DNA of 64,000 nt from a virus. Its lineage: Duplodnaviria > Caudoviricetes. The notes under the pieces were generated by a model. That model was not told where the DNA came from. It saw only the letters and a list, made by a program, of their open reading frames with translations, and did no database searches. Position numbers and translations under genes: made by a program. The stretch is taken from the IMG/VR virus record IMGVR_UViG_3300042477_000769; one strand, written 5' to 3'. How positions within the stretch are numbered: position 1 is the stretch's first letter; every line of letters begins with the position of its first letter. Shown piece by piece: positions 1-64,000 of the stretch.

Positions 1-1
1 C

Positions 2-370
2 CAAAATGGAAATATCTTAAGATTAAGTCATATGGGTAATTTCATTACTACTTTTGGCCCATTGGATCAATATAGTGATGCTCATTTATCGGTGTCAGTA
101 GAAGCCGATCCGGAGTTATCATTACATGGGACAGATGTAGTTTGTACAGTTTCTATTCCATTAGTCCAGGCTATTACTGGCACTACTAAAACAGTTAGAA
201 CTATTTTAGGATCTCAAGAGGTAATGGTGCCGGCTAAATCTAAACATAAAGATGAAATCATTCTTACTAAATTAGGGGTCAATGGAGTCGGCAATCAAAA
301 GGTAGTATTACATGTAGACTATCCAGAATTCACTGATAGTATGATTCAAGCTTTACAGGAGGTTGTGTGA
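2..370 (+). CDS. dnaJ: DnaJ-like protein, C-terminal peptide-binding domain (5' end outside window)
   Basis: Frame is open from base 2 (QNGNILRLSHMG...). Contains DnaJ_C-like segments GTDVVCTVSIPLVQAITG, VMVPAKSKHKDEIILTKLG and GNQKVVLHVDYP. Confidence 0.75.
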   Translation, partial: QNGNILRLSHMGNFITTFGPLDQYSDAHLSVSVEADPELSLHGTDVVCTVSIPLVQAITGTTKTVRTILGSQEVMVPAKSKHKDEIILTKLGVNGVGNQKVVLHVDYPEFTDSMIQALQEVV

Positions 371-693
371 AAGTTTCTGCGATGTGTCCTGTGTGTCAAA
401 AAGCGCAAGAGCCTTATTTGGATCCGCGTAGTAATAAAGTATATTGTTCTTTATGCGATGCAGAAATTAAAAATATTTCACATTTTGCTAAGATTCAAAT
501 GCAAACGACTAAACAAATAAGAATTCCGACTAAGGGAATTTCTGTTAAATGCAATAAATGTAAAAATGATAGTCGGCCTCAAATAGTAGAGGCTAAAGTA
601 GTGTGTGGAACTTGTGCCGGACCCTTAGATAATTTAACTCCTATTTTTAAAGAAATGTTAAAAGAGCTCTTGAAAAAAGAAGAGAATGATTAA
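367..693 (+). CDS. Zinc-ribbon protein (four CxxC pairs)
   Basis: CPVC, CSLC, CNKC, CGTC; GTGA overlap with the upstream stop. Confidence 0.7.
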   Translation: MKVSAMCPVCQKAQEPYLDPRSNKVYCSLCDAEIKNISHFAKIQMQTTKQIRIPTKGISVKCNKCKNDSRPQIVEAKVVCGTCAGPLDNLTPIFKEMLKELLKKEEND

Positions 694-697
694 TTCT

Positions 698-1294
698 ATG
701 CAAGAAATTAAGATAGATTATTTTGGCACTAAACATTATTATTGGAATGGTCAGCGACATCGAGAAGATGGCCCTGCCGTAGAATATGCTGATGGAACTA
801 AGATGTGGTTTATTCATGGTTTGAAGCATCGAGAAGATAGACCAGCTGTAGAGCATGCTAATGGAGATAAAGAATGGTGGCTTCATGGCCAAAGACATCG
901 AGTAGGTCATCCAGCTTATGAGGGTGCTGATGGATCTAAACAATGGTGGCTTCATGGAAAACGGCATCGAGAAGATGGCCCGGCTCTAGAATGTGTTAAT
1001 GGAACTAAAGAGTGGCGGATTCATGATCAACTCCATCGAGCAGATGGCCCAGCCCATGAAGGCGCTGATGGAATGAAAAAATGGTGTCTTCATGGTCAAT
1101 TCCATCGAGAAGATGGTCCTGCATTAGAACATGCTGATGGATCCAAATTTTGGTTTATTCATGGCCAACAACATAGAGAAAATGGCCCTGCTATAGAATA
1201 CTCTAATGGAGCAAAACAATTTTGGTTACAAAATTCTTTAATTCTTTCAGAAGAAGAATATTGGAGAATACTTAAGTTGAAAGCATTATGGTGA
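698..1294 (+). CDS. HREDGPA-repeat (MORN-variant/YwqK-like) protein, 7 units
   Basis: ORF 686..1294; start placed at MQEIK (698) to match paralogs. Confidence 0.85.
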   Translation: MQEIKIDYFGTKHYYWNGQRHREDGPAVEYADGTKMWFIHGLKHREDRPAVEHANGDKEWWLHGQRHRVGHPAYEGADGSKQWWLHGKRHREDGPALECVNGTKEWRIHDQLHRADGPAHEGADGMKKWCLHGQFHREDGPALEHADGSKFWFIHGQQHRENGPAIEYSNGAKQFWLQNSLILSEEEYWRILKLKALW

Positions 1295-1297
1295 AAT

Positions 1298-1546
1298 ATG
1301 CAAGAAATTAAAAATTATAAAGATGGCACTTCCAAATATTATTGGAATGGCCGATTACATCGAGAAGATGGTCCAGCGATAGAATGGTCTCATGGCACTA
1401 AAGAATGGTATCTTCATGGAAAATGTCATCGAGAAGATGGTCCAGCAATAGAGTGGACTAATGGAGATAAATATTGGTACCTTCAAGGTAAACAATATTC
1501 GGAGCAAGAATATTGGAGACGAGTTAAACTAAAAGCTTTATGGTGA
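1298..1546 (+). CDS. HREDGPA-repeat protein, 2 units
   Basis: MQEIK...HREDGPA x2...EYWRRVKLKALW. Confidence 0.85.
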   Translation: MQEIKNYKDGTSKYYWNGRLHREDGPAIEWSHGTKEWYLHGKCHREDGPAIEWTNGDKYWYLQGKQYSEQEYWRRVKLKALW

Positions 1547-1550
1547 AGTT

Positions 1551-2003
1551 ATGCAAAAAATTAAAGAAGATCACTGGGGAAAATATTATTATTGGAATGG
1601 TCTCTTCCATCGAGAAGATGGTCCAGCAGCAGAATTCTACAATGGAGATAAAGATTGGTATTATTATGGTCAACGTCATCGAGAAAATGGACCAGCCAGA
1701 GAATTTGCTCATGGCCATAAAGAATGGTGGCTTCATGGTCAACGTCATCGGGAAGATGGTCCAGCCAGAGAATATTATGATGGGTCTAAAGAATGGTATC
1801 TTCATGGAAAATGTCATCGAGAAGATGGTCCAGCGGCAGAATATTCTAATGGAGACAAATTATGGTATTTTAAAGATCAGCTTCATCGAGAAAATGGTCC
1901 AGCTATAGAATGTGAAGATGGTGCTAAAAGCTGGTATCTTCAAGATAAAGAATATTCAGAAGAAGAATATTGGAGAGTAGTGAAATTAAAAGCTTTATGG
2001 TAA
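1551..2003 (+). CDS. HREDGPA-repeat protein, 5 units
   Basis: MQKIK...5 units...EYWRVVKLKALW. Confidence 0.85.
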   Translation: MQKIKEDHWGKYYYWNGLFHREDGPAAEFYNGDKDWYYYGQRHRENGPAREFAHGHKEWWLHGQRHREDGPAREYYDGSKEWYLHGKCHREDGPAAEYSNGDKLWYFKDQLHRENGPAIECEDGAKSWYLQDKEYSEEEYWRVVKLKALW

Positions 2004-2012
2004 ATAGTTATT

Positions 2013-2771
2013 ATGTTTAATAAAATTATTGATGCTTGCAAATATTTGCTGACTAGCTTTCCAGAAGCTCAAACTAGCAAAGAATATCTAGATTCAAGAA
2101 TCTCCGCTAGTAGTCAAGAACTATTTGATTTTGGATTTTTCCCCAATTTAGATAATTTGCCCGTATTAATTGATTTGGTCGGAGAAGCTGAACTAATTAA
2201 TAGTAATTTGCTGTATTCCAAAATTATTGAAGATTCTGGAGGGATTAGGTCTCTTAATTTTTGTTATTTTGAACATTATCCTATTATTATGCCGTTTAAA
2301 GATCCATATGGGGAAATAGTTGGTATTGTGGGTCGAACCTTATTAAGCGAATCAGAATATAAAAACTTAGGTATACCTAAATACAAGAATACTAAGAACT
2401 TTAAAAAAGGCAATTTTTTATTCGGCTTATATGAAAATAAAGAACATATTATTAAAAATAATAGCGTTTATTTGGTAGAGGGTCAATTTGATGTAATTAA
2501 AGCAAGAGAAAAAGGCTTTAATAATATGGTAGCCTTAGGGACTTCTAGTATGACAGATTATCAATTCTCTGTTTTAAGTCGTTATACCGATAATATATTT
2601 TTATTATTGGATAATGATGAGGCCGGAGAAAAGGGTCGTAAATTTATTACCCATAAATATGGCAAATATGCAAATATTCAAAACTTTTACTTGCCTGATC
2701 AGTACAAGGATGTAGATGATTATTTTTCATTATCTCAAGAAGATACCTTATCGTTTGCAGTTAAAGTGTGA
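2013..2771 (+). CDS. dnaG: DnaG-type DNA primase, catalytic/TOPRIM core without N-terminal zinc-binding domain
   Basis: IIMPFKD..GEIVGIVGR, PKYKNT, LFGL, TOPRIM motifs VYLVEGQFDV and LLLDNDEAG. Confidence 0.85.
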   Translation: MFNKIIDACKYLLTSFPEAQTSKEYLDSRISASSQELFDFGFFPNLDNLPVLIDLVGEAELINSNLLYSKIIEDSGGIRSLNFCYFEHYPIIMPFKDPYGEIVGIVGRTLLSESEYKNLGIPKYKNTKNFKKGNFLFGLYENKEHIIKNNSVYLVEGQFDVIKAREKGFNNMVALGTSSMTDYQFSVLSRYTDNIFLLLDNDEAGEKGRKFITHKYGKYANIQNFYLPDQYKDVDDYFSLSQEDTLSFAVKV

Positions 2772-2783
2772 AATGGTTAACTT

Positions 2784-3302
2784 ATGCAAAAAATATTAAA
2801 AAGAAAAGGAATTATAGAATATATTTCTTACGGCAAACGTCATCGAGAAGATGGCCCGGCAGCAATATGGTTTAATGGAGATAAATCCTGGTATCTTCAT
2901 GGTCATCTTCATCGAATAGATGGCCCGGCATTAGAATGGACTAATGGACATCAAGAATGGTGGCTTCATGATCAACGCCATCGAGACGATGGGCCTGCAA
3001 TTGAGTATTTAAATGGAGATAAAGAATGGTGGATTCATGGAAAGCGCCATCGAGAAGGCGCTCCAGCCATAGAAAGTTTCAGTGAGAAACGATGGTATCT
3101 TCATGGTCATCTTCATCGAGAAGATGGTCCAGCGATAGAGTTGCCTAATGGACGTAAAGAGTGGCATCTTCATGATCAATGCCATCGAGAAGATGGTCCG
3201 GCAATAGAAGATGCTTATGGAAATAAATGGTGGTACTTTCAAGGTAAAAATTATACAGAAAAAGAATATTGGAGAGTACTTAAATTGAAAGCTTTATGGT
3301 AA
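2784..3302 (+). CDS. HREDGPA-repeat protein, 6 units
   Basis: MQKILK...6 units...EYWRVLKLKALW. Confidence 0.85.
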   Translation: MQKILKRKGIIEYISYGKRHREDGPAAIWFNGDKSWYLHGHLHRIDGPALEWTNGHQEWWLHDQRHRDDGPAIEYLNGDKEWWIHGKRHREGAPAIESFSEKRWYLHGHLHREDGPAIELPNGRKEWHLHDQCHREDGPAIEDAYGNKWWYFQGKNYTEKEYWRVLKLKALW

Positions 3303-3305
3303 AGT

Positions 3306-3692
3306 ATGCAAGAAATTAAAAAAGAGATATGTGGCGCTAAAAAATATTATTGGAAGTATCAGCTACATCGAGAAGATGGGCCAGCCATAGAATGGCATGA
3401 TGGATCTAAAGAATGGTGGATTCATGGTCAACTTCATCGAGAAGATGGTCCGGCAGTAGAATATACTAATGGAGAGAAATTTTGGTATCTTTATGGTAAA
3501 TGCCATCGAGAAGATGGACCTGCCGTAGAATGGTTTAATGGAAATAAATATTGGTTTTTTCATGGTCAACGTCATCGAGAAGATGGCCCAGCTATAGAGC
3601 ATTCTGATGGATTGAAAGCTTTTTATCTTCAAGGAAAAGACTATTCAGAAGAAGAATATTGGCGATTAGTTAAATTAAAAGGTTTGTGGTAA
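3306..3692 (+). CDS. HREDGPA-repeat protein, 4 units
   Basis: MQEIK...EYWRLVKLKGLW. Confidence 0.85.
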   Translation: MQEIKKEICGAKKYYWKYQLHREDGPAIEWHDGSKEWWIHGQLHREDGPAVEYTNGEKFWYLYGKCHREDGPAVEWFNGNKYWFFHGQRHREDGPAIEHSDGLKAFYLQGKDYSEEEYWRLVKLKGLW

Positions 3693-3696
3693 CACA

Positions 3697-4083
3697 ATGC
3701 AAGAAATTAAGATAGATATATTTGGTACCAAAAAATATTATTGGAATGGTCGATTGCATCGAGAAGATGGGCCAGCGATAGAATATTCTGATGGAACTAC
3801 AGTGTGGTTTCTTCATAATAAGAAACATCGAGAAGATGGTCCGGCAGTAGAAACTATTGATGGAGATATGGGTTGGTATCGTTATGGAGAATTACATCGA
3901 GAAAAAGAGCCCGCCATTATATTAAATAATGGGGAGAAATCTTGGTGGCTTCATGATCAACGGCACAGAGAGGATGGGCCCGCCGTAGAATTTGCTAATG
4001 GAGAAAAAGAGTGGTTTCTTCAAGGCACAGAATATTTAGAAGAAGAATATTGGCGCTTAGTTAAACTAAAGGGTTTGTGGTAA
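3697..4083 (+). CDS. HREDGPA-repeat protein, 4 units
   Basis: MQEIK...EYWRLVKLKGLW. Confidence 0.85.
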   Translation: MQEIKIDIFGTKKYYWNGRLHREDGPAIEYSDGTTVWFLHNKKHREDGPAVETIDGDMGWYRYGELHREKEPAIILNNGEKSWWLHDQRHREDGPAVEFANGEKEWFLQGTEYLEEEYWRLVKLKGLW

Positions 4084-4087
4084 TAAT

Positions 4088-4474
4088 ATGCAAAAAATTA
4101 AGATAGATAAAGATGGTAATAAAAGATATTATTGGAATAATAAGTTACATCGAGAAGATGGTCCGGCCATAGAATGGTTTAATGGACGTAAAGATTGGTA
4201 CCTTCATGGTCAACGACATCGAGAAGCGGGACCAGCAGTAGAATATGAGAATGGAGATAAAGAATGGTTTATCCATGGAAAATATCATCGAGAAGATGGC
4301 CCAGCCAGAGAATTTTTTTGGGGAGGTAAAGAATGGTTTCTTCACGGTCAACTCCATCGAGAAGATGGACCAGCCATAGAATATGCTAGTGGAGAAAAAT
4401 ATTGGTACCTTCAAGGCAAAGAATATACAGAAGAAGAGTATTGGCGAGTGGTTAAATTAAAAGCTTTGTGGTAA
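4088..4474 (+). CDS. HREDGPA-repeat protein, 4 units
   Basis: MQKIK...EYWRVVKLKALW. Confidence 0.85.
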   Translation: MQKIKIDKDGNKRYYWNNKLHREDGPAIEWFNGRKDWYLHGQRHREAGPAVEYENGDKEWFIHGKYHREDGPAREFFWGGKEWFLHGQLHREDGPAIEYASGEKYWYLQGKEYTEEEYWRVVKLKALW

Positions 4475-4477
4475 AGT

Positions 4478-4798
4478 ATGCAAGAAATAAAAATAAATGA
4501 ACGTGGGACTAAAAGATACTATTGGAATGATGAATTACATCGAGAAGATGGTCCGGCCATAGAGAGGAGTAATGGAGATAAAGAATGGTGGATTCATGGC
4601 AAAAGACATCGAGAAAATGGTCCCGCTATAGAATATATTAATGGATATAAAGAATGGTATCTTCATGGTCAATGTCATCGAGAAGATGGTCCAGCCATAG
4701 AATATGCCGATGGTTATCAAGAATTTTGGCTAAATAACCGCTTTATTTCTTCAAAAGAAGAATATTGGCGGTTAGTTAAGTTGAAAGCTCTATGGTAA
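4478..4798 (+). CDS. HREDGPA-repeat protein, 3 units
   Basis: MQEIK...EYWRLVKLKALW. Confidence 0.85.
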   Translation: MQEIKINERGTKRYYWNDELHREDGPAIERSNGDKEWWIHGKRHRENGPAIEYINGYKEWYLHGQCHREDGPAIEYADGYQEFWLNNRFISSKEEYWRLVKLKALW

Positions 4799-4811
4799 CA
4801 TCCAAATTTCT

Positions 4812-5636
4812 ATGCTTTTTATTTACAAAATTACCAATTTAATAAATGGAAAAATTTACATTGGGCAAACTATTAATCCCTCTCGAAGATGGTCACAGCA
4901 TAAATCTAATGCTAAACTCCAAAAAGGTAAGCAAATTATTACCGCCGCCATCCGTAAATATGGGCCAGACTCCTTCTCTTTCCAAATAATTGCCACCTGC
5001 CTCTCCCAAGACCAAGCTAATTGTTCAGAAGAACTGATCATCCAACAAGAAAATAGCCGTCATCCCAATATTGGATACAATGTGGACAAAGGTGGTATGC
5101 TGCAATCTCAAGATCCAATTATTGCGGCTAAAATTAGTCACAGCCTTAAAAAATATTATCAATCTCACGATAATTGGAATAAAGGAGGCACCCTCTCTCC
5201 TGAATGGAAAGAAAAAATATCCCAATCTCATGTAGGGAAAACTGGAACCAATACTGGAAAAACACTCCCCAATAATTGGAAATTAAAAATTTCTCAATCT
5301 CAAGCCGGTCAACCTAAACTTTCCAAAAGAAAATTTCCGCCTCAAATAGAACAAGAAATCTGTCAATTATATATTAATAATAATTCTGCCTACTCATTAG
5401 CTAAACAATTCCAATGTCACCGGACTGTCATTACCGATATTTTAATTCGTCATCATATTACTTTAAGAGTTGCTTCCAATAATAAGAGAAAGAAATTATT
5501 CTCTGCAGAGCAAGAACTAGAGATATGTCAAGAGTATCAGCAAAAAATATATTCCAGAACTGACCTGGCTATCAAATATAAGTGTAGCAAAACAACTATT
5601 AGGGATATATTAATAAGACATAGTGTTCAACTGTAA
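4812..5636 (+). CDS. GIY-YIG homing endonuclease with NUMOD3-like repeats and C-terminal HTH
   Basis: IYKITNLINGKIYIGQT, conserved R and E, GYN, repeats such as EWKEKISQSHVGK. Confidence 0.9.
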   Translation: MLFIYKITNLINGKIYIGQTINPSRRWSQHKSNAKLQKGKQIITAAIRKYGPDSFSFQIIATCLSQDQANCSEELIIQQENSRHPNIGYNVDKGGMLQSQDPIIAAKISHSLKKYYQSHDNWNKGGTLSPEWKEKISQSHVGKTGTNTGKTLPNNWKLKISQSQAGQPKLSKRKFPPQIEQEICQLYINNNSAYSLAKQFQCHRTVITDILIRHHITLRVASNNKRKKLFSAEQELEICQEYQQKIYSRTDLAIKYKCSKTTIRDILIRHSVQL

Positions 5637-5644
5637 ATGAGGTG

Positions 5645-6088
5645 ATGATGGAACCGAGAAAAAACCGAAGCGATAAGTACCAATGGATACTCCTCGAAAC
5701 CGCCTGCTCCAACGAAATGCTCGAATCCTTCTGCAACGAAGACAGCATCTCGTCTCGCTTAAACCCCTTTCAATATAATGAAAATCTAATTGATTTAGAA
5801 GATCAATTGAAGAAAGAATTTTGGAGAGTGGTAGAAACTTTGTTAACTCCTCGTCAACGTCAGGTGATTCGATTGTATGCTGATGGTTATACCCAGATGG
5901 AAATTGCTAAGATGTTAAATGTTAATCAAAGTTCAATTACGAAATCGCTGAACGGTAACGTGGATTATAAGAACGGGAAAAAGATCTACGGTGGCGCGAG
6001 AAAGAAAATCCGCAAAATCATCGAAAACGACACCAAGATCAAAGAAATCTTACAGAAAATCGCCGAATGTCGAGATGAAAAATGGTAA
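5645..6088 (+). CDS. Sigma-70 region-4 / sigma-like HTH transcription factor
   Basis: LLTPRQRQVIRLYADGYTQMEIAKMLNVNQSSI; SD GAGGTG at 5639-5644. Confidence 0.7.
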   Translation: MMEPRKNRSDKYQWILLETACSNEMLESFCNEDSISSRLNPFQYNENLIDLEDQLKKEFWRVVETLLTPRQRQVIRLYADGYTQMEIAKMLNVNQSSITKSLNGNVDYKNGKKIYGGARKKIRKIIENDTKIKEILQKIAECRDEKW

Positions 6089-6094
6089 GTCACT

Positions 6095-6934
6095 GTGACA
6101 CTTTGCTCTCAATGCCAAATGCCTCAAACTCAATTTGTGCCCAAGACAAAATGGTGTGCCACCTGTCATCAAAACTATAAAAAGAGAAAATATCAAGAAA
6201 ATTTATCAGCCAGTAGATACTATACTAACCAAAGAAGAGCGGCAAGAATTCAATGGTTTCAACAACTTAAAGCCAATATTCCTTGTACGGATTGTGGAAA
6301 AATATATGATCCCGTTTGTTTAGATTATGATCACGTACCAGGTCGAGGCATTAAATATAAAAATGTGTCTCGGATGGTGTTAGATAATAGTCCGAAAGAA
6401 AAGATCTTAGAAGAAATCAAGAAATGTGAATTGGTTTGCGTGTTATGTCATAATGCGCGGACCTTTTGTCGTTTAAAAACGGCCACTGCTTATAAACCAC
6501 ATCAACAAAGAAATATTAATATAATTAATCAGTTCAAAGAACAACCGTGCGTTTACTGTGGTCAACAATACCCTAGCTATAATATGCAAATGGATCATAT
6601 CAATCCAGCACACAAGTTATCTAATATATCACAGTTGAAAAGTAGTAAAGTAGAAATTTTGCATCAAGAATTGGCTAAATGCCAGGTGTTATGTGCTGTA
6701 TGTCATCGGCTTAAATCGATTATTGAACAAAAGGCCGGAAAATATTTACTTGCCAAATCTAAAATTGCTAAAAAGAGGTTATATTTTGATGGATATGTCA
6801 AAGAGTGCGGTCGATGCCGGCAACTAAAAGAACTTAGCTGTTTTAGAAAACATCAGCACACTACTTCTGGCTATAACACTTATTGTATAAGCTGTTTTAA
6901 TGAGTACCGACGACAACGAAGAGCCAACCTGTAA
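6095..6934 (+). CDS. HNH endonuclease with two tandem HNH modules
   Basis: CTDC..LDYDHV..KCELVCVLCH and CVYC..MQMDHI..KCQVLCAVCH, plus a C-terminal Cys4 cluster. Confidence 0.8.
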   Translation: MTLCSQCQMPQTQFVPKTKWCATCHQNYKKRKYQENLSASRYYTNQRRAARIQWFQQLKANIPCTDCGKIYDPVCLDYDHVPGRGIKYKNVSRMVLDNSPKEKILEEIKKCELVCVLCHNARTFCRLKTATAYKPHQQRNINIINQFKEQPCVYCGQQYPSYNMQMDHINPAHKLSNISQLKSSKVEILHQELAKCQVLCAVCHRLKSIIEQKAGKYLLAKSKIAKKRLYFDGYVKECGRCRQLKELSCFRKHQHTTSGYNTYCISCFNEYRRQRRANL

Positions 6935-7778
6935 AATCTATTTGTTAACTAATGTAATCAATAATAAGATTTATATTGGTCAAACTTGGAATTCAGTTCA
7001 CTCTCGAATGGGTAAAAAAGGATCAAAATATAGGAACTCTCCTTATTTGTATAAGGCTATTGTCAAATATGGGGCCCAAAATTTCAAATATGAAATCTTG
7101 GTTAAGTGTTATGATCAAGAGACAGCGGATTATTTAGAAGAATATTATATTAAGCAATATCGAAGTCAAGATTCTCATATTGGTTATAATTTGAAAGAAG
7201 GCGGTCGAGGAGGTAAGCATTCGTTGGAAACCAAAGAAAAGATCTCTCAATCCGTAAAGAAACAATTGGCCAATTTAACTCCAGAAGAGTTATTAGAGAG
7301 AACGGCCAAAATATCTAGTTATTGGTCTGGAAAGCAGCGAGGCCCACAAACAGAGCAATGGAAACAAGAAAATTCTGCTAAAATTAAAGCTTGGCATGCA
7401 GAACATCCACACCCTATGTTGGGGAAGAGTCATTCAGCGGAAGCAAAAGCAAAAATTAAGCGGAGTAGTTTGGGCAGAAAGTGTTCTCCGGAAGCTATTC
7501 AAAAGCGAGTGGCAAAATTAAAGATAGATCAAGAATTAGAATTATCTATTATTATGGCGTATCAGAGTGGGGATCTTATTTCTGAAATTGAAAAAGAATA
7601 TGGGGTAAGAGTATCAACTATTTACCGAGTGCTGAAGAGGAACGCTATTCCGTTAAGGGGATGTGATCAGAGTTGGGTCGGTAAGAGTCATACTCCAGAA
7701 ACCTTGGAAAAGATGTCGAGAGCGAGGAAGAAGTATTGGGAGCGCCAACGAGTGATGGGGACAATTAATCAAGAATAA
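6900..7778 (+). CDS. GIY-YIG homing endonuclease (NUMOD3 repeats)
   Basis: KIYLLTNVINNKIYIGQT, GYNLKEGG, HSLETKEKIS, HSAEAKAKI, HTPETLEKMS. Confidence 0.9.
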   Translation: MSTDDNEEPTCKIYLLTNVINNKIYIGQTWNSVHSRMGKKGSKYRNSPYLYKAIVKYGAQNFKYEILVKCYDQETADYLEEYYIKQYRSQDSHIGYNLKEGGRGGKHSLETKEKISQSVKKQLANLTPEELLERTAKISSYWSGKQRGPQTEQWKQENSAKIKAWHAEHPHPMLGKSHSAEAKAKIKRSSLGRKCSPEAIQKRVAKLKIDQELELSIIMAYQSGDLISEIEKEYGVRVSTIYRVLKRNAIPLRGCDQSWVGKSHTPETLEKMSRARKKYWERQRVMGTINQE

Positions 7779-7818
7779 TATCAATATTTGTTTATCTATA
7801 ATAGGCGTATTTTATTTA

Positions 7819-8289
7819 ATGGGAGACGTAATGTCAAAATTTAGTATAGATTATTCAAGTTTAGAGAATAAAATTTATAAGAAAGCTTATAGATTGAGCG
7901 AAGTAAAAGATAAACTTGAAACTGTGGCCTTTGACATTGTTAGATTCAAGGAAGGCGATAAGGGCGCTGATTTATGGCAAGTCCAGAGTGCAGATGATGG
8001 CGAGTATATTGTGGCTTTATATCAACCAGAAGAGGACGTAAAAACGGCTTCTTGGGATGTGGTATTGAGTAAAACGGCAGGTACTTTACATGTTTCTTAT
8101 AACGGGGATCCGATTGTCAAGGTAGCAGCTAGTAAATTGGGGATTCCGGCAGCTGAGTTAGATAAGGTTCAAAGTTATTTGCCAAATAAATTGGCTACTA
8201 ATAAAAAATTAGTACAAGCATTATTGAATGAATTGCCAGAATCAACTAAAAAAGAGGTATTAAGTAAGTACCCAGAAATGTTAGCTTAA
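7819..8289 (+). CDS. Hypothetical phage protein (probable head-associated)
   Basis: Clean 156-aa ORF at the start of the head-region run; internal VKTA|S motif. Confidence 0.6.
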   Translation: MGDVMSKFSIDYSSLENKIYKKAYRLSEVKDKLETVAFDIVRFKEGDKGADLWQVQSADDGEYIVALYQPEEDVKTASWDVVLSKTAGTLHVSYNGDPIVKVAASKLGIPAAELDKVQSYLPNKLATNKKLVQALLNELPESTKKEVLSKYPEMLA

Positions 8290-8305
8290 CCTTACCATAT
8301 AGGCG

Positions 8306-9913
8306 TTGAAAATGAGCGTTGATAAATTACATAAATTAGTGAGTTCTCTAAATACATCATTATTTAATAATGAGAGACTTGCCACACCTGTATTAGCTAT
8401 TAAATTAGCGCAAGCTAATGCCGCTTATCCGGAAGACCAAACCATTGGGGCGATGCATCGGATTATTGGTAAAATGGTAGATAATGAGAACGTGTTTATT
8501 AGCAAGGGAGAGTTAAAAGCTCTAGCTAATAAATTATATTCTCGTAATACTAAATTTGCCGAACTTTTTCAAGAAGAATTAGGATTAACTTCTCCGATTG
8601 CCGAGCCAAAATATTTTCCACGAGATGAATCAACAGCCGAAGTTCGTTATGAGGTACAAGACCAGGTATTAGCTAGTGCGTTAGATAGTGTCTTTAATAA
8701 TGCGCCATTAAAGATGTATTCTAAGAAATTAGCTTCACAAGCCTTACATTCAGTGGCCTCTAGTTTAGATGCTTGGAATTTAACACCTACTTCTTTAATG
8801 GTCGATGAGGGTAATGAAAAGTTTTTAGTGATTAAAGCTAATTATGAGACTCCTAAAGGGATGACCAGTTTATTTATTCCGGTAGAAACAGTAAAGGATC
8901 AAGTATTAGAAGCTTCGGTATTTATGGGTAATGTTGGCCCGCAAGAGTTAAATCATAGTGCTATTAAATCATATTTAACGACTCAAGCCGGGACTAAATT
9001 AAAAATTAATGGATCTCAGATTTTATCGATTCTGACTACTGCTGCTTCAGAAAACAGAGAAATTAGCGATGCAGAAATTGCGTTAACTAAATTAACTGCC
9101 TCTCGTCAAGGAGAGTCTCAATTTTTTGATAATTCGATTGTGGGACAAAAAGTGGCCGAAGCAGGACGTAAAGATATTGAATTTGCTAAATCAGATGAAT
9201 TTATGTCATTTGAGAAGCAATTTACTACTCCTCAAGGCCAAGCTATTTGGCAATTTGGGGAAGAAAAAGTTAAAATTGCTCGAGAACATATTATTAGAGA
9301 GTTAAAGAGTTATGGTCATAAGAACCCACAAGTAGTTATTGCCAAGAGCGATAATAACTCTATTTTTTACCATGTCTCATTAGATGTGGGTCGGGTTGGA
9401 TTTACGGTTCCGGTAAAAATTGCCTCGGGTAAAATTATGAAACCATCTATTATGTTATGTAATGGGGCGGTGAAATCATTTAATCAAGAGAGTATTAACG
9501 AATTATATGTCAAAAATACCAGCGATTATCGTGCCGCTGCGGGCGCCTCAACTTTCTCTGGCTTAAAGCCCAGTGAAGTATTAGATAATTTGCGTACGGC
9601 CTTAGCTGAAACGAATTACGCTAAAGCCGAAGATGCGTTAAATGTCTTAGCTCATAGTGGAGATACCAAAGCATATGCTACTGGATTTAGCGTTTATATG
9701 AGCGCGTTAGCTAATAAAAATAATGAGCCTGTGCATAAATGCGCTCATGCCATTCACAATAAAACCAGTGAGCATCCCATTTGCAGTCAGACCGGATTAC
9801 CGACTCATAAAGTTTACCAAGACAAAGATGGAAATTGCCGACCGATGTATCGTAGGGGCATGGCTGAGACCTATGAAGGCGCAATTTTTAACAACTACAA
9901 AATTTTTGGATGA
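8306..9913 (+). CDS. Hypothetical protein, 535 aa, Cys/His cluster at C-terminus
   Basis: Long ORF; C-terminal HKCAH..HPICSQTG..NC. Confidence 0.65.
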   Translation: MKMSVDKLHKLVSSLNTSLFNNERLATPVLAIKLAQANAAYPEDQTIGAMHRIIGKMVDNENVFISKGELKALANKLYSRNTKFAELFQEELGLTSPIAEPKYFPRDESTAEVRYEVQDQVLASALDSVFNNAPLKMYSKKLASQALHSVASSLDAWNLTPTSLMVDEGNEKFLVIKANYETPKGMTSLFIPVETVKDQVLEASVFMGNVGPQELNHSAIKSYLTTQAGTKLKINGSQILSILTTAASENREISDAEIALTKLTASRQGESQFFDNSIVGQKVAEAGRKDIEFAKSDEFMSFEKQFTTPQGQAIWQFGEEKVKIAREHIIRELKSYGHKNPQVVIAKSDNNSIFYHVSLDVGRVGFTVPVKIASGKIMKPSIMLCNGAVKSFNQESINELYVKNTSDYRAAAGASTFSGLKPSEVLDNLRTALAETNYAKAEDALNVLAHSGDTKAYATGFSVYMSALANKNNEPVHKCAHAIHNKTSEHPICSQTGLPTHKVYQDKDGNCRPMYRRGMAETYEGAIFNNYKIFG

Positions 9914-10686
9914 TTATGAGAATAGTGAGACTGGCTAATTTATTAGAATTAAAGTATAATTTTACCTCTCAAGCCGGCCTTGCTGACATTATGGGGCAGG
10001 TAAAATCCGATTTAATTTCTGCCTATAATTTATATGTTAATAGTCAAACGGCGAAAGAGCCGGTCTTAGCTATGGTGGCTCAAATGGGAGAACCATTTAC
10101 GGTATCGTTTGTTCACAATATGAATAAAATGATTGCTAATTTGGATGTATTAGCAGAATCTCCGGCGTTATTATTTAATAGTATTAATAAGATGTTAGGG
10201 GCAATTCAAGAAGTAAAAGATGATAAAGACAAAACGGTACGTAATTTTATTCATGATTCTATTCGAGTCACGAAGCAATCGGAAAAAAATTATCGAGAAT
10301 TAGTTAAATCTAAATTTGAAACTATGTTATATCGTTTGTCGCATATTTTAGAAAAGCAAGCGAAGACTTTGAAAGTCTTTTTACCTAAAGAGGTAGAATT
10401 AGCTGGTGGTGGAGTGTTACCAGAAAGAAAAGAGTTAAGTAAAGATAAGTTACGAATGTTTTTAATGACTCCGGCTGCTCAAAAATATGGTTTACATTCG
10501 TTAGATATCTTAGAAAAAGTATTATCAGATCCAGAGTTAAAAGAAAAATTAACTACTTTAATCAATGCAGTTGATCGTGGGCATGTTCCAGCAGATGGTC
10601 CAGAAATTGCAGAAGCCACTCAAGAAATAATGGACTGGTTTAAAAGCAAACAAACTAATGCCAAACAATTTGAAGATGTGGAATGA
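9910..10686 (+). CDS. Hypothetical protein
   Basis: ORF coupled to upstream stop (ATGA); N-terminal RLANLLE..SQA|G. Confidence 0.6.
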   Translation: MIMRIVRLANLLELKYNFTSQAGLADIMGQVKSDLISAYNLYVNSQTAKEPVLAMVAQMGEPFTVSFVHNMNKMIANLDVLAESPALLFNSINKMLGAIQEVKDDKDKTVRNFIHDSIRVTKQSEKNYRELVKSKFETMLYRLSHILEKQAKTLKVFLPKEVELAGGGVLPERKELSKDKLRMFLMTPAAQKYGLHSLDILEKVLSDPELKEKLTTLINAVDRGHVPADGPEIAEATQEIMDWFKSKQTNAKQFEDVE

Positions 10687-10695
10687 GGAGCTATT

Positions 10696-11409
10696 ATGAG
10701 AGTTGCTGAAATATTACAGGCGATGGCGGCTTGGTTAGAGAGCCCAGATAATGAGGCATTATTATTATCTGAATATCATGAAGATAGCATGAAAATTGTG
10801 GCAGAAAATTGCATTTTGGCGGCAGCTTTGCTGAAAAATGCGGCAGAACAAGTCAATGAAATTGAGCCTCCCGCAGAATCCAAGATTACTCCAGAAGCTA
10901 TTGAGCAAACGGCCGCGTTAGCTGCTATGTTTGATGCTTCGGGCGATCCAGAATTAAAAAAACAAGCTTCAGTTTTAGATGAGTTATTATTATCTATTGC
11001 GGCTCCACCTCATGCATATGCCGAGAGAAAAGATTTACAAGACCAACGGTTAGTAGAATTAAAGAAAAAATATGAGAATCCAACTCAAGAATTAAATGAA
11101 ACCAATAAAACGGCTGATGCTGAGAAAATAATTGATAAAAGCAATATGACCAAAACTTATAAAGTGTTGGAAGCTCCCTTAAGCACTCGTTATTGCCCAG
11201 ATCATCCAGGAGTGCAAATTGCCAGAGTGGGAGAGCATATGTGGCAATGTGAGCTAGATAAAAAATCTTATAATTTTGAGACTGGATTTGAATTAACTAA
11301 TGGTGCTCAAGTTCCAGGAGGCGATGTAGCTAATCAAACTCAAGTCTTAGAAATTCCGTATCATGCCATCTTCGATAGTCGCGAAGATCGACTTGGCTAT
11401 AATAAATAA
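10696..11409 (+). CDS. Hypothetical protein with shared helical motif and CxxH..C cluster
   Basis: SD GAGGAG at 10685-10690; LAAMFDASGDPELKKQASVLD; RYCPDHPG..WQC. Confidence 0.65.
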   Translation: MRVAEILQAMAAWLESPDNEALLLSEYHEDSMKIVAENCILAAALLKNAAEQVNEIEPPAESKITPEAIEQTAALAAMFDASGDPELKKQASVLDELLLSIAAPPHAYAERKDLQDQRLVELKKKYENPTQELNETNKTADAEKIIDKSNMTKTYKVLEAPLSTRYCPDHPGVQIARVGEHMWQCELDKKSYNFETGFELTNGAQVPGGDVANQTQVLEIPYHAIFDSREDRLGYNK

Positions 11410-11432
11410 TATAATTATCATTTAAGATATAG

Positions 11433-11463
11433 ATGGTCGTGAAAACTTCACGGCCATTTTTTT
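11433..11463 (+). terminator. Intrinsic terminator
   Basis: ATGGTCGTGA-AAAC-TTCACGGCCAT stem followed by T7. Confidence 0.8.
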
Positions 11464-11501
11464 ATGTGTATAAATTTGGCGATAAAATCATATTATTCTA
11501 G

Positions 11502-12260
11502 ATGAATAAGCCGGCTTATAAAAAAATATTAGAACATCCAGATAAGGATGAAATTATTTCGAAATTGGTCATTGGTATTTCTGCCAGTGATATTCATGAA
11601 TGGTTAAAAATTAAGTATAGTGCTGTGAGTGAAGCTAAATTAGTCTTATCAGAAAAACACATTAAATCTTTTAATGATAATTATTTAGATTTTTATAATG
11701 ATATGTTGCAAGACGTTGCGGCTACTAAAACTGGTATGACTAATAAACCAGAAGATGAATTAAAATTAGCGGTCAGAAATAATCCAACTTATAAAGACGC
11801 GTTACTAAAAGTAGCTAATAATGAGTTAGATATTGAACGAATTATGGCCACGATGGCGATTAATGTAGAAACTCGAATGGCTCAAGTATTTGATGAGATG
11901 ATGGAAGATCCTCGCAATATTAATACCAAAGTGGATCGATTATTTGCAGAATACGCTGATATTTTAGGTAATTTATTAGATAAATATCATAAATGGAAAG
12001 AAAAACCAGCAGCTGATCAAGTGATTCAGCATAATGTTACTTTACAGGTTGTAGATCAGCATATTTCAGTATTTCATGATGTAATTAAAGAGGTGTTGTC
12101 TCAAATGGATTTAGAGACCTCCATGTACTTTATGGAAGTGTTTGCAGAAAAAATGGCAAAATTAAAACAACCGACCCATGAAGCTGGACCCAGTCAAGAA
12201 ATGAAATTAGCTGAAGCAAAACTATTAAATGAAACTATTAACCAAAAAGTTAATCAATGA
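11502..12260 (+). CDS. Hypothetical helical protein, possibly small terminase
   Basis: N-terminal HTH-like segment and long helices; first gene after the terminator in the packaging region. Function is only a guess. Confidence 0.35.
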   Translation: MNKPAYKKILEHPDKDEIISKLVIGISASDIHEWLKIKYSAVSEAKLVLSEKHIKSFNDNYLDFYNDMLQDVAATKTGMTNKPEDELKLAVRNNPTYKDALLKVANNELDIERIMATMAINVETRMAQVFDEMMEDPRNINTKVDRLFAEYADILGNLLDKYHKWKEKPAADQVIQHNVTLQVVDQHISVFHDVIKEVLSQMDLETSMYFMEVFAEKMAKLKQPTHEAGPSQEMKLAEAKLLNETINQKVNQ

Positions 12261-14074
12261 AAACCCTGTTATCTACCTCAACATTAGATCTTCATCCTTA
12301 CCAAGATGAAGAATTAGAGCTTTCAGACGAAATGAAAGTAAAATTAGAAAAATTAATGGAATTTTTTGATGAGTATTCTATTGATTATGATAAATTCAAG
12401 TTAGATAATATTCCTACCTTAGATTTTGGTAAGAAGGATGCTTATCCTAATAATCGAGATTATTTTAATATTCCGGGTCAACATAATACTCAGAAGTGGC
12501 TAGAAACGGTAAAAAATATTTATCGAAGTGAACAACAAGGTGAAAATAGAGTGCAAGCTATTCGTCGGGCCACCAATGGTTGGCATATTATGGAAACCTT
12601 TGATTTTCTTAATTGGGTGAAGTTTTATGAGTCTGGAGATCATATGAAGTATAAATTTGCCAAATTGTGGTATGAAAATGATGATTTGGGTCCGGGTTAT
12701 TTCTTACAAATTAAACAAGATGAATCGGTTCCTGAAAAACACACCTCCGGTCAAGATATTGATTTTGCTCGAGAAACTGCCGTTTCAGATACTCAAAAAC
12801 GACAAACAATTGAAAAACAGCGTAATAAAATAATTGGTCGATTAGATTCTGCAGAAAAATTACTACGTTCTCCAGAAGGCAATATTTTCTCTGGCAAAGA
12901 ATTCCAATCTTTATTGGAAGCCATTTATGAATTAAAGAAAAAAATTCAAATGATTAATAAGGTTAGCACCTCTACTAAATTATATGAAGATATGATTATT
13001 AGAGAAGCTAATGTGTTAAATAAACGTGGATTTTATCAAGCTGCTAATTTATTAGCCTCTTATGCTCAAACTCCGGCCGCCTCGGGAGAATCGGCGACTG
13101 GTACACCCTCCGGAACAGAGGTAGTAGCTCCAGCTTCTGCAGGAGATCCTGCTGGAGCCGGTCATCCAGGAGCCCCAGGAGGATTACCTTCTACTGGACC
13201 CGGCATGGCTCCAGGAACCAGTGCGTCTGGGACAGTAAATACACCACCAGCTATTGAAGAATTTTTATCTGGTTTAAATAATGGGCAATACGCTCCTAAA
13301 GATAAGCAATTATCAGAAGACTCTTTAGAGGTAGAAGATAATTTAGAAGTTAATGAAGAAGAGTTATTAGTCACTGAAGCTCAACTTGCTACTCCTAAAT
13401 TAGAAGTGGATGAGCCAATTACTACTTCTCCAGCCCCGGCTCCTTTGGATCCTGCTCCAGTGGCCGCGCCTACCACTCCAGAGGCAGATCCAGATAAACC
13501 AGTCACTAAAGAAGAGTTAGAAATTTCAGAAGAGGATATTGAAAGAGCTAAACATAGAAAATTAACTCCTAATTTTGACACTAAAGTTAATGAAGTATTC
13601 TCTAATATTACTATTGCTGATGTAGTAGTTAAATTAGAAGATTTAGCTAAAATCTTCAAAATTAGAGAAGTGCCTCGTCAATTAGGCATTGTAGATATGA
13701 TGTTAGATAGTTTAGGATTAGCCTCTTTCTTCCCCTCCTTATCAGAAGCTACTAATAAAGCTTTAGAATCTAATAATTATATTTCTACTCGTTTAGAAGA
13801 TATTTTATCTAAATTACATGGAGCCATGGCTACCAAAGAAATTGATTTGACGGGAGAAGAACCCCCTTCCAATCCAGAAGTAGATAAAATTAAAGAAAAA
13901 TTAAAGCAAGATGAGAATAAAGATAAAGCCAGAAAACAAATGAGAAAACAACAGGAAATGTCGGAATTAGAAAATAAATCTAAAGAAACTCCTGAAATAG
14001 AAATCGAAGAAGATTTATCGGTCCCTCCTGCTCCAGTAGCACCCGTGACACCACCACCCGCCGTCAAACCATAA
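12257..14074 (+). CDS. Hypothetical protein with Pro/Ala/Gly-rich and acidic linkers
   Basis: 605-aa ORF; shared motif EANVLNKRGFYQAANLLASYAQ. Confidence 0.65.
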   Translation: MKTLLSTSTLDLHPYQDEELELSDEMKVKLEKLMEFFDEYSIDYDKFKLDNIPTLDFGKKDAYPNNRDYFNIPGQHNTQKWLETVKNIYRSEQQGENRVQAIRRATNGWHIMETFDFLNWVKFYESGDHMKYKFAKLWYENDDLGPGYFLQIKQDESVPEKHTSGQDIDFARETAVSDTQKRQTIEKQRNKIIGRLDSAEKLLRSPEGNIFSGKEFQSLLEAIYELKKKIQMINKVSTSTKLYEDMIIREANVLNKRGFYQAANLLASYAQTPAASGESATGTPSGTEVVAPASAGDPAGAGHPGAPGGLPSTGPGMAPGTSASGTVNTPPAIEEFLSGLNNGQYAPKDKQLSEDSLEVEDNLEVNEEELLVTEAQLATPKLEVDEPITTSPAPAPLDPAPVAAPTTPEADPDKPVTKEELEISEEDIERAKHRKLTPNFDTKVNEVFSNITIADVVVKLEDLAKIFKIREVPRQLGIVDMMLDSLGLASFFPSLSEATNKALESNNYISTRLEDILSKLHGAMATKEIDLTGEEPPSNPEVDKIKEKLKQDENKDKARKQMRKQQEMSELENKSKETPEIEIEEDLSVPPAPVAPVTPPPAVKP

Positions 14075-14075
14075 C

Positions 14076-16427
14076 ATGAAATTACGTAATTTATTAGATC
14101 AAATGCAATCTATATCTAATAAAATCGGCTCGTCTCAGCCGATGATCTGTGGAGGTACGCCTCGGGATCAGTATATGGAAAGATTAGATCATATTGCTGA
14201 TCTAGATATTACTACTGGAGATAAAAAAGTACAATTTTTAGCGCAAGAATTTGGTAATGCATTAGCTAAACAATATGATGTCACGACTAAAATTCATGAA
14301 GATGGTCACGGAACTATTTATTTAGGTGATTTTAAAATTGATTTTTCTTCCAATTTTAATATTCCTAATATTGATAATATTTTGATTAAACAAGGTATTA
14401 CTAAGCCAACTAGTATGCAAAAAGAAATGTTTAGTCGAGATTTTACTTGTAATTCATTATTATTATCCTTAGATCTAAAAAATGTCATCGATCCTACTTA
14501 TCACGGATTACAAGATATTGATCAGAAAATAATTAGAACTTGTTTATCTCCAGAAATTACTTTATTAACTAATAAAAATAGAGTGGTTCGTGCTATTTAT
14601 TTGGCCTCCAAATTAGATTTTAATATTGATCCCAATATTATCAGCTATGTGGCGGCACATCCAGAGTCAGTAAAAATCTCGACTCCTAAATCTTTAACAG
14701 AAAAACTAAATTCTGCTTTTGAATTTAATCCGGAACGTGCCGCTTTTTATCTGACTCAGATGAATTTGTGGAATTATGTTCCTATTACTCCTGTTATGAG
14801 ACCATTTTTTATGAAAAAAAATACCACCGTTTCTTATATTTTATCTAAATATGCTGCCATTTCATCCGTGTCAGAAGCCAAACAATTGTTTGGTTTATTG
14901 GAAAATTTTACAGAAGAAGATGTAAAAAAGAAATATAAAGAATTAGTGGTGAAAAATTATCCCGATGTTAATCCTGTTAATGGTCATGAGAAAATGTTAG
15001 ATATTACTCAAGCTAAAGAAATACTATTAAAAAGCCTGACTACTCCAGAGCCTGTATTATTAAAGGAAGAAGAACCATGGAGACATTCTTATCATACGCC
15101 TGTCTCTGAATATATGGATGATGAAAAATGGGAATATTATACCAATCCAGAAATATTTAAACAATATCAAAAAGATTTTGAAGCTGAGCAAAATTATCAT
15201 CAATATGATGAGGATAGTTCAAGATTAAGAGAACAAGCAGAAGAAGATAGAATTTATAATCTCAGAGATAATATCGTCTCTATTTTAGAAAAAGTTAACC
15301 CGAATAAATTAGTAGAAGATTTTGGAGTGGATCTCGATGCCACTTCAATAAAAGAACTAGGTTTAGGTAATTTAGCCTCAAATCAAGATGGAATAGAATT
15401 AAGTGATTTAATTTCAGCGGCTATTCTCGAGATCATCTATTATGACCATCCTAAATATTTACCTAAATTATTAGAATTAGATTATTTTAAAAATGCAGTT
15501 CGTTCAAATAATTATATGAACAAGAACATGTCAGACTTGCTAAACAAGATAGATAATGAAAATATTAATAAATTATTTTTGACCAGTAAACTTTCTCTTA
15601 AAGATTTATCTAATTATCGAGATGAGCAGGGTATTATTGATGTGTTATTAAATAATCAAAATAAAGTAGTTACTGATTTATTGCAAGCTAAAAATCCACT
15701 AGATATGGTAGTTTGGTTTAGCGCTCCAGTGTTAAAAAATGTTTCTTACATCTTGCTAGACCAAGAACAAACTAAGCCGATAGTAAAATTATTAGATTTG
15801 GTTAAGAGACAATTAAACCAAAAAATAAAAACAGCTTATTTTCAAGGTGGGGGAGGAGTCAACGAACCCACTCCGAAAAAACGAAAATATAAAATAGATC
15901 CGGCCGAAGTAGTCCAGCCGAGATTTGAAGAGCCGTTTTATCGTAATTATGATCTATATAATGTTCCTGGTAAATATGGTCCGGGCACTAGAAAAAATCC
16001 TAAAAACTTAAAAGGCAAATATAAAGCTAAAAAAACTGCTCGAACTAAAGTCTTATCTAATCTCTTAAAAGTAGCCATTGACTTTCCTTCTGATAACCAA
16101 GTTAATCCAGAATTAATTACTGGTCAGCAAAATAACTTAATGGAATATCTTAATCCGGCCGGAGGATATTTAGATAAATATCTTCCTGATAATGATTTGG
16201 AAGATAAAGACCCCACCAAATTAAACTTTGGTCGAGATTATGCCGATCAACCCACAGGGCCTAAAATCGATAATATTGAAAAATTATTAGAACAATATTT
16301 GCCGACTGATTTGTATGGATTACCAGATGGAGTCGATGTCACAGAAGAAGAATTAGACCAACCTAATGATATTAATCCATTTTATGGTACCTTAGGCCCT
16401 AATAGTTTGATTCATCAACGCTACTAA
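14076..16427 (+). CDS. Divergent CCA/poly(A)-polymerase-family nucleotidyltransferase fused to a J-domain-like segment and a long C-terminal extension
   Basis: Motif A GGTPRD..DLD; motif B EMFSRDFT; motif D region TNKNRVVRA; J-like EAKQLFGL..EDVKKKYKELVVKNYPD..EKMLDITQAKEIL. Confidence 0.75.
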   Translation: MKLRNLLDQMQSISNKIGSSQPMICGGTPRDQYMERLDHIADLDITTGDKKVQFLAQEFGNALAKQYDVTTKIHEDGHGTIYLGDFKIDFSSNFNIPNIDNILIKQGITKPTSMQKEMFSRDFTCNSLLLSLDLKNVIDPTYHGLQDIDQKIIRTCLSPEITLLTNKNRVVRAIYLASKLDFNIDPNIISYVAAHPESVKISTPKSLTEKLNSAFEFNPERAAFYLTQMNLWNYVPITPVMRPFFMKKNTTVSYILSKYAAISSVSEAKQLFGLLENFTEEDVKKKYKELVVKNYPDVNPVNGHEKMLDITQAKEILLKSLTTPEPVLLKEEEPWRHSYHTPVSEYMDDEKWEYYTNPEIFKQYQKDFEAEQNYHQYDEDSSRLREQAEEDRIYNLRDNIVSILEKVNPNKLVEDFGVDLDATSIKELGLGNLASNQDGIELSDLISAAILEIIYYDHPKYLPKLLELDYFKNAVRSNNYMNKNMSDLLNKIDNENINKLFLTSKLSLKDLSNYRDEQGIIDVLLNNQNKVVTDLLQAKNPLDMVVWFSAPVLKNVSYILLDQEQTKPIVKLLDLVKRQLNQKIKTAYFQGGGGVNEPTPKKRKYKIDPAEVVQPRFEEPFYRNYDLYNVPGKYGPGTRKNPKNLKGKYKAKKTARTKVLSNLLKVAIDFPSDNQVNPELITGQQNNLMEYLNPAGGYLDKYLPDNDLEDKDPTKLNFGRDYADQPTGPKIDNIEKLLEQYLPTDLYGLPDGVDVTEEELDQPNDINPFYGTLGPNSLIHQRY

Positions 16428-16442
16428 TGTTATAGATCCAGG

Positions 16443-17552
16443 ATGAGTCAACGGTCCTCTTTAATGGCTTGGACTCAAGCCGCTCTCGCTAAACATCATA
16501 ATTACTATGATTATTCTGCGGCAGTGTACCGTGGCAGTGATAGTAAAATTACTATTATTTGTCCGATTCATGGTAAATTTGAACAAACTGCCGGATCACA
16601 TTTAAAAGGTCATGGTTGTTCAGTCTGCTCGTATCAACAACGAGGCCGGCAAAAATCTTTGACCTTATCTCAATTTGTAGAAAAATCTCAATTAATCCAT
16701 GGAGTTACTTATGATTATTCATTAGTAACATTTGTTAATATTTTAACAAAAGTTAAGATAATTTGTTCTATTCACGGAGAATTTGAAATTCTACCCAAAT
16801 TCCATTTAGCCGGCCATGGATGTCAGCAATGCGGAAAAATAAATAAATCTAATAAACTGCGAGCTTCTACTCAAGATTTTATTGAAAAAAGTGAGAAAAT
16901 ACATGATCATAAATATGATTATCATCAAGTAAATTATATAACTTCTAAGCATAAAGTAACTATTACTTGTCCACTTCACGGTAATTTTAATCAAGTAGCT
17001 GGAGATCATTTAGCTGGTTATGGTTGCCCGAAATGTTCCAAATTATACCGTCCGACTACTGCAGAATTTATTGCCAGCGCACAATTAATTCATCAATTCA
17101 AATATGATTATAGTTTAGTCAATTATCAATCCAGTAAAATTAAAATTCCCATTATTTGTTCCGTCCATGGGACTTTTTGGCAAACACCTCATGCTCATAT
17201 TATTGGCAAATGTGGATGCCCTAATTGTAGTAATTGGAGTTCTAAAAAAGAACAAGCTTGGATTCAATCCTTAAATAATCCGAATCTTAAACTTCAACAA
17301 ACTATCAAAATTAATAATCGAATCTTTAAGGTGGATGGGTTTGATCCTGCTACTAATACTATTTACGAATTTTACGGAGATTTTTGGCACGGCAATCCTC
17401 AAGTCTATTCAGCTGAAGCGGTAAATTCCATTAATAAAAAGAAATTTGGAGAGCTGTATTTAGCTACGTTGGAGAAAGAAAATATATTGAAAAATCATTA
17501 CCATTTAGTCCATATTTGGGAATATGATTGGGATTTGTTAACAAAAACCTGA
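16443..17552 (+). CDS. Zinc-ribbon-repeat PD-(D/E)xK-type putative homing endonuclease
   Basis: Four repeats YDYS..Y......ITIICPxHG.F.Q....HL.G.GC..C; C-terminal KVDGFDPATNTIYEFYGDFWHGNP..HIWE. Confidence 0.8.
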   Translation: MSQRSSLMAWTQAALAKHHNYYDYSAAVYRGSDSKITIICPIHGKFEQTAGSHLKGHGCSVCSYQQRGRQKSLTLSQFVEKSQLIHGVTYDYSLVTFVNILTKVKIICSIHGEFEILPKFHLAGHGCQQCGKINKSNKLRASTQDFIEKSEKIHDHKYDYHQVNYITSKHKVTITCPLHGNFNQVAGDHLAGYGCPKCSKLYRPTTAEFIASAQLIHQFKYDYSLVNYQSSKIKIPIICSVHGTFWQTPHAHIIGKCGCPNCSNWSSKKEQAWIQSLNNPNLKLQQTIKINNRIFKVDGFDPATNTIYEFYGDFWHGNPQVYSAEAVNSINKKKFGELYLATLEKENILKNHYHLVHIWEYDWDLLTKT

Positions 17553-17593
17553 ATAATTTAACATATTAAAAGATAATCAATTGAGGTACATAA

Positions 17594-18487
17594 ATGTTAA
17601 AATCTATCGCTCAAGAATTAGTAATTGTTGATCCTCCTTCGCAGGAACCGCCGTTAATGTTAGAAATGAGCGATTCCTCACCAGAAGATGGTCTGGATCC
17701 GGTAGAAGTATATGATAATTCTATAACTAATCTTCATATTGTCATGGAATTACCTGGAGCCCCACCTGGCACTCAAGACCCTGAACCAGTCTTAGAGGTC
17801 TCGGAAGAAGAACCAGAAGAAAAACTATCTGAGAAAGAATCAGATGAAAATGATGCTAAAGCAGCTAAAAATGAAAAATGGAACTGGGCTAAACATGGGC
17901 CTACGGGATTTATTGCTTGGGTCAAGGAGCGATGTGATGATGTGCCGAAACATTCGGGTTATGATTCGGCCGGTTTAGAGCGCGCTATTGCCTACCTAGA
18001 GCGGCTCGATAGCGAAGTCTCCAAAGCCATGCGCCTCGACATTGATGGAGAATTAGACGCCAATCAAGTAGAAAAAGTGAGAGCGGTCATTGATAACGGG
18101 ACAGAGCGCTTATTAGATCGTTTAGATAAAGTAAAAAAGAATAAGAAAAAGAGTCGTAAAAAGAAAGCCGATGTCACGGATAGTTTGGTGAAAGAGGCTC
18201 AAAAAATTACTGGAGTGCAAGGCGTATTTGTGACGGTACCCTTGCTAATTTCTAGAATAGCTAGAGTATGTATTAATGGTATGGTCTCTGGTGGCCATGA
18301 TATTGAAGATTTATATGAGCGACAAGTTAAGTTCTATAAATTAAATGATCGTGAACAAGCAGAAGTAATGCAACTATTATCTGATATGGGTTATGCTTTA
18401 AAGCAAGACCGTGGATTTATGCCAGAAGATGATTTACATATTGACGATAGTAGCAATATGGATTTTGCCGCTAACTATAAGGGTTAA
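17594..18487 (+). CDS. Hypothetical protein (probable head-associated)
   Basis: SD GAGG upstream; MLKSIA|Q, ENDA|K and VKEA|Q motifs. Confidence 0.65.
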   Translation: MLKSIAQELVIVDPPSQEPPLMLEMSDSSPEDGLDPVEVYDNSITNLHIVMELPGAPPGTQDPEPVLEVSEEEPEEKLSEKESDENDAKAAKNEKWNWAKHGPTGFIAWVKERCDDVPKHSGYDSAGLERAIAYLERLDSEVSKAMRLDIDGELDANQVEKVRAVIDNGTERLLDRLDKVKKNKKKSRKKKADVTDSLVKEAQKITGVQGVFVTVPLLISRIARVCINGMVSGGHDIEDLYERQVKFYKLNDREQAEVMQLLSDMGYALKQDRGFMPEDDLHIDDSSNMDFAANYKG

Positions 18488-18489
18488 TT

Positions 18490-19437
18490 ATGCCTCGCTA
18501 TACTCGACACCAATCTATCATTTCCCGCCATTCGGATGAATCAATTTCAGATGAGATGTGGTTACATAAAGTAAAGAATAATTTACAAAAGGGAGCGGTA
18601 CAACCTCGAAGCCAAGATTCCCTATTTGATCAAATTAATTCTATTATGAATGGAAATGCTAAGTCAAAATATTCTTCAGTCGAAGCGGCAGTAGAAGATA
18701 TGAAGGCTCGAAGTGGATTAACTGAGTATTTAAAGAAATCTAGCGATCACAGCAAAATCAAACAAGCCTCGGCTGAAATGGACCAATTACATAGTCAGAT
18801 CAAATCAGCTGCTGCTTCGGAAGATTGGTATCAAGTTGGTTATTTAATGGGTAAATTAGATAGTCATCAAGGACAAGTATTAACGGCCGTTGAATCGTTA
18901 AAAAACATTAAAAAGTTTGAAGACCCAGAATTGAATAAGATTCAACCTCCGATGAATAAATGGTTAGCTTATACTATGGGATATAGTACGGGGACTAATA
19001 AAAACGAAGAAGAGTTTAAGACTGACATGAAGCATACCATGTCAGTTATTAACCGTATTAATTTAAAGAAAAAAGCTTTAGATAATAATGCGGTGATGGA
19101 TAAGAATACTGATGATACACCAATAGTAATTAAAAAGTATCCGACGATCATGAATACTATTCAAAATTATATTCGTGATACCAAGGGAAATTTACCTGTA
19201 CCGGCTATTTTAGATAAAATTAGATCTATTCATCAAGCTGATTGTTCCGATGGTGCCGATTGGGAAGATGAGAAATTAATTAGATTAGTGAGTCGTCTTA
19301 ATTTAGAAGCTAAGAAGAGTAATCCTGATAATTATATGAATTATACTAATTTGGGCTCTCATGATAATAGTTCTAATTCAGAGATTGATCCGGCTAATAC
19401 TGATGCATTTTTTGGATTAAATCCCGCCAAAATGTAA
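18490..19437 (+). CDS. Hypothetical protein
   Basis: 315-aa ORF; IKQA|S, IKSA|A and KKKA|L delimit an internal segment. Confidence 0.6.
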   Translation: MPRYTRHQSIISRHSDESISDEMWLHKVKNNLQKGAVQPRSQDSLFDQINSIMNGNAKSKYSSVEAAVEDMKARSGLTEYLKKSSDHSKIKQASAEMDQLHSQIKSAAASEDWYQVGYLMGKLDSHQGQVLTAVESLKNIKKFEDPELNKIQPPMNKWLAYTMGYSTGTNKNEEEFKTDMKHTMSVINRINLKKKALDNNAVMDKNTDDTPIVIKKYPTIMNTIQNYIRDTKGNLPVPAILDKIRSIHQADCSDGADWEDEKLIRLVSRLNLEAKKSNPDNYMNYTNLGSHDNSSNSEIDPANTDAFFGLNPAKM

Positions 19438-19438
19438 C

Positions 19439-20152
19439 ATGGGCAAGCCAAAATCCAACACGGCAGAATTTATTGCTAAAAGCAATAAAAAACATCGTCA
19501 TTTTTATGATTATCAACAAGTGGATTATATTACTCAACATATTCCAGTCGTTATCAAGTGTCCTATTCACGGATTTTTTACTCAAAAACCAAAAGCACAT
19601 TTACGGTATGGATGTAATAAGTGTGCCCAAGAAGTAAGATTAAAATCAATTCGAAAAACTAGTGAAGAGATATTATCTCAGTGTTTCTTAGTGCATCAAG
19701 ATCGATATGATTATTCTAAGATGCAATTTCTTTCGACTCGCCAAAAAGTAGAAATAATTTGCAAAATCCATGGGCCGTTTTGGCAGACGATGCATGATCA
19801 TTTGGCCGGCAAAGGCTGTGCTAAATGCATTAATAAAGTATCCAAAAACGAAACTCGATGGTTAGATTTAATGAGCATCGACCCAAAATTTAGAAATTAT
19901 AAAATTAACTTAAGCAAGTCATATTATGTCGATGGATATGATCCAATGACTAAAACTATTTACGAGTTCAATGGTGATTATTGGCATGGTAATCCTAGTA
20001 AATTTTGTCCGGATAAAATTAATAATCATACTAAATGTAGTTTTGGTCAATTATATCAACAAACTTTAGCTAAAGAAGTAGAGTTTAAAAAACATGGCTA
20101 TAAAGTTATATCTATTTGGGAAGTTGATTTTGTGAATATTTATGGCCGATGA
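19439..20152 (+). CDS. Zinc-ribbon PD-(D/E)xK-type putative homing endonuclease (paralog of 16443..17552)
   Basis: IKCPIHG, IICKIHG, YVDGYDPMTKTIYEFNGDYWHGNP, SIWE. Confidence 0.8.
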   Translation: MGKPKSNTAEFIAKSNKKHRHFYDYQQVDYITQHIPVVIKCPIHGFFTQKPKAHLRYGCNKCAQEVRLKSIRKTSEEILSQCFLVHQDRYDYSKMQFLSTRQKVEIICKIHGPFWQTMHDHLAGKGCAKCINKVSKNETRWLDLMSIDPKFRNYKINLSKSYYVDGYDPMTKTIYEFNGDYWHGNPSKFCPDKINNHTKCSFGQLYQQTLAKEVEFKKHGYKVISIWEVDFVNIYGR

Positions 20153-22472
20153 TAGTTTATTTTTAAAATTAAAGAATCAATTGATGATGTTAGATCCGGT
20201 AGTCTTTGTGGAATCTAACCTGACATTAGATGGCAAGCCTTTTAGATTGCGAGGGAATGGATATCGACCCTTTGCGGAGATTTATCGGTATATTGGGATT
20301 AAGGCGTTGGAGCCAAATTCGAAGCCGATCATTATCGTGAAAGGTAGACAAGTGGGCGCCACCACCATGGCCTCCGCCCTAGAAATGTACTTCATGGGCT
20401 CCGGCATTTTTGGCACCGGCAGCAAGCCTCCGGTTCGAATTATTCATGCCTTTCCCCAATTAGAATTAGCGGCAGCCTACTCTAAAACCAAATTAAATCA
20501 AATTATTTCTTCTTCGGTCCCATTACCATCAGATCCCAATAATAAGTCATTAAAGCCCAAAGCTTATATGCAATCGTTATTGGATCAATCTACTTCCACT
20601 AATGATTCGTTACATTTTAAGCAATTTGTAGGTGGTAATCATTTATGGATTGAGTCTGTGGGTTTAGATGGTGATAGAGTAATGGGACGCAGTGCGGATA
20701 TTATCTTCTTTGATGAATGTTTTCCGTATAATCAAAAAATAGCAACTAATCAAGGTAAAAAATCTATTGGTCAATTATATGATTTATTTACCAATAATCA
20801 AAATGTTCCATTAGTTTTAACTTTTAATTTAGAAAATGAAAATTTTGAATACAAAAAAATTGTTAATGTCTTTAATCGTGGAGATAAAAAATTAGTTAAT
20901 ATTAAATTAAGTGGAAGAAAAATTTCATGTACTGATAATCATCGGTTTCTGACTGAATTTGGCTGGAAAGAAATAAAAGATATTCCTATTGGAACATTAA
21001 TTAAAAGCTACGATGATACTTATAAAAAAGTTAGTTGGTTAGTTTTAGATAGCATTGAATATTCGAATGAGACAAAAACAGTCTATGATATTGAAGTAGA
21101 AGATAATCATAATTTTATTTTGGCGCCAAATAAAAATGGAAAGCATCAAGGTGGTCCGATAGTTCATAATTGCCAGAAAACTACTAGTATTGCCATTGGA
21201 AATTCTCTTAAAACTTTAACAACAGCCAAATATGGTAAACCGTCTAAAGGAGTTCAAGTTTATTTTGGAACTCCTAGAAGAAAAGGCTCTGATTTCCATA
21301 AAATGTGGCAAACTTCTTCTCAACAATATTATTATTTAGGATGTGGAAAATGTAAAGAATATTTTCCTCTATATACTCCTGGATCAGATGATTGGAAGAA
21401 TATTTGGATTTATGGATTTATGGTTAAATGCCCACATTGTGGTCATGAGCAAAATAAATTAGAAGCGGCAGAAAGAGGTAAATGGACTGCCTTACGAGAC
21501 CCAGATGATCCGGATTGCAAAATGGTTGGGTTCCATATCAATCAATTATACATGCCTATGTTTAGTCGAGAAGATATGGATAATGAAATGCCGGGGAATC
21601 ATCCTATTAATACTGAACGTGTCTTCATGAACGAAGTTATGGGAGAATTCTTTCAAGGAGATTCTAGTCCCATTACTCCAGAAGAAATTAAAGAGAAATG
21701 TGGAGATGACCGTAAATTTAGTGCTCGTATTGCTCCTTCTCGAAATGGTACCGATCAACAAATCGTAGTCTTAGGTATCGATTATGGTGCTAGAGCAGAC
21801 GTAGAACAATTAGCCGATATTGAAAATTCTAAATCTAAAGGTCAATCCTATAGTACAGCAGTGGTGTTATCGGCTAAAGGCCCAGGATTATTACATATTG
21901 AATTTGCCACTAAATTTAAAAGAAACGATCCGGAAAGCAAAAAGGGTCTGATTGAACAAATTATTAGACAATATGGTGTGAATTTAGCGATTGGTGATAT
22001 TGGATATTCTAATGATTTTTCTCAAACGTTACATCAAATTTATGGGGACAAATATATTGTCTCTCGTGCTCATCCAAAAGTCAATAATCATATCAAATAT
22101 AGTATAGATGCTTTTCCCAAAGAATTAGTCTTTGAAAGAGATTATTATATTGGAGAATTATATGAACAATTAAAGAATGGGATGATTAAGTTTCCTTTTG
22201 GAGACTATGAAAAAATTGCTTGGTTAATTGATCATTGTTGTAGTATGGAAATTAAGCCCTCTATTTCTCGAATGGGGGCGGATCCTCAAATCCATTATGT
22301 CAAGGGCGGAACTCCCAATGACGGATTTATGGCCTTATTGAATGCCTATTTGGCATATAAATTTATCATTACTAAGGGATTTACTAATAATAATCCTATT
22401 TTGCAAAAATCTAATTTTTCTAATATGAATAAGCCATTAGTAACTGGTGGTTATATTTCTCGTAAATTCTGA
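20142..22472 (+). CDS. terL: Terminase large subunit (lambda GpA-like), intein-containing
   Basis: Walker A KGRQVGATT; Walker B IIFFDE; YFGTP; Zn clusters CGKC and CPHC; nuclease VLGIDYG..AIGDIGY..PND. Confidence 0.92.
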   Translation: MADDSLFLKLKNQLMMLDPVVFVESNLTLDGKPFRLRGNGYRPFAEIYRYIGIKALEPNSKPIIIVKGRQVGATTMASALEMYFMGSGIFGTGSKPPVRIIHAFPQLELAAAYSKTKLNQIISSSVPLPSDPNNKSLKPKAYMQSLLDQSTSTNDSLHFKQFVGGNHLWIESVGLDGDRVMGRSADIIFFDECFPYNQKIATNQGKKSIGQLYDLFTNNQNVPLVLTFNLENENFEYKKIVNVFNRGDKKLVNIKLSGRKISCTDNHRFLTEFGWKEIKDIPIGTLIKSYDDTYKKVSWLVLDSIEYSNETKTVYDIEVEDNHNFILAPNKNGKHQGGPIVHNCQKTTSIAIGNSLKTLTTAKYGKPSKGVQVYFGTPRRKGSDFHKMWQTSSQQYYYLGCGKCKEYFPLYTPGSDDWKNIWIYGFMVKCPHCGHEQNKLEAAERGKWTALRDPDDPDCKMVGFHINQLYMPMFSREDMDNEMPGNHPINTERVFMNEVMGEFFQGDSSPITPEEIKEKCGDDRKFSARIAPSRNGTDQQIVVLGIDYGARADVEQLADIENSKSKGQSYSTAVVLSAKGPGLLHIEFATKFKRNDPESKKGLIEQIIRQYGVNLAIGDIGYSNDFSQTLHQIYGDKYIVSRAHPKVNNHIKYSIDAFPKELVFERDYYIGELYEQLKNGMIKFPFGDYEKIAWLIDHCCSMEIKPSISRMGADPQIHYVKGGTPNDGFMALLNAYLAYKFIITKGFTNNNPILQKSNFSNMNKPLVTGGYISRKF
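20718..21170 (+). mobile_element. Mini-intein (Hint only, 151 aa) directly after Walker B of TerL
   Basis: Begins CFPYNQKI; block B CTDNHRF; block F VYDIEVEDNHNF; ends IVHN; +1 Cys; splicing restores FFDE-CQ. Confidence 0.92.
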
Positions 22473-22527
22473 TTATTGCTAAGAATTGATATATATCATA
22501 TTGTTGCATAGTATAAAATGAGGATAC

Positions 22528-25500
22528 ATGGCTAAAAATAAATTAACACGTTGGGATGGCCCTTCTAAATCGGAGCAATATTTAGCATCTCGATCTGATG
22601 TACCGCAAGTTAGCGCTTTGATGGCAAAATCAGTGTCACAGTTTAGACGAGATGGAATCTCAAATGAAGTCAATCAAGGATTTTTTCGTGATGGTTCGGG
22701 CCCGTCAGCCTCAGAAGATGGTAGTACGGTTAATGGAAGGGTAGTATCTTCAGTTGGTCAAAATAAATTTGCTCAAGTAGTTAGCTCTTCTGGAGGAAAC
22801 TATCGTGGTGGTAACGGAGATACTGTTAAACAATCTCCAGAAGTTTATTCTCCATTATGGTTGAATTCTAATTTAAACTTACCACGAGATAGAGCCACTA
22901 TTAATGCTTGGTGTCGCAGCTTTTATGCACTAAATCCCTTTGTCCATAATGCTATTAATTTGCATAGCACTTATCCTATTAGTAAATTAAATATTACTTG
23001 TCCCAATAAAGAAATTGAAAGATTCTTCAATGATATGATTGAAGAAATTGATTTAATGAATGTCTGCGTTCAAATTGCCCAAGAATATTGGTTATTGGGA
23101 GAGTCTTTCGTCTATTCAGAATTAGATGAAAGTCGTGGCAAATGGAGCCGGTTATTAATTCAAAATCCAGATTATATGATTGTCAAACGTACTGTAGTGG
23201 CGAATGAGCCCATCATTATGTTACGCCCGGATGAAAATTTAAAGAAAATTATCTTTTCTAATCGACCTACTGATATTGAGCAAAGAAAACAATTAAATAG
23301 TCACATTATTAATTCCGTTAAACGTGGCGAGAATATTCCTTTAGATAATTTTCATGTCTCTCATTTGGCGAGAAGAATTAGTCCGTATGAAATCCGAGGG
23401 ACGGGGTTGCCGGTGTGTATTTTCCGGCAGCTGATGTTGTTTGATAAGTTACGCGAGTGCTACTCCGCTGACACCGAAGTTCTCACCAATCAAGGTTTTA
23501 AAAAAATCACCGACCTTTTACAAGTCAATAATACAGTCAATCATAAACTAGCTCGTATTAAACTAGCCTTAGTAGATGATAATAACCAAGTTAATTATGA
23601 TTATCCTGAAAATTTATCTATTGAGCAATATTCTGGTCAAATATTTTCGGTGACTGGTAAAAAAGTAGATTTAGCAGTTTTACCAACTAGTTGGTTAGAT
23701 GTAGCTAAAACTGATAATAACTTTCAAAAGGTGATGGCCTCTTCTTTATTAGAAAAGAAATCCTATTATCAATTTAATTCTCAAGTCCAATTTAATAATA
23801 CTGACCATCCGGCCACCGTGGTAGTCAATGGCAAGCATATTCCAACCGAATTATACTTAAAAGTATTAGGCTATTTGGTCTCCGAAGGATGCATTTATGC
23901 TAATGATCAAAATAATAGACATGATGCGTCTATCTCGGTCAGTCAATTAACTTCTAGTGATTGTTATCAAGAGATGAGAGAGTCTTTTGATGTATTTGCC
24001 CAATTATTAAATAAAAAGGCTAATCATACTGTTAAAGTAATTGGTTCTGGATATTCTGCTCATACTCCCAAAGAAAAATGGCAAGTAGTGATTCATGGCA
24101 AAGATCTCGTTGACCATTTTAAAAAAGAAATTGGTACTAATCAAAATACCTTATCGGCTCATAAATGTTTGCCTCGATGGGTATTAAATTTAACTCCCGA
24201 ATTAATGAATACATTATTGCAGGCATTAGTTAAAGGAGATGGCTCAGAACGAGTAGCAAATAAGTCGACTAGTTTTAAATATTCTACCATTTCTAAGCAA
24301 TTAGCTGATGATGTATATGAATTAGTATTTAAATTAGGGTTTGCGCCGAATCTGTGTATTTCTACTGCGACTAAAACCAATAACAAATCAGTGACAGAAT
24401 ATATTGTCATGTGGTCGACTACTGAGTATGGCAATCATCCATATGTCTGTTCTTTTGATCACAAGAATAAATTTGGTGGTGCGACTATTGCTCTTAATGA
24501 GTATACTGGTAAATTATGGAATATTGCGACCAATAAAAAAGTTATTTCTAGAAGAAATGGTAAAATCACAGTCCAATATGCTAATTCTTATGATGAGCAC
24601 ACTGAAATTTTAACAGAAGAAGGCTTTAAATATTTACACCAATTAGAGAAAGATAATTACATTAATGGCATCATTGTCAATGAGGATCAATCATTATCGT
24701 TATTAACTTTGAAAGATGATATTAAAATTGCTTGTGTTAATCCTAAGACTCAAGCCATGGAATATCATACGCCTATTGAAATGCATATGTCTCACTATGA
24801 TGGAGATATGATTCATTTTCAAGGTAAAAAAGTAGATTGCTTAGTTACTCCCAATCACAAAATGTGGGTCAATCCAATTATTAACAATCAAGAAATGGGA
24901 TATGCTAAAATTCCAGCTCGAGAATTATCCGTTGGACATTCTTATAAATTTAATAATGTTATTGATTGGGCCGGTAATAATGTAGAGTCGGTAACAGTCA
25001 TTGATAAACAAGTTCCGATTGAGGTATATTTAAAATTTATTGGCAATGTGATTAGTGAGGGTTGTGTTGATAGTAGTTTGAATAAAAAAACCAATCAACA
25101 TAGAAATAGGGTGGTAGTTACTCAATTAACGCAATCTTTATATTATCGCAATATGAGAGAGAATATTGAAAATTTTGCTCAGATTTTCGATAAAAAAGTA
25201 TCTACCTCCATTAAAGTTAAAGGCGGAGGCTTCTCGGCTCATTGTCCCAAAGAACAATGGAGCGGAACTATTTATTATAATTTGCTCAATAAGTACTTAA
25301 TTGAGACTATTGGGATCGATGGTAAGTGTGATTCTAAAAACAAACGAATTCCTAGATTTGTTTTAGATTTATCTCCAGATAAATTGCAAATTATTTTAGA
25401 CGCTTTATTGGATGGTGATGGTTCTAGAAAGAAATTAAATAACTCGCAATCGTCTTATAAGTATTCTACTGCCTCTAAACAATTAGCAGATGATGTTTAT

Positions 25501-26601
25501 GAGTTAGTTTATAAATTAGGATATGTGCCTATTTTACAAGCTTTCAAGAGAAAGACTTGTACTGAATATGTAATTCGATGGTCTGATACTAATAAAGGGT
25601 TAACACCTAAAATTAATGGTAGCGGTAAAAATCAAAAAGGCGCTTCTTTTAACAAAGTAAATTATCATGGTTTGGTGTGGTGTTTTGAGGTACCGACGGG
25701 ATTGTTTGTGACGAGAAGAAATGGGAAGGTGACGGTGCAGGGGAATTCGAAGTACGCCCAGGCGGATAATATGGTAAACCCCCTCACCCTGGTCAAAATC
25801 GGCACCGACGCTGCCGACGGCCTTCACCCCACCTTTGCCGACCTAGAAGCCTGGCGCAATGTCTTTGAGCAAGCTCAATATGATAAGGATTTTAAGATTT
25901 TTACTCATTCTGGCGTAGCGGTAGAACGAGTGGGTTATGGTCAAGGCATTTATGACATTTCTGGAGATATTACCCAAATTATTAAAGAGATTTATGTTGG
26001 GTTACAAGTACCGCCGGTATTAATGGATGGTGGCGCGGATACCACTTATGCTAATGGTAGTGTGGCCTTGGATGTATTAAAGCAACGCTATATGCAATTC
26101 CGAAACATGCTATCTACTTGGTTAAAGAGAAAAATCTTCGCTCCTATTTCTAAGATCCAGGGATTTTATGATTATTCTCATGGAGAAAAGCAATTAATTG
26201 TGCCCGAAGTAGATTGGAATCATATGGCATTATTTGATGCTGGTGATTATATTAATACTTTGTTAACCTTAACGCAAGGCGAAGGAGACGCTAAACGTGC
26301 GTCATTGCATACGCTGTATCGTTCTTTGGGTCTAGAGTTTGAAGATGAAATTAGAAAGATGAGAAAAGAATCGATTCAAAGTGCGATCGCTGTAAAAGAG
26401 AAAGAGTCTTTAGCGGCTATGGATTTGAATGCCTTACGAGCCTTGGATGAAGAGGATGAAATTCCAGAAATAGAAAAAGATCCTAATGAGGCTGGTGGTA
26501 GTGAGGGAGCTTTACCAGGACAAGATGCTGGTGGAGGACTTCCTGGATTAGAGAAGGGTTCGGGAGAAGAACCTCCAGTCCCACCTCCACCTGGAGCGTA
26601 A
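22528..26601 (+). CDS. Portal protein containing two tandem inteins (about 594 aa after splicing)
   Basis: Position after terL; portal-like segments NPFVHNAINLHS, QEYWLLGESFV..QNPDYM, SPYEIRGTGL, LQVPPVLMDGG..YANGSVAL; SD AGGA upstream. Confidence 0.85.
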   Translation: MAKNKLTRWDGPSKSEQYLASRSDVPQVSALMAKSVSQFRRDGISNEVNQGFFRDGSGPSASEDGSTVNGRVVSSVGQNKFAQVVSSSGGNYRGGNGDTVKQSPEVYSPLWLNSNLNLPRDRATINAWCRSFYALNPFVHNAINLHSTYPISKLNITCPNKEIERFFNDMIEEIDLMNVCVQIAQEYWLLGESFVYSELDESRGKWSRLLIQNPDYMIVKRTVVANEPIIMLRPDENLKKIIFSNRPTDIEQRKQLNSHIINSVKRGENIPLDNFHVSHLARRISPYEIRGTGLPVCIFRQLMLFDKLRECYSADTEVLTNQGFKKITDLLQVNNTVNHKLARIKLALVDDNNQVNYDYPENLSIEQYSGQIFSVTGKKVDLAVLPTSWLDVAKTDNNFQKVMASSLLEKKSYYQFNSQVQFNNTDHPATVVVNGKHIPTELYLKVLGYLVSEGCIYANDQNNRHDASISVSQLTSSDCYQEMRESFDVFAQLLNKKANHTVKVIGSGYSAHTPKEKWQVVIHGKDLVDHFKKEIGTNQNTLSAHKCLPRWVLNLTPELMNTLLQALVKGDGSERVANKSTSFKYSTISKQLADDVYELVFKLGFAPNLCISTATKTNNKSVTEYIVMWSTTEYGNHPYVCSFDHKNKFGGATIALNEYTGKLWNIATNKKVISRRNGKITVQYANSYDEHTEILTEEGFKYLHQLEKDNYINGIIVNEDQSLSLLTLKDDIKIACVNPKTQAMEYHTPIEMHMSHYDGDMIHFQGKKVDCLVTPNHKMWVNPIINNQEMGYAKIPARELSVGHSYKFNNVIDWAGNNVESVTVIDKQVPIEVYLKFIGNVISEGCVDSSLNKKTNQHRNRVVVTQLTQSLYYRNMRENIENFAQIFDKKVSTSIKVKGGGFSAHCPKEQWSGTIYYNLLNKYLIETIGIDGKCDSKNKRIPRFVLDLSPDKLQIILDALLDGDGSRKKLNNSQSSYKYSTASKQLADDVYELVYKLGYVPILQAFKRKTCTEYVIRWSDTNKGLTPKINGSGKNQKGASFNKVNYHGLVWCFEVPTGLFVTRRNGKVTVQGNSKYAQADNMVNPLTLVKIGTDAADGLHPTFADLEAWRNVFEQAQYDKDFKIFTHSGVAVERVGYGQGIYDISGDITQIIKEIYVGLQVPPVLMDGGADTTYANGSVALDVLKQRYMQFRNMLSTWLKRKIFAPISKIQGFYDYSHGEKQLIVPEVDWNHMALFDAGDYINTLLTLTQGEGDAKRASLHTLYRSLGLEFEDEIRKMRKESIQSAIAVKEKESLAAMDLNALRALDEEDEIPEIEKDPNEAGGSEGALPGQDAGGGLPGLEKGSGEEPPVPPPPGA
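23458..24585 (+). mobile_element. Portal intein 1 (376 aa) with LAGLIDADG domain; splicing motifs degenerate
   Basis: Starts CYSADTEVLT; LGYLVSEG and QALVKGDG; ends KITVQYAN; block B reads VLPTSW with no TxxH. Confidence 0.8.
24586..25746 (+). mobile_element. Portal intein 2 (387 aa) with LAGLIDADG domain
   Basis: Starts SYDEHTEILT; block B VTPNH; IGNVISEG and DALLDGDG; block F VWCFEVPTGLFV; ends TVQGN; +1 Ser. Confidence 0.88.
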
Positions 26602-26662
26602 TCCTAGCAATATTTGGATATAAAGGTGCATTCTATAAATCAGATGCCGCTAAAGGATTATT

Positions 26663-27901
26663 ATGGAAAAAATTGCTCAAAAAAGAAGCATTTTAAATAA
26701 AATAAGAGAAAAAACCAATCTTAGTGGGATTGCGACAGAAAATTTCTTTAATCCAGAATTTAAAAAAGTAATGGATAGTTTACGATTAAAGGATGATACC
26801 ATTCGTTCTATTGTAGCGGGCGAAGTAATTGGTGATGGAGACGCTGGAGAAGATTCGGTGGCTCTTAAAACTTTAATTAAATCCATGAATTCTAATATTA
26901 AAAAACGCGAATATATGTCCGCTATCGCTGATTTAGGTAGATTTCATAAAAAGTCCGCTAAAATAATAGACATTATTAATGAATTAAATTTGGATGTCAG
27001 TGCGGTTCATCAAGAATTCTTGTTTAAAGAATTAGGAGATGAGCAAAAAAAATATTTGCAAGAAATTAAAAATCGTTTTGCTAGTACTAATATGACTAGT
27101 ATTAAAACAGCTGGTTTTTTTGATTTATTTTTTGGAACCGAACGAGATCGAGCTTTAGCTGCGTGGGAAAAAAGATATCCTAAACAAATAGGAAAATTGA
27201 AAAAAGATACTGCTGCGATGACAGATAAGTCTGAAACTTTATTAGATTCTATGCTTTCTGCTCTTAAAGTAATGGCCTCTGCCAGGTCGGTGAGAGATAT
27301 TGATAATTATCTCAAAGGAACAGATAAAATAGTAAAAGCATTTAATAATTATGATAAATCTTTTAGAGATTTTTATTTGGCTAATGTCAAAGGATTTTTG
27401 GATAAAGTAGATTTATCTATTCCGGTTCCGCCCACCAAAGTTAAAGAATTAGAGCAACAACCCGTGCCAGCAGAAGCGATGCCTTCTTTAGTTGATAAGC
27501 CTGCTACTATTCCGGCTAAACCTTCTCCTACTGCTTTTGACAATACAGATACCGTGGAAAATAAATCTACAGTAACTACTACTTTGCCAATGAAAGCTGA
27601 AGAGTCGCCGTTATCTACTTGGCAATCTCCAGTAAATTCAGAAGCTGATACTATGCAAGCTCCACCGCCATCTTTTTCTTTAGAAGAAGATGAAGATCCA
27701 GAGTTTAAAAGCGATCAAATAGCTAAAGAACTATGGGGTAAAACCTCTCATCAAAAATTTCTTCATTGCTTAGAAGCCTTAGCTAATGAAGACCCGATGA
27801 TTGTCAAATCCTATATTAAGAAATATGCGACTTTAATACAAAAAACTCAGCCTACTCTTGCTAGCAATTTATTTAAATTAGCTAATACTTCTCGGAGATA
27901 A
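26663..27901 (+). CDS. Hypothetical protein (probable head-associated)
   Basis: MEKIA|Q, NRFA|S and IKTA|G motifs; Pro-rich linker. Confidence 0.65.
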   Translation: MEKIAQKRSILNKIREKTNLSGIATENFFNPEFKKVMDSLRLKDDTIRSIVAGEVIGDGDAGEDSVALKTLIKSMNSNIKKREYMSAIADLGRFHKKSAKIIDIINELNLDVSAVHQEFLFKELGDEQKKYLQEIKNRFASTNMTSIKTAGFFDLFFGTERDRALAAWEKRYPKQIGKLKKDTAAMTDKSETLLDSMLSALKVMASARSVRDIDNYLKGTDKIVKAFNNYDKSFRDFYLANVKGFLDKVDLSIPVPPTKVKELEQQPVPAEAMPSLVDKPATIPAKPSPTAFDNTDTVENKSTVTTTLPMKAEESPLSTWQSPVNSEADTMQAPPPSFSLEEDEDPEFKSDQIAKELWGKTSHQKFLHCLEALANEDPMIVKSYIKKYATLIQKTQPTLASNLFKLANTSRR

Positions 27902-27903
27902 TT

Positions 27904-28899
27904 ATGGGTCAAAGAGTAAAAAGAGTTAGAACTACTGTGTCTGATTCTGAATTAGCTAATACCATGGTAAAAGCGTGGGAAGAACTTTTTAGAACAACTC
28001 CTTCTAAAGAGCAAATTAACATGCTTATGGCTCATAATGCTTTAGAAACGGGTCACCGTAAAAGCATGTGGAATTATAATATTGGAAATATTACTACGGA
28101 TGGTAAGGGTAGTTTTAATTATTTTGATGATTTAACCACTGATGAACAAATTAAACCCGGAAAATGGGAAAAAAGAAATCTTAAATATCGAGCTTATCCT
28201 AATTTATTAGAAGGAGTTAAAGATTATTTAAAATTATTAAGCAATGCTAAATATGCTAATGCCTGGAAACATATTCTGAATCCAGATATTGCTGCCTTTT
28301 CTAAAGGATTAAAAGAATCTAGATATTATACTGCTAATGAAGCTCCCTATACTAAATATTTAACGACTATTTATAATCAATTAGCTAAAAAAGATTTACC
28401 TCTTGAAACATCCACTAAGAATGTATCTAATAAAGATTTTCAATATTATGAAGATGAATTATCCTCTGTCTTAAATCAATATCTGCAAATGGTGGCGGCG
28501 AGCGAAAAAAGCAATAAACAATTATATAAGAAATATTTGCCGCACCATAATTTTTCTATAAAAATAACTTCTAATAATATTTGTGACTCCTCCGAGTATG
28601 CTAGAGTATTATCGGCCGTTTTAGAAGAAGAATTATTAGCTTCAACTGCGATTTATCATCAAGATAATCAGGTAGAGGTAGAGTGTAAAATAATGGGACC
28701 GAAACCTCAATGTTTTCAAGCGGTGGCTCAAATAAATGAATTATTAACTGATACTTTTAAACAAGCTACCCAAAAAATTGGGTCTCCGTATATTTCAGCT
28801 CAAGTAATTAACAAACGTGCTGCGCATCAGCTATTAGATCCCGCTGTAGCTTATGAGTATCACTTGCAATTTTTATCAAAATTTAAGGAATATCCATGA
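27904..28899 (+). CDS. GH73/FlgJ-like glucosaminidase or lysozyme-fold hydrolase with C-terminal domain
   Basis: AHNALETG (candidate catalytic Glu), WNYNIGNI, YRAYPNLLEGVKDY, GLKESRYYTA. Confidence 0.6.
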   Translation: MGQRVKRVRTTVSDSELANTMVKAWEELFRTTPSKEQINMLMAHNALETGHRKSMWNYNIGNITTDGKGSFNYFDDLTTDEQIKPGKWEKRNLKYRAYPNLLEGVKDYLKLLSNAKYANAWKHILNPDIAAFSKGLKESRYYTANEAPYTKYLTTIYNQLAKKDLPLETSTKNVSNKDFQYYEDELSSVLNQYLQMVAASEKSNKQLYKKYLPHHNFSIKITSNNICDSSEYARVLSAVLEEELLASTAIYHQDNQVEVECKIMGPKPQCFQAVAQINELLTDTFKQATQKIGSPYISAQVINKRAAHQLLDPAVAYEYHLQFLSKFKEYP

Positions 28900-29315
28900 T
28901 TACTGAAGAATTGGTTCTTGAAACTATAGCCGAATGTAGCAAGGATAAATCCAAAACTATGGCAGAATTTATTGCCACTTTGTTTAAGGACCAATTTGTG
29001 GAAATTTATTTGGGCGATTCTTATGAAGAAGTCAGCACTGAACAAATTTCTACAGCTTATCCGGCAGTATTTTGTGGAAAAGTAGTGGCTGCTTATAGAG
29101 AATGTTTAGTATTAAGTTCTGTATATACTAATAAATCAACTAAATCTTTAGAGTTAGGTAATTTGGTTTTTATTAGTGAGCGAGCTATTCGTGGTTTAAA
29201 TGCCATTGATGGTAAAGGCGTGATGGAAGATATGTTTTTACGAAGTAGTGAATCTTTAGATATCAAGTCTCAATTTATTGATGGTTTGCCACGACCTGTT
29301 AAAAGTAAAAAATAA
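28896..29315 (+). CDS. Hypothetical small beta-barrel protein (possibly Sm/LSm-like)
   Basis: QFVEIYL..FCGKVVAAYRECLVL..LVFISERAIRGL resembles the Sm1/Sm2 strand pattern; weak. Confidence 0.35.
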   Translation: MITEELVLETIAECSKDKSKTMAEFIATLFKDQFVEIYLGDSYEEVSTEQISTAYPAVFCGKVVAAYRECLVLSSVYTNKSTKSLELGNLVFISERAIRGLNAIDGKGVMEDMFLRSSESLDIKSQFIDGLPRPVKSKK

Positions 29316-30043
29316 TGTCTACTGTTAAACAGCTCTTATCTTTGGCCTCTGACTATGCAGACCACTGCCAATGGATAGCTACGGCTAAAATAAAAAAACT
29401 ACCCAATGGTCAATATCGAGTATTATCAGAAAAAGGTAAAAATTTAGGAACCAGTGACACCAAAGAGAAAGCAGAAAAAAGATTACGTCAAATAGAGTTT
29501 TTTAAACATCAAGACCAACATCATGCTGAATCCATGATTGATTTAACCCAAGCTACTGATTTTTCTTTCTCTGCTATTATGAGAGAGTTAAGACAACATG
29601 GTTCAGCTGAACAAGTTAATTATTTTTTAAAATTATTTCATCAAGAGTTTAATCAAGCCTATCGAAAAGAATTGCAACAACCAGAAAAGGTGGCGCTACA
29701 AAACTCATTAACTAAATTTAATAAAAAACATAAAATTAAGGTTAAAGGTAAATTAGTTAAAGCGGCAGCGGTGAGTGAGTTAGGAGACCCGGCTAAAGTA
29801 GGTAAATATTTATCTGATATTGTTAAATTCACTATTAACAAAATACCTCCAGATAAAAGATCTAAAGCTTTAGATAGTTTACGAAAGAAATTTTATGGAT
29901 TAAATGCTAATGAAATAGCGCAAAAGAATCTACCACCTACTTCAGGAATTGGGCAATCTATTACTTTCGTCAAACACGTCTTATTTAATCATAATCCTCA
30001 TTATATTCGTGAAGTTCTCAATAATTTAGTGAGAAACTTATGA
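29315..30043 (+). CDS. Hypothetical protein
   Basis: KIKKLPNGQYRVLSEKGKNLG..AEKRLRQIEFFK; QHHA|E and VKAA|A motifs. Confidence 0.6.
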   Translation: MSTVKQLLSLASDYADHCQWIATAKIKKLPNGQYRVLSEKGKNLGTSDTKEKAEKRLRQIEFFKHQDQHHAESMIDLTQATDFSFSAIMRELRQHGSAEQVNYFLKLFHQEFNQAYRKELQQPEKVALQNSLTKFNKKHKIKVKGKLVKAAAVSELGDPAKVGKYLSDIVKFTINKIPPDKRSKALDSLRKKFYGLNANEIAQKNLPPTSGIGQSITFVKHVLFNHNPHYIREVLNNLVRNL

Positions 30044-30795
30044 TTCAAAGATTTAAACAAGTCACTCCTCAGTTATTTCGAGGCAGCGCGCCCCATCCTT
30101 TAGAAGTAATTGAATTAAAAAACAAATTTGATATTAACAAAATTGTTAGTTTGGATCGTAAATCGGGTGAAAAAATTGCTCATATTACTAATAAACTGGG
30201 TATTGACCACATTATCTTACCATTAGAATTAGATAATTTTTTACCTAGTTTATTAAATTTTTTACGATATGATTTAAAAGAATTATTATTAACTAATGGG
30301 CCCACTTTTGTTCATTGTTATGCAGGTAAAGATCGTACGGGATTAGCGGTAGCGTTAGTAGAATGTAAATATTTAGGTAAAAAACCAGAACAAGCATTAG
30401 CTGAGGCTAAAAAATTAGATTTTGGCAAAAATGTTGATCCTAAAGTGATTAAAATATTTGAAAAATTAATTACTTCTTGTCGACCTGTCTCTGATATCAA
30501 TGAGGCAGATATTGTGTCTAATCAAAGAGAATACATAGGTGATTCTAAAGATTCTTTCTTAGATCAAGCTCACCAAGGTTCTTTTGCCCCTCATATTGTG
30601 GATACGAGACAACAGCCAATTGATCCGGTTTATAATTTTATTATGGATCAACCACAAACCCGTCAAAATTATCATCAACCAGTTATTCCTGGTACTTCTA
30701 ATAATGTGATTCCTCAAGTCGGAGTTTATAATAATGATGCTGGAATGCGTGGAGCAGGACCGACAGATAACAATGGTGGATTCATCTACGACTAA
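30040..30795 (+). CDS. Cys-based (dual-specificity/tyrosine) phosphatase
   Basis: P-loop FVHCYAGKDRTG (HCx5R); N-terminal LFRGSAP; C-terminal low-complexity tail after DINEA|D. Confidence 0.85.
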   Translation: MIQRFKQVTPQLFRGSAPHPLEVIELKNKFDINKIVSLDRKSGEKIAHITNKLGIDHIILPLELDNFLPSLLNFLRYDLKELLLTNGPTFVHCYAGKDRTGLAVALVECKYLGKKPEQALAEAKKLDFGKNVDPKVIKIFEKLITSCRPVSDINEADIVSNQREYIGDSKDSFLDQAHQGSFAPHIVDTRQQPIDPVYNFIMDQPQTRQNYHQPVIPGTSNNVIPQVGVYNNDAGMRGAGPTDNNGGFIYD

Positions 30796-30831
30796 ATTAG
30801 GCATAAATCAAGATATATAATAACGGAAATT

Positions 30832-31479
30832 ATGAAAATAACTAAAGCTTATGCAGTATCTATGACTTATGAAGTCTCTGATGAAGAAAAGCATCAGGCA
30901 GAGAAAGCTTTAATATTTTTTAACCATGCTATTAAAGTATTAGAGATTGCTAAAGATCATTTAAATATTATGAAGACTCCGTTCAAAGATAATCCCGAAA
31001 TAGAGTCGACAGAAATAATGAAAGTTCGAGCTGCGATGCGAAGATTTAGAGATAAATCTATTGAAAATTTTAATGATTTCAAACGAGAAGGCTTTAAATG
31101 TGTTAATATCATGCAATCTTTTGAATCAGATACTCAGATTGTTAAATTAATTAAATCTTTTATTGCTTCTGTAGATGAATTAGAAGATAAAGTAAATAAA
31201 TTTTCTGGATTATTTGATGATTTAGAGTCTAAATCTTTTTCTAAAGATGTGGTGGGTGCAATTGAAGCGGTGCAAGATAAATGTGAAGAGATTGAAGAAA
31301 TAATTGATGATCGAATCAAAACTCATATTCAAACTAATATTTTAGCTACTAGCTGGATTGATAGTGTGAGTAACAATTATGAGTTAAAAATTGAAAAGAA
31401 AACTCCATTAATTATGGAGCTGTTCAATAAAAGACAAGATCAATTAAATGACGCAATTGTTAACAAAAGAATAAATTGA
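30832..31479 (+). CDS. Hypothetical coiled-coil protein
   Basis: 215-aa helical ORF; N-terminal ITKA|Y. Confidence 0.6.
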   Translation: MKITKAYAVSMTYEVSDEEKHQAEKALIFFNHAIKVLEIAKDHLNIMKTPFKDNPEIESTEIMKVRAAMRRFRDKSIENFNDFKREGFKCVNIMQSFESDTQIVKLIKSFIASVDELEDKVNKFSGLFDDLESKSFSKDVVGAIEAVQDKCEEIEEIIDDRIKTHIQTNILATSWIDSVSNNYELKIEKKTPLIMELFNKRQDQLNDAIVNKRIN

Positions 31480-31519
31480 TAGTAATATTGCTATATTGTA
31501 GTAAATAAGTGGAGTAACA

Positions 31520-31666
31520 ATGGGTTTTATTAAACGTGGCGATGGCAAAATACTTTCTGTAGTAGAGCCAGAAGCTGTACCAGAAGAACAAAAAAAAGTG
31601 GCTCAAGATTTAGTTAAAAAAGAAAAAGAGACTAAAGAATCCACTACTAAAAAAATAGAACAGTGA
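31520..31666 (+). CDS. Small 48-aa protein not in the ORF track
   Basis: SD GGAG at 31511-31514; MGFIKRGDGKILSVVEPEAVPEEQKKVAQDLVKKEKETKESTTKKIEQ*. Confidence 0.6.
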   Translation: MGFIKRGDGKILSVVEPEAVPEEQKKVAQDLVKKEKETKESTTKKIEQ

Positions 31667-31669
31667 GAT

Positions 31670-32332
31670 ATGCTGAAGACTTGTTGTATGTGTAAAATAG
31701 CTCAAGACACTGATAATTTTTGTCAACACAAAAATAGACCAGATAATTTATCTGATCAGTGCCGACACTGTGCTAAATTATATCGACAACAACATCAAGC
31801 AGATAAAAAGAAATATCCTTCTTCTTCTCTGGAGTATAAAAAAGAATATCGCCATCAAAATAAAGAACGCGCCAACTATTTGCGTCGCTTAAATAGAAAA
31901 AATAATCCAGAGAAACATCGACAATTAGCCAAGTTAAGATATCAAAAAAATAAGCAAAGTATTAGAGAACATCAGAAAAAATATTATTTATCTCATAAAA
32001 ACTATTTTCAATCTAAGAATAAGAATTATCGATTAGCTAACCGAGAGTATATTTTGTTAAAAAATAGAAAGCGAAAAAGATTACTTTCGGGATCAAATAT
32101 CTCACAATTAGAAATTAAACAACTACTAATCAAACATAATAATAGTTGTTATTATTGCAAATGTAGTGTAAATTCTGGTTTTAATCTGCATTTAGATCAT
32201 AAAATACCTTTAGTTCGTGGTGGGCAACATAACATACATAATTTAGTTCCGGCATGTGCTACATGCAATTTAAGAAAAGGCACTAAAACAGATATTGAAT
32301 TCCAAGAAATGAGTATCAGCAATGGAAGCTAG
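31670..32332 (+). CDS. HNH endonuclease
   Basis: N-terminal CCMC..CRHC; C-terminal CYYC..LHLDHKIPLVRGGQHNIHNLVPACATCNLRK. Confidence 0.9.
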   Translation: MLKTCCMCKIAQDTDNFCQHKNRPDNLSDQCRHCAKLYRQQHQADKKKYPSSSLEYKKEYRHQNKERANYLRRLNRKNNPEKHRQLAKLRYQKNKQSIREHQKKYYLSHKNYFQSKNKNYRLANREYILLKNRKRKRLLSGSNISQLEIKQLLIKHNNSCYYCKCSVNSGFNLHLDHKIPLVRGGQHNIHNLVPACATCNLRKGTKTDIEFQEMSISNGS

Positions 32333-32364
32333 AATCCTTAAATATCTAGACCAGGAGATTTTGA

Positions 32365-35300
32365 ATGTTTCTTAAAATAGGTGAAGCTATAGAAATTAAT
32401 GGAGTAGAGAGCACTGAGTCTTGTCTACCCGCTGTCAATCCCGAAATTTTAGAAAATTTCAAAAAAATCGCCTCTAATTTAAAAAAGATTGCCCCCAAGG
32501 CCGAGGACTTTCTCTACTTCTCTGCCGTAATGATGCATGCCGCAGAGGCAGCCGCTCTCAACGATGACGGCACCCGCAAACTCAATGCCAAAGGCCAACC
32601 AGTCGAAGTAGGTTGGGATAAACGAGGAAACACTTGGAGATGGACTTCTAATGACCCCAATGTGAGACCTTATAAAAATGCGAATGGCGATATTTTTCCA
32701 GAAGAAGAATTAGTTAAAGCCTATAAAAAATGGGTAGGAAAACCTCTGTGCATTGATCATAAATCCAGTTCCGTCGATCATGTCAGAGGTTTTATCGTTG
32801 ATACTTACTATGATCGTAATTTAAAACGAGTGATTGCTTTATGCGCTTTAGATAAGGCTGGTTACCCTCAATTAGCTAGACAAGTAGCTACTGGAGTTTC
32901 TAATTGTGTATCCATGGGTACGGCGGTAGGAAAAGCTATTTGTTCTGATTGTGCCACCGTAGCTAGAACAGAACATGATTTTTGTGATCATATGAGACGC
33001 AAATCATGTTATGGAGAAATTAATTTAGATTTAAATCCTATAGAATTATCGATAGTAGTAAATGGTGCAGATCCTAAAGCTAGCATTAAGCATATTATTG
33101 CGGCGGCTAACACTTTAAATTCTTATGTAGAAAGCAAACAACAAGAAATAAATAAGTTTGCGGATAATTTTAGCGCTCGTTTGAGTTTTAATGTTGGGGA
33201 TCAAAGAGATAATGCTTCGGTCACTGATATTGAAGTTAATTCTAGTGATTTAGAAAATTTCAAAAAAGATGTTGAAAAAGCTATTGCAGATTTCCAGGAA
33301 CTGCAATCTTCATTAAATGAAGAAGAAAAAATGCAAGAACATACTAATGAAACTGCATTTGATCAATTGCCAGAAGAGATTAACTCTTCGGCTGATTCTG
33401 GATTGGCTCCCCCACATGCAAGATTTGCATCCGCTAAAGTAGGGGTGGACCCTATTGCTGAGCTTCAAGAGGTCACTAAAGGTATTGAGGCCAAGTTAAG
33501 CCAAATGAAACACAGCTTAGATAAGTTAGTAAACACTTCTACACATACACAAGAGGAAACTATGTCAGGTACAAACAATATGAATAAGAAAGGTTATTAC
33601 CAAGGCGCTGGTGGAGTTAATGAACCTACTCCAGGACAAGCTAAATATCCTAAAGATCCGTTAAACGAGCAATTACGTGAACGGGAAGATAAACAAATGG
33701 TTGGTCAATCAGGATTCCCTGGTGTTGGACCCGTGGATGGAATGCATCCCAGCCCAGATTCGGCAGAACCTGCTAATGAATTAGAGCGCAAAAAAATGTT
33801 AGCTCGGGCAGAATCCGAAGAGCGCGCAGTTCGCCGACAAGCCATTATTAATTTAGCTAAATCAGCCTTAGAGAATAAGCAAGCTTATTTCCAAGGTGGT
33901 GGCGGCGTGAATGAGCCCACTCCTGGTAAAACCAAATATCCTGCTGACAAGTTAAATGAACAAGCTCGTGATAAAGAAGATAAGCAAATGGTTGGCCAAA
34001 AACCTTTCCCTGGTGTAGGCCCGGTCGATGGATTACACCCTAGTCCTAGTTCGGCTGATATGGCAGACGAATTAAAGCGTAAAGAAATGTTACGCCGAGC
34101 CTCTACCCTGAGTGCTAAATTTGCTTATGCTAGCAATAATGACGGTTCGATTAATAAAGGTGATTGTGCGTGGGAAGTTTATCGTGGCGACAAATTAATT
34201 TTGAGCGCTTCAGTTAATGAATTATCTGGTGGAAAACCAAATAAATTATATGCCAACATTGCTACCAAACCATTTGGAGCTAAACTATTAGAAAAAGTAA
34301 AAGCTCATGGAGTAGATAAAGTTCGTGCCTTAGTTAAAAGCGCTCAAGTTGCTCCTGAAATGACCCAAGAAATGGCGCCTCCTGCTGAAGCAGCTCCGGC
34401 TCCGGCTCCTGCTCCTGCTCCAGCTGGATTAGATCCAGTAGAAGACGCAGGTAAATCTGGCGATGTCAAAGAGTCTGCTTCTGAGTTAGCTGAAAAAGTT
34501 AGAGATTTAAGCTCTGATTTAGTAGAAACAGTTCGCGCGTTAGAAGGCGAAAAAGCTGAAATGGGCGAAGTAGATGGCGCCGGTGGCGAGATGGCCGCTG
34601 CAGCTTCCTTTAGTACCAAAACATTAAATTCTTTTAGAAAAGAATTAAATGGAATGTTAACAGAAGCGATGAAAGAAGCGGTAGCTAGTTTAGATGGTCA
34701 TGCGGAAGAATTAGATCTTATTAGTGGATTATATGATAAGGGAGTGGTATCCACAGCCAATCAAGAATTAGTAAATAACATTGCAGAAGATGCCTTAACA
34801 GAAGCTAAGACTGCAGTGGCTGATGGATTCAAATTAATGTCTGCTTTCGTGAAGTATGCTCGTGGCACTCAAGCTATTGTCAAACGTGCAGAAATTGAAG
34901 CTGAACTTGAAGCATTAGCTGAAGGAGAAAATATGGATGGCGTACATAGCAGTAACGATGGCGATGATGATTTAATGGCCATGATTTCTGACACTAATTC
35001 TGAATTAGAAGATGTCAAATCTTTAATGGAAGAAGATAAAGACATGGAAGATGAACATGAAAAATCATTATTTGAAACTGTCGTAGAAGAAGGCGAAGTG
35101 GAAGCTGACGCTTTAGCTGATGATCATAAAGATGATGACAATGATCTCAAGGCTGGAGATTTGAAGCCAGAAACTCAACTCAAGCCAGAAATGTTATCTC
35201 AAGCCTTTAATAGCAAAGCTGGTCGCGCTGCCTTAAGAGCCAAATTAGCTGCTGATGCCTTAGGTAAACAAGATGATGGTCAAGTTCAAGATATGTCGCG

Positions 35301-35964
35301 GGCTCATTTTAGCGATATGTTAGATGAGGCTAATGATTTAGCTGATGGTCAAACAGAATTAGATGTAAAGCCTTCTAATAACTTAGGTTATGTAGAAACC
35401 TTATCGGAAGTTAACAAATCCATGATGGATTTGGCTAAAGCTCCACCTAAGGTTCGTAAAGAGGCTGAAGCTATTCACAAATTAGTCTCGGAAGGCAAAT
35501 TAGATCCATCAGATTTAGATGAATTAGTCTCTGAAGGATTAGATAAAGATGCCGTAGCTTACTACCGCAAATACTGGGGTCAAGTAGATGGTGGCTCTGA
35601 ATTTGCTAATGAATTAGCTAAAGAGCATGTGAAAGCTAAGATGGAAGAAGAGCTAAATAACTATAAAGTTAAAATTGCTAGAGCTTATGAATTAGCTTAT
35701 GATATGGTGGAACGTGGTTTGTGCGCTTCCGATCGTATTCATGTGACAGCTCAAGTAGAAGAAATTATGAAGTTTAATGATGAGTCATTTGAATCTTTAA
35801 AGAGAGTCGTCGCTCAACATAACCCAATGTTACAAAAGTCTGCTCATCGTATGCCGCAAGTAGGGTTTATTGGTGCGGGCGAAACTCATAGTGCAACATC
35901 CGCAGATGATGATTGGTCTCAATTATCGGCAGCATTTGCTAAGACTAACAAAAGATTATTCTGA
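32365..35964 (+). CDS. Prohead (capsid maturation) protease fused to a long acidic scaffold region
   Basis: NGDIFPEEEL..GKPLCIDH..VRGFIVD..VSMGT..IELSIVVNGADPKA (assemblin-type His/Ser pattern), then an acidic coiled-coil region; lies between portal and MCP. Confidence 0.8.
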   Translation: MFLKIGEAIEINGVESTESCLPAVNPEILENFKKIASNLKKIAPKAEDFLYFSAVMMHAAEAAALNDDGTRKLNAKGQPVEVGWDKRGNTWRWTSNDPNVRPYKNANGDIFPEEELVKAYKKWVGKPLCIDHKSSSVDHVRGFIVDTYYDRNLKRVIALCALDKAGYPQLARQVATGVSNCVSMGTAVGKAICSDCATVARTEHDFCDHMRRKSCYGEINLDLNPIELSIVVNGADPKASIKHIIAAANTLNSYVESKQQEINKFADNFSARLSFNVGDQRDNASVTDIEVNSSDLENFKKDVEKAIADFQELQSSLNEEEKMQEHTNETAFDQLPEEINSSADSGLAPPHARFASAKVGVDPIAELQEVTKGIEAKLSQMKHSLDKLVNTSTHTQEETMSGTNNMNKKGYYQGAGGVNEPTPGQAKYPKDPLNEQLREREDKQMVGQSGFPGVGPVDGMHPSPDSAEPANELERKKMLARAESEERAVRRQAIINLAKSALENKQAYFQGGGGVNEPTPGKTKYPADKLNEQARDKEDKQMVGQKPFPGVGPVDGLHPSPSSADMADELKRKEMLRRASTLSAKFAYASNNDGSINKGDCAWEVYRGDKLILSASVNELSGGKPNKLYANIATKPFGAKLLEKVKAHGVDKVRALVKSAQVAPEMTQEMAPPAEAAPAPAPAPAPAGLDPVEDAGKSGDVKESASELAEKVRDLSSDLVETVRALEGEKAEMGEVDGAGGEMAAAASFSTKTLNSFRKELNGMLTEAMKEAVASLDGHAEELDLISGLYDKGVVSTANQELVNNIAEDALTEAKTAVADGFKLMSAFVKYARGTQAIVKRAEIEAELEALAEGENMDGVHSSNDGDDDLMAMISDTNSELEDVKSLMEEDKDMEDEHEKSLFETVVEEGEVEADALADDHKDDDNDLKAGDLKPETQLKPEMLSQAFNSKAGRAALRAKLAADALGKQDDGQVQDMSRAHFSDMLDEANDLADGQTELDVKPSNNLGYVETLSEVNKSMMDLAKAPPKVRKEAEAIHKLVSEGKLDPSDLDELVSEGLDKDAVAYYRKYWGQVDGGSEFANELAKEHVKAKMEEELNNYKVKIARAYELAYDMVERGLCASDRIHVTAQVEEIMKFNDESFESLKRVVAQHNPMLQKSAHRMPQVGFIGAGETHSATSADDDWSQLSAAFAKTNKRLF

Positions 35965-35994
35965 GCAAAATCAACAAACTGAATAGAGGATATT

Positions 35995-36606
35995 ATGTCT
36001 AAAAATAGTGTATCAGATTTTGTCGCTGCTAGTATGGATGCAGCCTTAAAAAGCCCCGAGTATAAAACTTTGTTCAATACTCAATATAAATATGCTGAAG
36101 AAAAAGAAAAAGATGATTGCGATACGGATGATTGCAATGATACTTCTCATGCTCATGATACCTCTGCCGCTGATGTCGGGGAAGCTTGGGATAAAGATGA
36201 GAAAGATGCCAAAGATGATGACATGAAAGCTGATGCTGCTTTTGATGTTGCGATCGATAGCTTACTCACTGCTTCGGCCGCTTTAGATGCAGTTGGTATG
36301 GAAAAAACTGCTACATTTAGCTTAAAATTAGCCTCCTTAGTAGTAGAGGCCAAAAAGAAAGAAAAAGATAAGGCTAAGGATAAAAAGAAAGAAAAAGCTG
36401 ATATGAATGACGCTAAAGCTAAAGCCAAAGCCAAAGAAAAAATGGCTAAAGAAAAAGCCAAAGAAAAAGAAAAGAAAGATATGCAGATGGCTAAAGATAA
36501 AGCTGCTAAAGAAAAAGAAAAATTAGCCAAAGAAAAAGCCGCTAAAGATAAGATGGCTAAAGAAAAGGCTGAGAAAGAAAAAGCCTCTCAAAAAAAAAGT
36601 AAGTAA
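35995..36606 (+). CDS. Hypothetical protein with Lys/Glu/Ala-rich C-terminal repeat tail
   Basis: SD GAGG upstream; tail AKEKAKEKEKK..AKEKAAKDK. Confidence 0.7.
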   Translation: MSKNSVSDFVAASMDAALKSPEYKTLFNTQYKYAEEKEKDDCDTDDCNDTSHAHDTSAADVGEAWDKDEKDAKDDDMKADAAFDVAIDSLLTASAALDAVGMEKTATFSLKLASLVVEAKKKEKDKAKDKKKEKADMNDAKAKAKAKEKMAKEKAKEKEKKDMQMAKDKAAKEKEKLAKEKAAKDKMAKEKAEKEKASQKKSK

Positions 36607-36851
36607 AGCGTCTTGGAACGATCAGGAATAATTTGTAGAAATTAAGGACAAAAATGATAATGTAGTAGCTCGTGTACATAAATCATTATCAAAAAATGTT
36701 TTAGATAGTTTACCTGCAGATTTAGGCGCTCATGTGCCAGGATTAGGAGAAGATGATTATCCTGGCTATGAACCTTTGTCTGCTGAAGTAAAATATTATG
36801 ATGGCTATGAAGATGAAGATTTAGACTACGAAGATTGGACTCAATAGTTAA

Positions 36852-37070
36852 ATGTTTAAAAATACTAATGTAACAGAAGAAATTTATCGTTCAATGGAAA
36901 AACAATTAGTTTCTCATCAAGTAGAAACTAGGTTTGGATTTAAACGATTAGCTCAAGCCGCTGATTATTTGCAAGCGGCGGCTGAGATCTTTGATCAAGC
37001 TGGAATGTTACAACAAGCTGACGAAATAACAGAAGTCTTGCAAGATTTAGCTCAAGAAATGGCTAAATAG
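36852..37070 (+). CDS. Small helical protein (paralog of the N-terminus of 37079..37603)
   Basis: RLAQAADYLQAAAEIFDQAGMLQQADEITEVL aligns with NLVKAAEYLNSAMEILEDAGLTAKADRVLRIL. Confidence 0.7.
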   Translation: MFKNTNVTEEIYRSMEKQLVSHQVETRFGFKRLAQAADYLQAAAEIFDQAGMLQQADEITEVLQDLAQEMAK

Positions 37071-37078
37071 GAGTAACG

Positions 37079-37603
37079 ATGGCAAAACCCAGCATAGAAC
37101 ACGAATTAGTCTTAGGAATGCAACAAGAATTGCAACCTTATGAAAAAAAGCAAGCAATGACCAATTTGGTCAAAGCGGCAGAATATCTTAATTCTGCTAT
37201 GGAAATATTGGAAGATGCTGGGTTAACCGCTAAAGCAGATCGAGTATTAAGAATCTTAGCTAAAATTGCTCAAGAACAAGATATTAATCAGGCTAAACTG
37301 TCTTCAGATGAAGAATTTTATCAAAAAATAATGAAGTGGTTAGATGATCCAAAAACTCCAGTAGACCCAGAACATCCACAACCCGGAGAAGAATTATCAT
37401 TTAACAGTCTATTAACCGAGCCAGCCAAAGATGAATTAACTTTTCAAAGTTTATTAACGCAAAAAAATGATCCTAAACCCTCCAATGATGACTTATTATT
37501 TAAAAGTATCGCCATGGAATTAGATGAAGATGATGAGTTAGTAAATTTACAAGATGAAGATCAAGAAAGCGATGAAGACGATTTATTTGAAGATGCAGAT
37601 TAA
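37079..37603 (+). CDS. Helical-motif protein with acidic tail
   Basis: SD GGAG upstream; shared motif followed by AKIA|Q and DINQA|K. Confidence 0.7.
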   Translation: MAKPSIEHELVLGMQQELQPYEKKQAMTNLVKAAEYLNSAMEILEDAGLTAKADRVLRILAKIAQEQDINQAKLSSDEEFYQKIMKWLDDPKTPVDPEHPQPGEELSFNSLLTEPAKDELTFQSLLTQKNDPKPSNDDLLFKSIAMELDEDDELVNLQDEDQESDEDDLFEDAD

Positions 37604-38460
37604 CTAATTAATTCTAAATATTTAGAATATTTCCTAGGTAAATATATAGTAGCCTCCTGATACATCCAAGATAATAACTTCTTAACTTGCAAATTGCCAC
37701 CCACCGAAAGTGTGGTGGTAATTGTATTTTTACCGCTTAAATGCAAACTCGGCGTAATATTTAAGTGTTGTTGGATAATATTTTTAACACCTTGGCAAAA
37801 ATCATGAGTTGATGTTATTTGCCAGCCCCAATTGATATAGCCCGTGGGTGTTGGCTGTTTCTGGTATAAACAACCATCTCCATCAAAATATCCACGAATA
37901 AAATGTTGTTGCATCTCAACTGAGGTTAACCAAGAAGGGAAAGTTAAGGTTAAACTTTTATTAGGCGTACAGCCTAAGTTAGTTAATTGCTGAGAGATAG
38001 TTTTATTATTTATTTTTAATAGGCAAGCTGGATAAGGAGGATTATCTATTTCTTTAATGATGCTGGTCGGAGAAATAATATCTCTAATTGTTTCTAGATG
38101 AGATTTGTCTAATGCCTGTAATTTGCAGCTAATTTCGTAATGATGTGGTGGCTTAATATAATTATTGCCGTCAGCATATAAAAATCCTAAAATATAAGCT
38201 TTTTCTTGAGAATCAATAACTTGAAAAAAATTTTCATCAGCTAAATATTTGGTAGTATATTGGGTCGTGGAACGAATTGGAATATTATTCCGACGTAAAG
38301 AATTAAGAACAAAAGTAGCCGAACAATTAAATTGGTGTGCTATTTGTGAACTAGTGGATCCAGATTGATATAGATCAATTATCTGGGAAATAACAGTAGA
38401 ATTATATTTTTTTCTTACCATGGTTGGATAACAAGATATATATCTGTAAGGAAAAACCAT
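37600..38460 (-). CDS. Free-standing LAGLIDADG homing endonuclease with N-terminal HTH
   Basis: KAYILGFLYADG and HFIRGYFDGDG. Confidence 0.88.
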   Translation of the reverse strand: MVFPYRYISCYPTMVRKKYNSTVISQIIDLYQSGSTSSQIAHQFNCSATFVLNSLRRNNIPIRSTTQYTTKYLADENFFQVIDSQEKAYILGFLYADGNNYIKPPHHYEISCKLQALDKSHLETIRDIISPTSIIKEIDNPPYPACLLKINNKTISQQLTNLGCTPNKSLTLTFPSWLTSVEMQQHFIRGYFDGDGCLYQKQPTPTGYINWGWQITSTHDFCQGVKNIIQQHLNITPSLHLSGKNTITTTLSVGGNLQVKKLLSWMYQEATIYLPRKYSKYLELIS

Positions 38461-38496
38461 GCAATATTGTAAAGAGATTAAAGTCTGGAGGACACC

Positions 38497-39186
38497 ATTC
38501 TTAGGCTAGTTCAAACCGGCAATGCGTTGCCGATGTCGTTTATTGTGGATCCGTCGGCTGAGTTCCAACCGGGGCAAATAGCGGAGCTGACCGTCATCGG
38601 CAACCAAGTCATGGCCACTGTCAGCAACGGCACCGCTCCTATTGGCATTATTGATGATATCAAGACTCGTGCTTTTACCAACGTATCGTGGAATGAGGTA
38701 GTGGTCGTACCTGCAGTTGGGGTACCAGGACCTAATGGAACTACCGTTACTCCGATTGATATTAAGGCAGAATTAAGAAAACCGAATATTGTGCCGTCTA
38801 GTTTTACTTCTACTATTGATGTGGTGTTAAATGCGGAAAATGGAGTTATTAAATTTGTGGCGGGCACTCCGTTAAATTTTGATTTAACTGGCACGGGCAC
38901 ACCGAATGCGATTCGAACCATAGTTAATTATACTTATTATGTGGCTAATATTCCGGGAGATGATAGTACTCAAGGATCAGGTCGAGTAACGGTCTGGTTT
39001 GATAGAATCTTTTTTCAGACTGATCAATATGAGACGAATCAACAATATCCAGTGAGAGCTAATTTGTATGTGAGTGAAATTGGAATGTTAACTACCCGAA
39101 GACCTAGCAATATTCATCCGGCAGTCGGGATGGTGACTGCGCCACCGTCACCCACCTTACCATTTATTGAAGTTTTATGGTACTAA
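38497..39186 (+). CDS. Capsid decoration-like beta-rich protein; probable ATT start
   Basis: The frame of ORF 38527 extends to ATT 38497, 5 nt after GGAGG; (M)LRLVQTGNALP parallels MALKLLQPGTQP of 45830; both carry GSG(K/R)VTxW. Confidence 0.55.
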   Translation: MLRLVQTGNALPMSFIVDPSAEFQPGQIAELTVIGNQVMATVSNGTAPIGIIDDIKTRAFTNVSWNEVVVVPAVGVPGPNGTTVTPIDIKAELRKPNIVPSSFTSTIDVVLNAENGVIKFVAGTPLNFDLTGTGTPNAIRTIVNYTYYVANIPGDDSTQGSGRVTVWFDRIFFQTDQYETNQQYPVRANLYVSEIGMLTTRRPSNIHPAVGMVTAPPSPTLPFIEVLWY

Positions 39187-39275
39187 TATTGTAGAGAGTA
39201 ACAAAAACTATCTTTTATGAGTGAAACTTTCTATATTGTGGCATTATATAGAATAAATAATTTTATTGAGGCCAT

Positions 39276-40550
39276 ATGACTTTTAAACACATTAAGTTTG
39301 AAGATTCTGCCATCATGCGTTCATTAGAGAAATTAGCGTTTGATAAGGGATTAGTAAAGCCAGAAACTTTAAACAAAACAGCATCAGTTAAAAGCCCGGA
39401 GCCCACTTCTGGTAGTTTGGTGGAGCAGGTTATTTACTTATGTGCGGAGATGAAGAAATCTGGCTTAGAAAAAGAGGCTCGAGATTTAGAGCATAAATTA
39501 CTTAATTATAAAAGAGCTAATACTTTGTATCAAACTTCTCAAGAAACGGGAGAAGATTTGGTTGATCAAGCTCATCCTAAGGGAAGTTATCACATGCCGG
39601 GATTAGGGGAGCTAGGGATCATTGAAACGGTTATTGATCAACAATTAAAAAGTTTAAAAATGGTGGAGAAGAAGCCAACGGGTAAATTAGCTAATAGAGA
39701 GATTATTGACGCAGTGAAAGTTATTTTAGCTGAAGAAAATAAAACATTAGAAGAAGTAAAAAAAGAATTAGGCTCTTTAGTAGCCTCTATTAAAGAGCGA
39801 ATAGAAAAAGTTGGTAACATAGCTTCACAATATACGACTGAACACCTATCTTCACAAATTGAGAAAGCGCCGCTGATGTTAGCTGGTCCCCTGGGACTAG
39901 GCGCGCTCTGGCTTGACGAACCAACAAAAAAAATTTCTAATTTTGTTTCTATTATTAGAAATAATTTAAGCGTATATAATGCTAATAATTTTAAAAAAGC
40001 TAAAAATGTTTATCATAATTTTTATGATTTCTTGAAGCCTGGGTTCCAGAAAGGAATTTCGGAAGATGGTTGGAGCATAGTAGAACCAATAATGAATCCA
40101 ATTGGCTCTGATTTAACTAAAGCGATAGAGTTAGTGAATAAAATAAATTTATTAGAATCAAAGGAGGCGCCAGAAGAAAAAAAACCAGAAAACGAAGAAA
40201 AAGTAAAAGTTTTTACAAACCAGCAAAAAAAGCACAATATCTGGATTGAATTTTTAGGCGAATACAGTAAAATGCTTAGTAAAATGGATAAGATCCATAA
40301 AGAATTAGGAGATACGCCCGAGGTGAAAAACACAAAACTTTGGATTAAACAAAAAATAGAAAAAATGCAGATGAAAGCTTCTGCTTGTTTGGAAAACATA
40401 AAGAACAATGAAATAACAGAAGATCAATTTCAAGATCAAATTCATGAATTTGAAAAGTTTTTAAATCATATTGACACTGAGCTTAAAAAACTACCTGTAT
40501 ACTCTAAGGTTAATTCTAACTTGCTACAACAAATAAAAAACTGGTTTTGA
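39276..40550 (+). CDS. Hypothetical protein (probable internal head protein)
   Basis: SD GAGG; NKTA|S and YKRA|N; N-terminus weakly similar to 44505..45722. Confidence 0.6.
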   Translation: MTFKHIKFEDSAIMRSLEKLAFDKGLVKPETLNKTASVKSPEPTSGSLVEQVIYLCAEMKKSGLEKEARDLEHKLLNYKRANTLYQTSQETGEDLVDQAHPKGSYHMPGLGELGIIETVIDQQLKSLKMVEKKPTGKLANREIIDAVKVILAEENKTLEEVKKELGSLVASIKERIEKVGNIASQYTTEHLSSQIEKAPLMLAGPLGLGALWLDEPTKKISNFVSIIRNNLSVYNANNFKKAKNVYHNFYDFLKPGFQKGISEDGWSIVEPIMNPIGSDLTKAIELVNKINLLESKEAPEEKKPENEEKVKVFTNQQKKHNIWIEFLGEYSKMLSKMDKIHKELGDTPEVKNTKLWIKQKIEKMQMKASACLENIKNNEITEDQFQDQIHEFEKFLNHIDTELKKLPVYSKVNSNLLQQIKNWF

Positions 40551-40554
40551 TAAT

Positions 40555-41685
40555 ATGTTGAAACGTAATATTATACAAGAAATAAACAAAATAGCCCAAG
40601 AATATGACTCGATTCCTCTTCCTTCTACTCAAAAGAGCAGTCCTAGCGTGTCATCTAAACCTACTGGCTATGTAGCTAATAATGATATTAGTCGCATGCA
40701 AAAAGCTATTCAAAATTTTGCAGCAGCAGCGGTTAAATATAAAACAGTACCTGTCAATAAAAACGGTAAACTAGTAAAAGAAGTTGATAAAAACGATACC
40801 AGAAGAGACTTTAATGATTTTTTGGTAGAACAATTTGCTAATAATGCTGAATTACGAGGCGATGAATACTCTCCAGATCCGGGAGATACGACCCTGTCAT
40901 CTAAACAACCTACAGATCTAATTCAATTAGATAATGTTATTGATCAATTACGTAGAACAGGATCTCAAATAAATGAAAAATTACCAGATGGTAGCTGGGA
41001 AACTCGCACTAATAATGCAGTTCGTAATGTGTATGCTTTAGCTGTAGCATTAGTAGAAGCTAATGAAGCATTGGGTGGAACTTCAATTAATGATCGCCGA
41101 GTATTTACCAGATCAGATTTAGCTGCATTTAAAGCAGCTATTCCTCCTTATAAAGATCCTGTAGCAGAAGGCGGTTTAACTAAAGAAAATCTCTCTCAAA
41201 GAGCAGTGACTATTACTAAATTAGTTAATAAACTAACTGAGTTTTATGATTTTTATTCTAAAACTATTTTAGATCATCCGGCCTATAAAAGCTATATAGA
41301 CCAGACAAAAGCTTTATTGACAGTAGAACCCGGCAAAGATCCGACTATGTTAAATGAAGCAGATCAAAAGCGTTTAGAACAATCAAAAGATATTCGTTTA
41401 CCATTTTTACGAGTCTTAGATAAAGATAATCGTCCCATTAATATTGATGGTAATGTAGCATTAGACTATTTACAAAGTAAACAAGGATTACAAAAATTAA
41501 TGGTAGATTTTTTAAAATATCAACCTAATGAAGTTAATAGCTTTCCTGCTATGAGAAAAACGGTTAATAATTTAATTGATCGTATTAATAAAATAATTGC
41601 TACTAATCGTCAATCATTAAATCCAATAATTGATAAAAATCAAATAAAAGAAATATCATTCGATCCAAACTCTAATATAGCCTAA
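40555..41685 (+). CDS. Hypothetical protein
   Basis: N-terminal INKIA|Q. Confidence 0.6.
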   Translation: MLKRNIIQEINKIAQEYDSIPLPSTQKSSPSVSSKPTGYVANNDISRMQKAIQNFAAAAVKYKTVPVNKNGKLVKEVDKNDTRRDFNDFLVEQFANNAELRGDEYSPDPGDTTLSSKQPTDLIQLDNVIDQLRRTGSQINEKLPDGSWETRTNNAVRNVYALAVALVEANEALGGTSINDRRVFTRSDLAAFKAAIPPYKDPVAEGGLTKENLSQRAVTITKLVNKLTEFYDFYSKTILDHPAYKSYIDQTKALLTVEPGKDPTMLNEADQKRLEQSKDIRLPFLRVLDKDNRPINIDGNVALDYLQSKQGLQKLMVDFLKYQPNEVNSFPAMRKTVNNLIDRINKIIATNRQSLNPIIDKNQIKEISFDPNSNIA

Positions 41686-41696
41686 AGGTAAACTCC

Positions 41697-43385
41697 ATGT
41701 CTTTTATTTATGAAAATAAACTGTTATTACAAGCTTTATTAGAGGCGGGCGGAGCTTTGGAAAAAAAAGCTCAAGATAATGAACAATCTAAACAAAATAT
41801 TTTAGAAAATTTTCGAGACTTTAATCAAAATCAAGAAATAGTAAAGGCTTTACCTGATTATGATTTGGCATTAAAATTATTGTATAATTTACAACGAGAA
41901 TTAAAAGATCCTAAAGCTCCCCCGGCAGGAATTCCAATTGGAACTCAAAGCGGTAGTACTCAAATAGAAGCTAATACCGCTAATTTTAGAACTTTAGGAG
42001 ATTTTTTAAACTGGGCGGCAGCTAACAAATTAACTTGGAAAAATCAAAGATTTGCTTGGACTAAAGAAGAAGCTGATAAAGATCGTTCGATTATTAATAA
42101 TAATTGGACTTTTACCTCTTTACCATTTGATAGAAATGATCGATCTTTAGATCGTCAACCAATAAGAACCATAGCTTATGCAAATAAAGATGCACTAATA
42201 GAATATTTAGCTGCTTTAAGAGATAGTCCAGAAACTCAAAAAAATAATGTATTAAAATTTATGTTAGCCAGTTTAATTGGAGAAGCAAACGGTTTTCTTA
42301 GAATACAAGGTGAGAAACCCATTGAAACAAAAACTAGTCCCAAACCGGCAGATAATTTAGATCCTAATTTAATTGTAGATATCTTACCCGCTATTTTAGG
42401 CAATGATACTATCAATGAGAATTTAAATAATGCACCGTTTAATTTATTCAAAGCCGACAATGTTAATGCTTTAACTGTTGAAGATTTAAAAAGTAAATCA
42501 AATTTTACTAATTGGCTGAGTAATCGACAAATAAAAGTCAACTTAGGAGGTAAAAATCCAACTACTAAAGTTGTCAAAGTATTTGACCCAGAATCTGGAG
42601 ATCCTTGTTTAGCTGTTCATATTTTATATAAACGTGCATTACATTTAAGAAATGCCGCTGAAGGACATGATCAATTTGTTACTAATTATAGTAAAGCTAT
42701 TAATTTATATATTAATGCTGTAACTGCTTTTGGTCGAGAATTTACAGATAAAAATGGTCATCCCTGCACCGTATTATCTCCTACTTCGGATACTAATGCC
42801 AGAGTTTATCCTGGTGGTAGTGGCTCTCCTGCTGGAGGAGCTGGACCTGCAACTACTACTGGACTCGTCCCTAGTAATCCTCAAGTCAAATCTCAAATGT
42901 TAAAAAATCTAGTGCAATATATGCCGCTTAATTTGCACACTATTAATTTAGATGACATACTATCATTTTTTAATGCTTATGTCAACTTTTTAGAAAAAAC
43001 TTCTGGAGCGGAAGAGGAATTTGTTAAAACAGCACAGGCCAGTGTAATCTCTATTATTCAAGAAATTAAAAAAGTAACAGTCTTGCCACAATTAGTATTC
43101 CCATTAAATGGTGGGTCTGAAACTGTAGTGAAGTGGATTAGAAATCCATTATTTAGTTACACGCCATTTATCCAAAACTTATCAGAAATATTAGTTACTA
43201 CTTTTAGTGTAATTCAAAAATTTTATGATACCTATGGTAGAGTTCGATCGTCAGAAGATAGAGCAGAGTTTAATTCTGAACAACAAAATATTGTTAAAGG
43301 TCAAACGCCTATCTATAACTCTAATATGCGAGTTATTAATCGTTGGCTCAATGAGGCGGGAAGAGTTCAAGGATTTAAAAAATGA
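41697..43385 (+). CDS. Hypothetical protein
   Basis: N-terminal LEKKA|Q. Confidence 0.6.
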   Translation: MSFIYENKLLLQALLEAGGALEKKAQDNEQSKQNILENFRDFNQNQEIVKALPDYDLALKLLYNLQRELKDPKAPPAGIPIGTQSGSTQIEANTANFRTLGDFLNWAAANKLTWKNQRFAWTKEEADKDRSIINNNWTFTSLPFDRNDRSLDRQPIRTIAYANKDALIEYLAALRDSPETQKNNVLKFMLASLIGEANGFLRIQGEKPIETKTSPKPADNLDPNLIVDILPAILGNDTINENLNNAPFNLFKADNVNALTVEDLKSKSNFTNWLSNRQIKVNLGGKNPTTKVVKVFDPESGDPCLAVHILYKRALHLRNAAEGHDQFVTNYSKAINLYINAVTAFGREFTDKNGHPCTVLSPTSDTNARVYPGGSGSPAGGAGPATTTGLVPSNPQVKSQMLKNLVQYMPLNLHTINLDDILSFFNAYVNFLEKTSGAEEEFVKTAQASVISIIQEIKKVTVLPQLVFPLNGGSETVVKWIRNPLFSYTPFIQNLSEILVTTFSVIQKFYDTYGRVRSSEDRAEFNSEQQNIVKGQTPIYNSNMRVINRWLNEAGRVQGFKK

Positions 43386-44446
43386 ATCAGCAAGAAATTA
43401 GCTTCTATACTGATTGCTTTATTGTAGAATCTTTGCTACAAAATCATTCTCTAATTAAAATAGCCCAAGAAGGCGGACCGTTAACAGAATTGATTAATAA
43501 AGTAAAAGATTATTTCGGTCAACATATTGATCCGAATGATCCTGTCAGCAGCTTATTAGGAATATTAACTCCAGGATTAATTTTTAGCTTTTTAGGTTAT
43601 GGCTGGTTAGGCGGATTAATTGGCTTAGCCATCAACGTATTTCATGTAGATGTCAAAGGTATTATTTCCTCTATTATTAATAAAATTAAAGGATTAATTA
43701 CTGGTAATAAACCAACTAATTCTGAAAAAGTTGATGAAATTGTGGCTAGCTCAGTTCAAGAATTTGATAAACCTATTAGTGAAACTAGTAATGATACGAG
43801 TGTCATGGAAGACACTTTAAATAAGTTATTAAAGTCTACTTCTACTGTTCAGTTATCTAAAGATATTAGATTAGTTAAATTAGCTATTGTACAACCTATT
43901 AAAACTGCTAAATGGGGCGGCGGATTAGCAGCTCGACAAAAAACCACCATGACTTTATTAGCAAAAGTATTAGGTTGGATTTTTAAAGTTATTTTAGCTT
44001 CGGCTGGCTTATTGGTAGCTGGAGATGTAGTGAATAAATTTGTCGGCCGCCCTAACGCTTTTGATGGCGGCTTAAAAGATGGCAAGCCAATTGCTGCCAC
44101 TCCAGTACCCTTAGTAACTTCCAAACAAACTAAATTTCCAAAGCAATCTAATTATATAGAAGAACAATTTAATTCCGGAGATACTAATTGGGTGGAAAGC
44201 GTCGCTAACAATGATCCTTCTATTACGGCGATGTTAATCCAATTTGCTAAAGACGTGTATAACGGATTAGAGGGTTACGAAAATATTATTCGCACTTCTC
44301 CTGCGTTTGAAATTATTAAAAATAGAATAATTACCTACAATAGAACCACTCCCGGACAAACGATGGTCTTTATTCCTAAATATTTTAAGTCTAAAAAGAA
44401 AATTGTAGATTTGTTTATTGATGATGTAGCAGAAAAAGCTACTTAA
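43382..44446 (+). CDS. Hypothetical protein with two hydrophobic segments (possible membrane-inserting ejection protein)
   Basis: IKIA|Q; LLGILTPGLIFSFLGYGWLGGLIGLAINVF and LLAKVLGWIFKVILASAGLLVAG. Confidence 0.55.
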   Translation: MNQQEISFYTDCFIVESLLQNHSLIKIAQEGGPLTELINKVKDYFGQHIDPNDPVSSLLGILTPGLIFSFLGYGWLGGLIGLAINVFHVDVKGIISSIINKIKGLITGNKPTNSEKVDEIVASSVQEFDKPISETSNDTSVMEDTLNKLLKSTSTVQLSKDIRLVKLAIVQPIKTAKWGGGLAARQKTTMTLLAKVLGWIFKVILASAGLLVAGDVVNKFVGRPNAFDGGLKDGKPIAATPVPLVTSKQTKFPKQSNYIEEQFNSGDTNWVESVANNDPSITAMLIQFAKDVYNGLEGYENIIRTSPAFEIIKNRIITYNRTTPGQTMVFIPKYFKSKKKIVDLFIDDVAEKAT

Positions 44447-44504
44447 TTAAGGCATAGCTCGACATATTATTGATTACATTGTGTAACTTTTAATTTCTAG
44501 ATGG

Positions 44505-45722
44505 ATGAGTATAACTATGACCAGAAGCCAAATTTTTGATAATTTTATAAAAATTTCACAAGAAAAAGGTCTAATTGCTAATGATTCTTCTGAGGCCAAA
44601 AAGAAATTAGAAGAAACTAAACGAGCCGATTCTTTAGATGCTAAAGCAATCAGTCAATTATATGGGGTAAAAAATCCCGCTCCTAAAGATATGGAGTATC
44701 AACAAAATATTATTGAAATTGCTCATAAAAAACCAGTTATTATTGGTCCCTCTTATGATAAATTAAATGCCTTAGTAGAAAATAATCAAGAGCGTCAAAA
44801 TATCTTATTGAGAATTGTTAACAAAACTCCGGATGGATTATCTACTCAACGTAAATATGCAGAGCAAGAATTAACTTTAACCTTAGTTCAATTAGCTAAT
44901 AATTTTGATAATACTGATCAAGATAAATTAAGAAAACTAGCCGATTCTTGTTTATTAAAATTATCGTCTCAACAAACGAAAAAGTCTTTGCAGAAAAAAG
45001 CTGCAATATTGATACCTATTGCTATTGCAGCTGCCACTATTGGTGCTATTTATGCTCATCAACATATTGCAGATGCAGATGAAGGATTAGAAGAAAATTA
45101 TAAAAATTTAGTCAAACAATTAGATGATTTCTTAGATGACAATAACTCTGGTTTAGGTATTACCGGTCATGAATATAGTCAAGAAATGTTATCAGATATT
45201 AGAGAATTTAAAGATAGACTAGCTGATTTTATGCAATTATACCGATCTTTAAATGAAGTTATTAGAGAATTAGAAAAGCCCAGAGACGCTAAAGAATTAA
45301 TGGAATTATCTAAACAACCAAAAACTCATACCGTAATCAATGCCGTTAAAAAATTAAGAGAATTAGCAACTAATATGAGTACCTTTATGGATACTATTTA
45401 TAAGAACTTTAGCTCCAGTATGTATAAAAATCGACATACTAAAAGTAAAGGTGTAGTCGATAAATTATTAGAAACTAGTATTTTAGGTGTGAGCTTAAAA
45501 GGCGGTCAGACCGGATTAATAGCTGATGATTTTCAAGATGTTATTAATGCGATGAATACTTTTAGAACTAGCATTGCTGAATTATTAAAAGTTATGGAGG
45601 CGGCAGGGTCTATTGAAGAAGACAGTTTAGATAAATTATCGGCATCTTTAGATAAAGCAAAAGAAGATTTTGGCTCTCCGTTAGATTTAAGTGGACCCCC
45701 TAAACTTTTGTCGACAGATTAA
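44505..45722 (+). CDS. Hypothetical protein with a hydrophobic segment after a KxA motif
   Basis: QKKA|AILIPIAIAAATIGAIYAH followed by coiled coil. Confidence 0.6.
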   Translation: MSITMTRSQIFDNFIKISQEKGLIANDSSEAKKKLEETKRADSLDAKAISQLYGVKNPAPKDMEYQQNIIEIAHKKPVIIGPSYDKLNALVENNQERQNILLRIVNKTPDGLSTQRKYAEQELTLTLVQLANNFDNTDQDKLRKLADSCLLKLSSQQTKKSLQKKAAILIPIAIAAATIGAIYAHQHIADADEGLEENYKNLVKQLDDFLDDNNSGLGITGHEYSQEMLSDIREFKDRLADFMQLYRSLNEVIRELEKPRDAKELMELSKQPKTHTVINAVKKLRELATNMSTFMDTIYKNFSSSMYKNRHTKSKGVVDKLLETSILGVSLKGGQTGLIADDFQDVINAMNTFRTSIAELLKVMEAAGSIEEDSLDKLSASLDKAKEDFGSPLDLSGPPKLLSTD

Positions 45723-45829
45723 AATAATTTTCATAAAATCTGGCAATAAACAAATATGTAATTAAATTTTGTAAGTAAGGTGTAAGTTTCTATCGAATAA
45801 ATCGATATGTAAAAATTTAGGAAAATAAC

Positions 45830-46534
45830 ATGGCATTAAAATTATTACAACCTGGTACTCAACCATTAGGCCAATTTGACGGCTTAGACTCTGAAGTATT
45901 AACCTTAAAAGGTGGAGAAGTTGTTACGTTAGTAGCAACTGCCGTTCCTCCTGGTGATAAAGCTGCTTCTGATTCTTTTGACGGTTATGTTAACACTGGT
46001 TCGTCTGCTAGACGCCCAGTGGTCACCAAAACCTTAGACGCTTATTCGCGTCCTTTAATGTTAGCTGACGATGGTATCTCTGGTTACGGAACCTTATTCG
46101 GTTCGGTAGTTGGTGGAACTGTTGGACAAAATACCACGGGCGCTGTATTAGGCCCTCACACTGCTAGCGGTTCTGGCAAAGTTACTTGCTGGGATAAACC
46201 CGGTTTATATGCCGTGTCGTTAGATGCTTGTGATCCTAACGCTTCCACTGGTTTACAACCCACCAATACCACAGTCGCTGTGGGTTCTCCCTTATTCTAT
46301 ACTACGGCTGGTTTATTAACTCCTACGGCAGCTTCTGCTCCTACGGGTAGCACGGCTGATGGTAGCACTGGTAAAACAGTGTGTGGTCGCTTCGTTGACT
46401 TCGAGACCAACGGTTCTTTAGTCAATACGCCTAACAGATTAGTAGCCGCTTTGAACAGTCCTTCGGGTAGCTCCGTTGGTCCTCGTACCTTTGCTTTCGC
46501 TACATTCTTCTTTGGTGAATTATCTAAGGTCTGA
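45830..46534 (+). CDS. Capsid decoration / minor capsid protein (putative)
   Basis: SD AGGA; Gly/Thr/Ser-rich beta protein immediately upstream of MCP; C-ending codons enriched as in MCP. Confidence 0.55.
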   Translation: MALKLLQPGTQPLGQFDGLDSEVLTLKGGEVVTLVATAVPPGDKAASDSFDGYVNTGSSARRPVVTKTLDAYSRPLMLADDGISGYGTLFGSVVGGTVGQNTTGAVLGPHTASGSGKVTCWDKPGLYAVSLDACDPNASTGLQPTNTTVAVGSPLFYTTAGLLTPTAASAPTGSTADGSTGKTVCGRFVDFETNGSLVNTPNRLVAALNSPSGSSVGPRTFAFATFFFGELSKV

Positions 46535-46555
46535 TCTTAGTTAATTAAGAGTATC

Positions 46556-46585
46556 AAAAAAGCCGAGTTTATTCTCGGCTTTTTT
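46556..46585. terminator. Bidirectional intrinsic terminator
   Basis: AAAAAAGCCGAG-TTTATT-CTCGGCTTTTTT. Confidence 0.85.
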
Positions 46586-46701
46586 ATTTTATCGAAAAAT
46601 ATTTTCTATCTTTATAGCAATAATTACTTATAACAATATCACACAATAATTGTGTGGCTGATTTAGTTCGGCAAACAATTCTTTTATACTTTGGAGAAAA
46701 C

Positions 46702-47715
46702 ATGAATATGTTTAATAACAAGGGCGAATTGAACGCAAGTTCTTTAAAAGACGCTCTACAATCACTGGCTAAATATGCTTCAGTGTTGGAAGAAAATCAA
46801 CCCTCAAACATGGGTTTCGCAGGTCAACCATCTTTAAGCGATGACAAACGTGATGAATTAATTTCTCGCGCTATTAATACTCAAGATGGTAAAGTGGCCT
46901 TAGCTCAAGCTATGGCGAATCCGATTCGCCGAAATTTGGACTACCACGGCATTGCTCGTCGAGCATTAGTGGTAGACCCACTTCCTATGGGAGCCATGCC
47001 CACTTATGACCGAGATATTGATGTGGCTGCTGTTGTTATTTCTAGCAATGGTACCGGACCAGAGTCTCGTGTTTTCGGTGACCGCGTAGTTGTTCCAGAG
47101 TTTGAAATTTTCGCCAACCCCACCGTTAGAATTGCCGAAGTTAAAAGACGCCGATTCAATGTTATTGATCGTGCAGTTCAAAAAGCTCGTCAAGAAATCA
47201 TGGCTCAAGAAGACGCCAACGTGTTTGCCGCATTAGATGCTGCTGCTAGCGTTGAAAACTCTTTAGTCGATGTCGCTGATGCCGGCTTATTAAAGAGAGA
47301 CCTCGTTGAAATTAAACAACAAATCGATCGTTGGGACTTAGTCACCACCAAATACTTCATGAATATCAATGAATTCACTGATATTCTCAAGTGGGGTAGC
47401 GGTGGTGGTCAAGGTGTCGGTGGTGGTGACTTCGATCCTGTAACCATGAGAGAAGTTCTACAAACCGGCTTGTATGCCCATATTTGGGGTACGGATATTA
47501 TGGTGTCGAAGATTGTCCCCCCGGGCACGATCTACGGCGCTGCCGATCCCGAGTTCGTTGGTGTAATGCCAATTCGCCAAGACATCGAAGTGTTGCCGGC
47601 TGACGAACCGAAGCAATTAAAGCTAGGCTGGGTAGTTTCCGAAATCATCGGTATCGCCATCGTCAACCCTCGTGGTTGTGCGGCTGGGCGCAAGAGCGTA
47701 GTTATCGGAGCCTGA
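46702..47715 (+). CDS. Major capsid protein (HK97 fold), 337 aa
   Basis: SD GGAG 5 nt before ATG 46702; E-loop/spine-helix pattern VVVPEFEIFANPTV..RFNVIDRAVQKARQEIMAQEDANVF; P-domain FMN..HIWGTDIMVSKIVPPGTIY; followed by a terminator. Confidence 0.88.
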   Translation: MNMFNNKGELNASSLKDALQSLAKYASVLEENQPSNMGFAGQPSLSDDKRDELISRAINTQDGKVALAQAMANPIRRNLDYHGIARRALVVDPLPMGAMPTYDRDIDVAAVVISSNGTGPESRVFGDRVVVPEFEIFANPTVRIAEVKRRRFNVIDRAVQKARQEIMAQEDANVFAALDAAASVENSLVDVADAGLLKRDLVEIKQQIDRWDLVTTKYFMNINEFTDILKWGSGGGQGVGGGDFDPVTMREVLQTGLYAHIWGTDIMVSKIVPPGTIYGAADPEFVGVMPIRQDIEVLPADEPKQLKLGWVVSEIIGIAIVNPRGCAAGRKSVVIGA

Positions 47716-47744
47716 TAACTACGGCTAATTAGCCAAATAGTCTT

Positions 47745-47770
47745 CAAAAGCCACCTTACGGTGGCTTTTG
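47745..47770. terminator. Intrinsic terminator after MCP
   Basis: CAAAAGCCACC-TTAC-GGTGGCTTTTG. Confidence 0.85.
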
Positions 47771-47787
47771 TCGTTATATCAATTCAT

Positions 47788-48354
47788 ATGAAAAAATTAA
47801 ATTTAATTGGATTAACTTTTCACCGATTAACTGTGATGGCGGAAGCTCCGGACATTAATCATCGTTCGGCCTGGGTATGTCAATGTGAATGTGGAACCAT
47901 TAAGAATATCAAAACGGAAGAATTACGATCGGGAGGCACTAAATCTTGTGGTTGTTGGAATGTCGAGCAACGCGCCAAACGAGTAAAGAACATGTATTCT
48001 AAATGCATTAAATATAGCCCAGAAATAGCATCAGCGAGAAAAATTTGGAAAACTAGATATCCAGAAATAAATTTTGACGATTTCTATCATATCTCTCAGC
48101 AAAATTGTTATTATTGTAATTCTGCTCCCGCTAATTCACAAAATGTTGCCACTAAAAAATCTTCTCAAGAAATGAAAGATAAAGGTCATTTTATTTATAA
48201 TGGATTAGATCGTTTAGATAATAACAAACAACATTCAAAAGATAATTGTGTCGCTTGTTGCAAATATTGTAATTATGCTAAAAGAGAAAGAACTGAACAA
48301 GAATTCAAAGATTGGATCATTAAAGTTTATCATTTTTATCTTCAACCAAAATAA
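47788..48354 (+). CDS. HNH-like phage endonuclease
   Basis: IGLTFHRLTV..WVCQCECG..LRSGGTKSCGC; CYYC..NGLDRLDN..NCVACCKYCNYAK; start placed at ATG 47788, downstream of the terminator. Confidence 0.8.
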   Translation: MKKLNLIGLTFHRLTVMAEAPDINHRSAWVCQCECGTIKNIKTEELRSGGTKSCGCWNVEQRAKRVKNMYSKCIKYSPEIASARKIWKTRYPEINFDDFYHISQQNCYYCNSAPANSQNVATKKSSQEMKDKGHFIYNGLDRLDNNKQHSKDNCVACCKYCNYAKRERTEQEFKDWIIKVYHFYLQPK

Positions 48355-48676
48355 TTAACCTCTTGACTGTCAATAGCCAGATCCAACCTCTCGGTTAGGT
48401 TAACCTATAATTTTCATTTTATAGGTTTGTCCTATAATTTATACATTAAGTCTTGGTTAAAATTGACCATGGGTGAGGCGCAGGTAATTTACAATTTAGC
48501 AAACTATTTATAAGTTTAAAACAAATAAATGGGTTAAATGAAAATAAAATATGGAACTGAGTCTCGACAAATGAATGGGGTATTTAATAGGGGAAGTAGA
48601 TTAGTACTACTTAACCTATTTTTTGAAATATTTAGTAAAGGTAGAGGGTATATCCTAGGATTAGGTAGTAAACAAT

Positions 48677-49810
48677 ATGATCGAAGTAAAAGAGATGATA
48701 GCTAATGGTTTTGCTATTAAGAAGATAGCAGAAAAATTACATTTACCAGAAGTAGCAGTTAAACAAATAATAGCAGACAATCAATTATCTTTAGTCAAAG
48801 AAACATTTAGCGAACAACATATAGTTACAATTATTCAATTGTATCAAGAAGGAGTATCCATTAAGGCATTAGCAGAAAAGTTTTCCATTGATAAACGAAG
48901 AATAATCAAATGGTTAACTGAGCATCAAATAACGATTCGAACTAGTTCTCAAGCCATTAGAACCACTAATTTTCAAGAAAGTTATTTTGATATCATTGAT
49001 GATGCTAATAAAGCTTATTGGTTAGGATTTTGTTATGCCGATGCTTATAATTGTGATACTAATAACACTTTCATTCTAACGTTGAAGGGAGAAGATTATT
49101 CTCATTTGGTTAAATTAGCAGAATTATTACACTTACCAAGCAGTAAAATTAAAACTAGTAATTTATCGGTCAACCATAAGATTTATCCAATTGCTTCCTT
49201 AAAATTATATAGTAAACATATTTGCCAGCAGATGAGTTCTTTAGGCTGTCCTCGAGCCAAAAGTTTTACTATAACTTTTCCTACTTGGTTAAGAAAAGAG
49301 CTACAAGTAGATTTTATTCGAGGATTATTTGATGGAGATGGGTCTTTGTGCAAAAGAAAATTAAATAATGAATGGAAATGGTCATTAACTACCACTCAAG
49401 AATGTGGAGAAGTAATTAAGAACATAATAATGGAAGAACTAGGATTAACATTAACCCTATATAATATTTCTGAAACTGGAAATAATACTTTTAATTTAGA
49501 GGCGAGTGGTAATAAAAAAGTTTTAACATTAGCTCATTGGTTATATTCGCCATCATCTGACAGCAATAGATTAACTAGAAAATATGACAAATATTTAGAG
49601 TTAAAGAAACAACAATTAAGTCGAACTTTTAGTCGAGATAGTTATAGAGTTTCTCAGACTTCCATTAATAACATTATTAAAGATTTAGAGTTTTTGACTA
49701 TTATGGATATTTCTCACAAATATCGATTGCATCCTCGAACTATTTTAAAAATACAGCGAAAATATGGAGCAGCGATGAAAATTGCTGATAAAAAGCTATC
49801 GGTTATATAG
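48677..49810 (+). CDS. Free-standing LAGLIDADG homing endonuclease with HTH domains
   Basis: KAYWLGFCYAD and DFIRGLFDGDG; paralog of 37600..38460. Confidence 0.88.
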   Translation: MIEVKEMIANGFAIKKIAEKLHLPEVAVKQIIADNQLSLVKETFSEQHIVTIIQLYQEGVSIKALAEKFSIDKRRIIKWLTEHQITIRTSSQAIRTTNFQESYFDIIDDANKAYWLGFCYADAYNCDTNNTFILTLKGEDYSHLVKLAELLHLPSSKIKTSNLSVNHKIYPIASLKLYSKHICQQMSSLGCPRAKSFTITFPTWLRKELQVDFIRGLFDGDGSLCKRKLNNEWKWSLTTTQECGEVIKNIIMEELGLTLTLYNISETGNNTFNLEASGNKKVLTLAHWLYSPSSDSNRLTRKYDKYLELKKQQLSRTFSRDSYRVSQTSINNIIKDLEFLTIMDISHKYRLHPRTILKIQRKYGAAMKIADKKLSVI

Positions 49811-49832
49811 AGGGTAAGAAAAATGAGGATCT

Positions 49833-51218
49833 ATGTGTGGTATTGTATTAAGTAATTTTCTGTCCCTAGAGGAAGTGTCGGATAAATTATCGATTATTTT
49901 GCATCGGGGACCGGATGGTCATCGGGTGGAGACAATTAATAATTTTACTGTTGGACATTGTCGATTGGCCATTCAAGGCAGATCCTCGTCTTATGATCAG
50001 CCGTTTACTAAAAACGGATTAACTATTGCTTATAATGGAGAATTATGGAATAATAGCGTTAATAGTTTATCCCAAGAATTAGGAATTACCGAGGAGGGCA
50101 TTTCAGATACCGAATTATTTTTATTAGGATTTGAGAAATATGGCCCGGCCATTTTTCAGCAGGTAGACGGCGTATTTGGAGTGGCTATTATTTCTGGAGA
50201 CACAGTGTTCGTGGCTCGTGATTATATTGGAGAAATTCCAATTTATTATTATTGGGAAGACCAAAAGTTATTAGTAGCCAGCGAATTAAAGGTATTTGCT
50301 GGATTACCCTTATCCAAAGTCCAGTTATTACTGCCGGGGCATTATTTAAAGATAAATTCTACTCTAGAAGTAGTTAAATACTATTCCTTACCGATGACTG
50401 AAGTGTCAGATTCTAAAGAAGAAATAATCTCTAAATTTAGAGATTATGTAGTACAAGGTGTGCAAAAGAGAATTCCAAAGGAAGTAGATTACACGGTATT
50501 ATTATCTGGAGGAATAGATTCGACTATTATTGCAGCGTGCTTAAAGCAAGTCAATGCTAATTTAGAAGCATTTACCATTCATTTGGATGTTAATAAAGAC
50601 AAAAAAGTAAAGAATAATGATTTATATTTTGCTAGATTAGCGGCGCAGCATTTAGGAATTAAGTTACATGAGGTGATTATTACTGAGGAACAGGTCCTCT
50701 ATTATTTAGAGGAGACCATTAGAGTGATTGAGGATAAGTCATGGACTCAAGTATCTTCTGGATTACCTCATTTATTATTGGGAAAAGCGATTAAGAACAC
50801 TAATTTTAAGGTAGTATTTTCTGGATCTGGGAGTGATGAAATTTTTGGTTCCTATCCGGCGCAAAAAAGATGGCAATGGCAAGATAATCAATATGACAAA
50901 GCCAGGAAAAATTTAGTCTTAAATGTTCATAAAAACAATACTATTAGAGAAAATAAATGTTTAATGGCCTCATCTCTAGAGATTAGGAGTCCCTTTTTGG
51001 ACCAAAAATTTTTAGAATATGCGGTTAATATTCCAATTCAGTATCGATTTGACAATAAAAAAATGAAACCTATGTTGAGATATGCTTTTCAAGACCTCTT
51101 GACTCCGGAGTTAGCCTGGCGAGAAAAAATTTGCGAAGGCGATGGAGTGGGAATCGAAAACATTATTAAAGCTAAAAAAGACGAAATCAAGAGAATTTAT
51201 GACAAAATTTTTATTTAA
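49833..51218 (+). CDS. asnB: AsnB-like Ntn glutamine amidotransferase / ATP pyrophosphatase
   Basis: MCGIV (Cys2), HRGPD, GHCRLAI, YNGE, LLSGGIDS, SGSGSDEIFGSY, RSPFLD, KPMLR; SD GAGG. Confidence 0.85.
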   Translation: MCGIVLSNFLSLEEVSDKLSIILHRGPDGHRVETINNFTVGHCRLAIQGRSSSYDQPFTKNGLTIAYNGELWNNSVNSLSQELGITEEGISDTELFLLGFEKYGPAIFQQVDGVFGVAIISGDTVFVARDYIGEIPIYYYWEDQKLLVASELKVFAGLPLSKVQLLLPGHYLKINSTLEVVKYYSLPMTEVSDSKEEIISKFRDYVVQGVQKRIPKEVDYTVLLSGGIDSTIIAACLKQVNANLEAFTIHLDVNKDKKVKNNDLYFARLAAQHLGIKLHEVIITEEQVLYYLEETIRVIEDKSWTQVSSGLPHLLLGKAIKNTNFKVVFSGSGSDEIFGSYPAQKRWQWQDNQYDKARKNLVLNVHKNNTIRENKCLMASSLEIRSPFLDQKFLEYAVNIPIQYRFDNKKMKPMLRYAFQDLLTPELAWREKICEGDGVGIENIIKAKKDEIKRIYDKIFI

Positions 51219-52473
51219 AGAAGTAAAATTACCAGTCTCTAAGGAGAGACCAGGAAATAAATTAATTGGATTTGATAAATCTTTCTGTGTGAATAGAGAA
51301 TCAGATTATCTTCCCAAGATAGATGTTAAATCCGAGTTATCTAAATTAACCAACATTTTTGATGATCAGGGTTGTTTTATCGAATCCTTGAATCTCAGAA
51401 TTGATTTTAGATTTGGTCAATTTCATAATTTTACGGCTTACAACAGTAAAGATAAATTTCATCAACATTGTGTCAATCAATTAATTTTACAGAATAATGA
51501 GCCCATGTTAGAGCAATGGGTAATTCAAGACCCGGCTCGTAGGCGAAAAATGTGTAAGAATTCTAATTACTTAGAATTATTTGAAGTAGAATCGGTAGAG
51601 GATTTACAGACGCAAATTCGTCGGGCTGTTGAAGGGTTAGAATATATTTATGATGATGACCAGATTCGGGCCGAGTTAAAGACATTAACTACGAATCCTG
51701 GAGCATTTGATAAAAATACCGCCCATAATAAATGTGTATTAACTTATCAGCCTCATTTTTATCGTCGAGAAAATGCTCTGTATAAATCAGATCCGGAATG
51801 GAGAAGACGATTAATTGACAATTGCAAGGCTTTCTTATATAAGAAAGAGCATCAATTAAATGATAAAGAGATGTTACGTCAAATTAAAATAGCAGGTTTA
51901 CATCAAGGTTTTTCTCATCATTCTTCTTTTTGGATTAAAGCCTTCATTGAAAAATATCAAATTACTTCGATTGGGGATCCCTGTTCTGGTTGGGGTCAAA
52001 GATTAATTGGTGCCTCAGGAATTAAATATATCTCTAATGATATTGATCCTGAAACTATTGCCGGACAACAAAAGATTCAATCTTTATTAGGCAGTGATGT
52101 AACTTTTTATTGTCAAGATGCGGCTACTTTTATCCCCGCAGAAGAATATGAGGCGGTATTTACTTGTCCGCCCTATTTTACTACTGAGATATATTTTGGA
52201 GATCATACCTCTACTGCTAAATATCCTAAATTAGAAGATTGGGTGAATCAATGGTGGGGTCAGGTGATTGATCATTGGTGGAAGCCGACCACTAAATACT
52301 TTGCTTTTGTCATTAATAATGAATATAAAGAACAATTGAAGAAAGTGTGTCAAAATAAACACATGAAATTATTAGAAGAGATACCGGTAGGTAAGCCTAA
52401 TAATTTAAACCACTTTCAGCGCACGGCCAAGAACTCATTTAAAGGTGAGTGGTGTGTTATTTTTTCTCGTTGA
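51199..52473 (+). CDS. SAM-dependent amino (N6-adenine/N4-cytosine-type) methyltransferase
   Basis: Motif I IGDPCSGWGQR, SNDID, motif IV FTCPPYF; start placed at ATG 51199 (track ORF starts 51142). Confidence 0.75.
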   Translation: MTKFLFKEVKLPVSKERPGNKLIGFDKSFCVNRESDYLPKIDVKSELSKLTNIFDDQGCFIESLNLRIDFRFGQFHNFTAYNSKDKFHQHCVNQLILQNNEPMLEQWVIQDPARRRKMCKNSNYLELFEVESVEDLQTQIRRAVEGLEYIYDDDQIRAELKTLTTNPGAFDKNTAHNKCVLTYQPHFYRRENALYKSDPEWRRRLIDNCKAFLYKKEHQLNDKEMLRQIKIAGLHQGFSHHSSFWIKAFIEKYQITSIGDPCSGWGQRLIGASGIKYISNDIDPETIAGQQKIQSLLGSDVTFYCQDAATFIPAEEYEAVFTCPPYFTTEIYFGDHTSTAKYPKLEDWVNQWWGQVIDHWWKPTTKYFAFVINNEYKEQLKKVCQNKHMKLLEEIPVGKPNNLNHFQRTAKNSFKGEWCVIFSR

Positions 52474-53689
52474 AATATTGAGAGCTCCAACTTAATAAAT
52501 AGTCTTTATTATTATGTTCTGGATTTTTTAATATTTCTAAATAACATAACTCTAATATTTTTTTGATTATTGGGCCAGGAGGAAGACCAATGTTGATTAA
52601 ATCATCTCCATTAATCAACATTTGTTTTTTAGAAAAAACAGTATTAGAATAGCGATTTAATATGACAGTAGAAATATTCAATGCATTGGTAAATATCAAA
52701 AACTGATTTAAAGTTGATTGATAATCATCAATGGCATGATTTTTTATGCTGGCGATAAAACTGGTATATAAAGATTTGCTGGGTAATTGTGATAAATTTT
52801 TAAATTTTTCTAATAAATTCAACAGAAACACAATTTTCTTTACTTGTTTATTGGAAAATTTTAATCTAATTAATTCAGAATATACTGTGGAACTGGGCGA
52901 CTGATGAAATAATAAAGCTAATTTAGTTTCTAATTCCCCATAACATTGGTCAATATTGATGTTTAGGATTTTATCCTCTGATAACAGAGGAGAGATGAGT
53001 GGTAAAATTTGAGCTTCTAATAAACACTGCAATCCAATACTAGGAGAAGGGGAAACTAATAATTTAGTTAATTCTTGATTTATTCTTTCTATAGAAAGAG
53101 TTGATAACTTATCTCTCATATATTGCATTGAGAGTAGTGTATCTAAATCAATTTCAAAATTAAGTTGAGCGGATAATCTAGCGGCTCGTAAAATTCTTAA
53201 GGCATCTTCATTGAATCTAGTATTAGGATTACCTACACATTTAATTATTTTTCTATCTAAATCCTCTATTCCTTGGAATGGGTCCACTAAATGATTGGTC
53301 AATGGGTCATAGGCGATGGCATTAATAGTAAAATCTCGTCTTCCTAAATCTTGCTCTATTTTTTGCACAAAGAAGACTTGTTCCGGAAATCTATTATTCT
53401 TATATTGACCATCAATTCTAAAAGTGGTTACTTCTAATGATTCTTTTCCAATTAACACAGTCACAGTACCATGTTTAATGCCAGTAGGAATAGTTTTGTC
53501 AAATAACCTAATAATTTGATTAGGCAATGCATCAGTAGCTAAATCCCAATCTTTAGGGGTTAGACCTAATAATAAATCGCGTACACAGCCTCCGACGATG
53601 AAGGCTTGAAATCCGGCCTGGTTTAATTTTTGACATACTTGGATGGCGGCCGGATTTATTAAATTAGGGGAAAATTTTTTATTTAGCAT
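52457..53689 (-). CDS. cca: Class II CCA tRNA nucleotidyltransferase
   Basis: VGGCVRDLLLG..KDWDLAT; EVTTFR; EQDLGRRDFTINA; FNEDALRILRAAR; no HD domain. Confidence 0.92.
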   Translation of the reverse strand: MLNKKFSPNLINPAAIQVCQKLNQAGFQAFIVGGCVRDLLLGLTPKDWDLATDALPNQIIRLFDKTIPTGIKHGTVTVLIGKESLEVTTFRIDGQYKNNRFPEQVFFVQKIEQDLGRRDFTINAIAYDPLTNHLVDPFQGIEDLDRKIIKCVGNPNTRFNEDALRILRAARLSAQLNFEIDLDTLLSMQYMRDKLSTLSIERINQELTKLLVSPSPSIGLQCLLEAQILPLISPLLSEDKILNINIDQCYGELETKLALLFHQSPSSTVYSELIRLKFSNKQVKKIVFLLNLLEKFKNLSQLPSKSLYTSFIASIKNHAIDDYQSTLNQFLIFTNALNISTVILNRYSNTVFSKKQMLINGDDLINIGLPPGPIIKKILELCYLEILKNPEHNNKDYLLSWSSQYFNEKK

Positions 53690-53695
53690 CTGTTA

Positions 53696-53723
53696 ATAAT
53701 AGATATTTTAAAATTATTGTCAA
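53696..53723 (-). promoter_or_regulatory. Sigma-70-type promoter of cca, predicted leaderless
   Basis: Minus strand TTGACA (53723-53718), 16 nt, TATTAT (53701-53696), 6 nt, ATG (53689). Confidence 0.65.
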
Positions 53724-53799
53724 GGCACGGTAAAATAATGAGTCAATATTATCTGATAGATAGATAATATTTGTGCATAAGATAGGTATAGGAATCATC

Positions 53800-54555
53800 A
53801 TGGAATTAAAAACACTATCTGAAATCTATCAGCTTATTTCTAAAGCGATGGAGAAAAACTCCGTTAGAAATAATACAATGATACTGAGAAAGAGAAGTTT
53901 AATTGCTTCATTCGCGGAGACCGCTCCAACTTTGAAAAAAGTTGCTTTTGATACTCGTCGAGTAGATCAAGAAAATACCTATATTTCTAGACGTGGATTA
54001 CAAAATTACCATCGTAGTGAAAAGTTTATTTCAGATAAATTATCTCAACAAATTGAAGCTTTTACCAAATTATCTAAAATTTTAGACACTTTAAAACAAC
54101 AATATAGTAAAAATTACGAATGGAATGATAGCTATACTCGTATCCTACATTCTGCTACTCATAAAGCTTTAAGAACTTTAGAAAAAGATGATGATTTTAG
54201 TGATGCTCAGCCTTCGGTTGGTAATTTAACGTATTTAGAAGAATTAATGTATTTAAGATATCGTTTAACTATTGATGATTTATTAAATATGAGTGATGAG
54301 AATCTAAAAAAGGCTATTTTAGATAAAGATGAGTTTTTGACTAGAAACTTTACTCCCGAAGAAGTAACTATTACTCCGACTGATATAAATAACAATAATT
54401 ACCAAGACATGTTTAATAAAATGATGGCTTTAATGACTCAAGCCTTTCAACAACAGCAACAACAAAGCTTAAAAATTGAAGGAGTGGAGAAAAAATTGGA
54501 AGTCAAACATGGTAATAGCGAAGAAAAAGTAATTAATATTACTATTAAGGTGTAA
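53800..54555 (+). CDS. Hypothetical protein
   Basis: SD AGGA before ATG 53800; LKKVA|F motif. Confidence 0.6.
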   Translation: MELKTLSEIYQLISKAMEKNSVRNNTMILRKRSLIASFAETAPTLKKVAFDTRRVDQENTYISRRGLQNYHRSEKFISDKLSQQIEAFTKLSKILDTLKQQYSKNYEWNDSYTRILHSATHKALRTLEKDDDFSDAQPSVGNLTYLEELMYLRYRLTIDDLLNMSDENLKKAILDKDEFLTRNFTPEEVTITPTDINNNNYQDMFNKMMALMTQAFQQQQQQSLKIEGVEKKLEVKHGNSEEKVINITIKV

Positions 54556-54560
54556 TTTTA

Positions 54561-55157
54561 ATGGATCAGTTTGCCCCGTTCTTAAAAAGAAATGGTTCTT
54601 TTGTGGTCAGAAATATTACTCCTGATCGTCAAAAGACTATTAAAATTTTTAATTATCCTATTTTATTTAATCAAACTAGAGATTTATTACAAATTCCAGG
54701 AGTTTCCGAACAAGATTTAAGAGCTTCCTTATTAAAAGGAGAATTACGTCATAAAATTTTAGCTCAAGATATTGTGGTAGTTGCTAGTGACATTGATTTA
54801 TTACAATTTAATGATGACCAAAAACAATTTTTACGTGATGCTGGCATTATCAATGGTTTACAAGTTGGGGTGCCACAAATTAATTTCTTACGTCAAGAAG
54901 ATGTTCAATTAATTGGAGCAGTTAATAATATTAATACCGTTTATACTATTCCGACAGGTAAGTTTATCCAAGATGCTACTTTTAAGATTATTGTTTATAA
55001 GAACGGTGTGAAGCAGGTGTTTTTAGATGATTATTTTATTGCTGAAAGTGGTGGGCCAGGTACTGGATATGATACTGTAATTTTTACTATTGCTCCAACT
55101 ACTATCCCTGCTCCAGATGATATTTTAACAGCCGATTATTATATAGTAAACGAATAA
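54561..55157 (+). CDS. Hypothetical virion structural protein with beta-sandwich C-terminus
   Basis: NTVYTIPTG..IIVYKNGVKQ..DDYFIAES..VIFTIAP..LTADY. Confidence 0.5.
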   Translation: MDQFAPFLKRNGSFVVRNITPDRQKTIKIFNYPILFNQTRDLLQIPGVSEQDLRASLLKGELRHKILAQDIVVVASDIDLLQFNDDQKQFLRDAGIINGLQVGVPQINFLRQEDVQLIGAVNNINTVYTIPTGKFIQDATFKIIVYKNGVKQVFLDDYFIAESGGPGTGYDTVIFTIAPTTIPAPDDILTADYYIVNE

Positions 55158-56128
55158 TGCTAGCAGACAACGCTTCCCCAGTATCCGAATTTTCGGCAGT
55201 TATCTCTACGCCTCGTAGATTAACGCTAGAGAACGTCTCTCAAAAATTAAAAATTAAACAAATTTCATTAGTGGATTCTATTTTTTTAGGTTTAAAAGTT
55301 AAACATAATTTTCAATGTTTAGCCTGTCACTATCAGTGGACTACTCGTCTGGATGAGGTTTTATACAAATCAGGCTGCCTGAAATGTAGCGGATCGATGC
55401 GAAAAACTCAAGATGAAATAAATGATATTTTAAAGCCTAGGTTTATTGTTGCATTAGAGCAGCACAAAAACAATCAAGATAAAATTAATTTCCAATGTAT
55501 CAAAGAAAATTGTGGGTTTGTTTGGAAATCTTGTGTTGATAAAATTGTCAATGCCAAACATGGTTGTCATAAATGTGCTAATCATCTCAATAGGACTAAA
55601 GAAGAAATTAACGAATTATTGCAATCTAGATCCATTGAATTAATAGATAATCATCAAAAAACGAATGAGCGTCGTTGGTTTAAATGTCATCAATGTCAAC
55701 ATGTCTGGAAAACATTAGTAGCCAATGTTTTGTTTAAAACTGGTTGCCCAGCATGTAAAAATAAAAACGAAAAGTTGTTTAAACAAGAATTATGTCAAAA
55801 TAATTTTAATTTTTATTATCAAGTTAAGCTATCAGATTTAGATACCAGCATTGATAAAAAATATGTAGTAGATTTTTATTTACCAGAATTTAAGACTATT
55901 ATTGAATATAATGGTAAGCAACACTATCAGCCCGTTAAGTTTAATAACATTTCTGACGAACTAGCTATGAAAAATTTTCAACAACAACAAATAAGGGATG
56001 AGTTTGTTAAAAGCTGGTGTAACAATAATAATATCAAATTAATTCAAGTAGATGGTCGTTATATATTCAATAATAAAATAAAAGAATATGTAGCTAAGTT
56101 AGGTAATCAGTTGAGCGGTAATGAGTAA
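55157..56128 (+). CDS. Zinc-ribbon-repeat endonuclease (DUF559/PD-(D/E)xK-like C-terminus)
   Basis: Three FxC..CxxxW......GC..C repeats; [31 protein letters not shown]. Confidence 0.75.
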
Positions 56129-59100
56129 AATAAATGCCAATCAAATAAAGGGCGTCCCTACTGGCTCCGGAGGCGGAGGAGGCACCGGTCCAACCGGCCC
56201 CCAAGGGCCTCAAGGATCTCCTGGCGCTACTGGACCTCAAGGATTACAAGGTTCTCCCGGTGTTACAGGACCAATTGGGCCTATTGGACCTACTGGCCCT
56301 GCCGGAGGACCTATTGGTCCAACAGGCCCCCAAGGCCCTCAAGGTTCTCCTGGCGTTACTGGACCACAAGGAGCTAATGGTGCTCCAGGAGCTACTGGCC
56401 CTCAAGGTGCGACTGGATTACCTGGACCCACAGGTCCAGCAGGCGCAGCTGGTCAGCCTGGCGCAACAGGTCCTGCAGGAGCCACGGGCCCACAAGGACC
56501 AACTGGAACAATTGGCCCACAAGGACCAACTGGTCCTCAAGGAGCTAATGGTGCTCCGGGCGCTACAGGGCCTCAAGGTGCGACTGGTTTACCAGGGCCT
56601 ACAGGAGCGACTGGCCCAGCTGGAGCCACAGGCCCTCAAGGTGCTACTGGAAGTATTGGTCCACAAGGCCCCACCGGAAGTATTGGATCAACGGGACCTA
56701 CAGGCCCAGCAGGAGCCACTGGTCCAGCCGGAGCTACTGGTCCTCAAGGAGCGACTGGTGTACCAGGACCTACCGGTGCCACAGGACCAGCTGGAGCTAT
56801 AGGTCCACAAGGTCCTACTGGAAGTATTGGCCCACAAGGTCCAACTGGATTACCAGGAACTACTGGAGCGACAGGTCCAGCCGGAGCCACTGGTCCGGCC
56901 GGAGCTACTGGACCTCAAGGCCCAACTGGCTTACCAGGGACTACCGGTGCCACAGGCCCTGCAGGAGCCACTGGCCCACAAGGACCAACAGGATCAATTG
57001 GTCCACAAGGACCGACAGGTAGTATTGGATCAACAGGACCTACTGGTCCAGCTGGAGCGACTGGTGCACCAGGCCCAACTGGTAGTATTGGACCTCAAGG
57101 CCCAACAGGCAGTATTGGACCTCAAGGAGCGACTGGACCACAAGGAGCTACTGGACCACAAGGTATACCAGGTCCTACTGGAGCTACAGGTCCTGCCGGA
57201 GCAATAGGTCCACAAGGACCAACTGGCAGCGTTGGGCCACAAGGACCGACAGGATCTATTGGTTCTACTGGACCAACTGGACCTCAAGGTTCTACAGGAA
57301 GTATTGGGCCTCAAGGCGCAACTGGAAGTATTGGACCACAAGGTCCAACGGGTAGTATTGGAACGACTGGCCCAACTGGACCTCAAGGCCCAACTGGACA
57401 AAGAGGTGCGACTGGTTTACCAGGACCCACAGGAGCTACTGGTCCTGCAGGAGCAGCAGGTCCACAAGGACCTACCGGAAGTATTGGTCCACAAGGCCCA
57501 ACTGGAAGTGTTGGCCCAACTGGATCAATAGGACCTCAAGGACCCACAGGCAGTATTGGACCACAAGGCCCAACGGGCAGTATTGGCCCACAAGGGCCAA
57601 CTGGTCCACAAGGAGCTACAGGATCAATTGGACCACAAGGCCCAACTGGAAGTGTTGGTCCAACTGGATCAATAGGCCCTCAAGGACCTACTGGAAGTAT
57701 TGGACCGCAAGGTCCAACTGGAAGTATTGGTTCTACGGGTCCAACCGGACCACAAGGACCACAAGGGTCACAAGGAGCAACAGGACTACAAGGACCTACC
57801 GGAAGTATTGGACCACAAGGTCCAACTGGTAGTATTGGAACTACAGGGCCAACAGGACCTCAAGGACCAACTGGACAAAGAGGTGCGACTGGATTACCAG
57901 GAACTACTGGTGCAACTGGCCCTGCAGGAGCCACGGGACCACAAGGACCTACTGGAAGTATTGGTCCACAAGGACCGACAGGTAGTATTGGTTCAACTGG
58001 ATCAATAGGTCCACAAGGGCCTACCGGAAGTATTGGTCCACAAGGTCCTACCGGAAGTATTGGTCCACAAGGCCCAACTGGCCCTCAAGGAGCTACAGGA
58101 CAACAAGGAGTAACAGGATTACCAGGACCGACCGGAGCAATTGGTCCTGCAGGAGCCACTGGACCACAAGGATCCACAGGTAGTATAGGCCCACAAGGAC
58201 CTACCGGATCTATTGGTTCAACAGGAGCTACAGGACCACAAGGAGCTACAGGTAGTATTGGGCCTCAAGGACCGACAGGATCAATTGGATCAACTGGACC
58301 TACTGGGCCTCAAGGGCTTCAAGGGGCTACCGGTCCACAAGGATCTACCGGATCAATTGGGCCTCAAGGTCCAACTGGAAGCATTGGTTCTACAGGACCT
58401 CAAGGATCAACTGGACCTCAAGGATCGATCGGGCCTGCAGGAGCTACTGGACCTCAAGGGCCAACAGGATCAATTGGACCACAAGGACCAACAGGCAGCA
58501 TTGGATCGACTGGACCTACTGGTCCACAAGGAGTTCAAGGTGCTACTGGACCAATTGGACCTCAAGGAACTACAGGTCCTCAAGGAGCTACAGGCCCTAT
58601 TGGCCCACAAGGACCAACAGGAGCTATTGGTCCACAAGGGCCTACTGGAAGTATTGGAACTACCGGACCAACTGGGCCTCAAGGACCAACTGGACAAAGA
58701 GGCGCAACTGGTTTGCCTGGCGCTACTGGCCCACAAGGCCCAACAGGCAGTATTGGTTCCACTGGACCAACAGGCCCTCAAGGACCACAAGGTATTCAAG
58801 GCGCTACAGGATCAATTGGACCTCAAGGATCTACTGGTCCTCAAGGCTCTACAGGAAGTATTGGACCACAAGGCCCAACAGGACCTCAAGGCTCTACTGG
58901 AAGTATTGGTCCACAAGGACCGACAGGTAGTATTGGATCTACTGGGCCAACAGGACCGCAAGGGCCTCAAGGCGTTCAAGGACCTACGGGTAGTATTGGT
59001 CCTCAAGGCCCAACAGGCAGTATCGGATCTACAGGCCCAACAGGACCTCAAGGACCACAAGGACCTACAGGCAGTATTGGCCCACAAGGGCCGACAGGTA

Positions 59101-62100
59101 GTATTGGTTCTACTGGACCAACAGGACCTCAAGGGCCAACAGGTCCTCAAGGACCACAAGGAATTCAAGGCGCTACTGGGCCTCAAGGCTCTACTGGCAG
59201 TATTGGCCCACAAGGACCGACAGGTAGTATTGGCTCTACTGGACCGACAGGCCCACAAGGACCGCAAGGTATTCAAGGAGCTACTGGACCTCAAGGCTCT
59301 ACTGGAAGCATTGGTCCACAAGGCCCAACAGGTAGTATTGGATCAACAGGACCGACAGGACCACAAGGCCAACAAGGTGTTCAAGGCGCAACTGGACCTC
59401 AAGGATCTACAGGATCAATAGGTCCACAAGGACCCACAGGCAGTATTGGTTCTACTGGACCAACAGGACCTCAAGGACCCCAAGGAATTCAGGGACCCAC
59501 TGGACCTCAAGGTTCTACAGGATCAATTGGACCACAAGGCCCAACAGGACCAACAGGACCTCAAGGACCACAAGGTATTCAGGGACCTACAGGTAGTATT
59601 GGGCCACAAGGTCCAACTGGCAGTATTGGTCCACAAGGTGTTCAAGGACCCACAGGAAGTATTGGATCTACTGGACCGACAGGACCTCAAGGGCCACAAG
59701 GCGCTACTGGACCTCAAGGTTCTACAGGATCAATTGGACCACAAGGCCCACAAGGACCCACAGGAAGTATCGGATCTACTGGACCTGCAGGAGCTACTGG
59801 CTCACAAGGACCTCAGGGAATTCAAGGAGCAACTGGTCCTCAAGGTTCTACTGGAAGTATAGGATCTACTGGACCAACCGGACCTCAAGGACCACAAGGT
59901 ATTCAAGGGCCCACTGGAAGTATTGGTCCACAAGGTCCAACAGGCAGTATTGGACCACAAGGTATTCAAGGACCAACAGGTAGTATTGGCTCTACCGGAC
60001 CGACAGGACCGCAAGGACCACAAGGTGTTCAAGGTCCTACAGGAAGCATTGGACCACAAGGACCAACAGGAAGTATTGGCCCACAAGGACCAACAGGAAG
60101 TATTGGCTCTACCGGACCGACAGGTCCACAAGGACCACAAGGTGTTCAAGGCCCAACAGGCAGTATTGGATCTACTGGTCCTCAAGGCCCGACAGGTCAA
60201 ATAGGGGCTACTGGTTTGCCTGGCGCTACCGGATCAATTGGTCCACAAGGACCTACCGGAAGTATTGGACCTCAAGGACCAACTGGAAGTATTGGTTCTA
60301 CTGGAGCGACCGGACCCCAAGGCGCCACTGGTCCTCAAGGTGCAACTGGTCCTCAAGGAGCCACTGGTATTCAAGGACCAACAGGACAAAGAGGAGCTAC
60401 TGGAGCCCAAGGAAGTCCAGGCGTAACTGGGCCTGCAGGACCTCCAGGCGCTGGTGGATTTGTTCCAACATATGTACAAGGAGTTGTTTCTGTAACTCCG
60501 CAAGACCAACAACTTGGCCATTTATTTCAAAAATTAAGTGTTAATTCTGGTTTATCAATGCAAATTGCAACAGGTTTACAGCCTACTGCAATTATGAGAT
60601 ATTTAATTAATGAAGCAGCTTCTGGGCAAGGACCAGCAGCCATTATTGATTATGGTATTTCTTCTGGTATGCAGTTAAATATTACGTATGATGGAAGTAA
60701 TCCATCATTCGAAGATACTGTTTATGGTAGAGGAATTCGCTGGAATTCTGCGGTTAATAATGGTATTGCTGATTCAGTATTATTAACTGGAACAAAAATA
60801 GCTTCACAATTAGAAGGAACTCAAAAATTAACAGTTGAAATATTATTAGATAATCAAATTGATACGCCAGACTATAATTTTATTTGCGGATTTACTAATT
60901 CTGATGGAACTACAGATGATTTTAGTATGTATTGCTTCCCATCATTCGCATTACGTGTTGGTTGGAACGGTTCAGATTTTGCCGAATATACTTTGCCTAC
61001 AGGAATTTCTTTATTACAATTAGTCGTTGATTCTACAGAATCTATAGCTAATAATAGATGGCAATTATATATCAATGGAAAATTAGCAGTACCTAATACT
61101 ATTTTAACTCCACCTTCATTAAATCAAACATTAACTTTTAGTCCGACTACTCAATCGTTCCATATTGGTAATTTACCGGCTGGTGCACATGCTTTTGGTG
61201 GAGCCATTTATTATGTTTCAGTATATGGGTATGCTTTAAATAAAGAAGAATTAGATAATAATCTAGTTGGAGTATTTAATAGCAGTGATAAATCACCCAC
61301 AGGTACACGAGAATTCTTAAAAATTGGTGGTGTCTTAGCTACAGCTTCTGGGGCTGGATTATTATCTGTTCAAGATAAAATAAAATTAGATGCCTTACCT
61401 ACAGGCGGCGCTCCGGGAGCTACAGGTCCAACGGGACCCGCTGGACCACAAGGGCCTCAAGGAGTAACTGGTCCAGCTGGTGGTGGAGGATCTGGATCAA
61501 TTGGACCTACCGGACCAACAGGGCCAGCAGGGCCTACTGGACCAGCAGGACCTACTGGATCAATTGGACCAACTGGACCGGCAGGACCCACTATTGTATG
61601 GGGAGAGACAGAAGACTGGGCTACTTTAGAAAGTAAATTAGCAGCAGTTAATTTTAATGCCACTGTTATTGTTAAAGCTGACGGTGGTGGTGGACGAAAT
61701 ATTACTAGTGCCGCCATGAATTGGCGAGGATTAAGATGGGTGAGTAATGAGCCAGAAGGTTCATTAATTAATATCCAAGCAGGAGCTGGTTGGGTATCTA
61801 ATGGTTGCGCTATTATATCAGAAAATATTTTTTGGAGATTTTTCTCCAATACTCAGGTTGCAACGGGCAATTTAACTATTGACGTATATAATGGAGCATT
61901 TAATCTTTCAAATATTAGCACTGTTTCACCATTTGATCTTACTAGCACTGCTGTAGTTAGAATATTTTTTAATAATTGCGATGTAGAAGTTGTATTTAAT
62001 ACTGTTGCACCATTTGCATTAACTGGAGCTAATCCTTCACATGTTATTAATATGTTTAACTCTCGTGTGATTGGTGGAAACTGGTTGTTTTCTATTCCAA

Positions 62101-63050
62101 CAAATGGTCGAGTAAATTTTGTTCATGATTCTAGTTCACGAGTAAGAACTGCCTTAGCTACTGGCGTTGGAACACTAATTAGATATGCTCCCACAGCAAT
62201 GATATCTTGGGCAGATTCAGTTTATTATAATGATCAAACTGTTTCACCTCCTATTATTAGCGGTATTAGTTCAGGACCCTCAGTTCAAGCCGCTATTGAT
62301 CAGCTAAAAAATAGATTTATTACCGGCCCCACTGGACCTGCCGGAGCCACGGGTCCCCAAGGAGCCACGGGTCCCCAAGGAGCTACAGGACCAACTGGAG
62401 CAATTGGTCCACAAGGCGCCACTGGAGTACCTGGAGTGGCCGGAGCCTCTGCGGTTTGGATTTTAGAAGAAGGCGCCACTATTGGATTATTTAATACTAT
62501 TAATTTAGGTGGTGGATTACACGCCTCTACCGGACCAGCAGTAAATACCGTTACTATTAATCCATTGCATGATTTTGCCATTCTCGGCAGAACGGGCTCT
62601 CCCTATATTACTAGCGGGGTAGCTTCAGGAGCTATGATTCAATGGAATTATCAGATAATAGGACCCACTGGTGGTGATTTTAGTCATACGACTATTGCTA
62701 CCGCAGCTGGATGGATTACCTTCCAAAAAGGCGGTTGGTATGAAATTGATTACTCTTTAAACTTTACTGGCCCAGTACAAGCTGCAGGCGGCTTGATGTC
62801 TAGTTGTTTTATTGGAGCTACTGGAGGGAATGGTCGATTTGGATTTGGTTCGGGAACTATTATTCCACAATCGGTGGCAATTGGTGTGGTACCCTCAGGT
62901 TGGTTAAGTCAAAGCTTTATGACCTATATTCCTTCTGGTAGGAGTATGCAAACTTACATTCAACGATATCCTACCGTATTAATTTCCGGAATCAGCGGCA
63001 TTGCTATTTCACCTACAGGCACTAAATTATCTATTAAAAGAATCGGATAA
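56121..63050 (+). CDS. Collagen-like virion fibre with LamG/ConA-like domain and C1q/BclA-like C-terminal domain
   Basis: About 470 Gly-X-Y triplets; LamG-like [33 protein letters not shown]; C-terminal [18 protein letters not shown]. Confidence 0.85.
56181..60452 (+). repeat. Collagen Gly-X-Y repeat region ([18 protein letters not shown])
   Basis: 9-nt periodicity across about 4.27 kb. Confidence 0.95.
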
Positions 63051-63083
63051 TTTAAATCTCCTTGCTATATAAGTAAGGAGTAT

Positions 63084-63114
63084 AATTGACTGCCTTGGGA
63101 AGTCAATTTAATAA
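63084..63114 (+). promoter_or_regulatory. Candidate sigma-70 promoter overlapped by a perfect inverted repeat
   Basis: TTGACT (63086) -17 nt- TAATAA (63109); AATTGACT-N9-AGTCAATT. Confidence 0.4.
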
Positions 63115-63125
63115 ATGGAAGTGCC

Positions 63126-64000
63126 ATGGAAAAAGCAAGTATTAGTTTATGTTTAATTGTTAAAAATGAACCATTTCTAGAAAAATGTTTATTATCAATT
63201 AAAGATTATGTCTCAGAAATTGTTATTGTTGATACTGGTTCAACTGATAATACTCCTGAAATTGCCAAAAAATATGCTGATAAGTTTGAAGTATATACTG
63301 AGTGCAATGATCCTGTTACCGGATTAATTGAAGATTTTTCTAAAGCCCGCAATTATTCATTTTCTTTAGCTACTCAACCCTGGATTTTGTGGTGTGATGG
63401 TGATGATATTATTGAAGGCGGACAGTATTTTAATACCTTTTTAAAAGAATTTGAAGTCAATAAATTACACTTACAAAGTAAAAATCAAACATTAGATGGG
63501 GTTGCTTTTCTATTTCCTTATGAATATGCTTATAATGACAATGGTCAATGTATTTTAAGACATTATCGAGAACGATTAATTTCAAATAAAGAGTATTTTA
63601 CTTGGGTTAATCCAGTACATGAAGTTCTTATTCCTAAAGATAATTATCAATTATCTATGATTCCTAAAGATGAAGTTGTTTTTAAGCATCAAAGACAATT
63701 TACTGGTAAACACATTGAATCTGGAAGAAACTTAAGAATACTTAAAAAATATTATGAGCAAGTCGGAGATTCAGATGCTCGACAATTATATTATTTAGGA
63801 TTAGAATATTGCAATTCAGGATTTATTGAAGAGTCAATTGCTTCTTTAAAAAAGTATATTTCTTTATCTGGATGGGAAGATGAAAAGGTCATGGCCTGTC
63901 TTAAATTGATTGAAATTTATTTCAATCAACAAAAATATGACGAAGCATTAGTATGGGCTTTTAAAGCTATAGAAATTAAAGAAAATTGGTGTGAAGGTTA
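63126..64000 (+). CDS. GT2-family glycosyltransferase with TPR repeats (3' end outside window)
   Basis: Open from ATG 63126 to the window end: ISLCLIVKNE..LEKCL..IVIVDTGSTD..FSKARN..WILWCDGDD..VHE..RQLYYLGLEY (TPR). Confidence 0.9.
   Translation, partial: MEKASISLCLIVKNEPFLEKCLLSIKDYVSEIVIVDTGSTDNTPEIAKKYADKFEVYTECNDPVTGLIEDFSKARNYSFSLATQPWILWCDGDDIIEGGQYFNTFLKEFEVNKLHLQSKNQTLDGVAFLFPYEYAYNDNGQCILRHYRERLISNKEYFTWVNPVHEVLIPKDNYQLSMIPKDEVVFKHQRQFTGKHIESGRNLRILKKYYEQVGDSDARQLYYLGLEYCNSGFIEESIASLKKYISLSGWEDEKVMACLKLIEIYFNQQKYDEALVWAFKAIEIKENWCEG

Follow-up and report, generated by a model that had tools for sequence, protein, structure and literature searches.

In bacteriophage T4, the capsid targeting sequence (CTS) is a peptide of ∼10 residues found on proteins with unrelated bodies, the internal proteins IPI–III and Alt, and it is removed by the prohead protease gp21, which cuts after glutamate. 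Next to its genes for the protease (gp21) and the scaffold (gp22), the same phage encodes two small proteins of the prohead core, gp67 and gp68, the first of which is processed to internal peptides. The scaffolding protein of phage P22 has a C-terminal helix–loop–helix coat-binding domain, which is basic and binds the N-arm of the coat protein. A real portable tag in a giant phage would offer a way to study how such phages choose the cargo of their heads, and would be a tool for the packaging of foreign proteins.

The window analysed here (the whole stretch of 64,000 nucleotides) is the head-assembly region of an uncultured giant lake megaphage, a relative of Bacillus phage G. No near-identical DNA match to it was found in the phage collection. 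The gene for the major capsid protein anchors the region as a head module, and a protease–scaffold polyprotein is encoded upstream:

32365..35964, + strand, protease–scaffold polyprotein of 1199 aa, from a match to phrog_18299 and likeness to phage G gp19
46654..47715, + strand, major capsid protein, HK97-type, with a probable start at ATG 46702, from likeness to phage G gp27

The 46654 open reading frame (ORF) is 53% identical to phage G gp27 and, read from ATG 46702, the capsid protein is 90–96% identical in 80 IMG/VR contigs. The N-terminal ∼260 aa of the 32365 ORF are a head maturation protease (phrog_18299, E = 1e-14), and the ORF is 33% identical to the gp19 region of phage G. Beyond the protease it is conserved, helical, acidic and scaffold-like, with many conserved h-x-K-x-A sites in its conservation profile. 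Across the head module, h-x-K-x-A is commoner than expected (52 sites versus 32 expected, z = 3.2).

In a preliminary description, seven segments from otherwise unrelated proteins of this region were said to share a helical motif preceding K-x-A sites. All seven peptides are present, lying 1–5 nt from the positions first given for them, and were located in the sequence as follows:

10918–10980, + strand, segment in ORF 10696
13004–13069, + strand, segment in ORF 12257 (residues 250–271)
36271–36324, + strand, segment in ORF 35995
36978–37028, + strand, segment in ORF 36852
37196–37273, + strand, segment in ORF 37079
39438–39488, + strand, segment in ORF 39276
44892–44954, + strand, segment in ORF 44505 (residues 130–150)

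Each segment is conserved within its own protein family in related IMG/VR contigs. The observation was partly confirmed and the interpretation placed on it, a capsid-targeting tag, partly supported. The pattern as written, (L/A)Axx(L/F)DxxGxxxxAxx(V/L/I), matches ORF 36852 only. The proteins are not all unrelated, as 35995, 36852 and 37079 are paralogs and 39276 and 44505 are distant paralogs. A K-x-A behind the segment is a conserved feature in 37079 (K62-I-A), 39276 (K79-R-A) and 44505 (K164-K-A); it can be found only loosely in 12257, 35995 and 36852, and there is none in 10696. The most probable explanation, in our judgement, is that the seven segments are not one module: three belong to a set of head-module paralogs, and the others are generic helical hairpins.

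The three paralogs lie in tandem immediately downstream of the protease–scaffold gene:

35995..36606, + strand, paralog 1, 203 aa, assigned by hhalign against a profile of the domain (A1)
36852..37070, + strand, paralog 2, 72 aa, the three-helix domain alone
37079..37603, + strand, paralog 3, 174 aa, assigned by blastp and hhalign against 36852

All three have a common N-terminal three-helix domain. The 36852 and 37079 proteins match each other directly (blastp E = 4e-7; hhalign 99%), and they match the A1 profile with hhalign probabilities of 99.9% and 99.7%, respectively. For 35995 the values were 56% against 36852 and 52% against A1 when the sequence was left untrimmed; removing its acidic insert raised the latter to 96% (E = 2.8e-9, 63 columns), and helix 1 gave a second, independent and collinear hhalign match to A1. 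An iterative HMM search seeded with 35995 gave borderline matches to 36852 and 37079 only.

In the AF2 model of 36852 (mean pLDDT 86) the helices span residues 4–28, 30–49 and 53–71, and the segment runs from the end of helix 2 through an A-G-M turn into the beginning of helix 3. The motif in the trio is the turn and flanks of the helix-2/helix-3 hairpin. In 35995, helix 1 (residues 1–24) is followed by an acidic insert (25–80, net charge −13), then the hairpin (81–116), within which the segment falls, and finally a tail rich in lysine (43% Lys, net +17) that ends in K-K-S-K. In 37079, the domain occupies residues 1–66, with a conserved K62-I-A64 at its end (K-x-A conservation 0.92/0.77), and an acidic tail (net −25) follows. 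Related loci contain 52 distinct homologs of 36852. A frameshift extending 36852 into 37079 was considered, and was dropped because a stop codon and 8 nt separate the two genes and because 37079 is equipped with an AGGAG site and a domain copy of its own. For a start-less open frame at 36632–36847, similarity was found in no related locus retrieved.

The domain, of ∼65 residues, has matches in 861 protein clusters (E ≤ 1e-3). Among the best 150 of these it lies, with few exceptions, at residues 1–70 of proteins of 65–382 aa, and the tails behind it are variable (0–300 aa). Where the tail has at least 30 aa, it is acidic in 95% of the domain-bearing ORFs of related loci (n = 89), and the tails of the 35995 family are basic throughout. 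About one fifth of the members in related loci, 36852 included, are in a class of 50–74 aa and are essentially tail-less. The domain end carries an L-x-K-x-A that is conserved in the family, and conserved domain borders in the protease–scaffold polyprotein carry L-x-K-x-A too. At the end of its own domain, 36852 has D-L-A rather than K-x-A. Within the domain, residues 32–34 form a further conserved K/R-x-A.

The genes also keep their company. A cassette in the order protease–scaffold, 35995-like gene and two domain-bearing genes is complete in 59 of 73 loci and present at least in part in 71 of the 73, with the 35995-like gene starting 14–46 nt downstream of the protease–scaffold gene in the relatives. 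By synteny, the helical model and the charges of the tails, the family is small, helical, charged and linked to head genes, as are the accessory proteins of prohead scaffolds and cores. Searches of Pfam and PHROGs with the seven proteins gave nothing above threshold, and Pfam searches with all 58 A1 members pointed consistently to no one family; the domain is without a Pfam or PHROG name. The A1 profile matched the protease–scaffold family with a probability of only 0.7%, and the scaffold therefore does not contain the domain. Co-folding of the 36852 domain with scaffold residues 690–1199 scored 0.00, the fold of the partner being uncertain, an outcome that speaks on neither side of the question of binding.

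We infer that the trio are small proteins of the prohead core or accessories of the scaffold. Their N-terminal domain would be an assembly domain, for docking or oligomerisation, which takes the tails, with their opposite charges, into the procapsid next to the scaffold; the docking role is suggested by where the genes lie, by the architecture of the proteins and by their charge. The L-x-K-x-A at the domain end may be a site for the maturation protease. Because many members have no tail, the domain itself is under selection and does not serve only as a label, and for the same reason a working part in the core is a likelier role for it than that of a disposable label. In a more specific form, which we put forward tentatively and consider rather unlikely, the trio would share a hitherto undescribed capsid-interior docking domain of G-like megaphages that loads oppositely charged tails and is freed, in an assemblin-like manner, after the Ala of L-x-K-x-A. 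The polylysine tail would then neutralise DNA, being masked by the acidic insert beforehand, and the other tails would be polyacidic.

A different reading of the same genes is that the ∼65-aa domain is a removable targeting propeptide, cut at L-x-K-x-A by the prohead protease, with the charged tails, one kind polycationic and DNA-binding and the other polyanionic, as its payload. The domain is almost always N-terminal, ahead of tails that vary from nothing to 300 aa, the motif at its end also marks the borders of polyprotein domains, and the acidic insert of 35995 could mask the +17 tail until cleavage. We nevertheless regard this reading as unlikely. A fifth of the members do without a tail, so that it is the domain itself that is being conserved, the smallest paralog has D-L-A at the expected site, and cleavage at the conserved internal K/R-x-A would cut the tag itself. 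No cleavage sites were found for phages of the clade, and the phage G papers give none. None of the seven families has a homolog in the first 50 kb of phage G, which contain its head module, and the published proteomics of phage G are therefore not transferable to these proteins; these genes are found in no cultured relative. The layout of tag, cleavage site and cargo that had been proposed for all seven proteins fits the trio alone, as a hypothetical arrangement. The prohead-core reading is the one that we carry forward for the trio.

The remaining four segments come from the following genes:

10696..11409, + strand, 237-aa protein, highly conserved (62–84% identity in 44 loci)
12257..14074, + strand, 605-aa protein in which the segment ends the N-terminal part, with a Pro/Ala/Gly/Ser-rich linker next
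39276..40550, + strand, 424-aa head-module protein, a distant paralog of 44505
44505..45722, + strand, 405-aa protein, a distant paralog of 39276

The A1 domain profile was compared by hhalign with 32 families of the window. The probabilities for 10696 (1.2%), 12257 (0.6%), 39276 (1.7%) and 44505 (0.4%) were interleaved with those for unrelated window proteins. For 10696 and 12257, the local alignment that scores best falls on the segment in question, at noise level; for 39276 and 44505 it falls elsewhere in the protein. When HMMs were built leaving out one family at a time, 10696 was the top non-training protein, with 7.4 bits and none of 50 shuffles equal to it, and 35995 gave a weak 3.8 bits; no signal was seen for 12257, 39276 or 44505, which ranked 14–24 of 57 (12257 scored −4.0, rank 24). 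Iterative HMM searches of 7,938 ORFs from related loci (L001–L130) recovered, with every seed, the seed's own family only, apart from the borderline matches of 35995; the search seeded with 10696 was no exception.

The 39276 and 44505 proteins align with each other over 200 columns (hhalign 93.8%, E = 1.7e-7), and their segments occupy non-homologous positions of this paralog pair. The 44505 segment, which has an Asp in place of the Gly of the others, aligns to residues ∼143–165 of 39276 and not to the segment there, and is followed by K164-K-A166 and then a hydrophobic stretch. The 39276 hairpin (residues 49–83, nt 39420–39524, with the conserved K79-R-A81 behind it) lies in a stretch without a counterpart in 44505. 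The segments of 10696 and 12257 are unrelated hairpins within their own helical regions. In 10696, the segment lies in the last hairpin (helices 66–81 and 85–102, nt ∼10891–11001) of a helical N-terminal region of ∼100 residues, whose blocks have AF2 pLDDT values of 75–90, the remainder of the protein being of low confidence. An ESM Atlas feature search with 10696 gave low-scoring hypothetical viral clusters only, and a wide fold search (VIA) with its model gave only generic helical hairpins or bundles.

These comparisons make it very improbable that seven unrelated proteins carry one portable helical tag that attaches to the scaffold or core and is removed at K-x-A as the T4 CTS is removed. 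The conservation of every segment in its own family would suit such a tag, as would the K-x-A that is conserved behind three segments and is commoner than expected in the head module, the weak leave-one-out signal of 10696 and the apparent insertion of the 39276 hairpin. Against it, four of the seven show no significant similarity to the others in any test, an outcome named in the preliminary description as refuting the tag, and the three that align are tandem paralogs. The positions of the segments run from residue 40 to residue 250, with no fixed terminus: an N-terminal position fits the trio but not 10696 (residue 75), 12257 (250) or 44505 (130). The pattern fits a single protein, 10696 has no K-x-A behind its segment, and that segment forms the final hairpin within a larger helical region. 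The residual 10696 signal, the noise-level alignments of 10696 and 12257 at their segments and the resemblance of the 39276 hairpin to an inserted module, together with the K-x-A conserved behind the hairpins of 37079, 39276 and 44505, the excess of h-x-K-x-A in the head module and the excess of a relaxed pattern given below, are observations that count against our view that the seven are not one module.

In structure searches against PDB, BFVD and Atlas, the 36852 model found generic helical hairpins or bundles beyond two BFVD entries, which are uncharacterised homologs from uncultured phages. The hairpins that structure searches returned were of the TPR, SNAP, UVR and HisKA types only (rmsd 0.4–1.1 Å over ∼30 residues, E > 1), and superpositions of a single hairpin on PcrH, IpgC, OGT, Cdc27 and a SNAP/TPR cluster gave TM values of 0.4–0.6 with Foldseek E > 1. 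The A1 profile cross-matches a TPR_12 repeat protein. None of the 58 domain members exceeded the gathering threshold of the Pfam TPR models (TPR_1/2/8/12), the only TPR-like Pfam matches at E ≤ 1 among these 58 being to ComR_TPR and SNAP (two members each), and Pfam gave no TPR match for any window protein. TPR repeats have, like the trio domain, small residues at the helix packing positions and a Gly in the turn; they differ in forming a repeat array, whereas the trio domain is a single hairpin with a leading helix. A Schellman motif reads hydrophobic, polar, x, x, Gly, hydrophobic. The resemblance among the seven segments probably reflects the general rules of an alanine-packed antiparallel helical hairpin closed by such a glycine C-cap, rules that TPR-type repeats obey too. 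When the pattern was relaxed, with the data already in view, it occurred eight times in the proteins of the 8–47 kb region versus 0.8 expected; phage G proteins worth 14 kb contained it once, versus 0.65 expected. The folds of the protease and of the capsid protein contain it as well.

We give little credence to the idea that the hairpins are non-homologous but have converged on a similar acidic, Ala-rich surface for one common procapsid partner: all seven lie in head-region genes, the Gly-capped pattern is commoner there than in shuffles or phage G proteins, and in five of them the residue three positions ahead of the turn is acidic or polar, but the pattern was set after seeing the data and recurs in the protease and capsid-protein folds, 44505 has no glycine, and no candidate partner, covariation or structural evidence was found.

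The explanation that we favour is a set of head-module paralogs and four generic hairpins. The window does not provide the handle that a portable tag would have offered. It does define a widespread and unnamed domain family of the head module, with 861 clusters, a four-gene cassette and oppositely charged tails, which is a sensible first target for work on head assembly or on the neutralisation of DNA charge in phages of 350–450 kb. Gly-capped, Ala-rich hairpins look alike by eye, and profile-level tests are needed before such segments are called tags.

Among the known systems, the T4 CTS resembles the trio's arrangement in having an N-terminal element with a short conserved end motif, variable parts behind it and genes beside those of the protease and scaffold. 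It differs in that the trio element is a folded three-helix domain of 65 residues, carried by paralogs, many of which have no payload. The putative site in the trio, moreover, lies after Ala (K-x-A), cleavage and packaging being hypothetical there, and the same peptide on unrelated proteins, as in a T4-type tag system, was not found among the seven. The P22 scaffolding protein likewise uses a short antiparallel helical hairpin as a docking element in head assembly; the trio hairpin, by contrast, is N-terminal, ranges from acidic to neutral and belongs to a three-helix unit, and its docking is a prediction. The trio resemble gp67 and gp68 of T4 in that they are small, helical and highly charged, are encoded beside the protease and scaffold genes and are conserved with them. 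No sequence similarity of the trio to gp67 or gp68 was found, and to our knowledge those two proteins are not paralogs sharing one domain, as the trio are. By analogy, the trio may plausibly be minor components of the scaffolding core, as gp67 and gp68 are in T4.

The window encodes a head-assembly region, the landmarks of which are listed below (ORFs are named by their start coordinates). Nearly the whole window lies on the + strand, with a G+C content of about 35%.

20142: terminase, intein-bearing
22528: portal
32365: protease-scaffold polyprotein, 1199 aa (phrog_18299)
45830: decoration-like gene
46654: major capsid protein, HK97-type, with 53% identity to Bacillus phage G gp27
27904–28899: glucosaminidase-type muramidase (PF01832)
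30040–30795: tyrosine/dual-specificity phosphatase
14076–16427: PolyA_pol-head nucleotidyltransferase fused to a DnaJ-like segment

No near-identical phage record was found, and relatives are numerous in IMG/VR, where their contigs reach ∼450 kb. For each window protein, homologs were taken from 130 of the 210 related loci fetched and aligned per family. The capsid protein (46702–47715) is 90–96% identical over 80 IMG/VR contigs, whereas in this clade the five large genes directly upstream of it (39276 to 44505) share only 21–67% identity, so that constraint differs steeply inside one module. The three enzymes among the head genes may be packaged proteins. Upstream of the head region, 686–4798 holds at least eight tandem paralogs of 82–202 aa that are 45–67% identical (all-against-all blastp).

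The preliminary description had proposed that look-alike helical segments in ORFs 10696, 12257, 35995, 36852, 37079, 39276 and 44505 form a portable capsid-targeting tag, joined to a K-x-A cleavage site and cargo. All seven peptides were found where reported, and each is well conserved inside its own family in the related-locus alignments, so that none can be put down to chance sequence. In its stated form, the pattern fits ORF 36852 and no other cited protein; 10696 and 44505 fit only with a loop three residues longer, and in 44505 the pattern glycine is replaced by Asp. The motif is absent from the muramidase, the phosphatase and the nucleotidyltransferase/DnaJ-like protein. Homologs of all seven families are absent from the first 50 kb of phage G, the site of its head module.

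Relatedness of the segments was examined by four independent tests. Where all window proteins were compared by blastp, 36852/37079 was the only significant pair among 21 (E 4e-7), and the match spans 65 residues, covering the entire small protein and not just the motif. When 32 family alignments were compared profile to profile (496 pairs), the probabilities were 99% for 36852/37079, 93.8% for 39276/44505 (E 1.7e-7, 200 columns), 56% for 35995/36852 (30 columns, exactly the helix-2/helix-3 hairpin), 5.7% for 35995/37079 and 4.3% for 10696/36852, with the remaining motif pairs at noise level. A richer profile of the N-terminal domain of 35995, 36852 and 37079 (58 sequences) matched 35995 at 52%, 39276 at 1.7% (at another site), 10696 at 1.2% and 12257 at 0.6%, and the scores of the cited proteins were interleaved with those of proteins never cited. 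With leave-one-family-out HMMs and 50 shuffles per protein, 10696 (7.4 bits) and 35995 (3.8 bits) were each the top non-training protein; 12257, 39276, 44505 and 37079 took places between 14th and 24th among 57, and 5–14 of the 50 shuffles of each did no worse. Iterative HMM searches of 7,938 ORFs from related loci, seeded with the 36852/37079 hairpin and with each of the five other families, all ended within the family of the seed, apart from borderline matches to 36852 and 37079 when 35995 was the seed. We consider it very likely that the seven segments are not one module. Tested at profile level, the claim of a portable tag in this window extends no further than one paralog family.

That family is the trio 35995, 36852 and 37079. 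In 35995, helix 1 of the domain lies at the extreme N-terminus, followed by a 55-residue acidic insert and then the hairpin; hhalign found both pieces as separate, collinear matches, and removal of the insert raised the match to the domain profile to 96% (E 2.8e-9, 63 columns). These matches identify the trio as three tandem paralogs. The AlphaFold2 model of 36852 has three helices (4–28, 30–49 and 53–71), with a mean pLDDT of 86 and values >90 across the hairpin. The protease-scaffold gene is followed, after 14–46 nt, by a 35995-like gene and then by two domain-bearing genes, an order seen in 59 of the 73 related loci. Among 1.84 billion representative proteins, the domain profile matched 861 clusters at E≤1e-3; in the best 150 of these, the domain occupies residues 1–70 of proteins of 65–382 aa, except for a few short N-terminal extensions and two repeat proteins. 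The domain family is real and widespread; it is without a name, but paralogous small head-assembly proteins are a familiar kind. Of the related-locus ORFs in which the domain is followed by a tail of at least 30 aa, 95% have an acidic one; in the 35995 lineage, the tail is always lysine-rich. In the window, the 35995 insert and tail carry charges of −13 and +17, and the 37079 tail −25.

In the stretch 36590–36847, 35995 ends in a nine-A run and then G-TAA, and its whole family terminates in K-K-(S/K)-K. A 72-codon open frame downstream of it (36632–36847) ends in an acidic tail; its 5′ end lacks ATG, GTG or TTG, the only GTG being internal. No similarity to this frame was found in any fetched relative, where the 245-nt gap is absent.

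Two of the other four proteins, 39276 and 44505, form a second paralogous pair by their aligned profiles. The cited hairpin of 39276 falls in a stretch missing from 44505, and the cited segment of 44505 aligns with another helix pair of 39276. The N-terminal region of 10696 is helical over ∼100 residues, and the cited segment (helices 66–81 and 85–102) is its final hairpin; blocks of this region are modelled at pLDDT 75–90, with the rest of the model unreliable. In 12257, the segment ends the N-terminal part and is followed by a long linker of low complexity.

The core common to the segments is a hydrophobic residue, an acidic or polar one, two variable positions, glycine, another hydrophobic residue and then alanines at helical spacing. 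Such a pattern is established in structural biology as the classical glycine C-cap (Schellman motif) that links two alanine-packed antiparallel helices, and it probably accounts for the resemblance of the segments. In structure searches, the 36852 model matched TPR, SNAP, UVR and HisKA-type proteins, in each case over a single hairpin only (rmsd 0.4–1.1 Å over ∼30 residues, Foldseek E>1); BFVD added two uncharacterised homologs. The domain profile cross-matched a bona fide TPR_12 repeat protein, and the trio family fails every TPR model. A relaxed pattern, set after viewing the data and with cited segments as half of its matches, occurred 8 times against 0.8 expected in the 8–47 kb proteins and once against 0.65 in phage G proteins; it is also present inside the protease and capsid-protein folds.

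Proteins of the head region are enriched for the h-x-K-x-A motif (52 occurrences, 32 expected, z 3.2) and depleted of its reverse; the motif is plausibly a processing signal. The accessible phage G literature gives no cleavage sites. Conserved K/R-x-A/S sites do follow the hairpins of 37079, 39276 and 44505. Since they also occur very near N-termini with no preceding hairpin (26663, 40555, 43382, 44505, 39276 and 8306), once inside the trio domain (residues 32–34) and at conserved boundaries between domains of the protease-scaffold protein, the proposed coupling to the helical motif is not specific. In many head-module proteins, a conserved site of the type h-x-K-(I/L)-A/S-Q lies within the first 5–35 residues, preceded by a short amphipathic segment (site conservation 0.83–1.0 within families); this arrangement looks more like a short N-terminal leader with a putative cut site than the helical hairpin does. 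These sites, and a ∼25-residue peptide, are as follows.

26663–26680, 40555–40600, 43382–43470, 44505–44565, 39276–39340, 8306–8415: N-terminal sites
15810–15900: peptide in ORF 14076 (residues ∼578–608)
33580–33660, 33870–33950: two copies in ∼97-aa repeats of ORF 32365 (residues ∼405–432, ∼502–528)

The peptide, Y-F/Y-Q-G-G/A-G-G-V-N-E-P-T-P and then K-Y, is common to the PolyA_pol/DnaJ-like and protease-scaffold proteins (blastp E 1.5e-7). It has K-x-A or K-x-G directly before every copy, and its conservation extends to 75 scaffold and 23 nucleotidyltransferase-family matches from related loci; it is a better candidate than the helical motif for a peptide shared by unrelated proteins. Hydrophobic membrane-like stretches, in 44505 directly after a conserved K-x-A (residues ∼165–185; 44995–45050) and in 43382 (residues ∼55–90), are compatible with ejection or membrane-active proteins.

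We moderately favour the overall reading that the segments are not one module and that the trio functions as core or scaffold-accessory proteins; the function taken by itself is proposed tentatively. The trio would be small prohead-core or scaffold-accessory proteins, with the common N-domain as the part assembling with the core. What sets them apart would be the tails, which are basic in one lineage but acidic in the others. Cleavage might occur at the domain-terminal L-x-K-x-A. Since members without a tail are frequent, the domain is more likely a component in itself than a throw-away label. A complex prediction of the domain with the C-terminal half of the scaffold gave no answer and is given no weight as evidence. 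The closest known systems, none of them a sequence relative, are the T4 capsid targeting sequence, the T4 small core proteins gp67 and gp68, and the P22 scaffold hairpin.

Follow-up and report, generated by a model that had tools for sequence, protein, structure and literature searches.

A mini class II nucleotidyltransferase joined to a scaffold-like peptide in a megaphage head-gene block

Why would a phage that encodes a full-length CCA-adding enzyme also carry a second, shortened nucleotidyltransferase gene near its packaging genes, and where would the product of that gene act? We address this question in the window, a stretch of 64,000 nucleotides from a virus of the Caudoviricetes, a giant phage of lake water (IMG/VR record IMGVR_UViG_3300042477_000769), in which the protein P0001 combines a mini nucleotidyltransferase, a J-like insert and a disordered C-terminal module, here called the C-module (Table 1). 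The open reading frame is a genuine gene; over the pieces compared, it is matched identically by contigs from four other lake-water runs. A 12 kb megablast search against a phage collection gave zero matches, and a tblastn search of the collection with P0001 gave weak matches alone, at 22-25% identity and to uncultured phages. These searches found no cultured phage with the transferase gene, and Bacillus phage G, the nearest isolate, does not have it. The window contains no tRNA genes.

Table 1. Coordinates of P0001, its parts and the related genes of the window
Feature	Coordinates	Strand	Remarks
Upstream partner gene w605	12257..14074	+	605 aa; helical, Pro-rich linkers; ends 1 nt before transferase start
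Whole open reading frame, P0001	14076..16427	+	783 aa
Class II nucleotidyltransferase head and neck	14076..14840	+	aa 1-255; without body or tail; Pfam PF01743
Motif A GGTPRD and catalytic D42-L-D44	14151..14207	+	GGTPRD at aa 26-31; conserved in homologues
K87-I-D89, BxA element and third carboxylate strand	14334..14342	+	K87 97/97, D89 96/97
Motif B variant F-S-R-D-F (canonical RRD)	14430..14444	+	aa 119-123; S120 conserved
Motif D variant T165-N-K-N-R169, aligned to E-D-x-x-R	14568..14582	+	R172 kept; Y175 replaces third Arg
J domain with Y295-P-D for HPD	14868..15041	+	aa about 265-322; lineage-specific insert
Helical acidic insert	15042..15827	+	aa 323-584; common to P0001 and P0100 only
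Basic Pro/Gly-rich disordered segment	15828..16076	+	aa 585-667; 24% K+R; ends at conserved K665-V-A667
Shared signal-like peptide K-T-A-Y-F-Q-G-G-G-G-V-N-E-P-T-P-x3-K-Y-x2-D-P	15828..15902	+	aa 585-609; 65-77% identity across family
Acidic disordered C-terminal segment	16077..16424	+	aa 668-783; 20% D+E
Large terminase (TerL) with intein	20142..22472	+	
Portal with LAGLIDADG intein insert	22528..26601	+	
Prohead protease-scaffold protein P0115	32365..35964	+	1199 aa; PHROG 18299 head maturation protease, E 1e-14
Nested in-frame start and first peptide copy in P0115	33562..33660	+	AAGAGGAA, 5 nt, ATG at 33562
Second shared-peptide copy in P0115	33874..33951	+	
Major capsid protein	46654..47715	+	PHROG 2522, E 1e-76; 53% identity to Bacillus phage G gp27
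Canonical full-length CCA-adding enzyme, P0002	52457..53689	-	410 aa; contrast case

A shortened transferase with conserved variant motifs

Residues 1-250 can be assigned with confidence to the head and neck of a class II nucleotidyltransferase of the Pol-beta superfamily. The Pfam PolyA_pol head (PF01743) is matched by aa 24-154 above its gathering score (E 4.8e-10, 40.3 bits, cut-off 23), with both GGTPRD and DLD present; the AF2 model has a pLDDT above 90 across aa 1-250, and the domain is 55-66% identical to about 95 homologues. Foldseek aligns CCA-adding enzymes with the transferase model along about 240 columns only. The head is the sole Pfam match to a tRNA enzyme, with no PolyA_pol_RNAbd or tRNA_NucTran2 domain in P0001, and the scores against all NCBIfam models for CCA, PcnB and A-adding enzymes fall well short of the cut-offs (52/290, 44/439, 32/306 and 22/1440 bits).

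The domain shares its head and neck fold with the class II tRNA nucleotidyltransferases (CCA-, CC- and A-adding) and bacterial poly(A) polymerase I, along with GGxxRD..DxD, the BxA element, the R-D of motif B, the motif C region and the Arg residues of the neck helix; its nearest PDB entries are 6qy6/6ibp (Planococcus), 9ns4 (cca2), 4wby/1vfg (A. aeolicus) and 1miv. Unlike these enzymes, to which it is about 20% identical, P0001 lacks the tRNA-binding body and tail, has SRD rather than RRD and (S/T)-N-K-N-R rather than E-D-x-x-R, has Tyr for the third neck Arg, and is encoded in a head and packaging gene block, joined to a scaffold-like signal. Three of these differences, in RRD, in E-D-x-x-R and in the body and tail domains, set P0001 apart in sequence from genuine class II CCA-adding enzymes. 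The contrast case is P0002, found at the position given in the initial annotation, though its gene runs on the minus strand. The motifs of P0002 are GGCVRD, RRD and EDALR, and its Pfam matches are PolyA_pol, PolyA_pol_RNAbd and tRNA_NucTran2_2. Ordinary tRNA repair would be left to this separate, full-length enzyme.

The catalytic residues of P0001 are conserved, and motif A is intact, as the initial annotation had read it. In an alignment of 97 close homologues, one of which (the sister protein P0100) has no transferase domain, 94-97 rows keep each of G26, G27, R30, D31, D42 and D44, and all six are invariant in 33 distant fused members. This conservation extends to the BxA element, whose role is described in PMC2910056. 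Motif B, in which RRD recognises ribose (PMC2910056), does read SRD as first noted, with S120 found in 96/96 close homologues and 104/107 distant representatives; by this conservation, SRD is a family hallmark.

Motif D, in which EDxxR templates the incoming base (PMC2532741), was aligned with HMMER to the CCA enzymes of the PDB and with MAFFT to the window's own canonical enzyme. It had been annotated as NKNR in place of EDxxR; the alteration stands, but the correct register is that of Table 1, in which E is replaced by T, D by N, and the base-reading Arg is retained. A survey of homologues, which the initial annotation had called for, bears out the Asn among close relatives (N166 in 86 of 96, with R169 and R172 kept) and not beyond them: the Asp-to-Asn change is confined to the window's subclade, distant members retain D-D-P-x-R, and the templating Arg is always kept across close and distant members.

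Judged from these alignments, the variant motifs B and D are under purifying selection, and the domain is probably a catalytically competent mini class II nucleotidyltransferase. A sugar and base selection changed from that of CCA enzymes is plausible; we grade the proposed rewiring of specificity no higher, because the Asp-to-Asn change is subclade-limited and the templating Arg is always kept. The variant motifs are thus real and conserved, but SRD is family-wide rather than peculiar to this protein. As a further counterpoint, Asn is still able to accept a hydrogen bond from an amino group. With the Arg kept and this capacity retained, the specificity for C and A may therefore be unchanged.

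Distribution, fusions and a lineage-specific J domain

The transferase family comprises 186 clusters (E<=1e-10, clustering at 50% identity), and its members are mostly stand-alone proteins of 240-260 aa. It is a large, undescribed family whose members come from huge phages, distant relatives of Bacillus phage G, and it is always found in one conserved block just upstream of TerL. Within the window's clade, the C-module is either fused to the transferase or encoded separately; the transferase is a separate open reading frame, apart from the C-module, in 18/25 viral-contig loci, and is therefore not covalently tied to the signal there. In one distant member, no C-module gene follows the transferase. 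In split relatives, the C-module frame overlaps the transferase gene: it starts at an ATG of its own, with a Shine-Dalgarno sequence, 14 nt ahead of the stop of the N-terminal frame. A programmed frameshift joining the two frames was rejected because the C-module has this start of its own and because the shift would have to be +1. Other fusions occur: two relatives are joined to Peptidase_M15, one of them also to a phage tail lysozyme domain, and a further relative is joined to a HAD domain of the kind found in the 'Swiss Army Knife' proteins of RNA repair.

The J-like segment with YPD that had been noticed in P0001 does exist. Against the Pfam DnaJ cut-off of 27.8 bits, the whole protein scores 27.2 and the excised aa 256-584 reach 28.5, and the Y295 codon, TAT at 14958-14960, is identical in contigs of the four other lake-water runs. 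The segment is modeled by AF2 with a pLDDT of only 50-60, and it shares 34% identity with the corresponding domain of DnaJ from a related phage. The J domain of P0100 scores 31 bits and has the canonical HPD. The helical acidic insert that follows has a pLDDT of 45-75 (AF2) and zero family matches, and the J domain and helical region together are present in P0001 and one sister lineage only. Since the sister keeps HPD, the H-to-Y change is recent and limited to one lineage. The simpler reading is that the J domain was recently acquired as a lineage-specific insert and has since lost its His.

This distribution does not support a DnaK decoy, raised as a possibility in the initial annotation, as a core feature of the protein: the insert occurs in two lineages only, the sister has an intact HPD, and the phage also encodes a full DnaJ. 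J-like proteins without HPD do exist, Pam16/Tim16 among them, and P0001 resembles these in combining a J signature, borderline in its profile score, with an altered tripeptide. It differs from them in that its change is recent and restricted to a single lineage, and a regulatory or decoy role is unsupported.

A peptide shared with the prohead protease-scaffold protein

The transferase gene lies 3.7 kb upstream of TerL, with strongly conserved synteny, and the gene block upstream of TerL and portal is conserved in relatives down to 33% identity. Its placement in a head module holds in so far as the synteny includes TerL, portal, the protease-scaffold protein and the major capsid protein, but the neighboring genes have no recognizable structural fold or function. 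The upstream partner w605 adjoins the transferase in all relatives; its model, built by AF2 from 17 sequences and of low confidence, is all-helical with long disordered linkers (mean pLDDT 55). For w605 and w535, both neighbors of the transferase gene, searches of PHROGs, Pfam, NCBIfam and the phage collection gave no matches, and the Atlas gave no usable one. P0115 matches the NCBIfam prohead protease/MCP fusion model (E 4e-7) and is 33% identical to phage G gp19, and a phmmer search of its protease region against the PDB returned nothing meaningful.

The C-module opens with K-x-A-YFQGGGGVNEPTP, which elsewhere occurs only in the prohead protease-scaffold protein. A search with back-translated YFQGGGGVNEPTP retrieved 72 viral-contig stretches, of which 47 belong to the protease-scaffold protein, 25 to the C-module and 0 to a third family. 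Apart from this shared peptide, the window holds no paralogues of the C-module or of the helical insert. Downstream in the C-module, the acidic C-terminal segment has the conserved short motifs IDFP.D, LDFGRDY, GLPDG and NP.YG.

In P0115, the first copy of the peptide is preceded by a nested in-frame Met, which is kept together with its Shine-Dalgarno sequence in nearly all protease-scaffold homologues (AAGAGGAA, 5-8 nt upstream of the Met). Given this conserved Met, the nested product would start M-S-G-x..N-K-x-A-YFQGGGG. The split C-module starts M-S-V-N-K-K-A-YFQGGGG, which resembles the start of the nested scaffold product. In its arrangement, and not by homology to the T4 signal, this resembles a short targeting peptide common to prohead-core components, and it is a candidate capsid-targeting signal.

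K-x-A motifs had been said to delimit the domains of P0001, as virion-type motifs. Their raw count was rejected as evidence: the 5 K.A in 783 aa amount to 0.6 per 100 aa against a window-wide mean of 0.68, and the count is therefore no more than chance. Two individual sites fare better by conservation, namely IKTA/Y (K585 in 95/97 homologues, A587 in 90/97) and LKVA/I (K665 in 91/97, A667 in 73/97), but the third, SKYA/A, lies inside the lineage-specific insert and is not conserved in P0100. Among distant fused representatives, 16/34 have the pattern K.A[QSEAY] within 40 aa past the transferase domain, compared to 5% of background windows, an enrichment counted over related sequences and thus inclusive of their shared ancestry. 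Conservation of K-x-A in the N-termini of neighboring proteins was uninformative because those proteins are conserved throughout.

A packaged enzyme and its alternatives

The best explanation of the locus, in which our belief and doubt are about equal, is a prohead-targeted, protease-processed mini-transferase that adds untemplated nucleotides after ejection. The shared peptide would bring the protein into the assembling prohead core, where the prohead protease would cleave at the conserved K-x-A, after A587 and A667. Three products would remain in the head: the transferase, still carrying the J-domain and helical insert, and two peptides, one basic and one acidic. The transferase would exit with the DNA and, early in infection, add untemplated nucleotides to RNA 3' ends, with a sugar and base choice that may depart from that of CCA enzymes through SRD for RRD and Asn for the templating Asp. 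Loading of the enzyme into the phage head, as first proposed, is suggested by a peptide shared with the scaffold protein only, the nested start, the K-x-A enrichment and the few fusions to cell-wall hydrolases; weighing against it, the family is mostly stand-alone, the 18/25 loci have separate frames, and the peptide may have some other shared role, chaperone handling for instance.

Known systems offer partial parallels. The only thing that T4 internal proteins have in common is a capsid targeting sequence, which leads them to the scaffolding core (PMC3012670), and enzymes packaged in the head, T4 Alt among them, enter the host along with the DNA (PMC5512222). The prohead protease trims both the internal proteins and Alt. 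The present case resembles them in that head-core components with no other relationship share a short conserved N-terminal peptide, with a conserved candidate cleavage site next to it and an enzyme as cargo. The shared peptide is nevertheless unrelated in sequence to the T4 signal and much longer (about 25 aa); the fused forms carry their cargo upstream of the signal rather than downstream, and K-x-A takes the place of (L/I)-x-E as the candidate site. The P0115 gene, with its conserved in-frame internal start and ribosome-binding site, is like lambda C/Nu3 and herpesvirus UL26/UL26.5, but here the nested N-terminus is copied onto a second, non-scaffold, enzyme-bearing protein. Phage polyvalent proteins (Iyer et al. 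2017; PMC5512222) are likewise multidomain late proteins that combine an enzyme with other modules, and they match the variable fusions among the relatives of P0001 (M15 peptidase, lysozyme, HAD); P0001 differs in having one catalytic domain only and none of the peptidase, MuF or portal-fusion hallmarks.

The same observations can be read as an unpackaged, cytoplasmic late enzyme for RNA 3'-end repair or decay-marking tailing, in which the basic disordered C-module would stand in for the absent body and tail as a nucleic-acid-binding arm and the peptide would be a handling signal, for example for the phage DnaJ/host DnaK system, rather than an address for the capsid. We consider this possible but rather unlikely. 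The mostly stand-alone family, the many clade members split from the C-module, the 24% K+R of aa 585-667 and the HAD fusion of the RNA-repair type all agree with it, as do the full DnaJ of the phage, the insertion of a J domain, whose HPD the sister still has intact, beside the C-module of two lineages, and the frequency of RNA-repair nucleotidyltransferases in jumbo phages (PMC7824862). It sits poorly with a peptide that is restricted to the scaffold protein and the C-module, that stands at the N-terminus of the nested scaffold product and so points to head assembly; nor does it fit the conserved position beside packaging and head genes or the fusion of some relatives to cell-wall hydrolases.

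Three further readings change the substrate or deny the activity. A DNA-end or dNTP transferase linked to packaging, in which loss of the first Arg of motif B would relax the demand for a 2'-OH and the enzyme would extend or cap phage or host DNA 3' ends, in the head or at ejection, is decidedly unlikely. Cho, Verlinde and Weiner (2007) reportedly obtained a dCdCdA-adding enzyme from a CCA enzyme by mutating a ribose-contacting Arg. Here, the gene lies beside the terminase, and a near-invariant SRD stands where CCA enzymes have RRD, the signature of ribose recognition (PMC2910056). P0001, however, has no DNA-binding domain, and the second Arg and the Asp of motif B are kept. To our knowledge, no class II enzyme acts on DNA in vivo. 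We find it very improbable that P0001 AMPylates or UMPylates a host or head protein: its domain is a class II RNA-type head and neck with the primer-positioning BxA element and neck Arg residues, and the protein-modifying nucleotidyltransferases we know of belong to other families. This idea draws on the absence from P0001 of any tRNA-binding half and on the prediction that Pol-beta superfamily nucleotidyltransferases of phage polyvalent proteins are protein modifiers (PMC5512222). That the domain is a CCA enzyme reduced to an inactive, structural role, as the loss of body, tail and two canonical signatures might suggest, would be just as surprising; down to 27% identity, homologues keep all metal-binding carboxylates, GG..RD, BxA, the R-D of motif B and two neck Arg residues almost without exception, a conservation not to be expected in a dead enzyme.

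The bolder version of the packaged transferase is a capsid-loaded, stripped-down terminal transferase with a rewritten sugar and base choice, which on ejection would tail or cap 3' ends with nucleotides other than C and A or with deoxynucleotides. We regard this version as unlikely. If it were true, the targets could be host tRNA, host mRNA or phage genome ends, and the reaction would be a first-minute step of host takeover or counter-defence. The enzyme would then represent a new class among those injected, as well as a variant of the CCA-enzyme template whose specificity has changed in nature.

Class II nucleotidyltransferases are the textbook example of base templating by protein instead of nucleic acid, and engineered changes in EDxxR and in a ribose-contacting Arg have been reported to switch base and sugar specificity. 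The present family of at least 186 clusters is a natural counterpart in which the tRNA-binding half has been dropped, SRD has been fixed and the templating Asp has been replaced in one clade, and it offers a ready-made experiment on the catalytic core acting alone. The shared peptide and K-x-A provide a candidate targeting signal and cleavage motif for a large group of uncultured, phage G-like megaphages. If the packaging is true, an RNA-end-modifying enzyme would join the short list of enzymes that phages inject.

The transferase: a CCA-type head and neck with altered motifs

Pfam places a PolyA_pol head domain at aa 24-154 of the transferase (E 4.8e-10), and PHROGs assigns its N-terminus to tRNA nucleotidyltransferase. 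In an AlphaFold2 model built from 98 input sequences, aa 1-250 are the sole confident part (pLDDT >90); values are 50-60 in the J-like region, 45-75 in the helical insert and 45-70 in the last 200 residues, which are mainly coil. Against the PDB, Foldseek matches the model to class II CCA-adding enzymes only, over ~240 columns, so the protein has a CCA-type head and neck and lacks the tRNA-holding body and tail. Lake-water contigs from four other runs are identical to the gene over the stretches compared. Because both the junction at 15828 and the TAT codon that encodes Y295 recur in them, neither the fusion nor the YPD that the initial annotation had read in place of HPD is an assembly artefact. 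The canonical CCA enzyme named in the same annotation was also recovered, complete in domains and motifs (see table).

Ribose recognition involves RRD (PMC2910056), and EDxxR makes Watson-Crick-like bonds to the incoming base (PMC2532741). In the transferase, motif B is S-R-D, as annotated. HMMER against solved CCA enzymes and MAFFT against the phage's canonical enzyme agree in aligning E-D-x-x-R with T165-N-K-N-R169; the annotation of this motif as NKNR was right that it is altered, and its register was one residue out. Glu is replaced by Thr and Asp by Asn, the templating Arg is retained, and among the neck Arg residues that follow, R172 is retained and the third is Y175. Across 96 close homologues, S120, N168, R169, R172 and Y175 are present in all 96, and position 166 is N in 86, S in 8 and H in 2. 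G26, G27, R30, D31, D42, D44, K87 and D89 each occur in 94-97 of 97 aligned homologues; one row is P0100, a sister-phage homologue with a J domain and without the transferase domain.

phmmer, run exhaustively against 1.84 billion representatives, returned 2906 matches, mostly 240-260 aa in length (186 at E<=1e-10, 78 at E<=1e-30). Among 107 full-length representatives, with identity down to 27%, SRD is present in 104, which makes it the hallmark of the family. R172 is retained by 106 of them and R169 by 103. At the 'Asp' position 56 carry D, 27 carry N and 10 carry S; 33 have D in place of the 'Glu', and distant members retain a near-canonical D-D-P-x-R. The homologue survey proposed in the initial annotation finds the Arg widely kept, and the Asn template marks the window's subclade only.

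Because the catalytic and primer-positioning residues are all held down to 27% identity, the transferase is very probably active. By every criterion tested it falls outside the CCA-adding enzymes: it has neither RRD nor EDxxR, lacks the body and tail, and scores below the NCBIfam cut-offs. The effect of the motif changes on specificity cannot be read from sequence; as a counterpoint, the template Arg is intact and Asn can still accept an amino-group hydrogen bond. Jumbo-phage surveys count ordinary CCA-adding enzymes among tRNA-repair genes (PMC7824862). In the literature, within limited coverage, we found no description of this family of truncated SRD enzymes or of its link with the scaffold peptide.

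A peptide common to the C-module and a nested scaffold start

The best-conserved C-terminal stretch of the transferase ORF is aa 585-638 (65-77% identity), and its first 25 residues read K-x-A-Y-F-Q-G-G-G-G-V-N-E-P-T-P-x3-K-Y-x2-D-P. Two further copies of this peptide lie in the protease-scaffold protein. Matches of that protein's N-terminus to PHROG 18299 (E 1e-14), to the NCBIfam prohead protease/MCP fusion model (E 4e-7) and to phage G gp19 (33% identity) identify this N-terminal part as a prohead protease. When the back-translated core was scanned against 2.9 million viral contigs, it yielded 72 stretches, in 47 ORFs of the protease-scaffold family and 25 C-module ORFs, with no third family among them.

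Split genes account for 18 of the 25 C-module loci. There the transferase ORF stops after ~255 aa, and the C ORF, beginning M-S-V-N-K-K-A-Y-F-Q-G-G-G-G, has its own ATG 14 nt upstream of the transferase stop, in the +1 frame, with an AAAGGA ribosome-binding site. The 14-nt overlap, always +1, is seen at L010, L011, L015, L037 and 14 other viral-contig loci. The arrangement is constant, so a single gene pair occurs as a fusion in some lineages and as two separate genes in others.

In the protease-scaffold family, Q-E-E-x-M-S-G almost always precedes the first peptide copy. The Q-E-E codons are AAGAGGAA, 5-8 nt upstream of the ATG (5 nt in the window), and the nested in-frame start is kept in nearly all viral-contig homologues. 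This arrangement predicts a separate scaffold protein of ~800 aa, with an N-terminus that would almost match the one of the split C-module. The peptide thus appears to behave as an N-terminal signal common to two head-related proteins. Beyond it, the C-module is strongly basic at aa 585-667 (24% K+R) and acidic at aa 668-783 (20% D+E), with another conserved K-x-A at the boundary (K665 in 91/97, A667 in 73/97).

The J domain and the K-x-A junctions

A DnaJ match at aa 272-318 falls just below the Pfam cut-off (27.2 versus 27.8 bits) and reaches 28.5 bits when aa 256-584 are scanned separately. About 95 homologues, with 55-66% identity to aa 1-250 and 35-55% to aa 570-781, are without aa 256-570. 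The insert, a J domain plus a helical acidic region, is present only in the window phage and in P0100, whose J domain scores 31 bits and has H-P-D. This distribution suggests a late, lineage-specific gain with loss of the His in the window phage, which suffices to explain the segment without the DnaK decoy initially proposed. Related phages carry a J, Zn-finger and C-terminal DnaJ at the position matching the window's start, where a full-length phage DnaJ gene is truncated (47% identical to the DnaJ C-terminal domain of a related 511-kb phage).

K-x-A motifs had been annotated as delimiting the domains. Their count in the protein is no different from the window average and so carries no meaning; conservation carries weight, and it upholds two sites, K665/A667 and K585/A587 (K585 in 95/97, A587 in 90/97 homologues), while SKYA|A, which falls within the insert, shows no conservation. 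In distant fused relatives lacking YFQGGGG, K-(T/K)-A-(Q/S/E) occurs within 40 residues after the transferase domain in 16 of 34 representatives, against 5% of background windows (binomial 2e-12, ignoring shared ancestry), and usually precedes N-(F/Y)-D-Y-G and a poly-Lys/Arg stretch. We infer that K-x-A is a prohead protease site. Several ORFs between the portal and capsid genes have strings like K-I-A-Q-E close to their N-termini, and these strings may be such sites. The ORF after the portal retains M-E-K-I-A-Q in 13/13 homologues, and the MCP carries L-A-K-Y-A-S at aa 38-43.

Gene neighbourhood and a possible route into the prohead

The order w156 - w535 - w258 - w237 - w252 - w605 - transferase - w297 - w315 - TerL - portal - w412 - glucosaminidase is conserved in 317-511 kb contigs and at 16 viral-contig loci, and its upstream part is retained even in relatives at 33% identity. 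Two DUF723/HNH homing endonuclease genes, paralogues flanking w297/w315, are missing at the same positions in related phages and are thus recent insertions. No family or fold could be recognised for the conserved flanking genes. TerL relatives align across the intein gap, from aa 193 to 344. The head gene set includes a portal with inteins and the protease-scaffold protein; the transferase is missing from phage G, the nearest isolate. The phosphatase-like protein and glucosaminidase encoded between portal and protease may be additional enzymes carried by the head or tail, and the collagen-like ORF may be a giant fibre.

Features of the window and of related loci
Feature	Coordinates	Strand	Remarks
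DnaJ gene, truncated	2-370	+	
Transferase	14076..16427	+	783 aa
DUF723/HNH	16443..17552	+	
DUF723/HNH	19439..20152	+	
TerL with intein	20142-22472	+	Intein_splicing aa 206-327
Tyrosine/dual-specificity phosphatase-like protein and glucosaminidase	30040-30795 and 27904-28899	+	
Protease-scaffold protein	32365..35964	+	1199 aa
Nested in-frame ATG	33562	+	
Head-region ORFs	26663, 40555, 41697, 43382, 37079, 46654		K-(I/K/Y)-A-(Q/S)-(E/D/V) in first 3-62 residues
MCP	46654..47715		53% identity to Bacillus phage G gp27
Canonical CCA enzyme	52457..53689	-	All three Pfam domains; GGCVRD, RRD, EDALR
Collagen-like ORF	56121-63050	+	2309 aa, nearly all G-x-y repeats (26% Gly, 14% Pro), globular C-terminal domain; GC 55% in 35% GC genome, strong AT skew
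P0198, distant fused member	L081:5341-7692		Mini-transferase, Peptidase_M15, phage tail lysozyme
Cys-rich C-P-F-G-L-P-I-P protein	L077:10043-10495, L082:10816-11208, L081:7739-8101		Small; in distant relatives, encoded after the transferase or its C-module

Peptidase_M15 is present in two of 33 fused representatives of the wider family; in P0198 it is accompanied by a phage tail lysozyme domain. Another, P0215, joins the mini-transferase to a HAD domain known from 'Swiss Army Knife' RNA-repair proteins. The link between the transferase and head assembly is indirect and draws on four lines: its fixed place beside packaging and head genes, the long peptide that it shares only with the scaffold's nested N-terminus, the conserved K-x-A junction and the occasional cell-wall hydrolase fusions. 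The main counter-argument to packaging is that most of the family stand alone, and that many close relatives encode the transferase with no covalent link to the module that bears the signal; downstream of one distant stand-alone member the C-module gene is absent. The chief rival, which we consider less likely, is a late cytoplasmic transferase whose basic module would be a nucleic-acid-binding arm.

Targeting to the prohead followed by protease processing is in our judgement the likeliest mechanism, at about even odds. The analogy is with T4 internal proteins, whose sole shared part is a short capsid targeting sequence that directs them into the scaffolding core (PMC3012670); T4 Alt enters the host by injection with the DNA (PMC5512222). 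By this analogy, the peptide shared with the scaffold may likewise direct the transferase into the prohead core.

What the first reader, a model, noticed from the sequence alone, without database searches (positions are those of the whole stretch)
23458..25746. Two paralogous inteins back-to-back at one portal site, with no extein between them and the first apparently degenerate
Seen: ..DKLRE | C(intein 1)..VQYAN | S(intein 2)..VQGN | SKYAQ... The first residue of intein 2 doubles as the +1 nucleophile of intein 1, and removing both restores LRE-SKYAQ. Both keep two LAGLIDADG motifs. Intein 1 has lost block B TxxH (VLPTSW versus VTPNH) and block F (WNIATNKK versus WCFEVPTG), and has an extra residue before the terminal Asn. 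Established: the block B His drives the N-terminal acyl shift, and portal is essential. Inference: either ordered two-step splicing, or excision as one 763-aa composite using Cys1 of intein 1 and the terminal Asn of intein 2, with cross-complementing Hint halves.
Basis: partly seen in the sequence, partly recalled or inferred. Interest (0 to 1): 0.8.

Follow-up and report, generated by a model that had tools for sequence, protein, structure and literature searches.

The report
Two fused inteins sharing one active site
A giant-phage portal gene carries two self-splicing inteins fused head to tail, each apparently missing what the other keeps, so they probably leave the protein as a single 763-residue unit; I found no report of such an arrangement.

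Summary
ORF 22528-26601 encodes a 1357-aa portal. It holds intein T1 (aa 311-686) directly followed by intein T2 (aa 687-1073); they are 37% identical. Removing both restores FDKLRE|SKYAQ, which is exactly what 11 homologues with this site empty read.

Six more tandems exist in independent metagenome assemblies. In them the internal junction has decayed: T1 ends YAN, GQG, GDG, NCNE or NE, and T2 starts A, A, S, Y or I (one has a displaced Cys).

Of 72 columns at least 90% conserved in 133 single inteins, T2 copies lose only Cys1 and part of one His. T1 copies lose 21, all in Hint blocks B, F and G. T1 keeps block A with Cys1 and its whole endonuclease.

Two predictors place T1's Cys1 hairpin inside T2's Hint pocket, next to T2's block B Thr, block F, terminal Asn and Ser+1.

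Best reading: an obligate composite intein, excised as one unit through a hybrid, hairpin-swapped active site. The element moves between portal lineages, and the window's T2 body was later replaced by recombination. Nothing has been shown biochemically. I rate it a new variant of a known kind, of high interest.

The parts
22528..26601 (+). Portal precursor ORF, 1357 aa including both inteins (stop codon 26599-26601)
   Evidence: PHROG 16240 portal on both exteins
22528..23457 (+). N-extein (aa 1-310), ends FDKLRE
   Evidence: 79-87% identical to the closest homologues
23458..24585 (+). T1, the first intein copy (aa 311-686). It keeps Cys1, block A and its endonuclease; Hint blocks B, F and G are degenerate
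23458..23517 (+). T1 block A hairpin (CYSADTEVLT...), which carries the only N-terminal nucleophile conserved in all tandems. Predicted to dock in T2's Hint
   Evidence: 6 of 6 conserved block A columns kept; contacts Cys1-T2 Thr88 and T1 residues 3-5 with T2 362-365; solved-intein residue 1 superposes on model residue 41
23668..23703 (+). T1 degenerate block B (VLPTSW in place of VTPNH)
   Evidence: predicted to pair with T2's displaced hairpin
23851..23892 (+). T1 LAGLIDADG motif 1 (…GYLVSEGC), acidic residue kept
   Evidence: I-DmoI Z 15.4 on model residues 160-366
24214..24249 (+). T1 LAGLIDADG motif 2 (…LVKGDGSE)
24511..24564 (+). T1 degenerate block F (LWNIATNKK; the Cys at block F position 4 is replaced by Asn, with a one-residue deletion)
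24571..24600 (+). Internal T1|T2 junction VQYAN|SYDEH. It is one residue longer than the family's QGN. The Ser codon TCT is one step from Cys TGT and from the Ala GCT/GCA of P0002/P0003
24586..25746 (+). T2, the second intein copy (aa 687-1073). It has all Hint blocks except the family's Cys1, and an intact endonuclease
   Evidence: AF2 pLDDT 91; TliVMA, PI-PfuI and PI-SceI fold matches
24586..24780 (+). Part of T2 (about the first 55-65 codons) that still resembles the T2 of P0002/P0003. Downstream of it the body is P0010-like (recombination mosaic)
   Evidence: tree
24835..24870 (+). T2 block B (VTPNH: Thr88, His91 of T2)
25024..25065 (+). T2 LAGLIDADG motif 1
25393..25428 (+). T2 LAGLIDADG motif 2 (PF14528 best stretch)
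25672..25728 (+). T2 block F (VWCFEVPTGLF…RRNGK, Cys at position 4)
25729..25749 (+). T2 block G and the C-terminal splice junction VQGN|S
25747..26598 (+). C-extein (aa 1074-1357), starts SKYAQADNM

Best explanation
T1 and T2 form one obligate composite intein of 763 aa.

Origin (inferred): two different alleles of the intein that occupies portal site a (a type-I lineage for T1, a type-II lineage for T2) came to lie head to tail.

What each copy kept (shown by comparison): T1 kept only its block A hairpin with Cys1, plus its LAGLIDADG endonuclease. T2 kept blocks B, F and G, the terminal Asn and its endonuclease, but lost its own Cys1.

Geometry (predicted, not shown): the two N-terminal hairpins swap within the one chain.
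- T1's hairpin carries the LRE|Cys311 junction into T2's Hint pocket, beside T2's Thr774/His777, Cys1052, Asn1073 and Ser1074.
- T2's nucleophile-poor hairpin fills the dead Hint of T1. The 1-2 extra junction residues (YAN, GQG, GDG, NCNE) would act as the closing turn.

Chemistry (inferred): ordinary class 1 steps at the outer junctions only.
1. N-S acyl shift at Cys311.
2. Transfer of the N-extein to Ser1074.
3. Cyclisation of Asn1073.
4. O-N shift, giving LRE-SKYAQ and a free two-endonuclease composite.

Loss of T2's Cys1 would also prevent a dead-end reaction in which T2 leaves alone and strands an unspliceable T1 in the portal.

The element is mobile as a unit. In the window's lineage the T2 body was later replaced by a P0010-like allele, by recombination downstream of about codon 55 of T2.
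For: 1. The architecture recurs: 7 tandems (P0001, 2, 3, 4, 18, 117, 126) in independent assemblies.

2. The internal junction has decayed. T1 never ends in the family's GN (YAN x3, GQG, GDG, NCNE, NE). T2 never has the standard Cys1 (S, A, A, S, Y, I; P0126 has a displaced Cys). By contrast 102 of 103 site-a and 30 of 30 site-b single inteins start with Cys, and 101 of 103 site-a single inteins end in GN.

3. The losses are complementary. Of 72 columns at least 90% conserved in 133 single inteins, T2 copies lose 2 (Cys1 in 6 of 6). T1 copies lose 21: 20 of 32 in non-A Hint columns, against 1 of 34 in the endonuclease (p = 1e-7) and 0 of 6 in block A (p = 0.007).

4. Constraint mirrors this (mean pairwise identity):
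- T1: block A .71, rest of Hint-N .43, Hint-C .55.
- Single inteins: .77, .72, .83.
- T2: block A .58, against .78 in single inteins.

5. AF2 model of the precursor (pLDDT 85.6). Every solved intein superposes on model residues 39/41 to 803/806. That runs from T1's Cys1 (chain residue 1 maps to model residue 41) to T2's Asn. Examples: 1mi8 134 of 141 aa at rmsd 2.2 A; 6zgq_B 151 of 154 aa at 2.3 A.

6. Independent ESMFold2 run with T1 and T2 as separate chains. Score 0.63, best control 0.00. That mark was reached by 58 of 80 solved complexes and 2 of 110 mismatched pairs; these counts hold only roughly because my own alignments were used. At least 85% of contacts were shared between runs, and partner pLDDT was at least 80. 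Contacts: T1 Cys1 with T2 Thr88; T1 residues 3-5 with T2 362-365 and 379; T2 residues 3-5 with T1 residues 73, 351-352 and 367; T2 386-388 lie in the interface.

7. Mobility, hence function. The T1 copies of five proteins form a clade (SH-aLRT 99), yet their exteins are not one clade (AU p = 1.4e-11). P0004's extein is 90% identical to single-intein P0023, and P0018's is 86% identical to P0054.

8. All T1 copies lack the roughly 25-30 aa loop that follows block A in single inteins. Loop shortening is what induced domain swapping in an engineered Npu DnaE intein (PMC8175363, citing Aranko 2013).
Against: - There are no biochemical data.
- The window's own junction still reads Asn|Ser, so independent reactions are not formally excluded here.
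- T1 copies of P0018 and P0117 keep the block B His.
- P0126's T2 has a Cys next to position 1.
- In the AF2 alignment (A3) all single inteins aligned to the T2 columns, with N-extein flanks adjoining them. This could pull the N-junction towards T2.
- pTM of the whole AF2 model is only 0.56.
- The complex-prediction pass may partly reflect the predictor's memory of split or domain-swapped inteins.
- T2's own block A (apart from residue 1) is still fairly conserved, which a fully displaced strand need not be.
- Five of the seven T1 copies share ancestry, so the number of independent observations is small.
Confidence: 0.62

Rival explanations
1. Composite excision without a hairpin swap. Each copy folds on its own. 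The two pockets lie side by side because T1's C-terminus is bonded to T2's N-terminus. T1's decayed Hint merely presents Cys311, and Ser1074 in T2's pocket attacks across the gap.
For: It fits the same comparative data: junction decay and complementary loss. T2's own block A stays fairly conserved. The overall AF2 pTM of 0.56 leaves domain packing uncertain.
Against: Nothing would then activate the LRE|Cys bond, because T1 lacks the block B Thr and His and the Cys at block F position 4. Both predictors put T1's Cys1 at position 1 of the Hint that ends in T2's Asn. T2's block A is relaxed relative to single inteins (.58 against .78).
Confidence: 0.13
2. T2 leaves alone, and T1 stays in the mature portal as a fixed, dead insertion. 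T2 would use either its Ser1 or a class-3-like attack by the invariant Cys at block F position 4.
For: The Cys at block F position 4 is invariant in the family. The best small structural and profile match is a class 3 intein, AceL NrdHF 6zgq. Four of six T2 copies lack a residue-1 nucleophile, as class 3 inteins do (PMC2807308). T1 has lost most splicing residues.
Against: The class 3 triplet is not met: Met, Cys, Gln where Trp, Cys, Thr is required (PMC2807308). Single inteins of the family keep Cys1 in 132 of 133, so the block F Cys alone does not suffice. T1's block A with Cys1 is conserved 6 of 6 while the rest of its Hint decays. The site lies in the near-invariant FDKLRE|SK[YF]AQ motif, where a 376-aa insert is unlikely to be tolerated.
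Confidence: 0.12
3. Two ordinary inteins that each splice on their own, in either order. Ser687 would serve as T1's +1 nucleophile and as T2's residue 1.
For: In the window itself all four formal junction residues are present: Cys311, Asn686, Ser687 and Asn1073|Ser1074.
Against: T1 lacks the block B Thr and His and the block F Cys. Its orthologues in P0002 and P0003 (61-63% identical by BLASTP, same degenerate blocks) are followed by Ala. Those in P0004 and P0117 lack the terminal Asn. A family tuned to Cys1 carries Ser here only in tandem copies.
Confidence: 0.08
4. A non-functional gene or an assembly artefact.
For: The window comes from a single assembly, and no whole genome is held for it.
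Against: There are seven independent assemblies with intact reading frames. No second portal lies in the window. No long repeats could mislead an assembler. The endonuclease domains are conserved. The terminase-portal gene order is kept.
Confidence: 0.03

Closest known systems
Endonuclease-containing class 1 inteins (TliVMA 7qsu/7qss, PI-PfuI 1dq3, PI-SceI 1vde, PI-PkoII 2cw7)
   Same: Hint fold with a nested two-motif LAGLIDADG endonuclease. Inserted before a Ser in a conserved motif of an essential protein. Foldseek E 1e-16 for T2; VIA-align Z 28 for the composite.
   Different: Those are single, self-sufficient units. Here two units are fused with no extein between them, and neither has a complete set of splicing residues.
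Host proteins with several inteins at neighbouring sites (haloarchaeal MCM, PMC10643990; relatives here with sites a and b 42 aa apart; other huge-phage portals with inteins 4-7 aa apart)
   Same: More than one intein in one gene, and competition between alleles at close homing sites.
   Different: Those inteins are separated by extein residues and keep intact GN|S...C junctions. Each can splice alone.
Engineered domain-swapped inteins and intein-mediated protein alternative splicing (Npu DnaE variant 4KLS, Aranko et al. 2013 as cited in PMC8175363; Pho PolII swapped dimer, PMC8175363)
   Same: A Hint active site built from segments of two intein copies. Loop shortening promotes the swap.
   Different: Those are intermolecular, between identical copies, and engineered or crystallographic. 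Here the swap would be intramolecular, natural, between diverged copies, and obligatory.
Split inteins with a very short N-piece, and three-piece split inteins (bioRxiv 10.1101/2023.01.30.526203; S1-type and atypical split inteins, from my own knowledge)
   Same: The block A hairpin with the nucleophile can be supplied apart from the rest of the Hint.
   Different: Those pieces are separate polypeptides. Here the piece is tethered through a whole decayed intein of about 355 aa.
Class 3 inteins (mycobacteriophage Bethlehem DnaB, PMC2807308; AceL NrdHF, PMC7891396)
   Same: Cys at block F position 4, phage setting, and no residue-1 nucleophile in most T2 copies.
   Different: The Trp-Cys-Thr triplet is not met (Met-Cys-Gln here). 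The family's single members keep Cys1 almost without exception.

Membership tests
Intein (Hint-domain protein-splicing element) | In-frame insertion whose removal restores a contiguous, conserved host sequence | tested here: met
   The PHROG portal profile is continuous across the site. 11 homologues with the site empty read FDKLRE SKYAQ.
Intein (Hint-domain protein-splicing element) | Hint fold | tested here: met
   T2 model pLDDT 91, Foldseek E 1e-16 to TliVMA. Composite model: mini-inteins superpose at rmsd 2.2-2.4 A over 134-151 residues. These are predicted structures only.
Intein (Hint-domain protein-splicing element) | Nucleophile (Cys/Ser/Thr) at intein position 1 | tested here: met
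   Met for the composite and for T1 (Cys311; Cys in 6 of 6 T1 copies with a known start). T2 has Ser687 in the window, but Ala, Ala, Tyr and Ile in relatives.
Intein (Hint-domain protein-splicing element) | Block B Thr-x-x-His | tested here: met
   Met by T2 (VTPNH, 6 of 6). Not met by T1 (VLPTSW; Thr lost in 7 of 7 copies, His lost in 5 of 7).
Intein (Hint-domain protein-splicing element) | C-terminal Asn followed by Cys/Ser/Thr | tested here: met
   Met by T2 and by the composite (QGN|S, 6 of 6). At T1's end Asn|Ser is present in the window but is not kept in relatives (YAN|A, GQG|S, GDG|I).
Intein (Hint-domain protein-splicing element) | Each intein is an autonomous splicing unit | tested here: not met
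   T1 lacks 20 of 32 conserved non-A Hint columns. T2 copies lack the family's Cys1. This is inferred from sequence; splicing itself was not assayed.
Intein (Hint-domain protein-splicing element) | Protein splicing observed | not testable with these tools
   Needs expression of the precursor and Western blot or mass spectrometry.
LAGLIDADG homing endonuclease (two-motif, monomeric) | Two LAGLIDADG motifs with their acidic residues, and the alpha-beta-beta-alpha-beta-beta-alpha fold | tested here: met
   PF14528 E 1e-15. Glu and Asp columns kept 6 of 6 in both copies, and 33 of 34 endonuclease columns kept in T1. I-DmoI Z about 15 on model residues 160-366 and 551-755.
LAGLIDADG homing endonuclease (two-motif, monomeric) | Site-specific DNA cleavage and homing | not testable with these tools
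   Indirect only: the intein and extein trees conflict (AU p = 1.4e-11).
Class 3 inteins | Trp at block B position 12, Cys at block F position 4, Thr at block G position 5 (PMC2807308) | tested here: not met
   The family has Met, Cys, Gln at these positions (VTPNHKMW; VWCFEV; IQGN).
Class 3 inteins | No N-terminal nucleophile | tested here: inconclusive
   True of 4 of 6 T2 copies. Not true of the window's T2 (Ser) or of 132 of 133 single family members (Cys).
Phage portal protein | Similarity to portal families and position next to the large terminase gene | tested here: met
   PHROG 16240 E 8e-29 and 2e-19. The large terminase gene (GpA_ATPase) lies directly upstream here and in L001, L002 and L004, and one or two small genes upstream in L005.
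Domain-swapped / split-intein-like assembly | Catalytic Hint built from non-adjacent segments of two intein copies | tested here: inconclusive
   Predicted by AF2 with VIA-align and by ESMFold2 (score 0.63 against 0.00 for the best control). These are models only, with the alignment-bias and memory caveats stated.

The most novel reading that the evidence does not exclude
T1-type copies are inteins of inteins.
- Their still-intact endonuclease would target alleles already occupied by a type-II intein, cutting at the N-extein|T2 junction rather than at the empty site.
- They would insert in front of T2's Cys1.
- They would then shed their own splicing chemistry and borrow T2's pocket by donating only the Cys1 hairpin.
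- The same outcome would have arisen more than once: P0126's and P0117's first copies fall outside the main T1 clade (AU test for one clade, p = 0.047).

That would make hairpin-swapped hybrid active sites the general fate of any two inteins that land back to back.
Probability: 0.15. Interest if true: 0.9.

Novelty: new variant of a known kind. Interest (0 to 1): 0.82.

Why it matters
Inteins are treated as autonomous units, each with a full set of splicing blocks. Here two units appear to have split the job between them.

- Mechanism: this would be the first natural case of a splicing pocket assembled from two intein copies in one chain. The block A hairpin is tethered about 375 residues away from the rest of the pocket.
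- Evolution: two selfish elements competing for one homing site seem to have become mutually dependent through complementary decay (subfunctionalisation, or a constructive-neutral ratchet). They still move between phage lineages and still exchange parts.
- Annotation: intein finders that demand every block in every intein will call T1 a pseudo-intein, or will miss the junction.
- Engineering: it is a natural template for hairpin-complemented or three-piece inteins that tolerate a very large internal cargo.
- Testability: all predictions can be checked with one expression construct and about six point mutants in E. coli.

Tried and rejected
- Megablast of the gene against GenBank phages: no match.
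- phmmer of T2 alone against PDB sequences: nothing. Only the family profile reached VMA inteins, PI-PkoII and AceL NrdHF.
- No whole genome is held for the window. The 470-kb record behind L004 could not be searched for a second portal.
- A second protein search scored on aa 311-760 and an IMG/VR scan found no tandem beyond the seven.
- The representative search added only P0126. P0193 and others turned out to have extein spacers.
- Alignments A2 and A3 were meant to place type-I single inteins on T1 but put all of them on T2. T1 therefore had only 5 rows in the AF2 job, and a bias caveat applies.
- Class 3 membership: rejected on the triplet.
- Tandem duplication as the origin: rejected. The two copies belong to different intein clades, each with single-intein relatives.
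- Assembly artefact: rejected.
- Full-text searches for tandem, adjacent, nested, double, contiguous or composite inteins found no natural zero-extein case. The library lacks most subscription journals, so absence from it is weak evidence.
- dN/dS was not attempted, because synonymous sites are saturated at 50-65% amino-acid identity.

Full report
**What is there**

The window comes from an AT-rich phage region (36% G+C) with nearly all genes on the + strand. ORF 22528-26601 encodes 1357 aa. Residues 1-310 and 1074-1357 match portal families; for PHROG 16240 the E-values are 8e-29 and 2e-19, and the profile positions run on across the gap. The large terminase gene lies just upstream. Close relatives sit on contigs of 330-470 kb, so this is a huge-phage lineage.

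- T1, aa 311-686 (nt 23458-24585).
- T2, aa 687-1073 (nt 24586-25746).

They are 37% identical over their whole length (E 2e-72). T2 modelled alone (pLDDT 91) matches the endonuclease-bearing inteins TliVMA, PI-PfuI and PI-SceI (Foldseek E 1e-16 to 1e-11). A family profile reaches VMA inteins, PI-PkoII and the AceL NrdHF intein by sequence.

**The family and its sites**

A search of 5.8 billion proteins returned 289 portal homologues, of which I dissected the best 120.
- Most are about 1000 aa, with one intein at the same place (site a, FDKLRE|S).
- About thirty carry an intein at a second place 42 residues downstream (site b), either alone or together with site a.
- Eleven proteins with only site b occupied show site a empty. 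They read FDKLRE SKYAQADNM, exactly what removal of T1 and T2 restores.
- Single inteins of this family are very uniform: Cys1 in 102 of 103 (site a) and 30 of 30 (site b), VTPNH in block B, VWCFEVPTGLF in block F, and QGN|S at the end.

**The tandem recurs, and its inner junction is dead in relatives**

Back-to-back copies at site a occur in P0002, P0003, P0004 (which also has a site-b intein, so three in all), P0018, and the partial P0117 and P0126. These come from different JGI, Logan and ENA samples.

| Protein | Internal junction |
|---|---|
| Window (P0001) | QYAN\|S |
| P0002, P0003 | QYAN\|A |
| P0004 | QGQG\|S |
| P0117 | QGDG\|I |
| P0018 | QNCNE\|Y |
| P0126 | QNE\|C, with a one-residue deletion after the Cys |

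So T1 never keeps the family's GN, and T2 never keeps a standard Cys1. With Ala, Tyr or Ile after it, or without a terminal Asn, T1 cannot splice on its own. T2 cannot start an N-S shift at its own first residue either.

At the DNA level the window's junction is the P0002/P0003 junction with one base changed (TCT Ser against GCT/GCA Ala).

**Complementary loss**

I took the 72 alignment columns that are at least 90% conserved in 133 single inteins.
- The six T2 copies have lost two: Cys1 (all six) and one His (partly).
- The six T1 copies have lost 21. Nine lie in the N-terminal Hint part around block B and eleven in blocks F and G. Only one of 34 lies in the endonuclease domain, and none of six in block A.
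- Non-A Hint against endonuclease: p = 1e-7. Block A against the rest of Hint: p = 0.007.

Mean pairwise identity says the same:

| Set | Block A | Rest of Hint-N | Endonuclease | Hint-C |
|---|---|---|---|---|
| T1 copies | .71 | .43 | .62 | .55 |
| Neighbouring type-I single inteins | .77 | .72 | .65 | .83 |
| T2 copies | .58 | .71 | .59 | .86 |
| Neighbouring type-II single inteins | .78 | .69 | .58 | .83 |

T2 is relaxed only in block A. Each copy has therefore kept what the other lost. All T1 copies also lack a loop of about 25-30 residues that follows block A in single inteins and in T2. That loop is the low-confidence stretch 21-45 of the T2 model.

**Predicted geometry**

Two predictions agree.

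1. AF2 model of aa 271-1113 (pLDDT 85.6, pTM 0.56; T1 = model residues 41-416, T2 = 417-803). Every solved intein superposes on a range that starts at model residue 39 or 41 and ends at 803-806.
   - This includes small inteins aligned almost completely: Ssp DnaB 1mi8 (134 of 141 residues, rmsd 2.2 A), AceL NrdHF 6zgq_B (151 of 154, 2.3 A) and NrdJ-1 8ubs (144 of 150, 2.4 A).
   - Chains numbered from residue 1 start at model residue 41, which is T1's Cys1.
   - One Hint domain in the model therefore holds both outer junctions.
   - Caveat: in the alignment used, all single inteins fell on the T2 columns, which may bias the model.

2. ESMFold2 with T1 (plus 10 N-extein residues) and T2 (plus 10 C-extein residues) as separate chains. 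Each had an alignment of complete inteins, which if anything favours closed, unswapped domains.
   - Score 0.63 (runs 0.63, 0.73, 0.63) against 0.00 for the best of three controls. That mark was reached by 58 of 80 solved complexes and 2 of 110 mismatched pairs; the counts hold only roughly because my own alignments were used. The runs shared at least 85% of contacts, and partner pLDDT was at least 80.
   - The contacts describe a reciprocal swap of N-terminal hairpins:
     - T1 Cys1 touches T2 Thr88 (block B).
     - T1 residues 3-5 touch T2 362-365 (block F) and 379.
     - T1 residues 11-14 touch T2 46-49.
     - T2 residues 3-5 touch T1 residue 73 (the degenerate block B strand) and T1 residues 351-352 and 367.
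     - T2 386-388 (Asn and Ser+1) are in the interface.
   - Caveat: split and domain-swapped inteins have been solved, so part of the score may be memory.

Domain swapping of Hint folds, promoted by loop shortening, is established for an engineered Npu DnaE intein (PMC8175363, citing Aranko 2013).

**History**

- The T1 copies of P0001, 2, 3, 4 and 18 form one clade inside the type-I site-a inteins (SH-aLRT 99).
- Their exteins do not form a clade. Holding them together costs 578 log-likelihood units (AU p = 1.4e-11). P0004's extein is 90% identical to single-intein P0023, and P0018's is 86% identical to P0054. The element, or intein alleles in general, therefore moves between portal lineages and must work after each move.
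- The first copies of P0126 and P0117 fall elsewhere in the intein tree (AU test for a single T1 clade, p = 0.047). A second origin is possible but not shown.
- The six T2 copies are not one clade (p = 3.5e-5). The window's T2 groups with the single inteins P0010, 13, 14 and 15 (SH-aLRT 98).
- The window's T2 is a mosaic. Its first 50 or so codons are closer to the T2 of P0002/P0003 (DNA identity .70-.75 against .58). From about codon 60 it is P0010-like (.77-.87). The T2 body was therefore replaced by recombination, while the decayed junction stayed.

**Mechanism proposed**

- Shown by comparison: the tandem is real, recurrent and mobile, and the losses are complementary.
- Predicted: T1's hairpin with Cys311 sits in T2's pocket, and T2's hairpin fills T1's dead Hint.
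- Inferred:
  - Class 1 chemistry at the outer junctions only, releasing one 763-aa chain with two endonucleases.
  - The extra junction residues act as the closing turn.
  - T2's Cys1 was lost, or selected against, because T2 leaving alone would strand T1 in the portal.

**Rivals**

The rivals are a side-by-side geometry without a swap, T2-only excision with T1 retained, two autonomous inteins, and an artefact. Each is weighed in its own section.

The class 3 route deserves a note. The Cys at block F position 4 is invariant here, and the nearest small structure is a class 3 intein. But the defining Trp-Cys-Thr triplet reads Met-Cys-Gln, and single family members keep Cys1.

**Novelty**

Full-text searches found multi-intein genes, neighbouring inteins that interfere with each other's homing (PMC10643990), engineered swapped or multi-piece inteins, and non-canonical endonuclease layouts in actinophage inteins (bioRxiv 10.1101/2025.01.02.630785). 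They found no natural pair of inteins with no extein between them, and none with complementary decay. The searchable library is incomplete, so this is 'not found', not 'absent'. I rate it a new variant of a known kind, of high interest, and testable with one construct and a handful of mutants.

Noticed in passing
window 20721-21170 (+), inside the large terminase ORF 20142-22472: The terminase carries a 150-aa mini-intein (aa 194-343, C…IVHN|C) right after the Walker B-like FFDE. PF14890 E 1e-13. The intein-free homologue in L001 aligns to aa 2-193 and 344-776. Relatives carry larger endonuclease-bearing inteins in their terminases (L002, L004). Local G+C drops to 0.23-0.26.
   Followed up: partly
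window 25870-25872 (portal aa 1115): Site b, a second intein hot spot 42 aa downstream, is empty here and reads VFE-Q-AQYDK. Among 50 homologues without a site-b intein the +1 position is Glu in 37, Ser in only 7, and Gln in 2. All 30 occupied alleles have Ser or Cys. This suggests co-conversion of the +1 codon with the intein, or resistant alleles.
   Followed up: partly
window 24586-24780: The window's T2 is a recombinant. Its first 50 or so codons resemble the T2 of P0002/P0003, and the rest resembles the single site-a intein of P0010/13/14 (60% amino-acid identity).
   Followed up: yes
L003 659-6043 (P0004, 1794 aa): This portal has three inteins: the tandem at site a plus a standard intein at site b.
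   Followed up: partly
P0126 (ENA, 819 aa, cut at its C-terminus): A tandem whose first copy groups with P0114's single intein rather than with the main T1 clade. It shows the same decay (block B GPES, shortened block F, end QNE). Its second copy starts with a Cys displaced by a one-residue deletion. This may be an independent origin.
   Followed up: partly
P0228, P0129, P0170, P0226 (proteins from the representative search): Other multi-intein proteins that carry this intein family (P0228 and P0129 have portal-like exteins; hosts not checked) have inteins only 4-15 extein residues apart (STEA, SGYQ, SDPWAF, SYEWYGA, CVNIDKANVHG). Their GN|S…C junctions are intact. Up to about five intein units occur in one protein.
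   Followed up: no
window 56121-63050 (+): A 2309-aa ORF made largely of collagen triple-helix repeats (PF01391, E 2.5e-207), with a weak, sub-threshold match to a concanavalin/laminin-G-like domain (PF13385, E 2e-05). Probably a fibre.
   Followed up: no
window 49833-51218 (+) and 14076-16427 (+): A glutamine-dependent asparagine synthase homologue. Separately, a protein that joins a poly(A) polymerase/CCA-adding head domain to a DnaJ domain.
   Followed up: no
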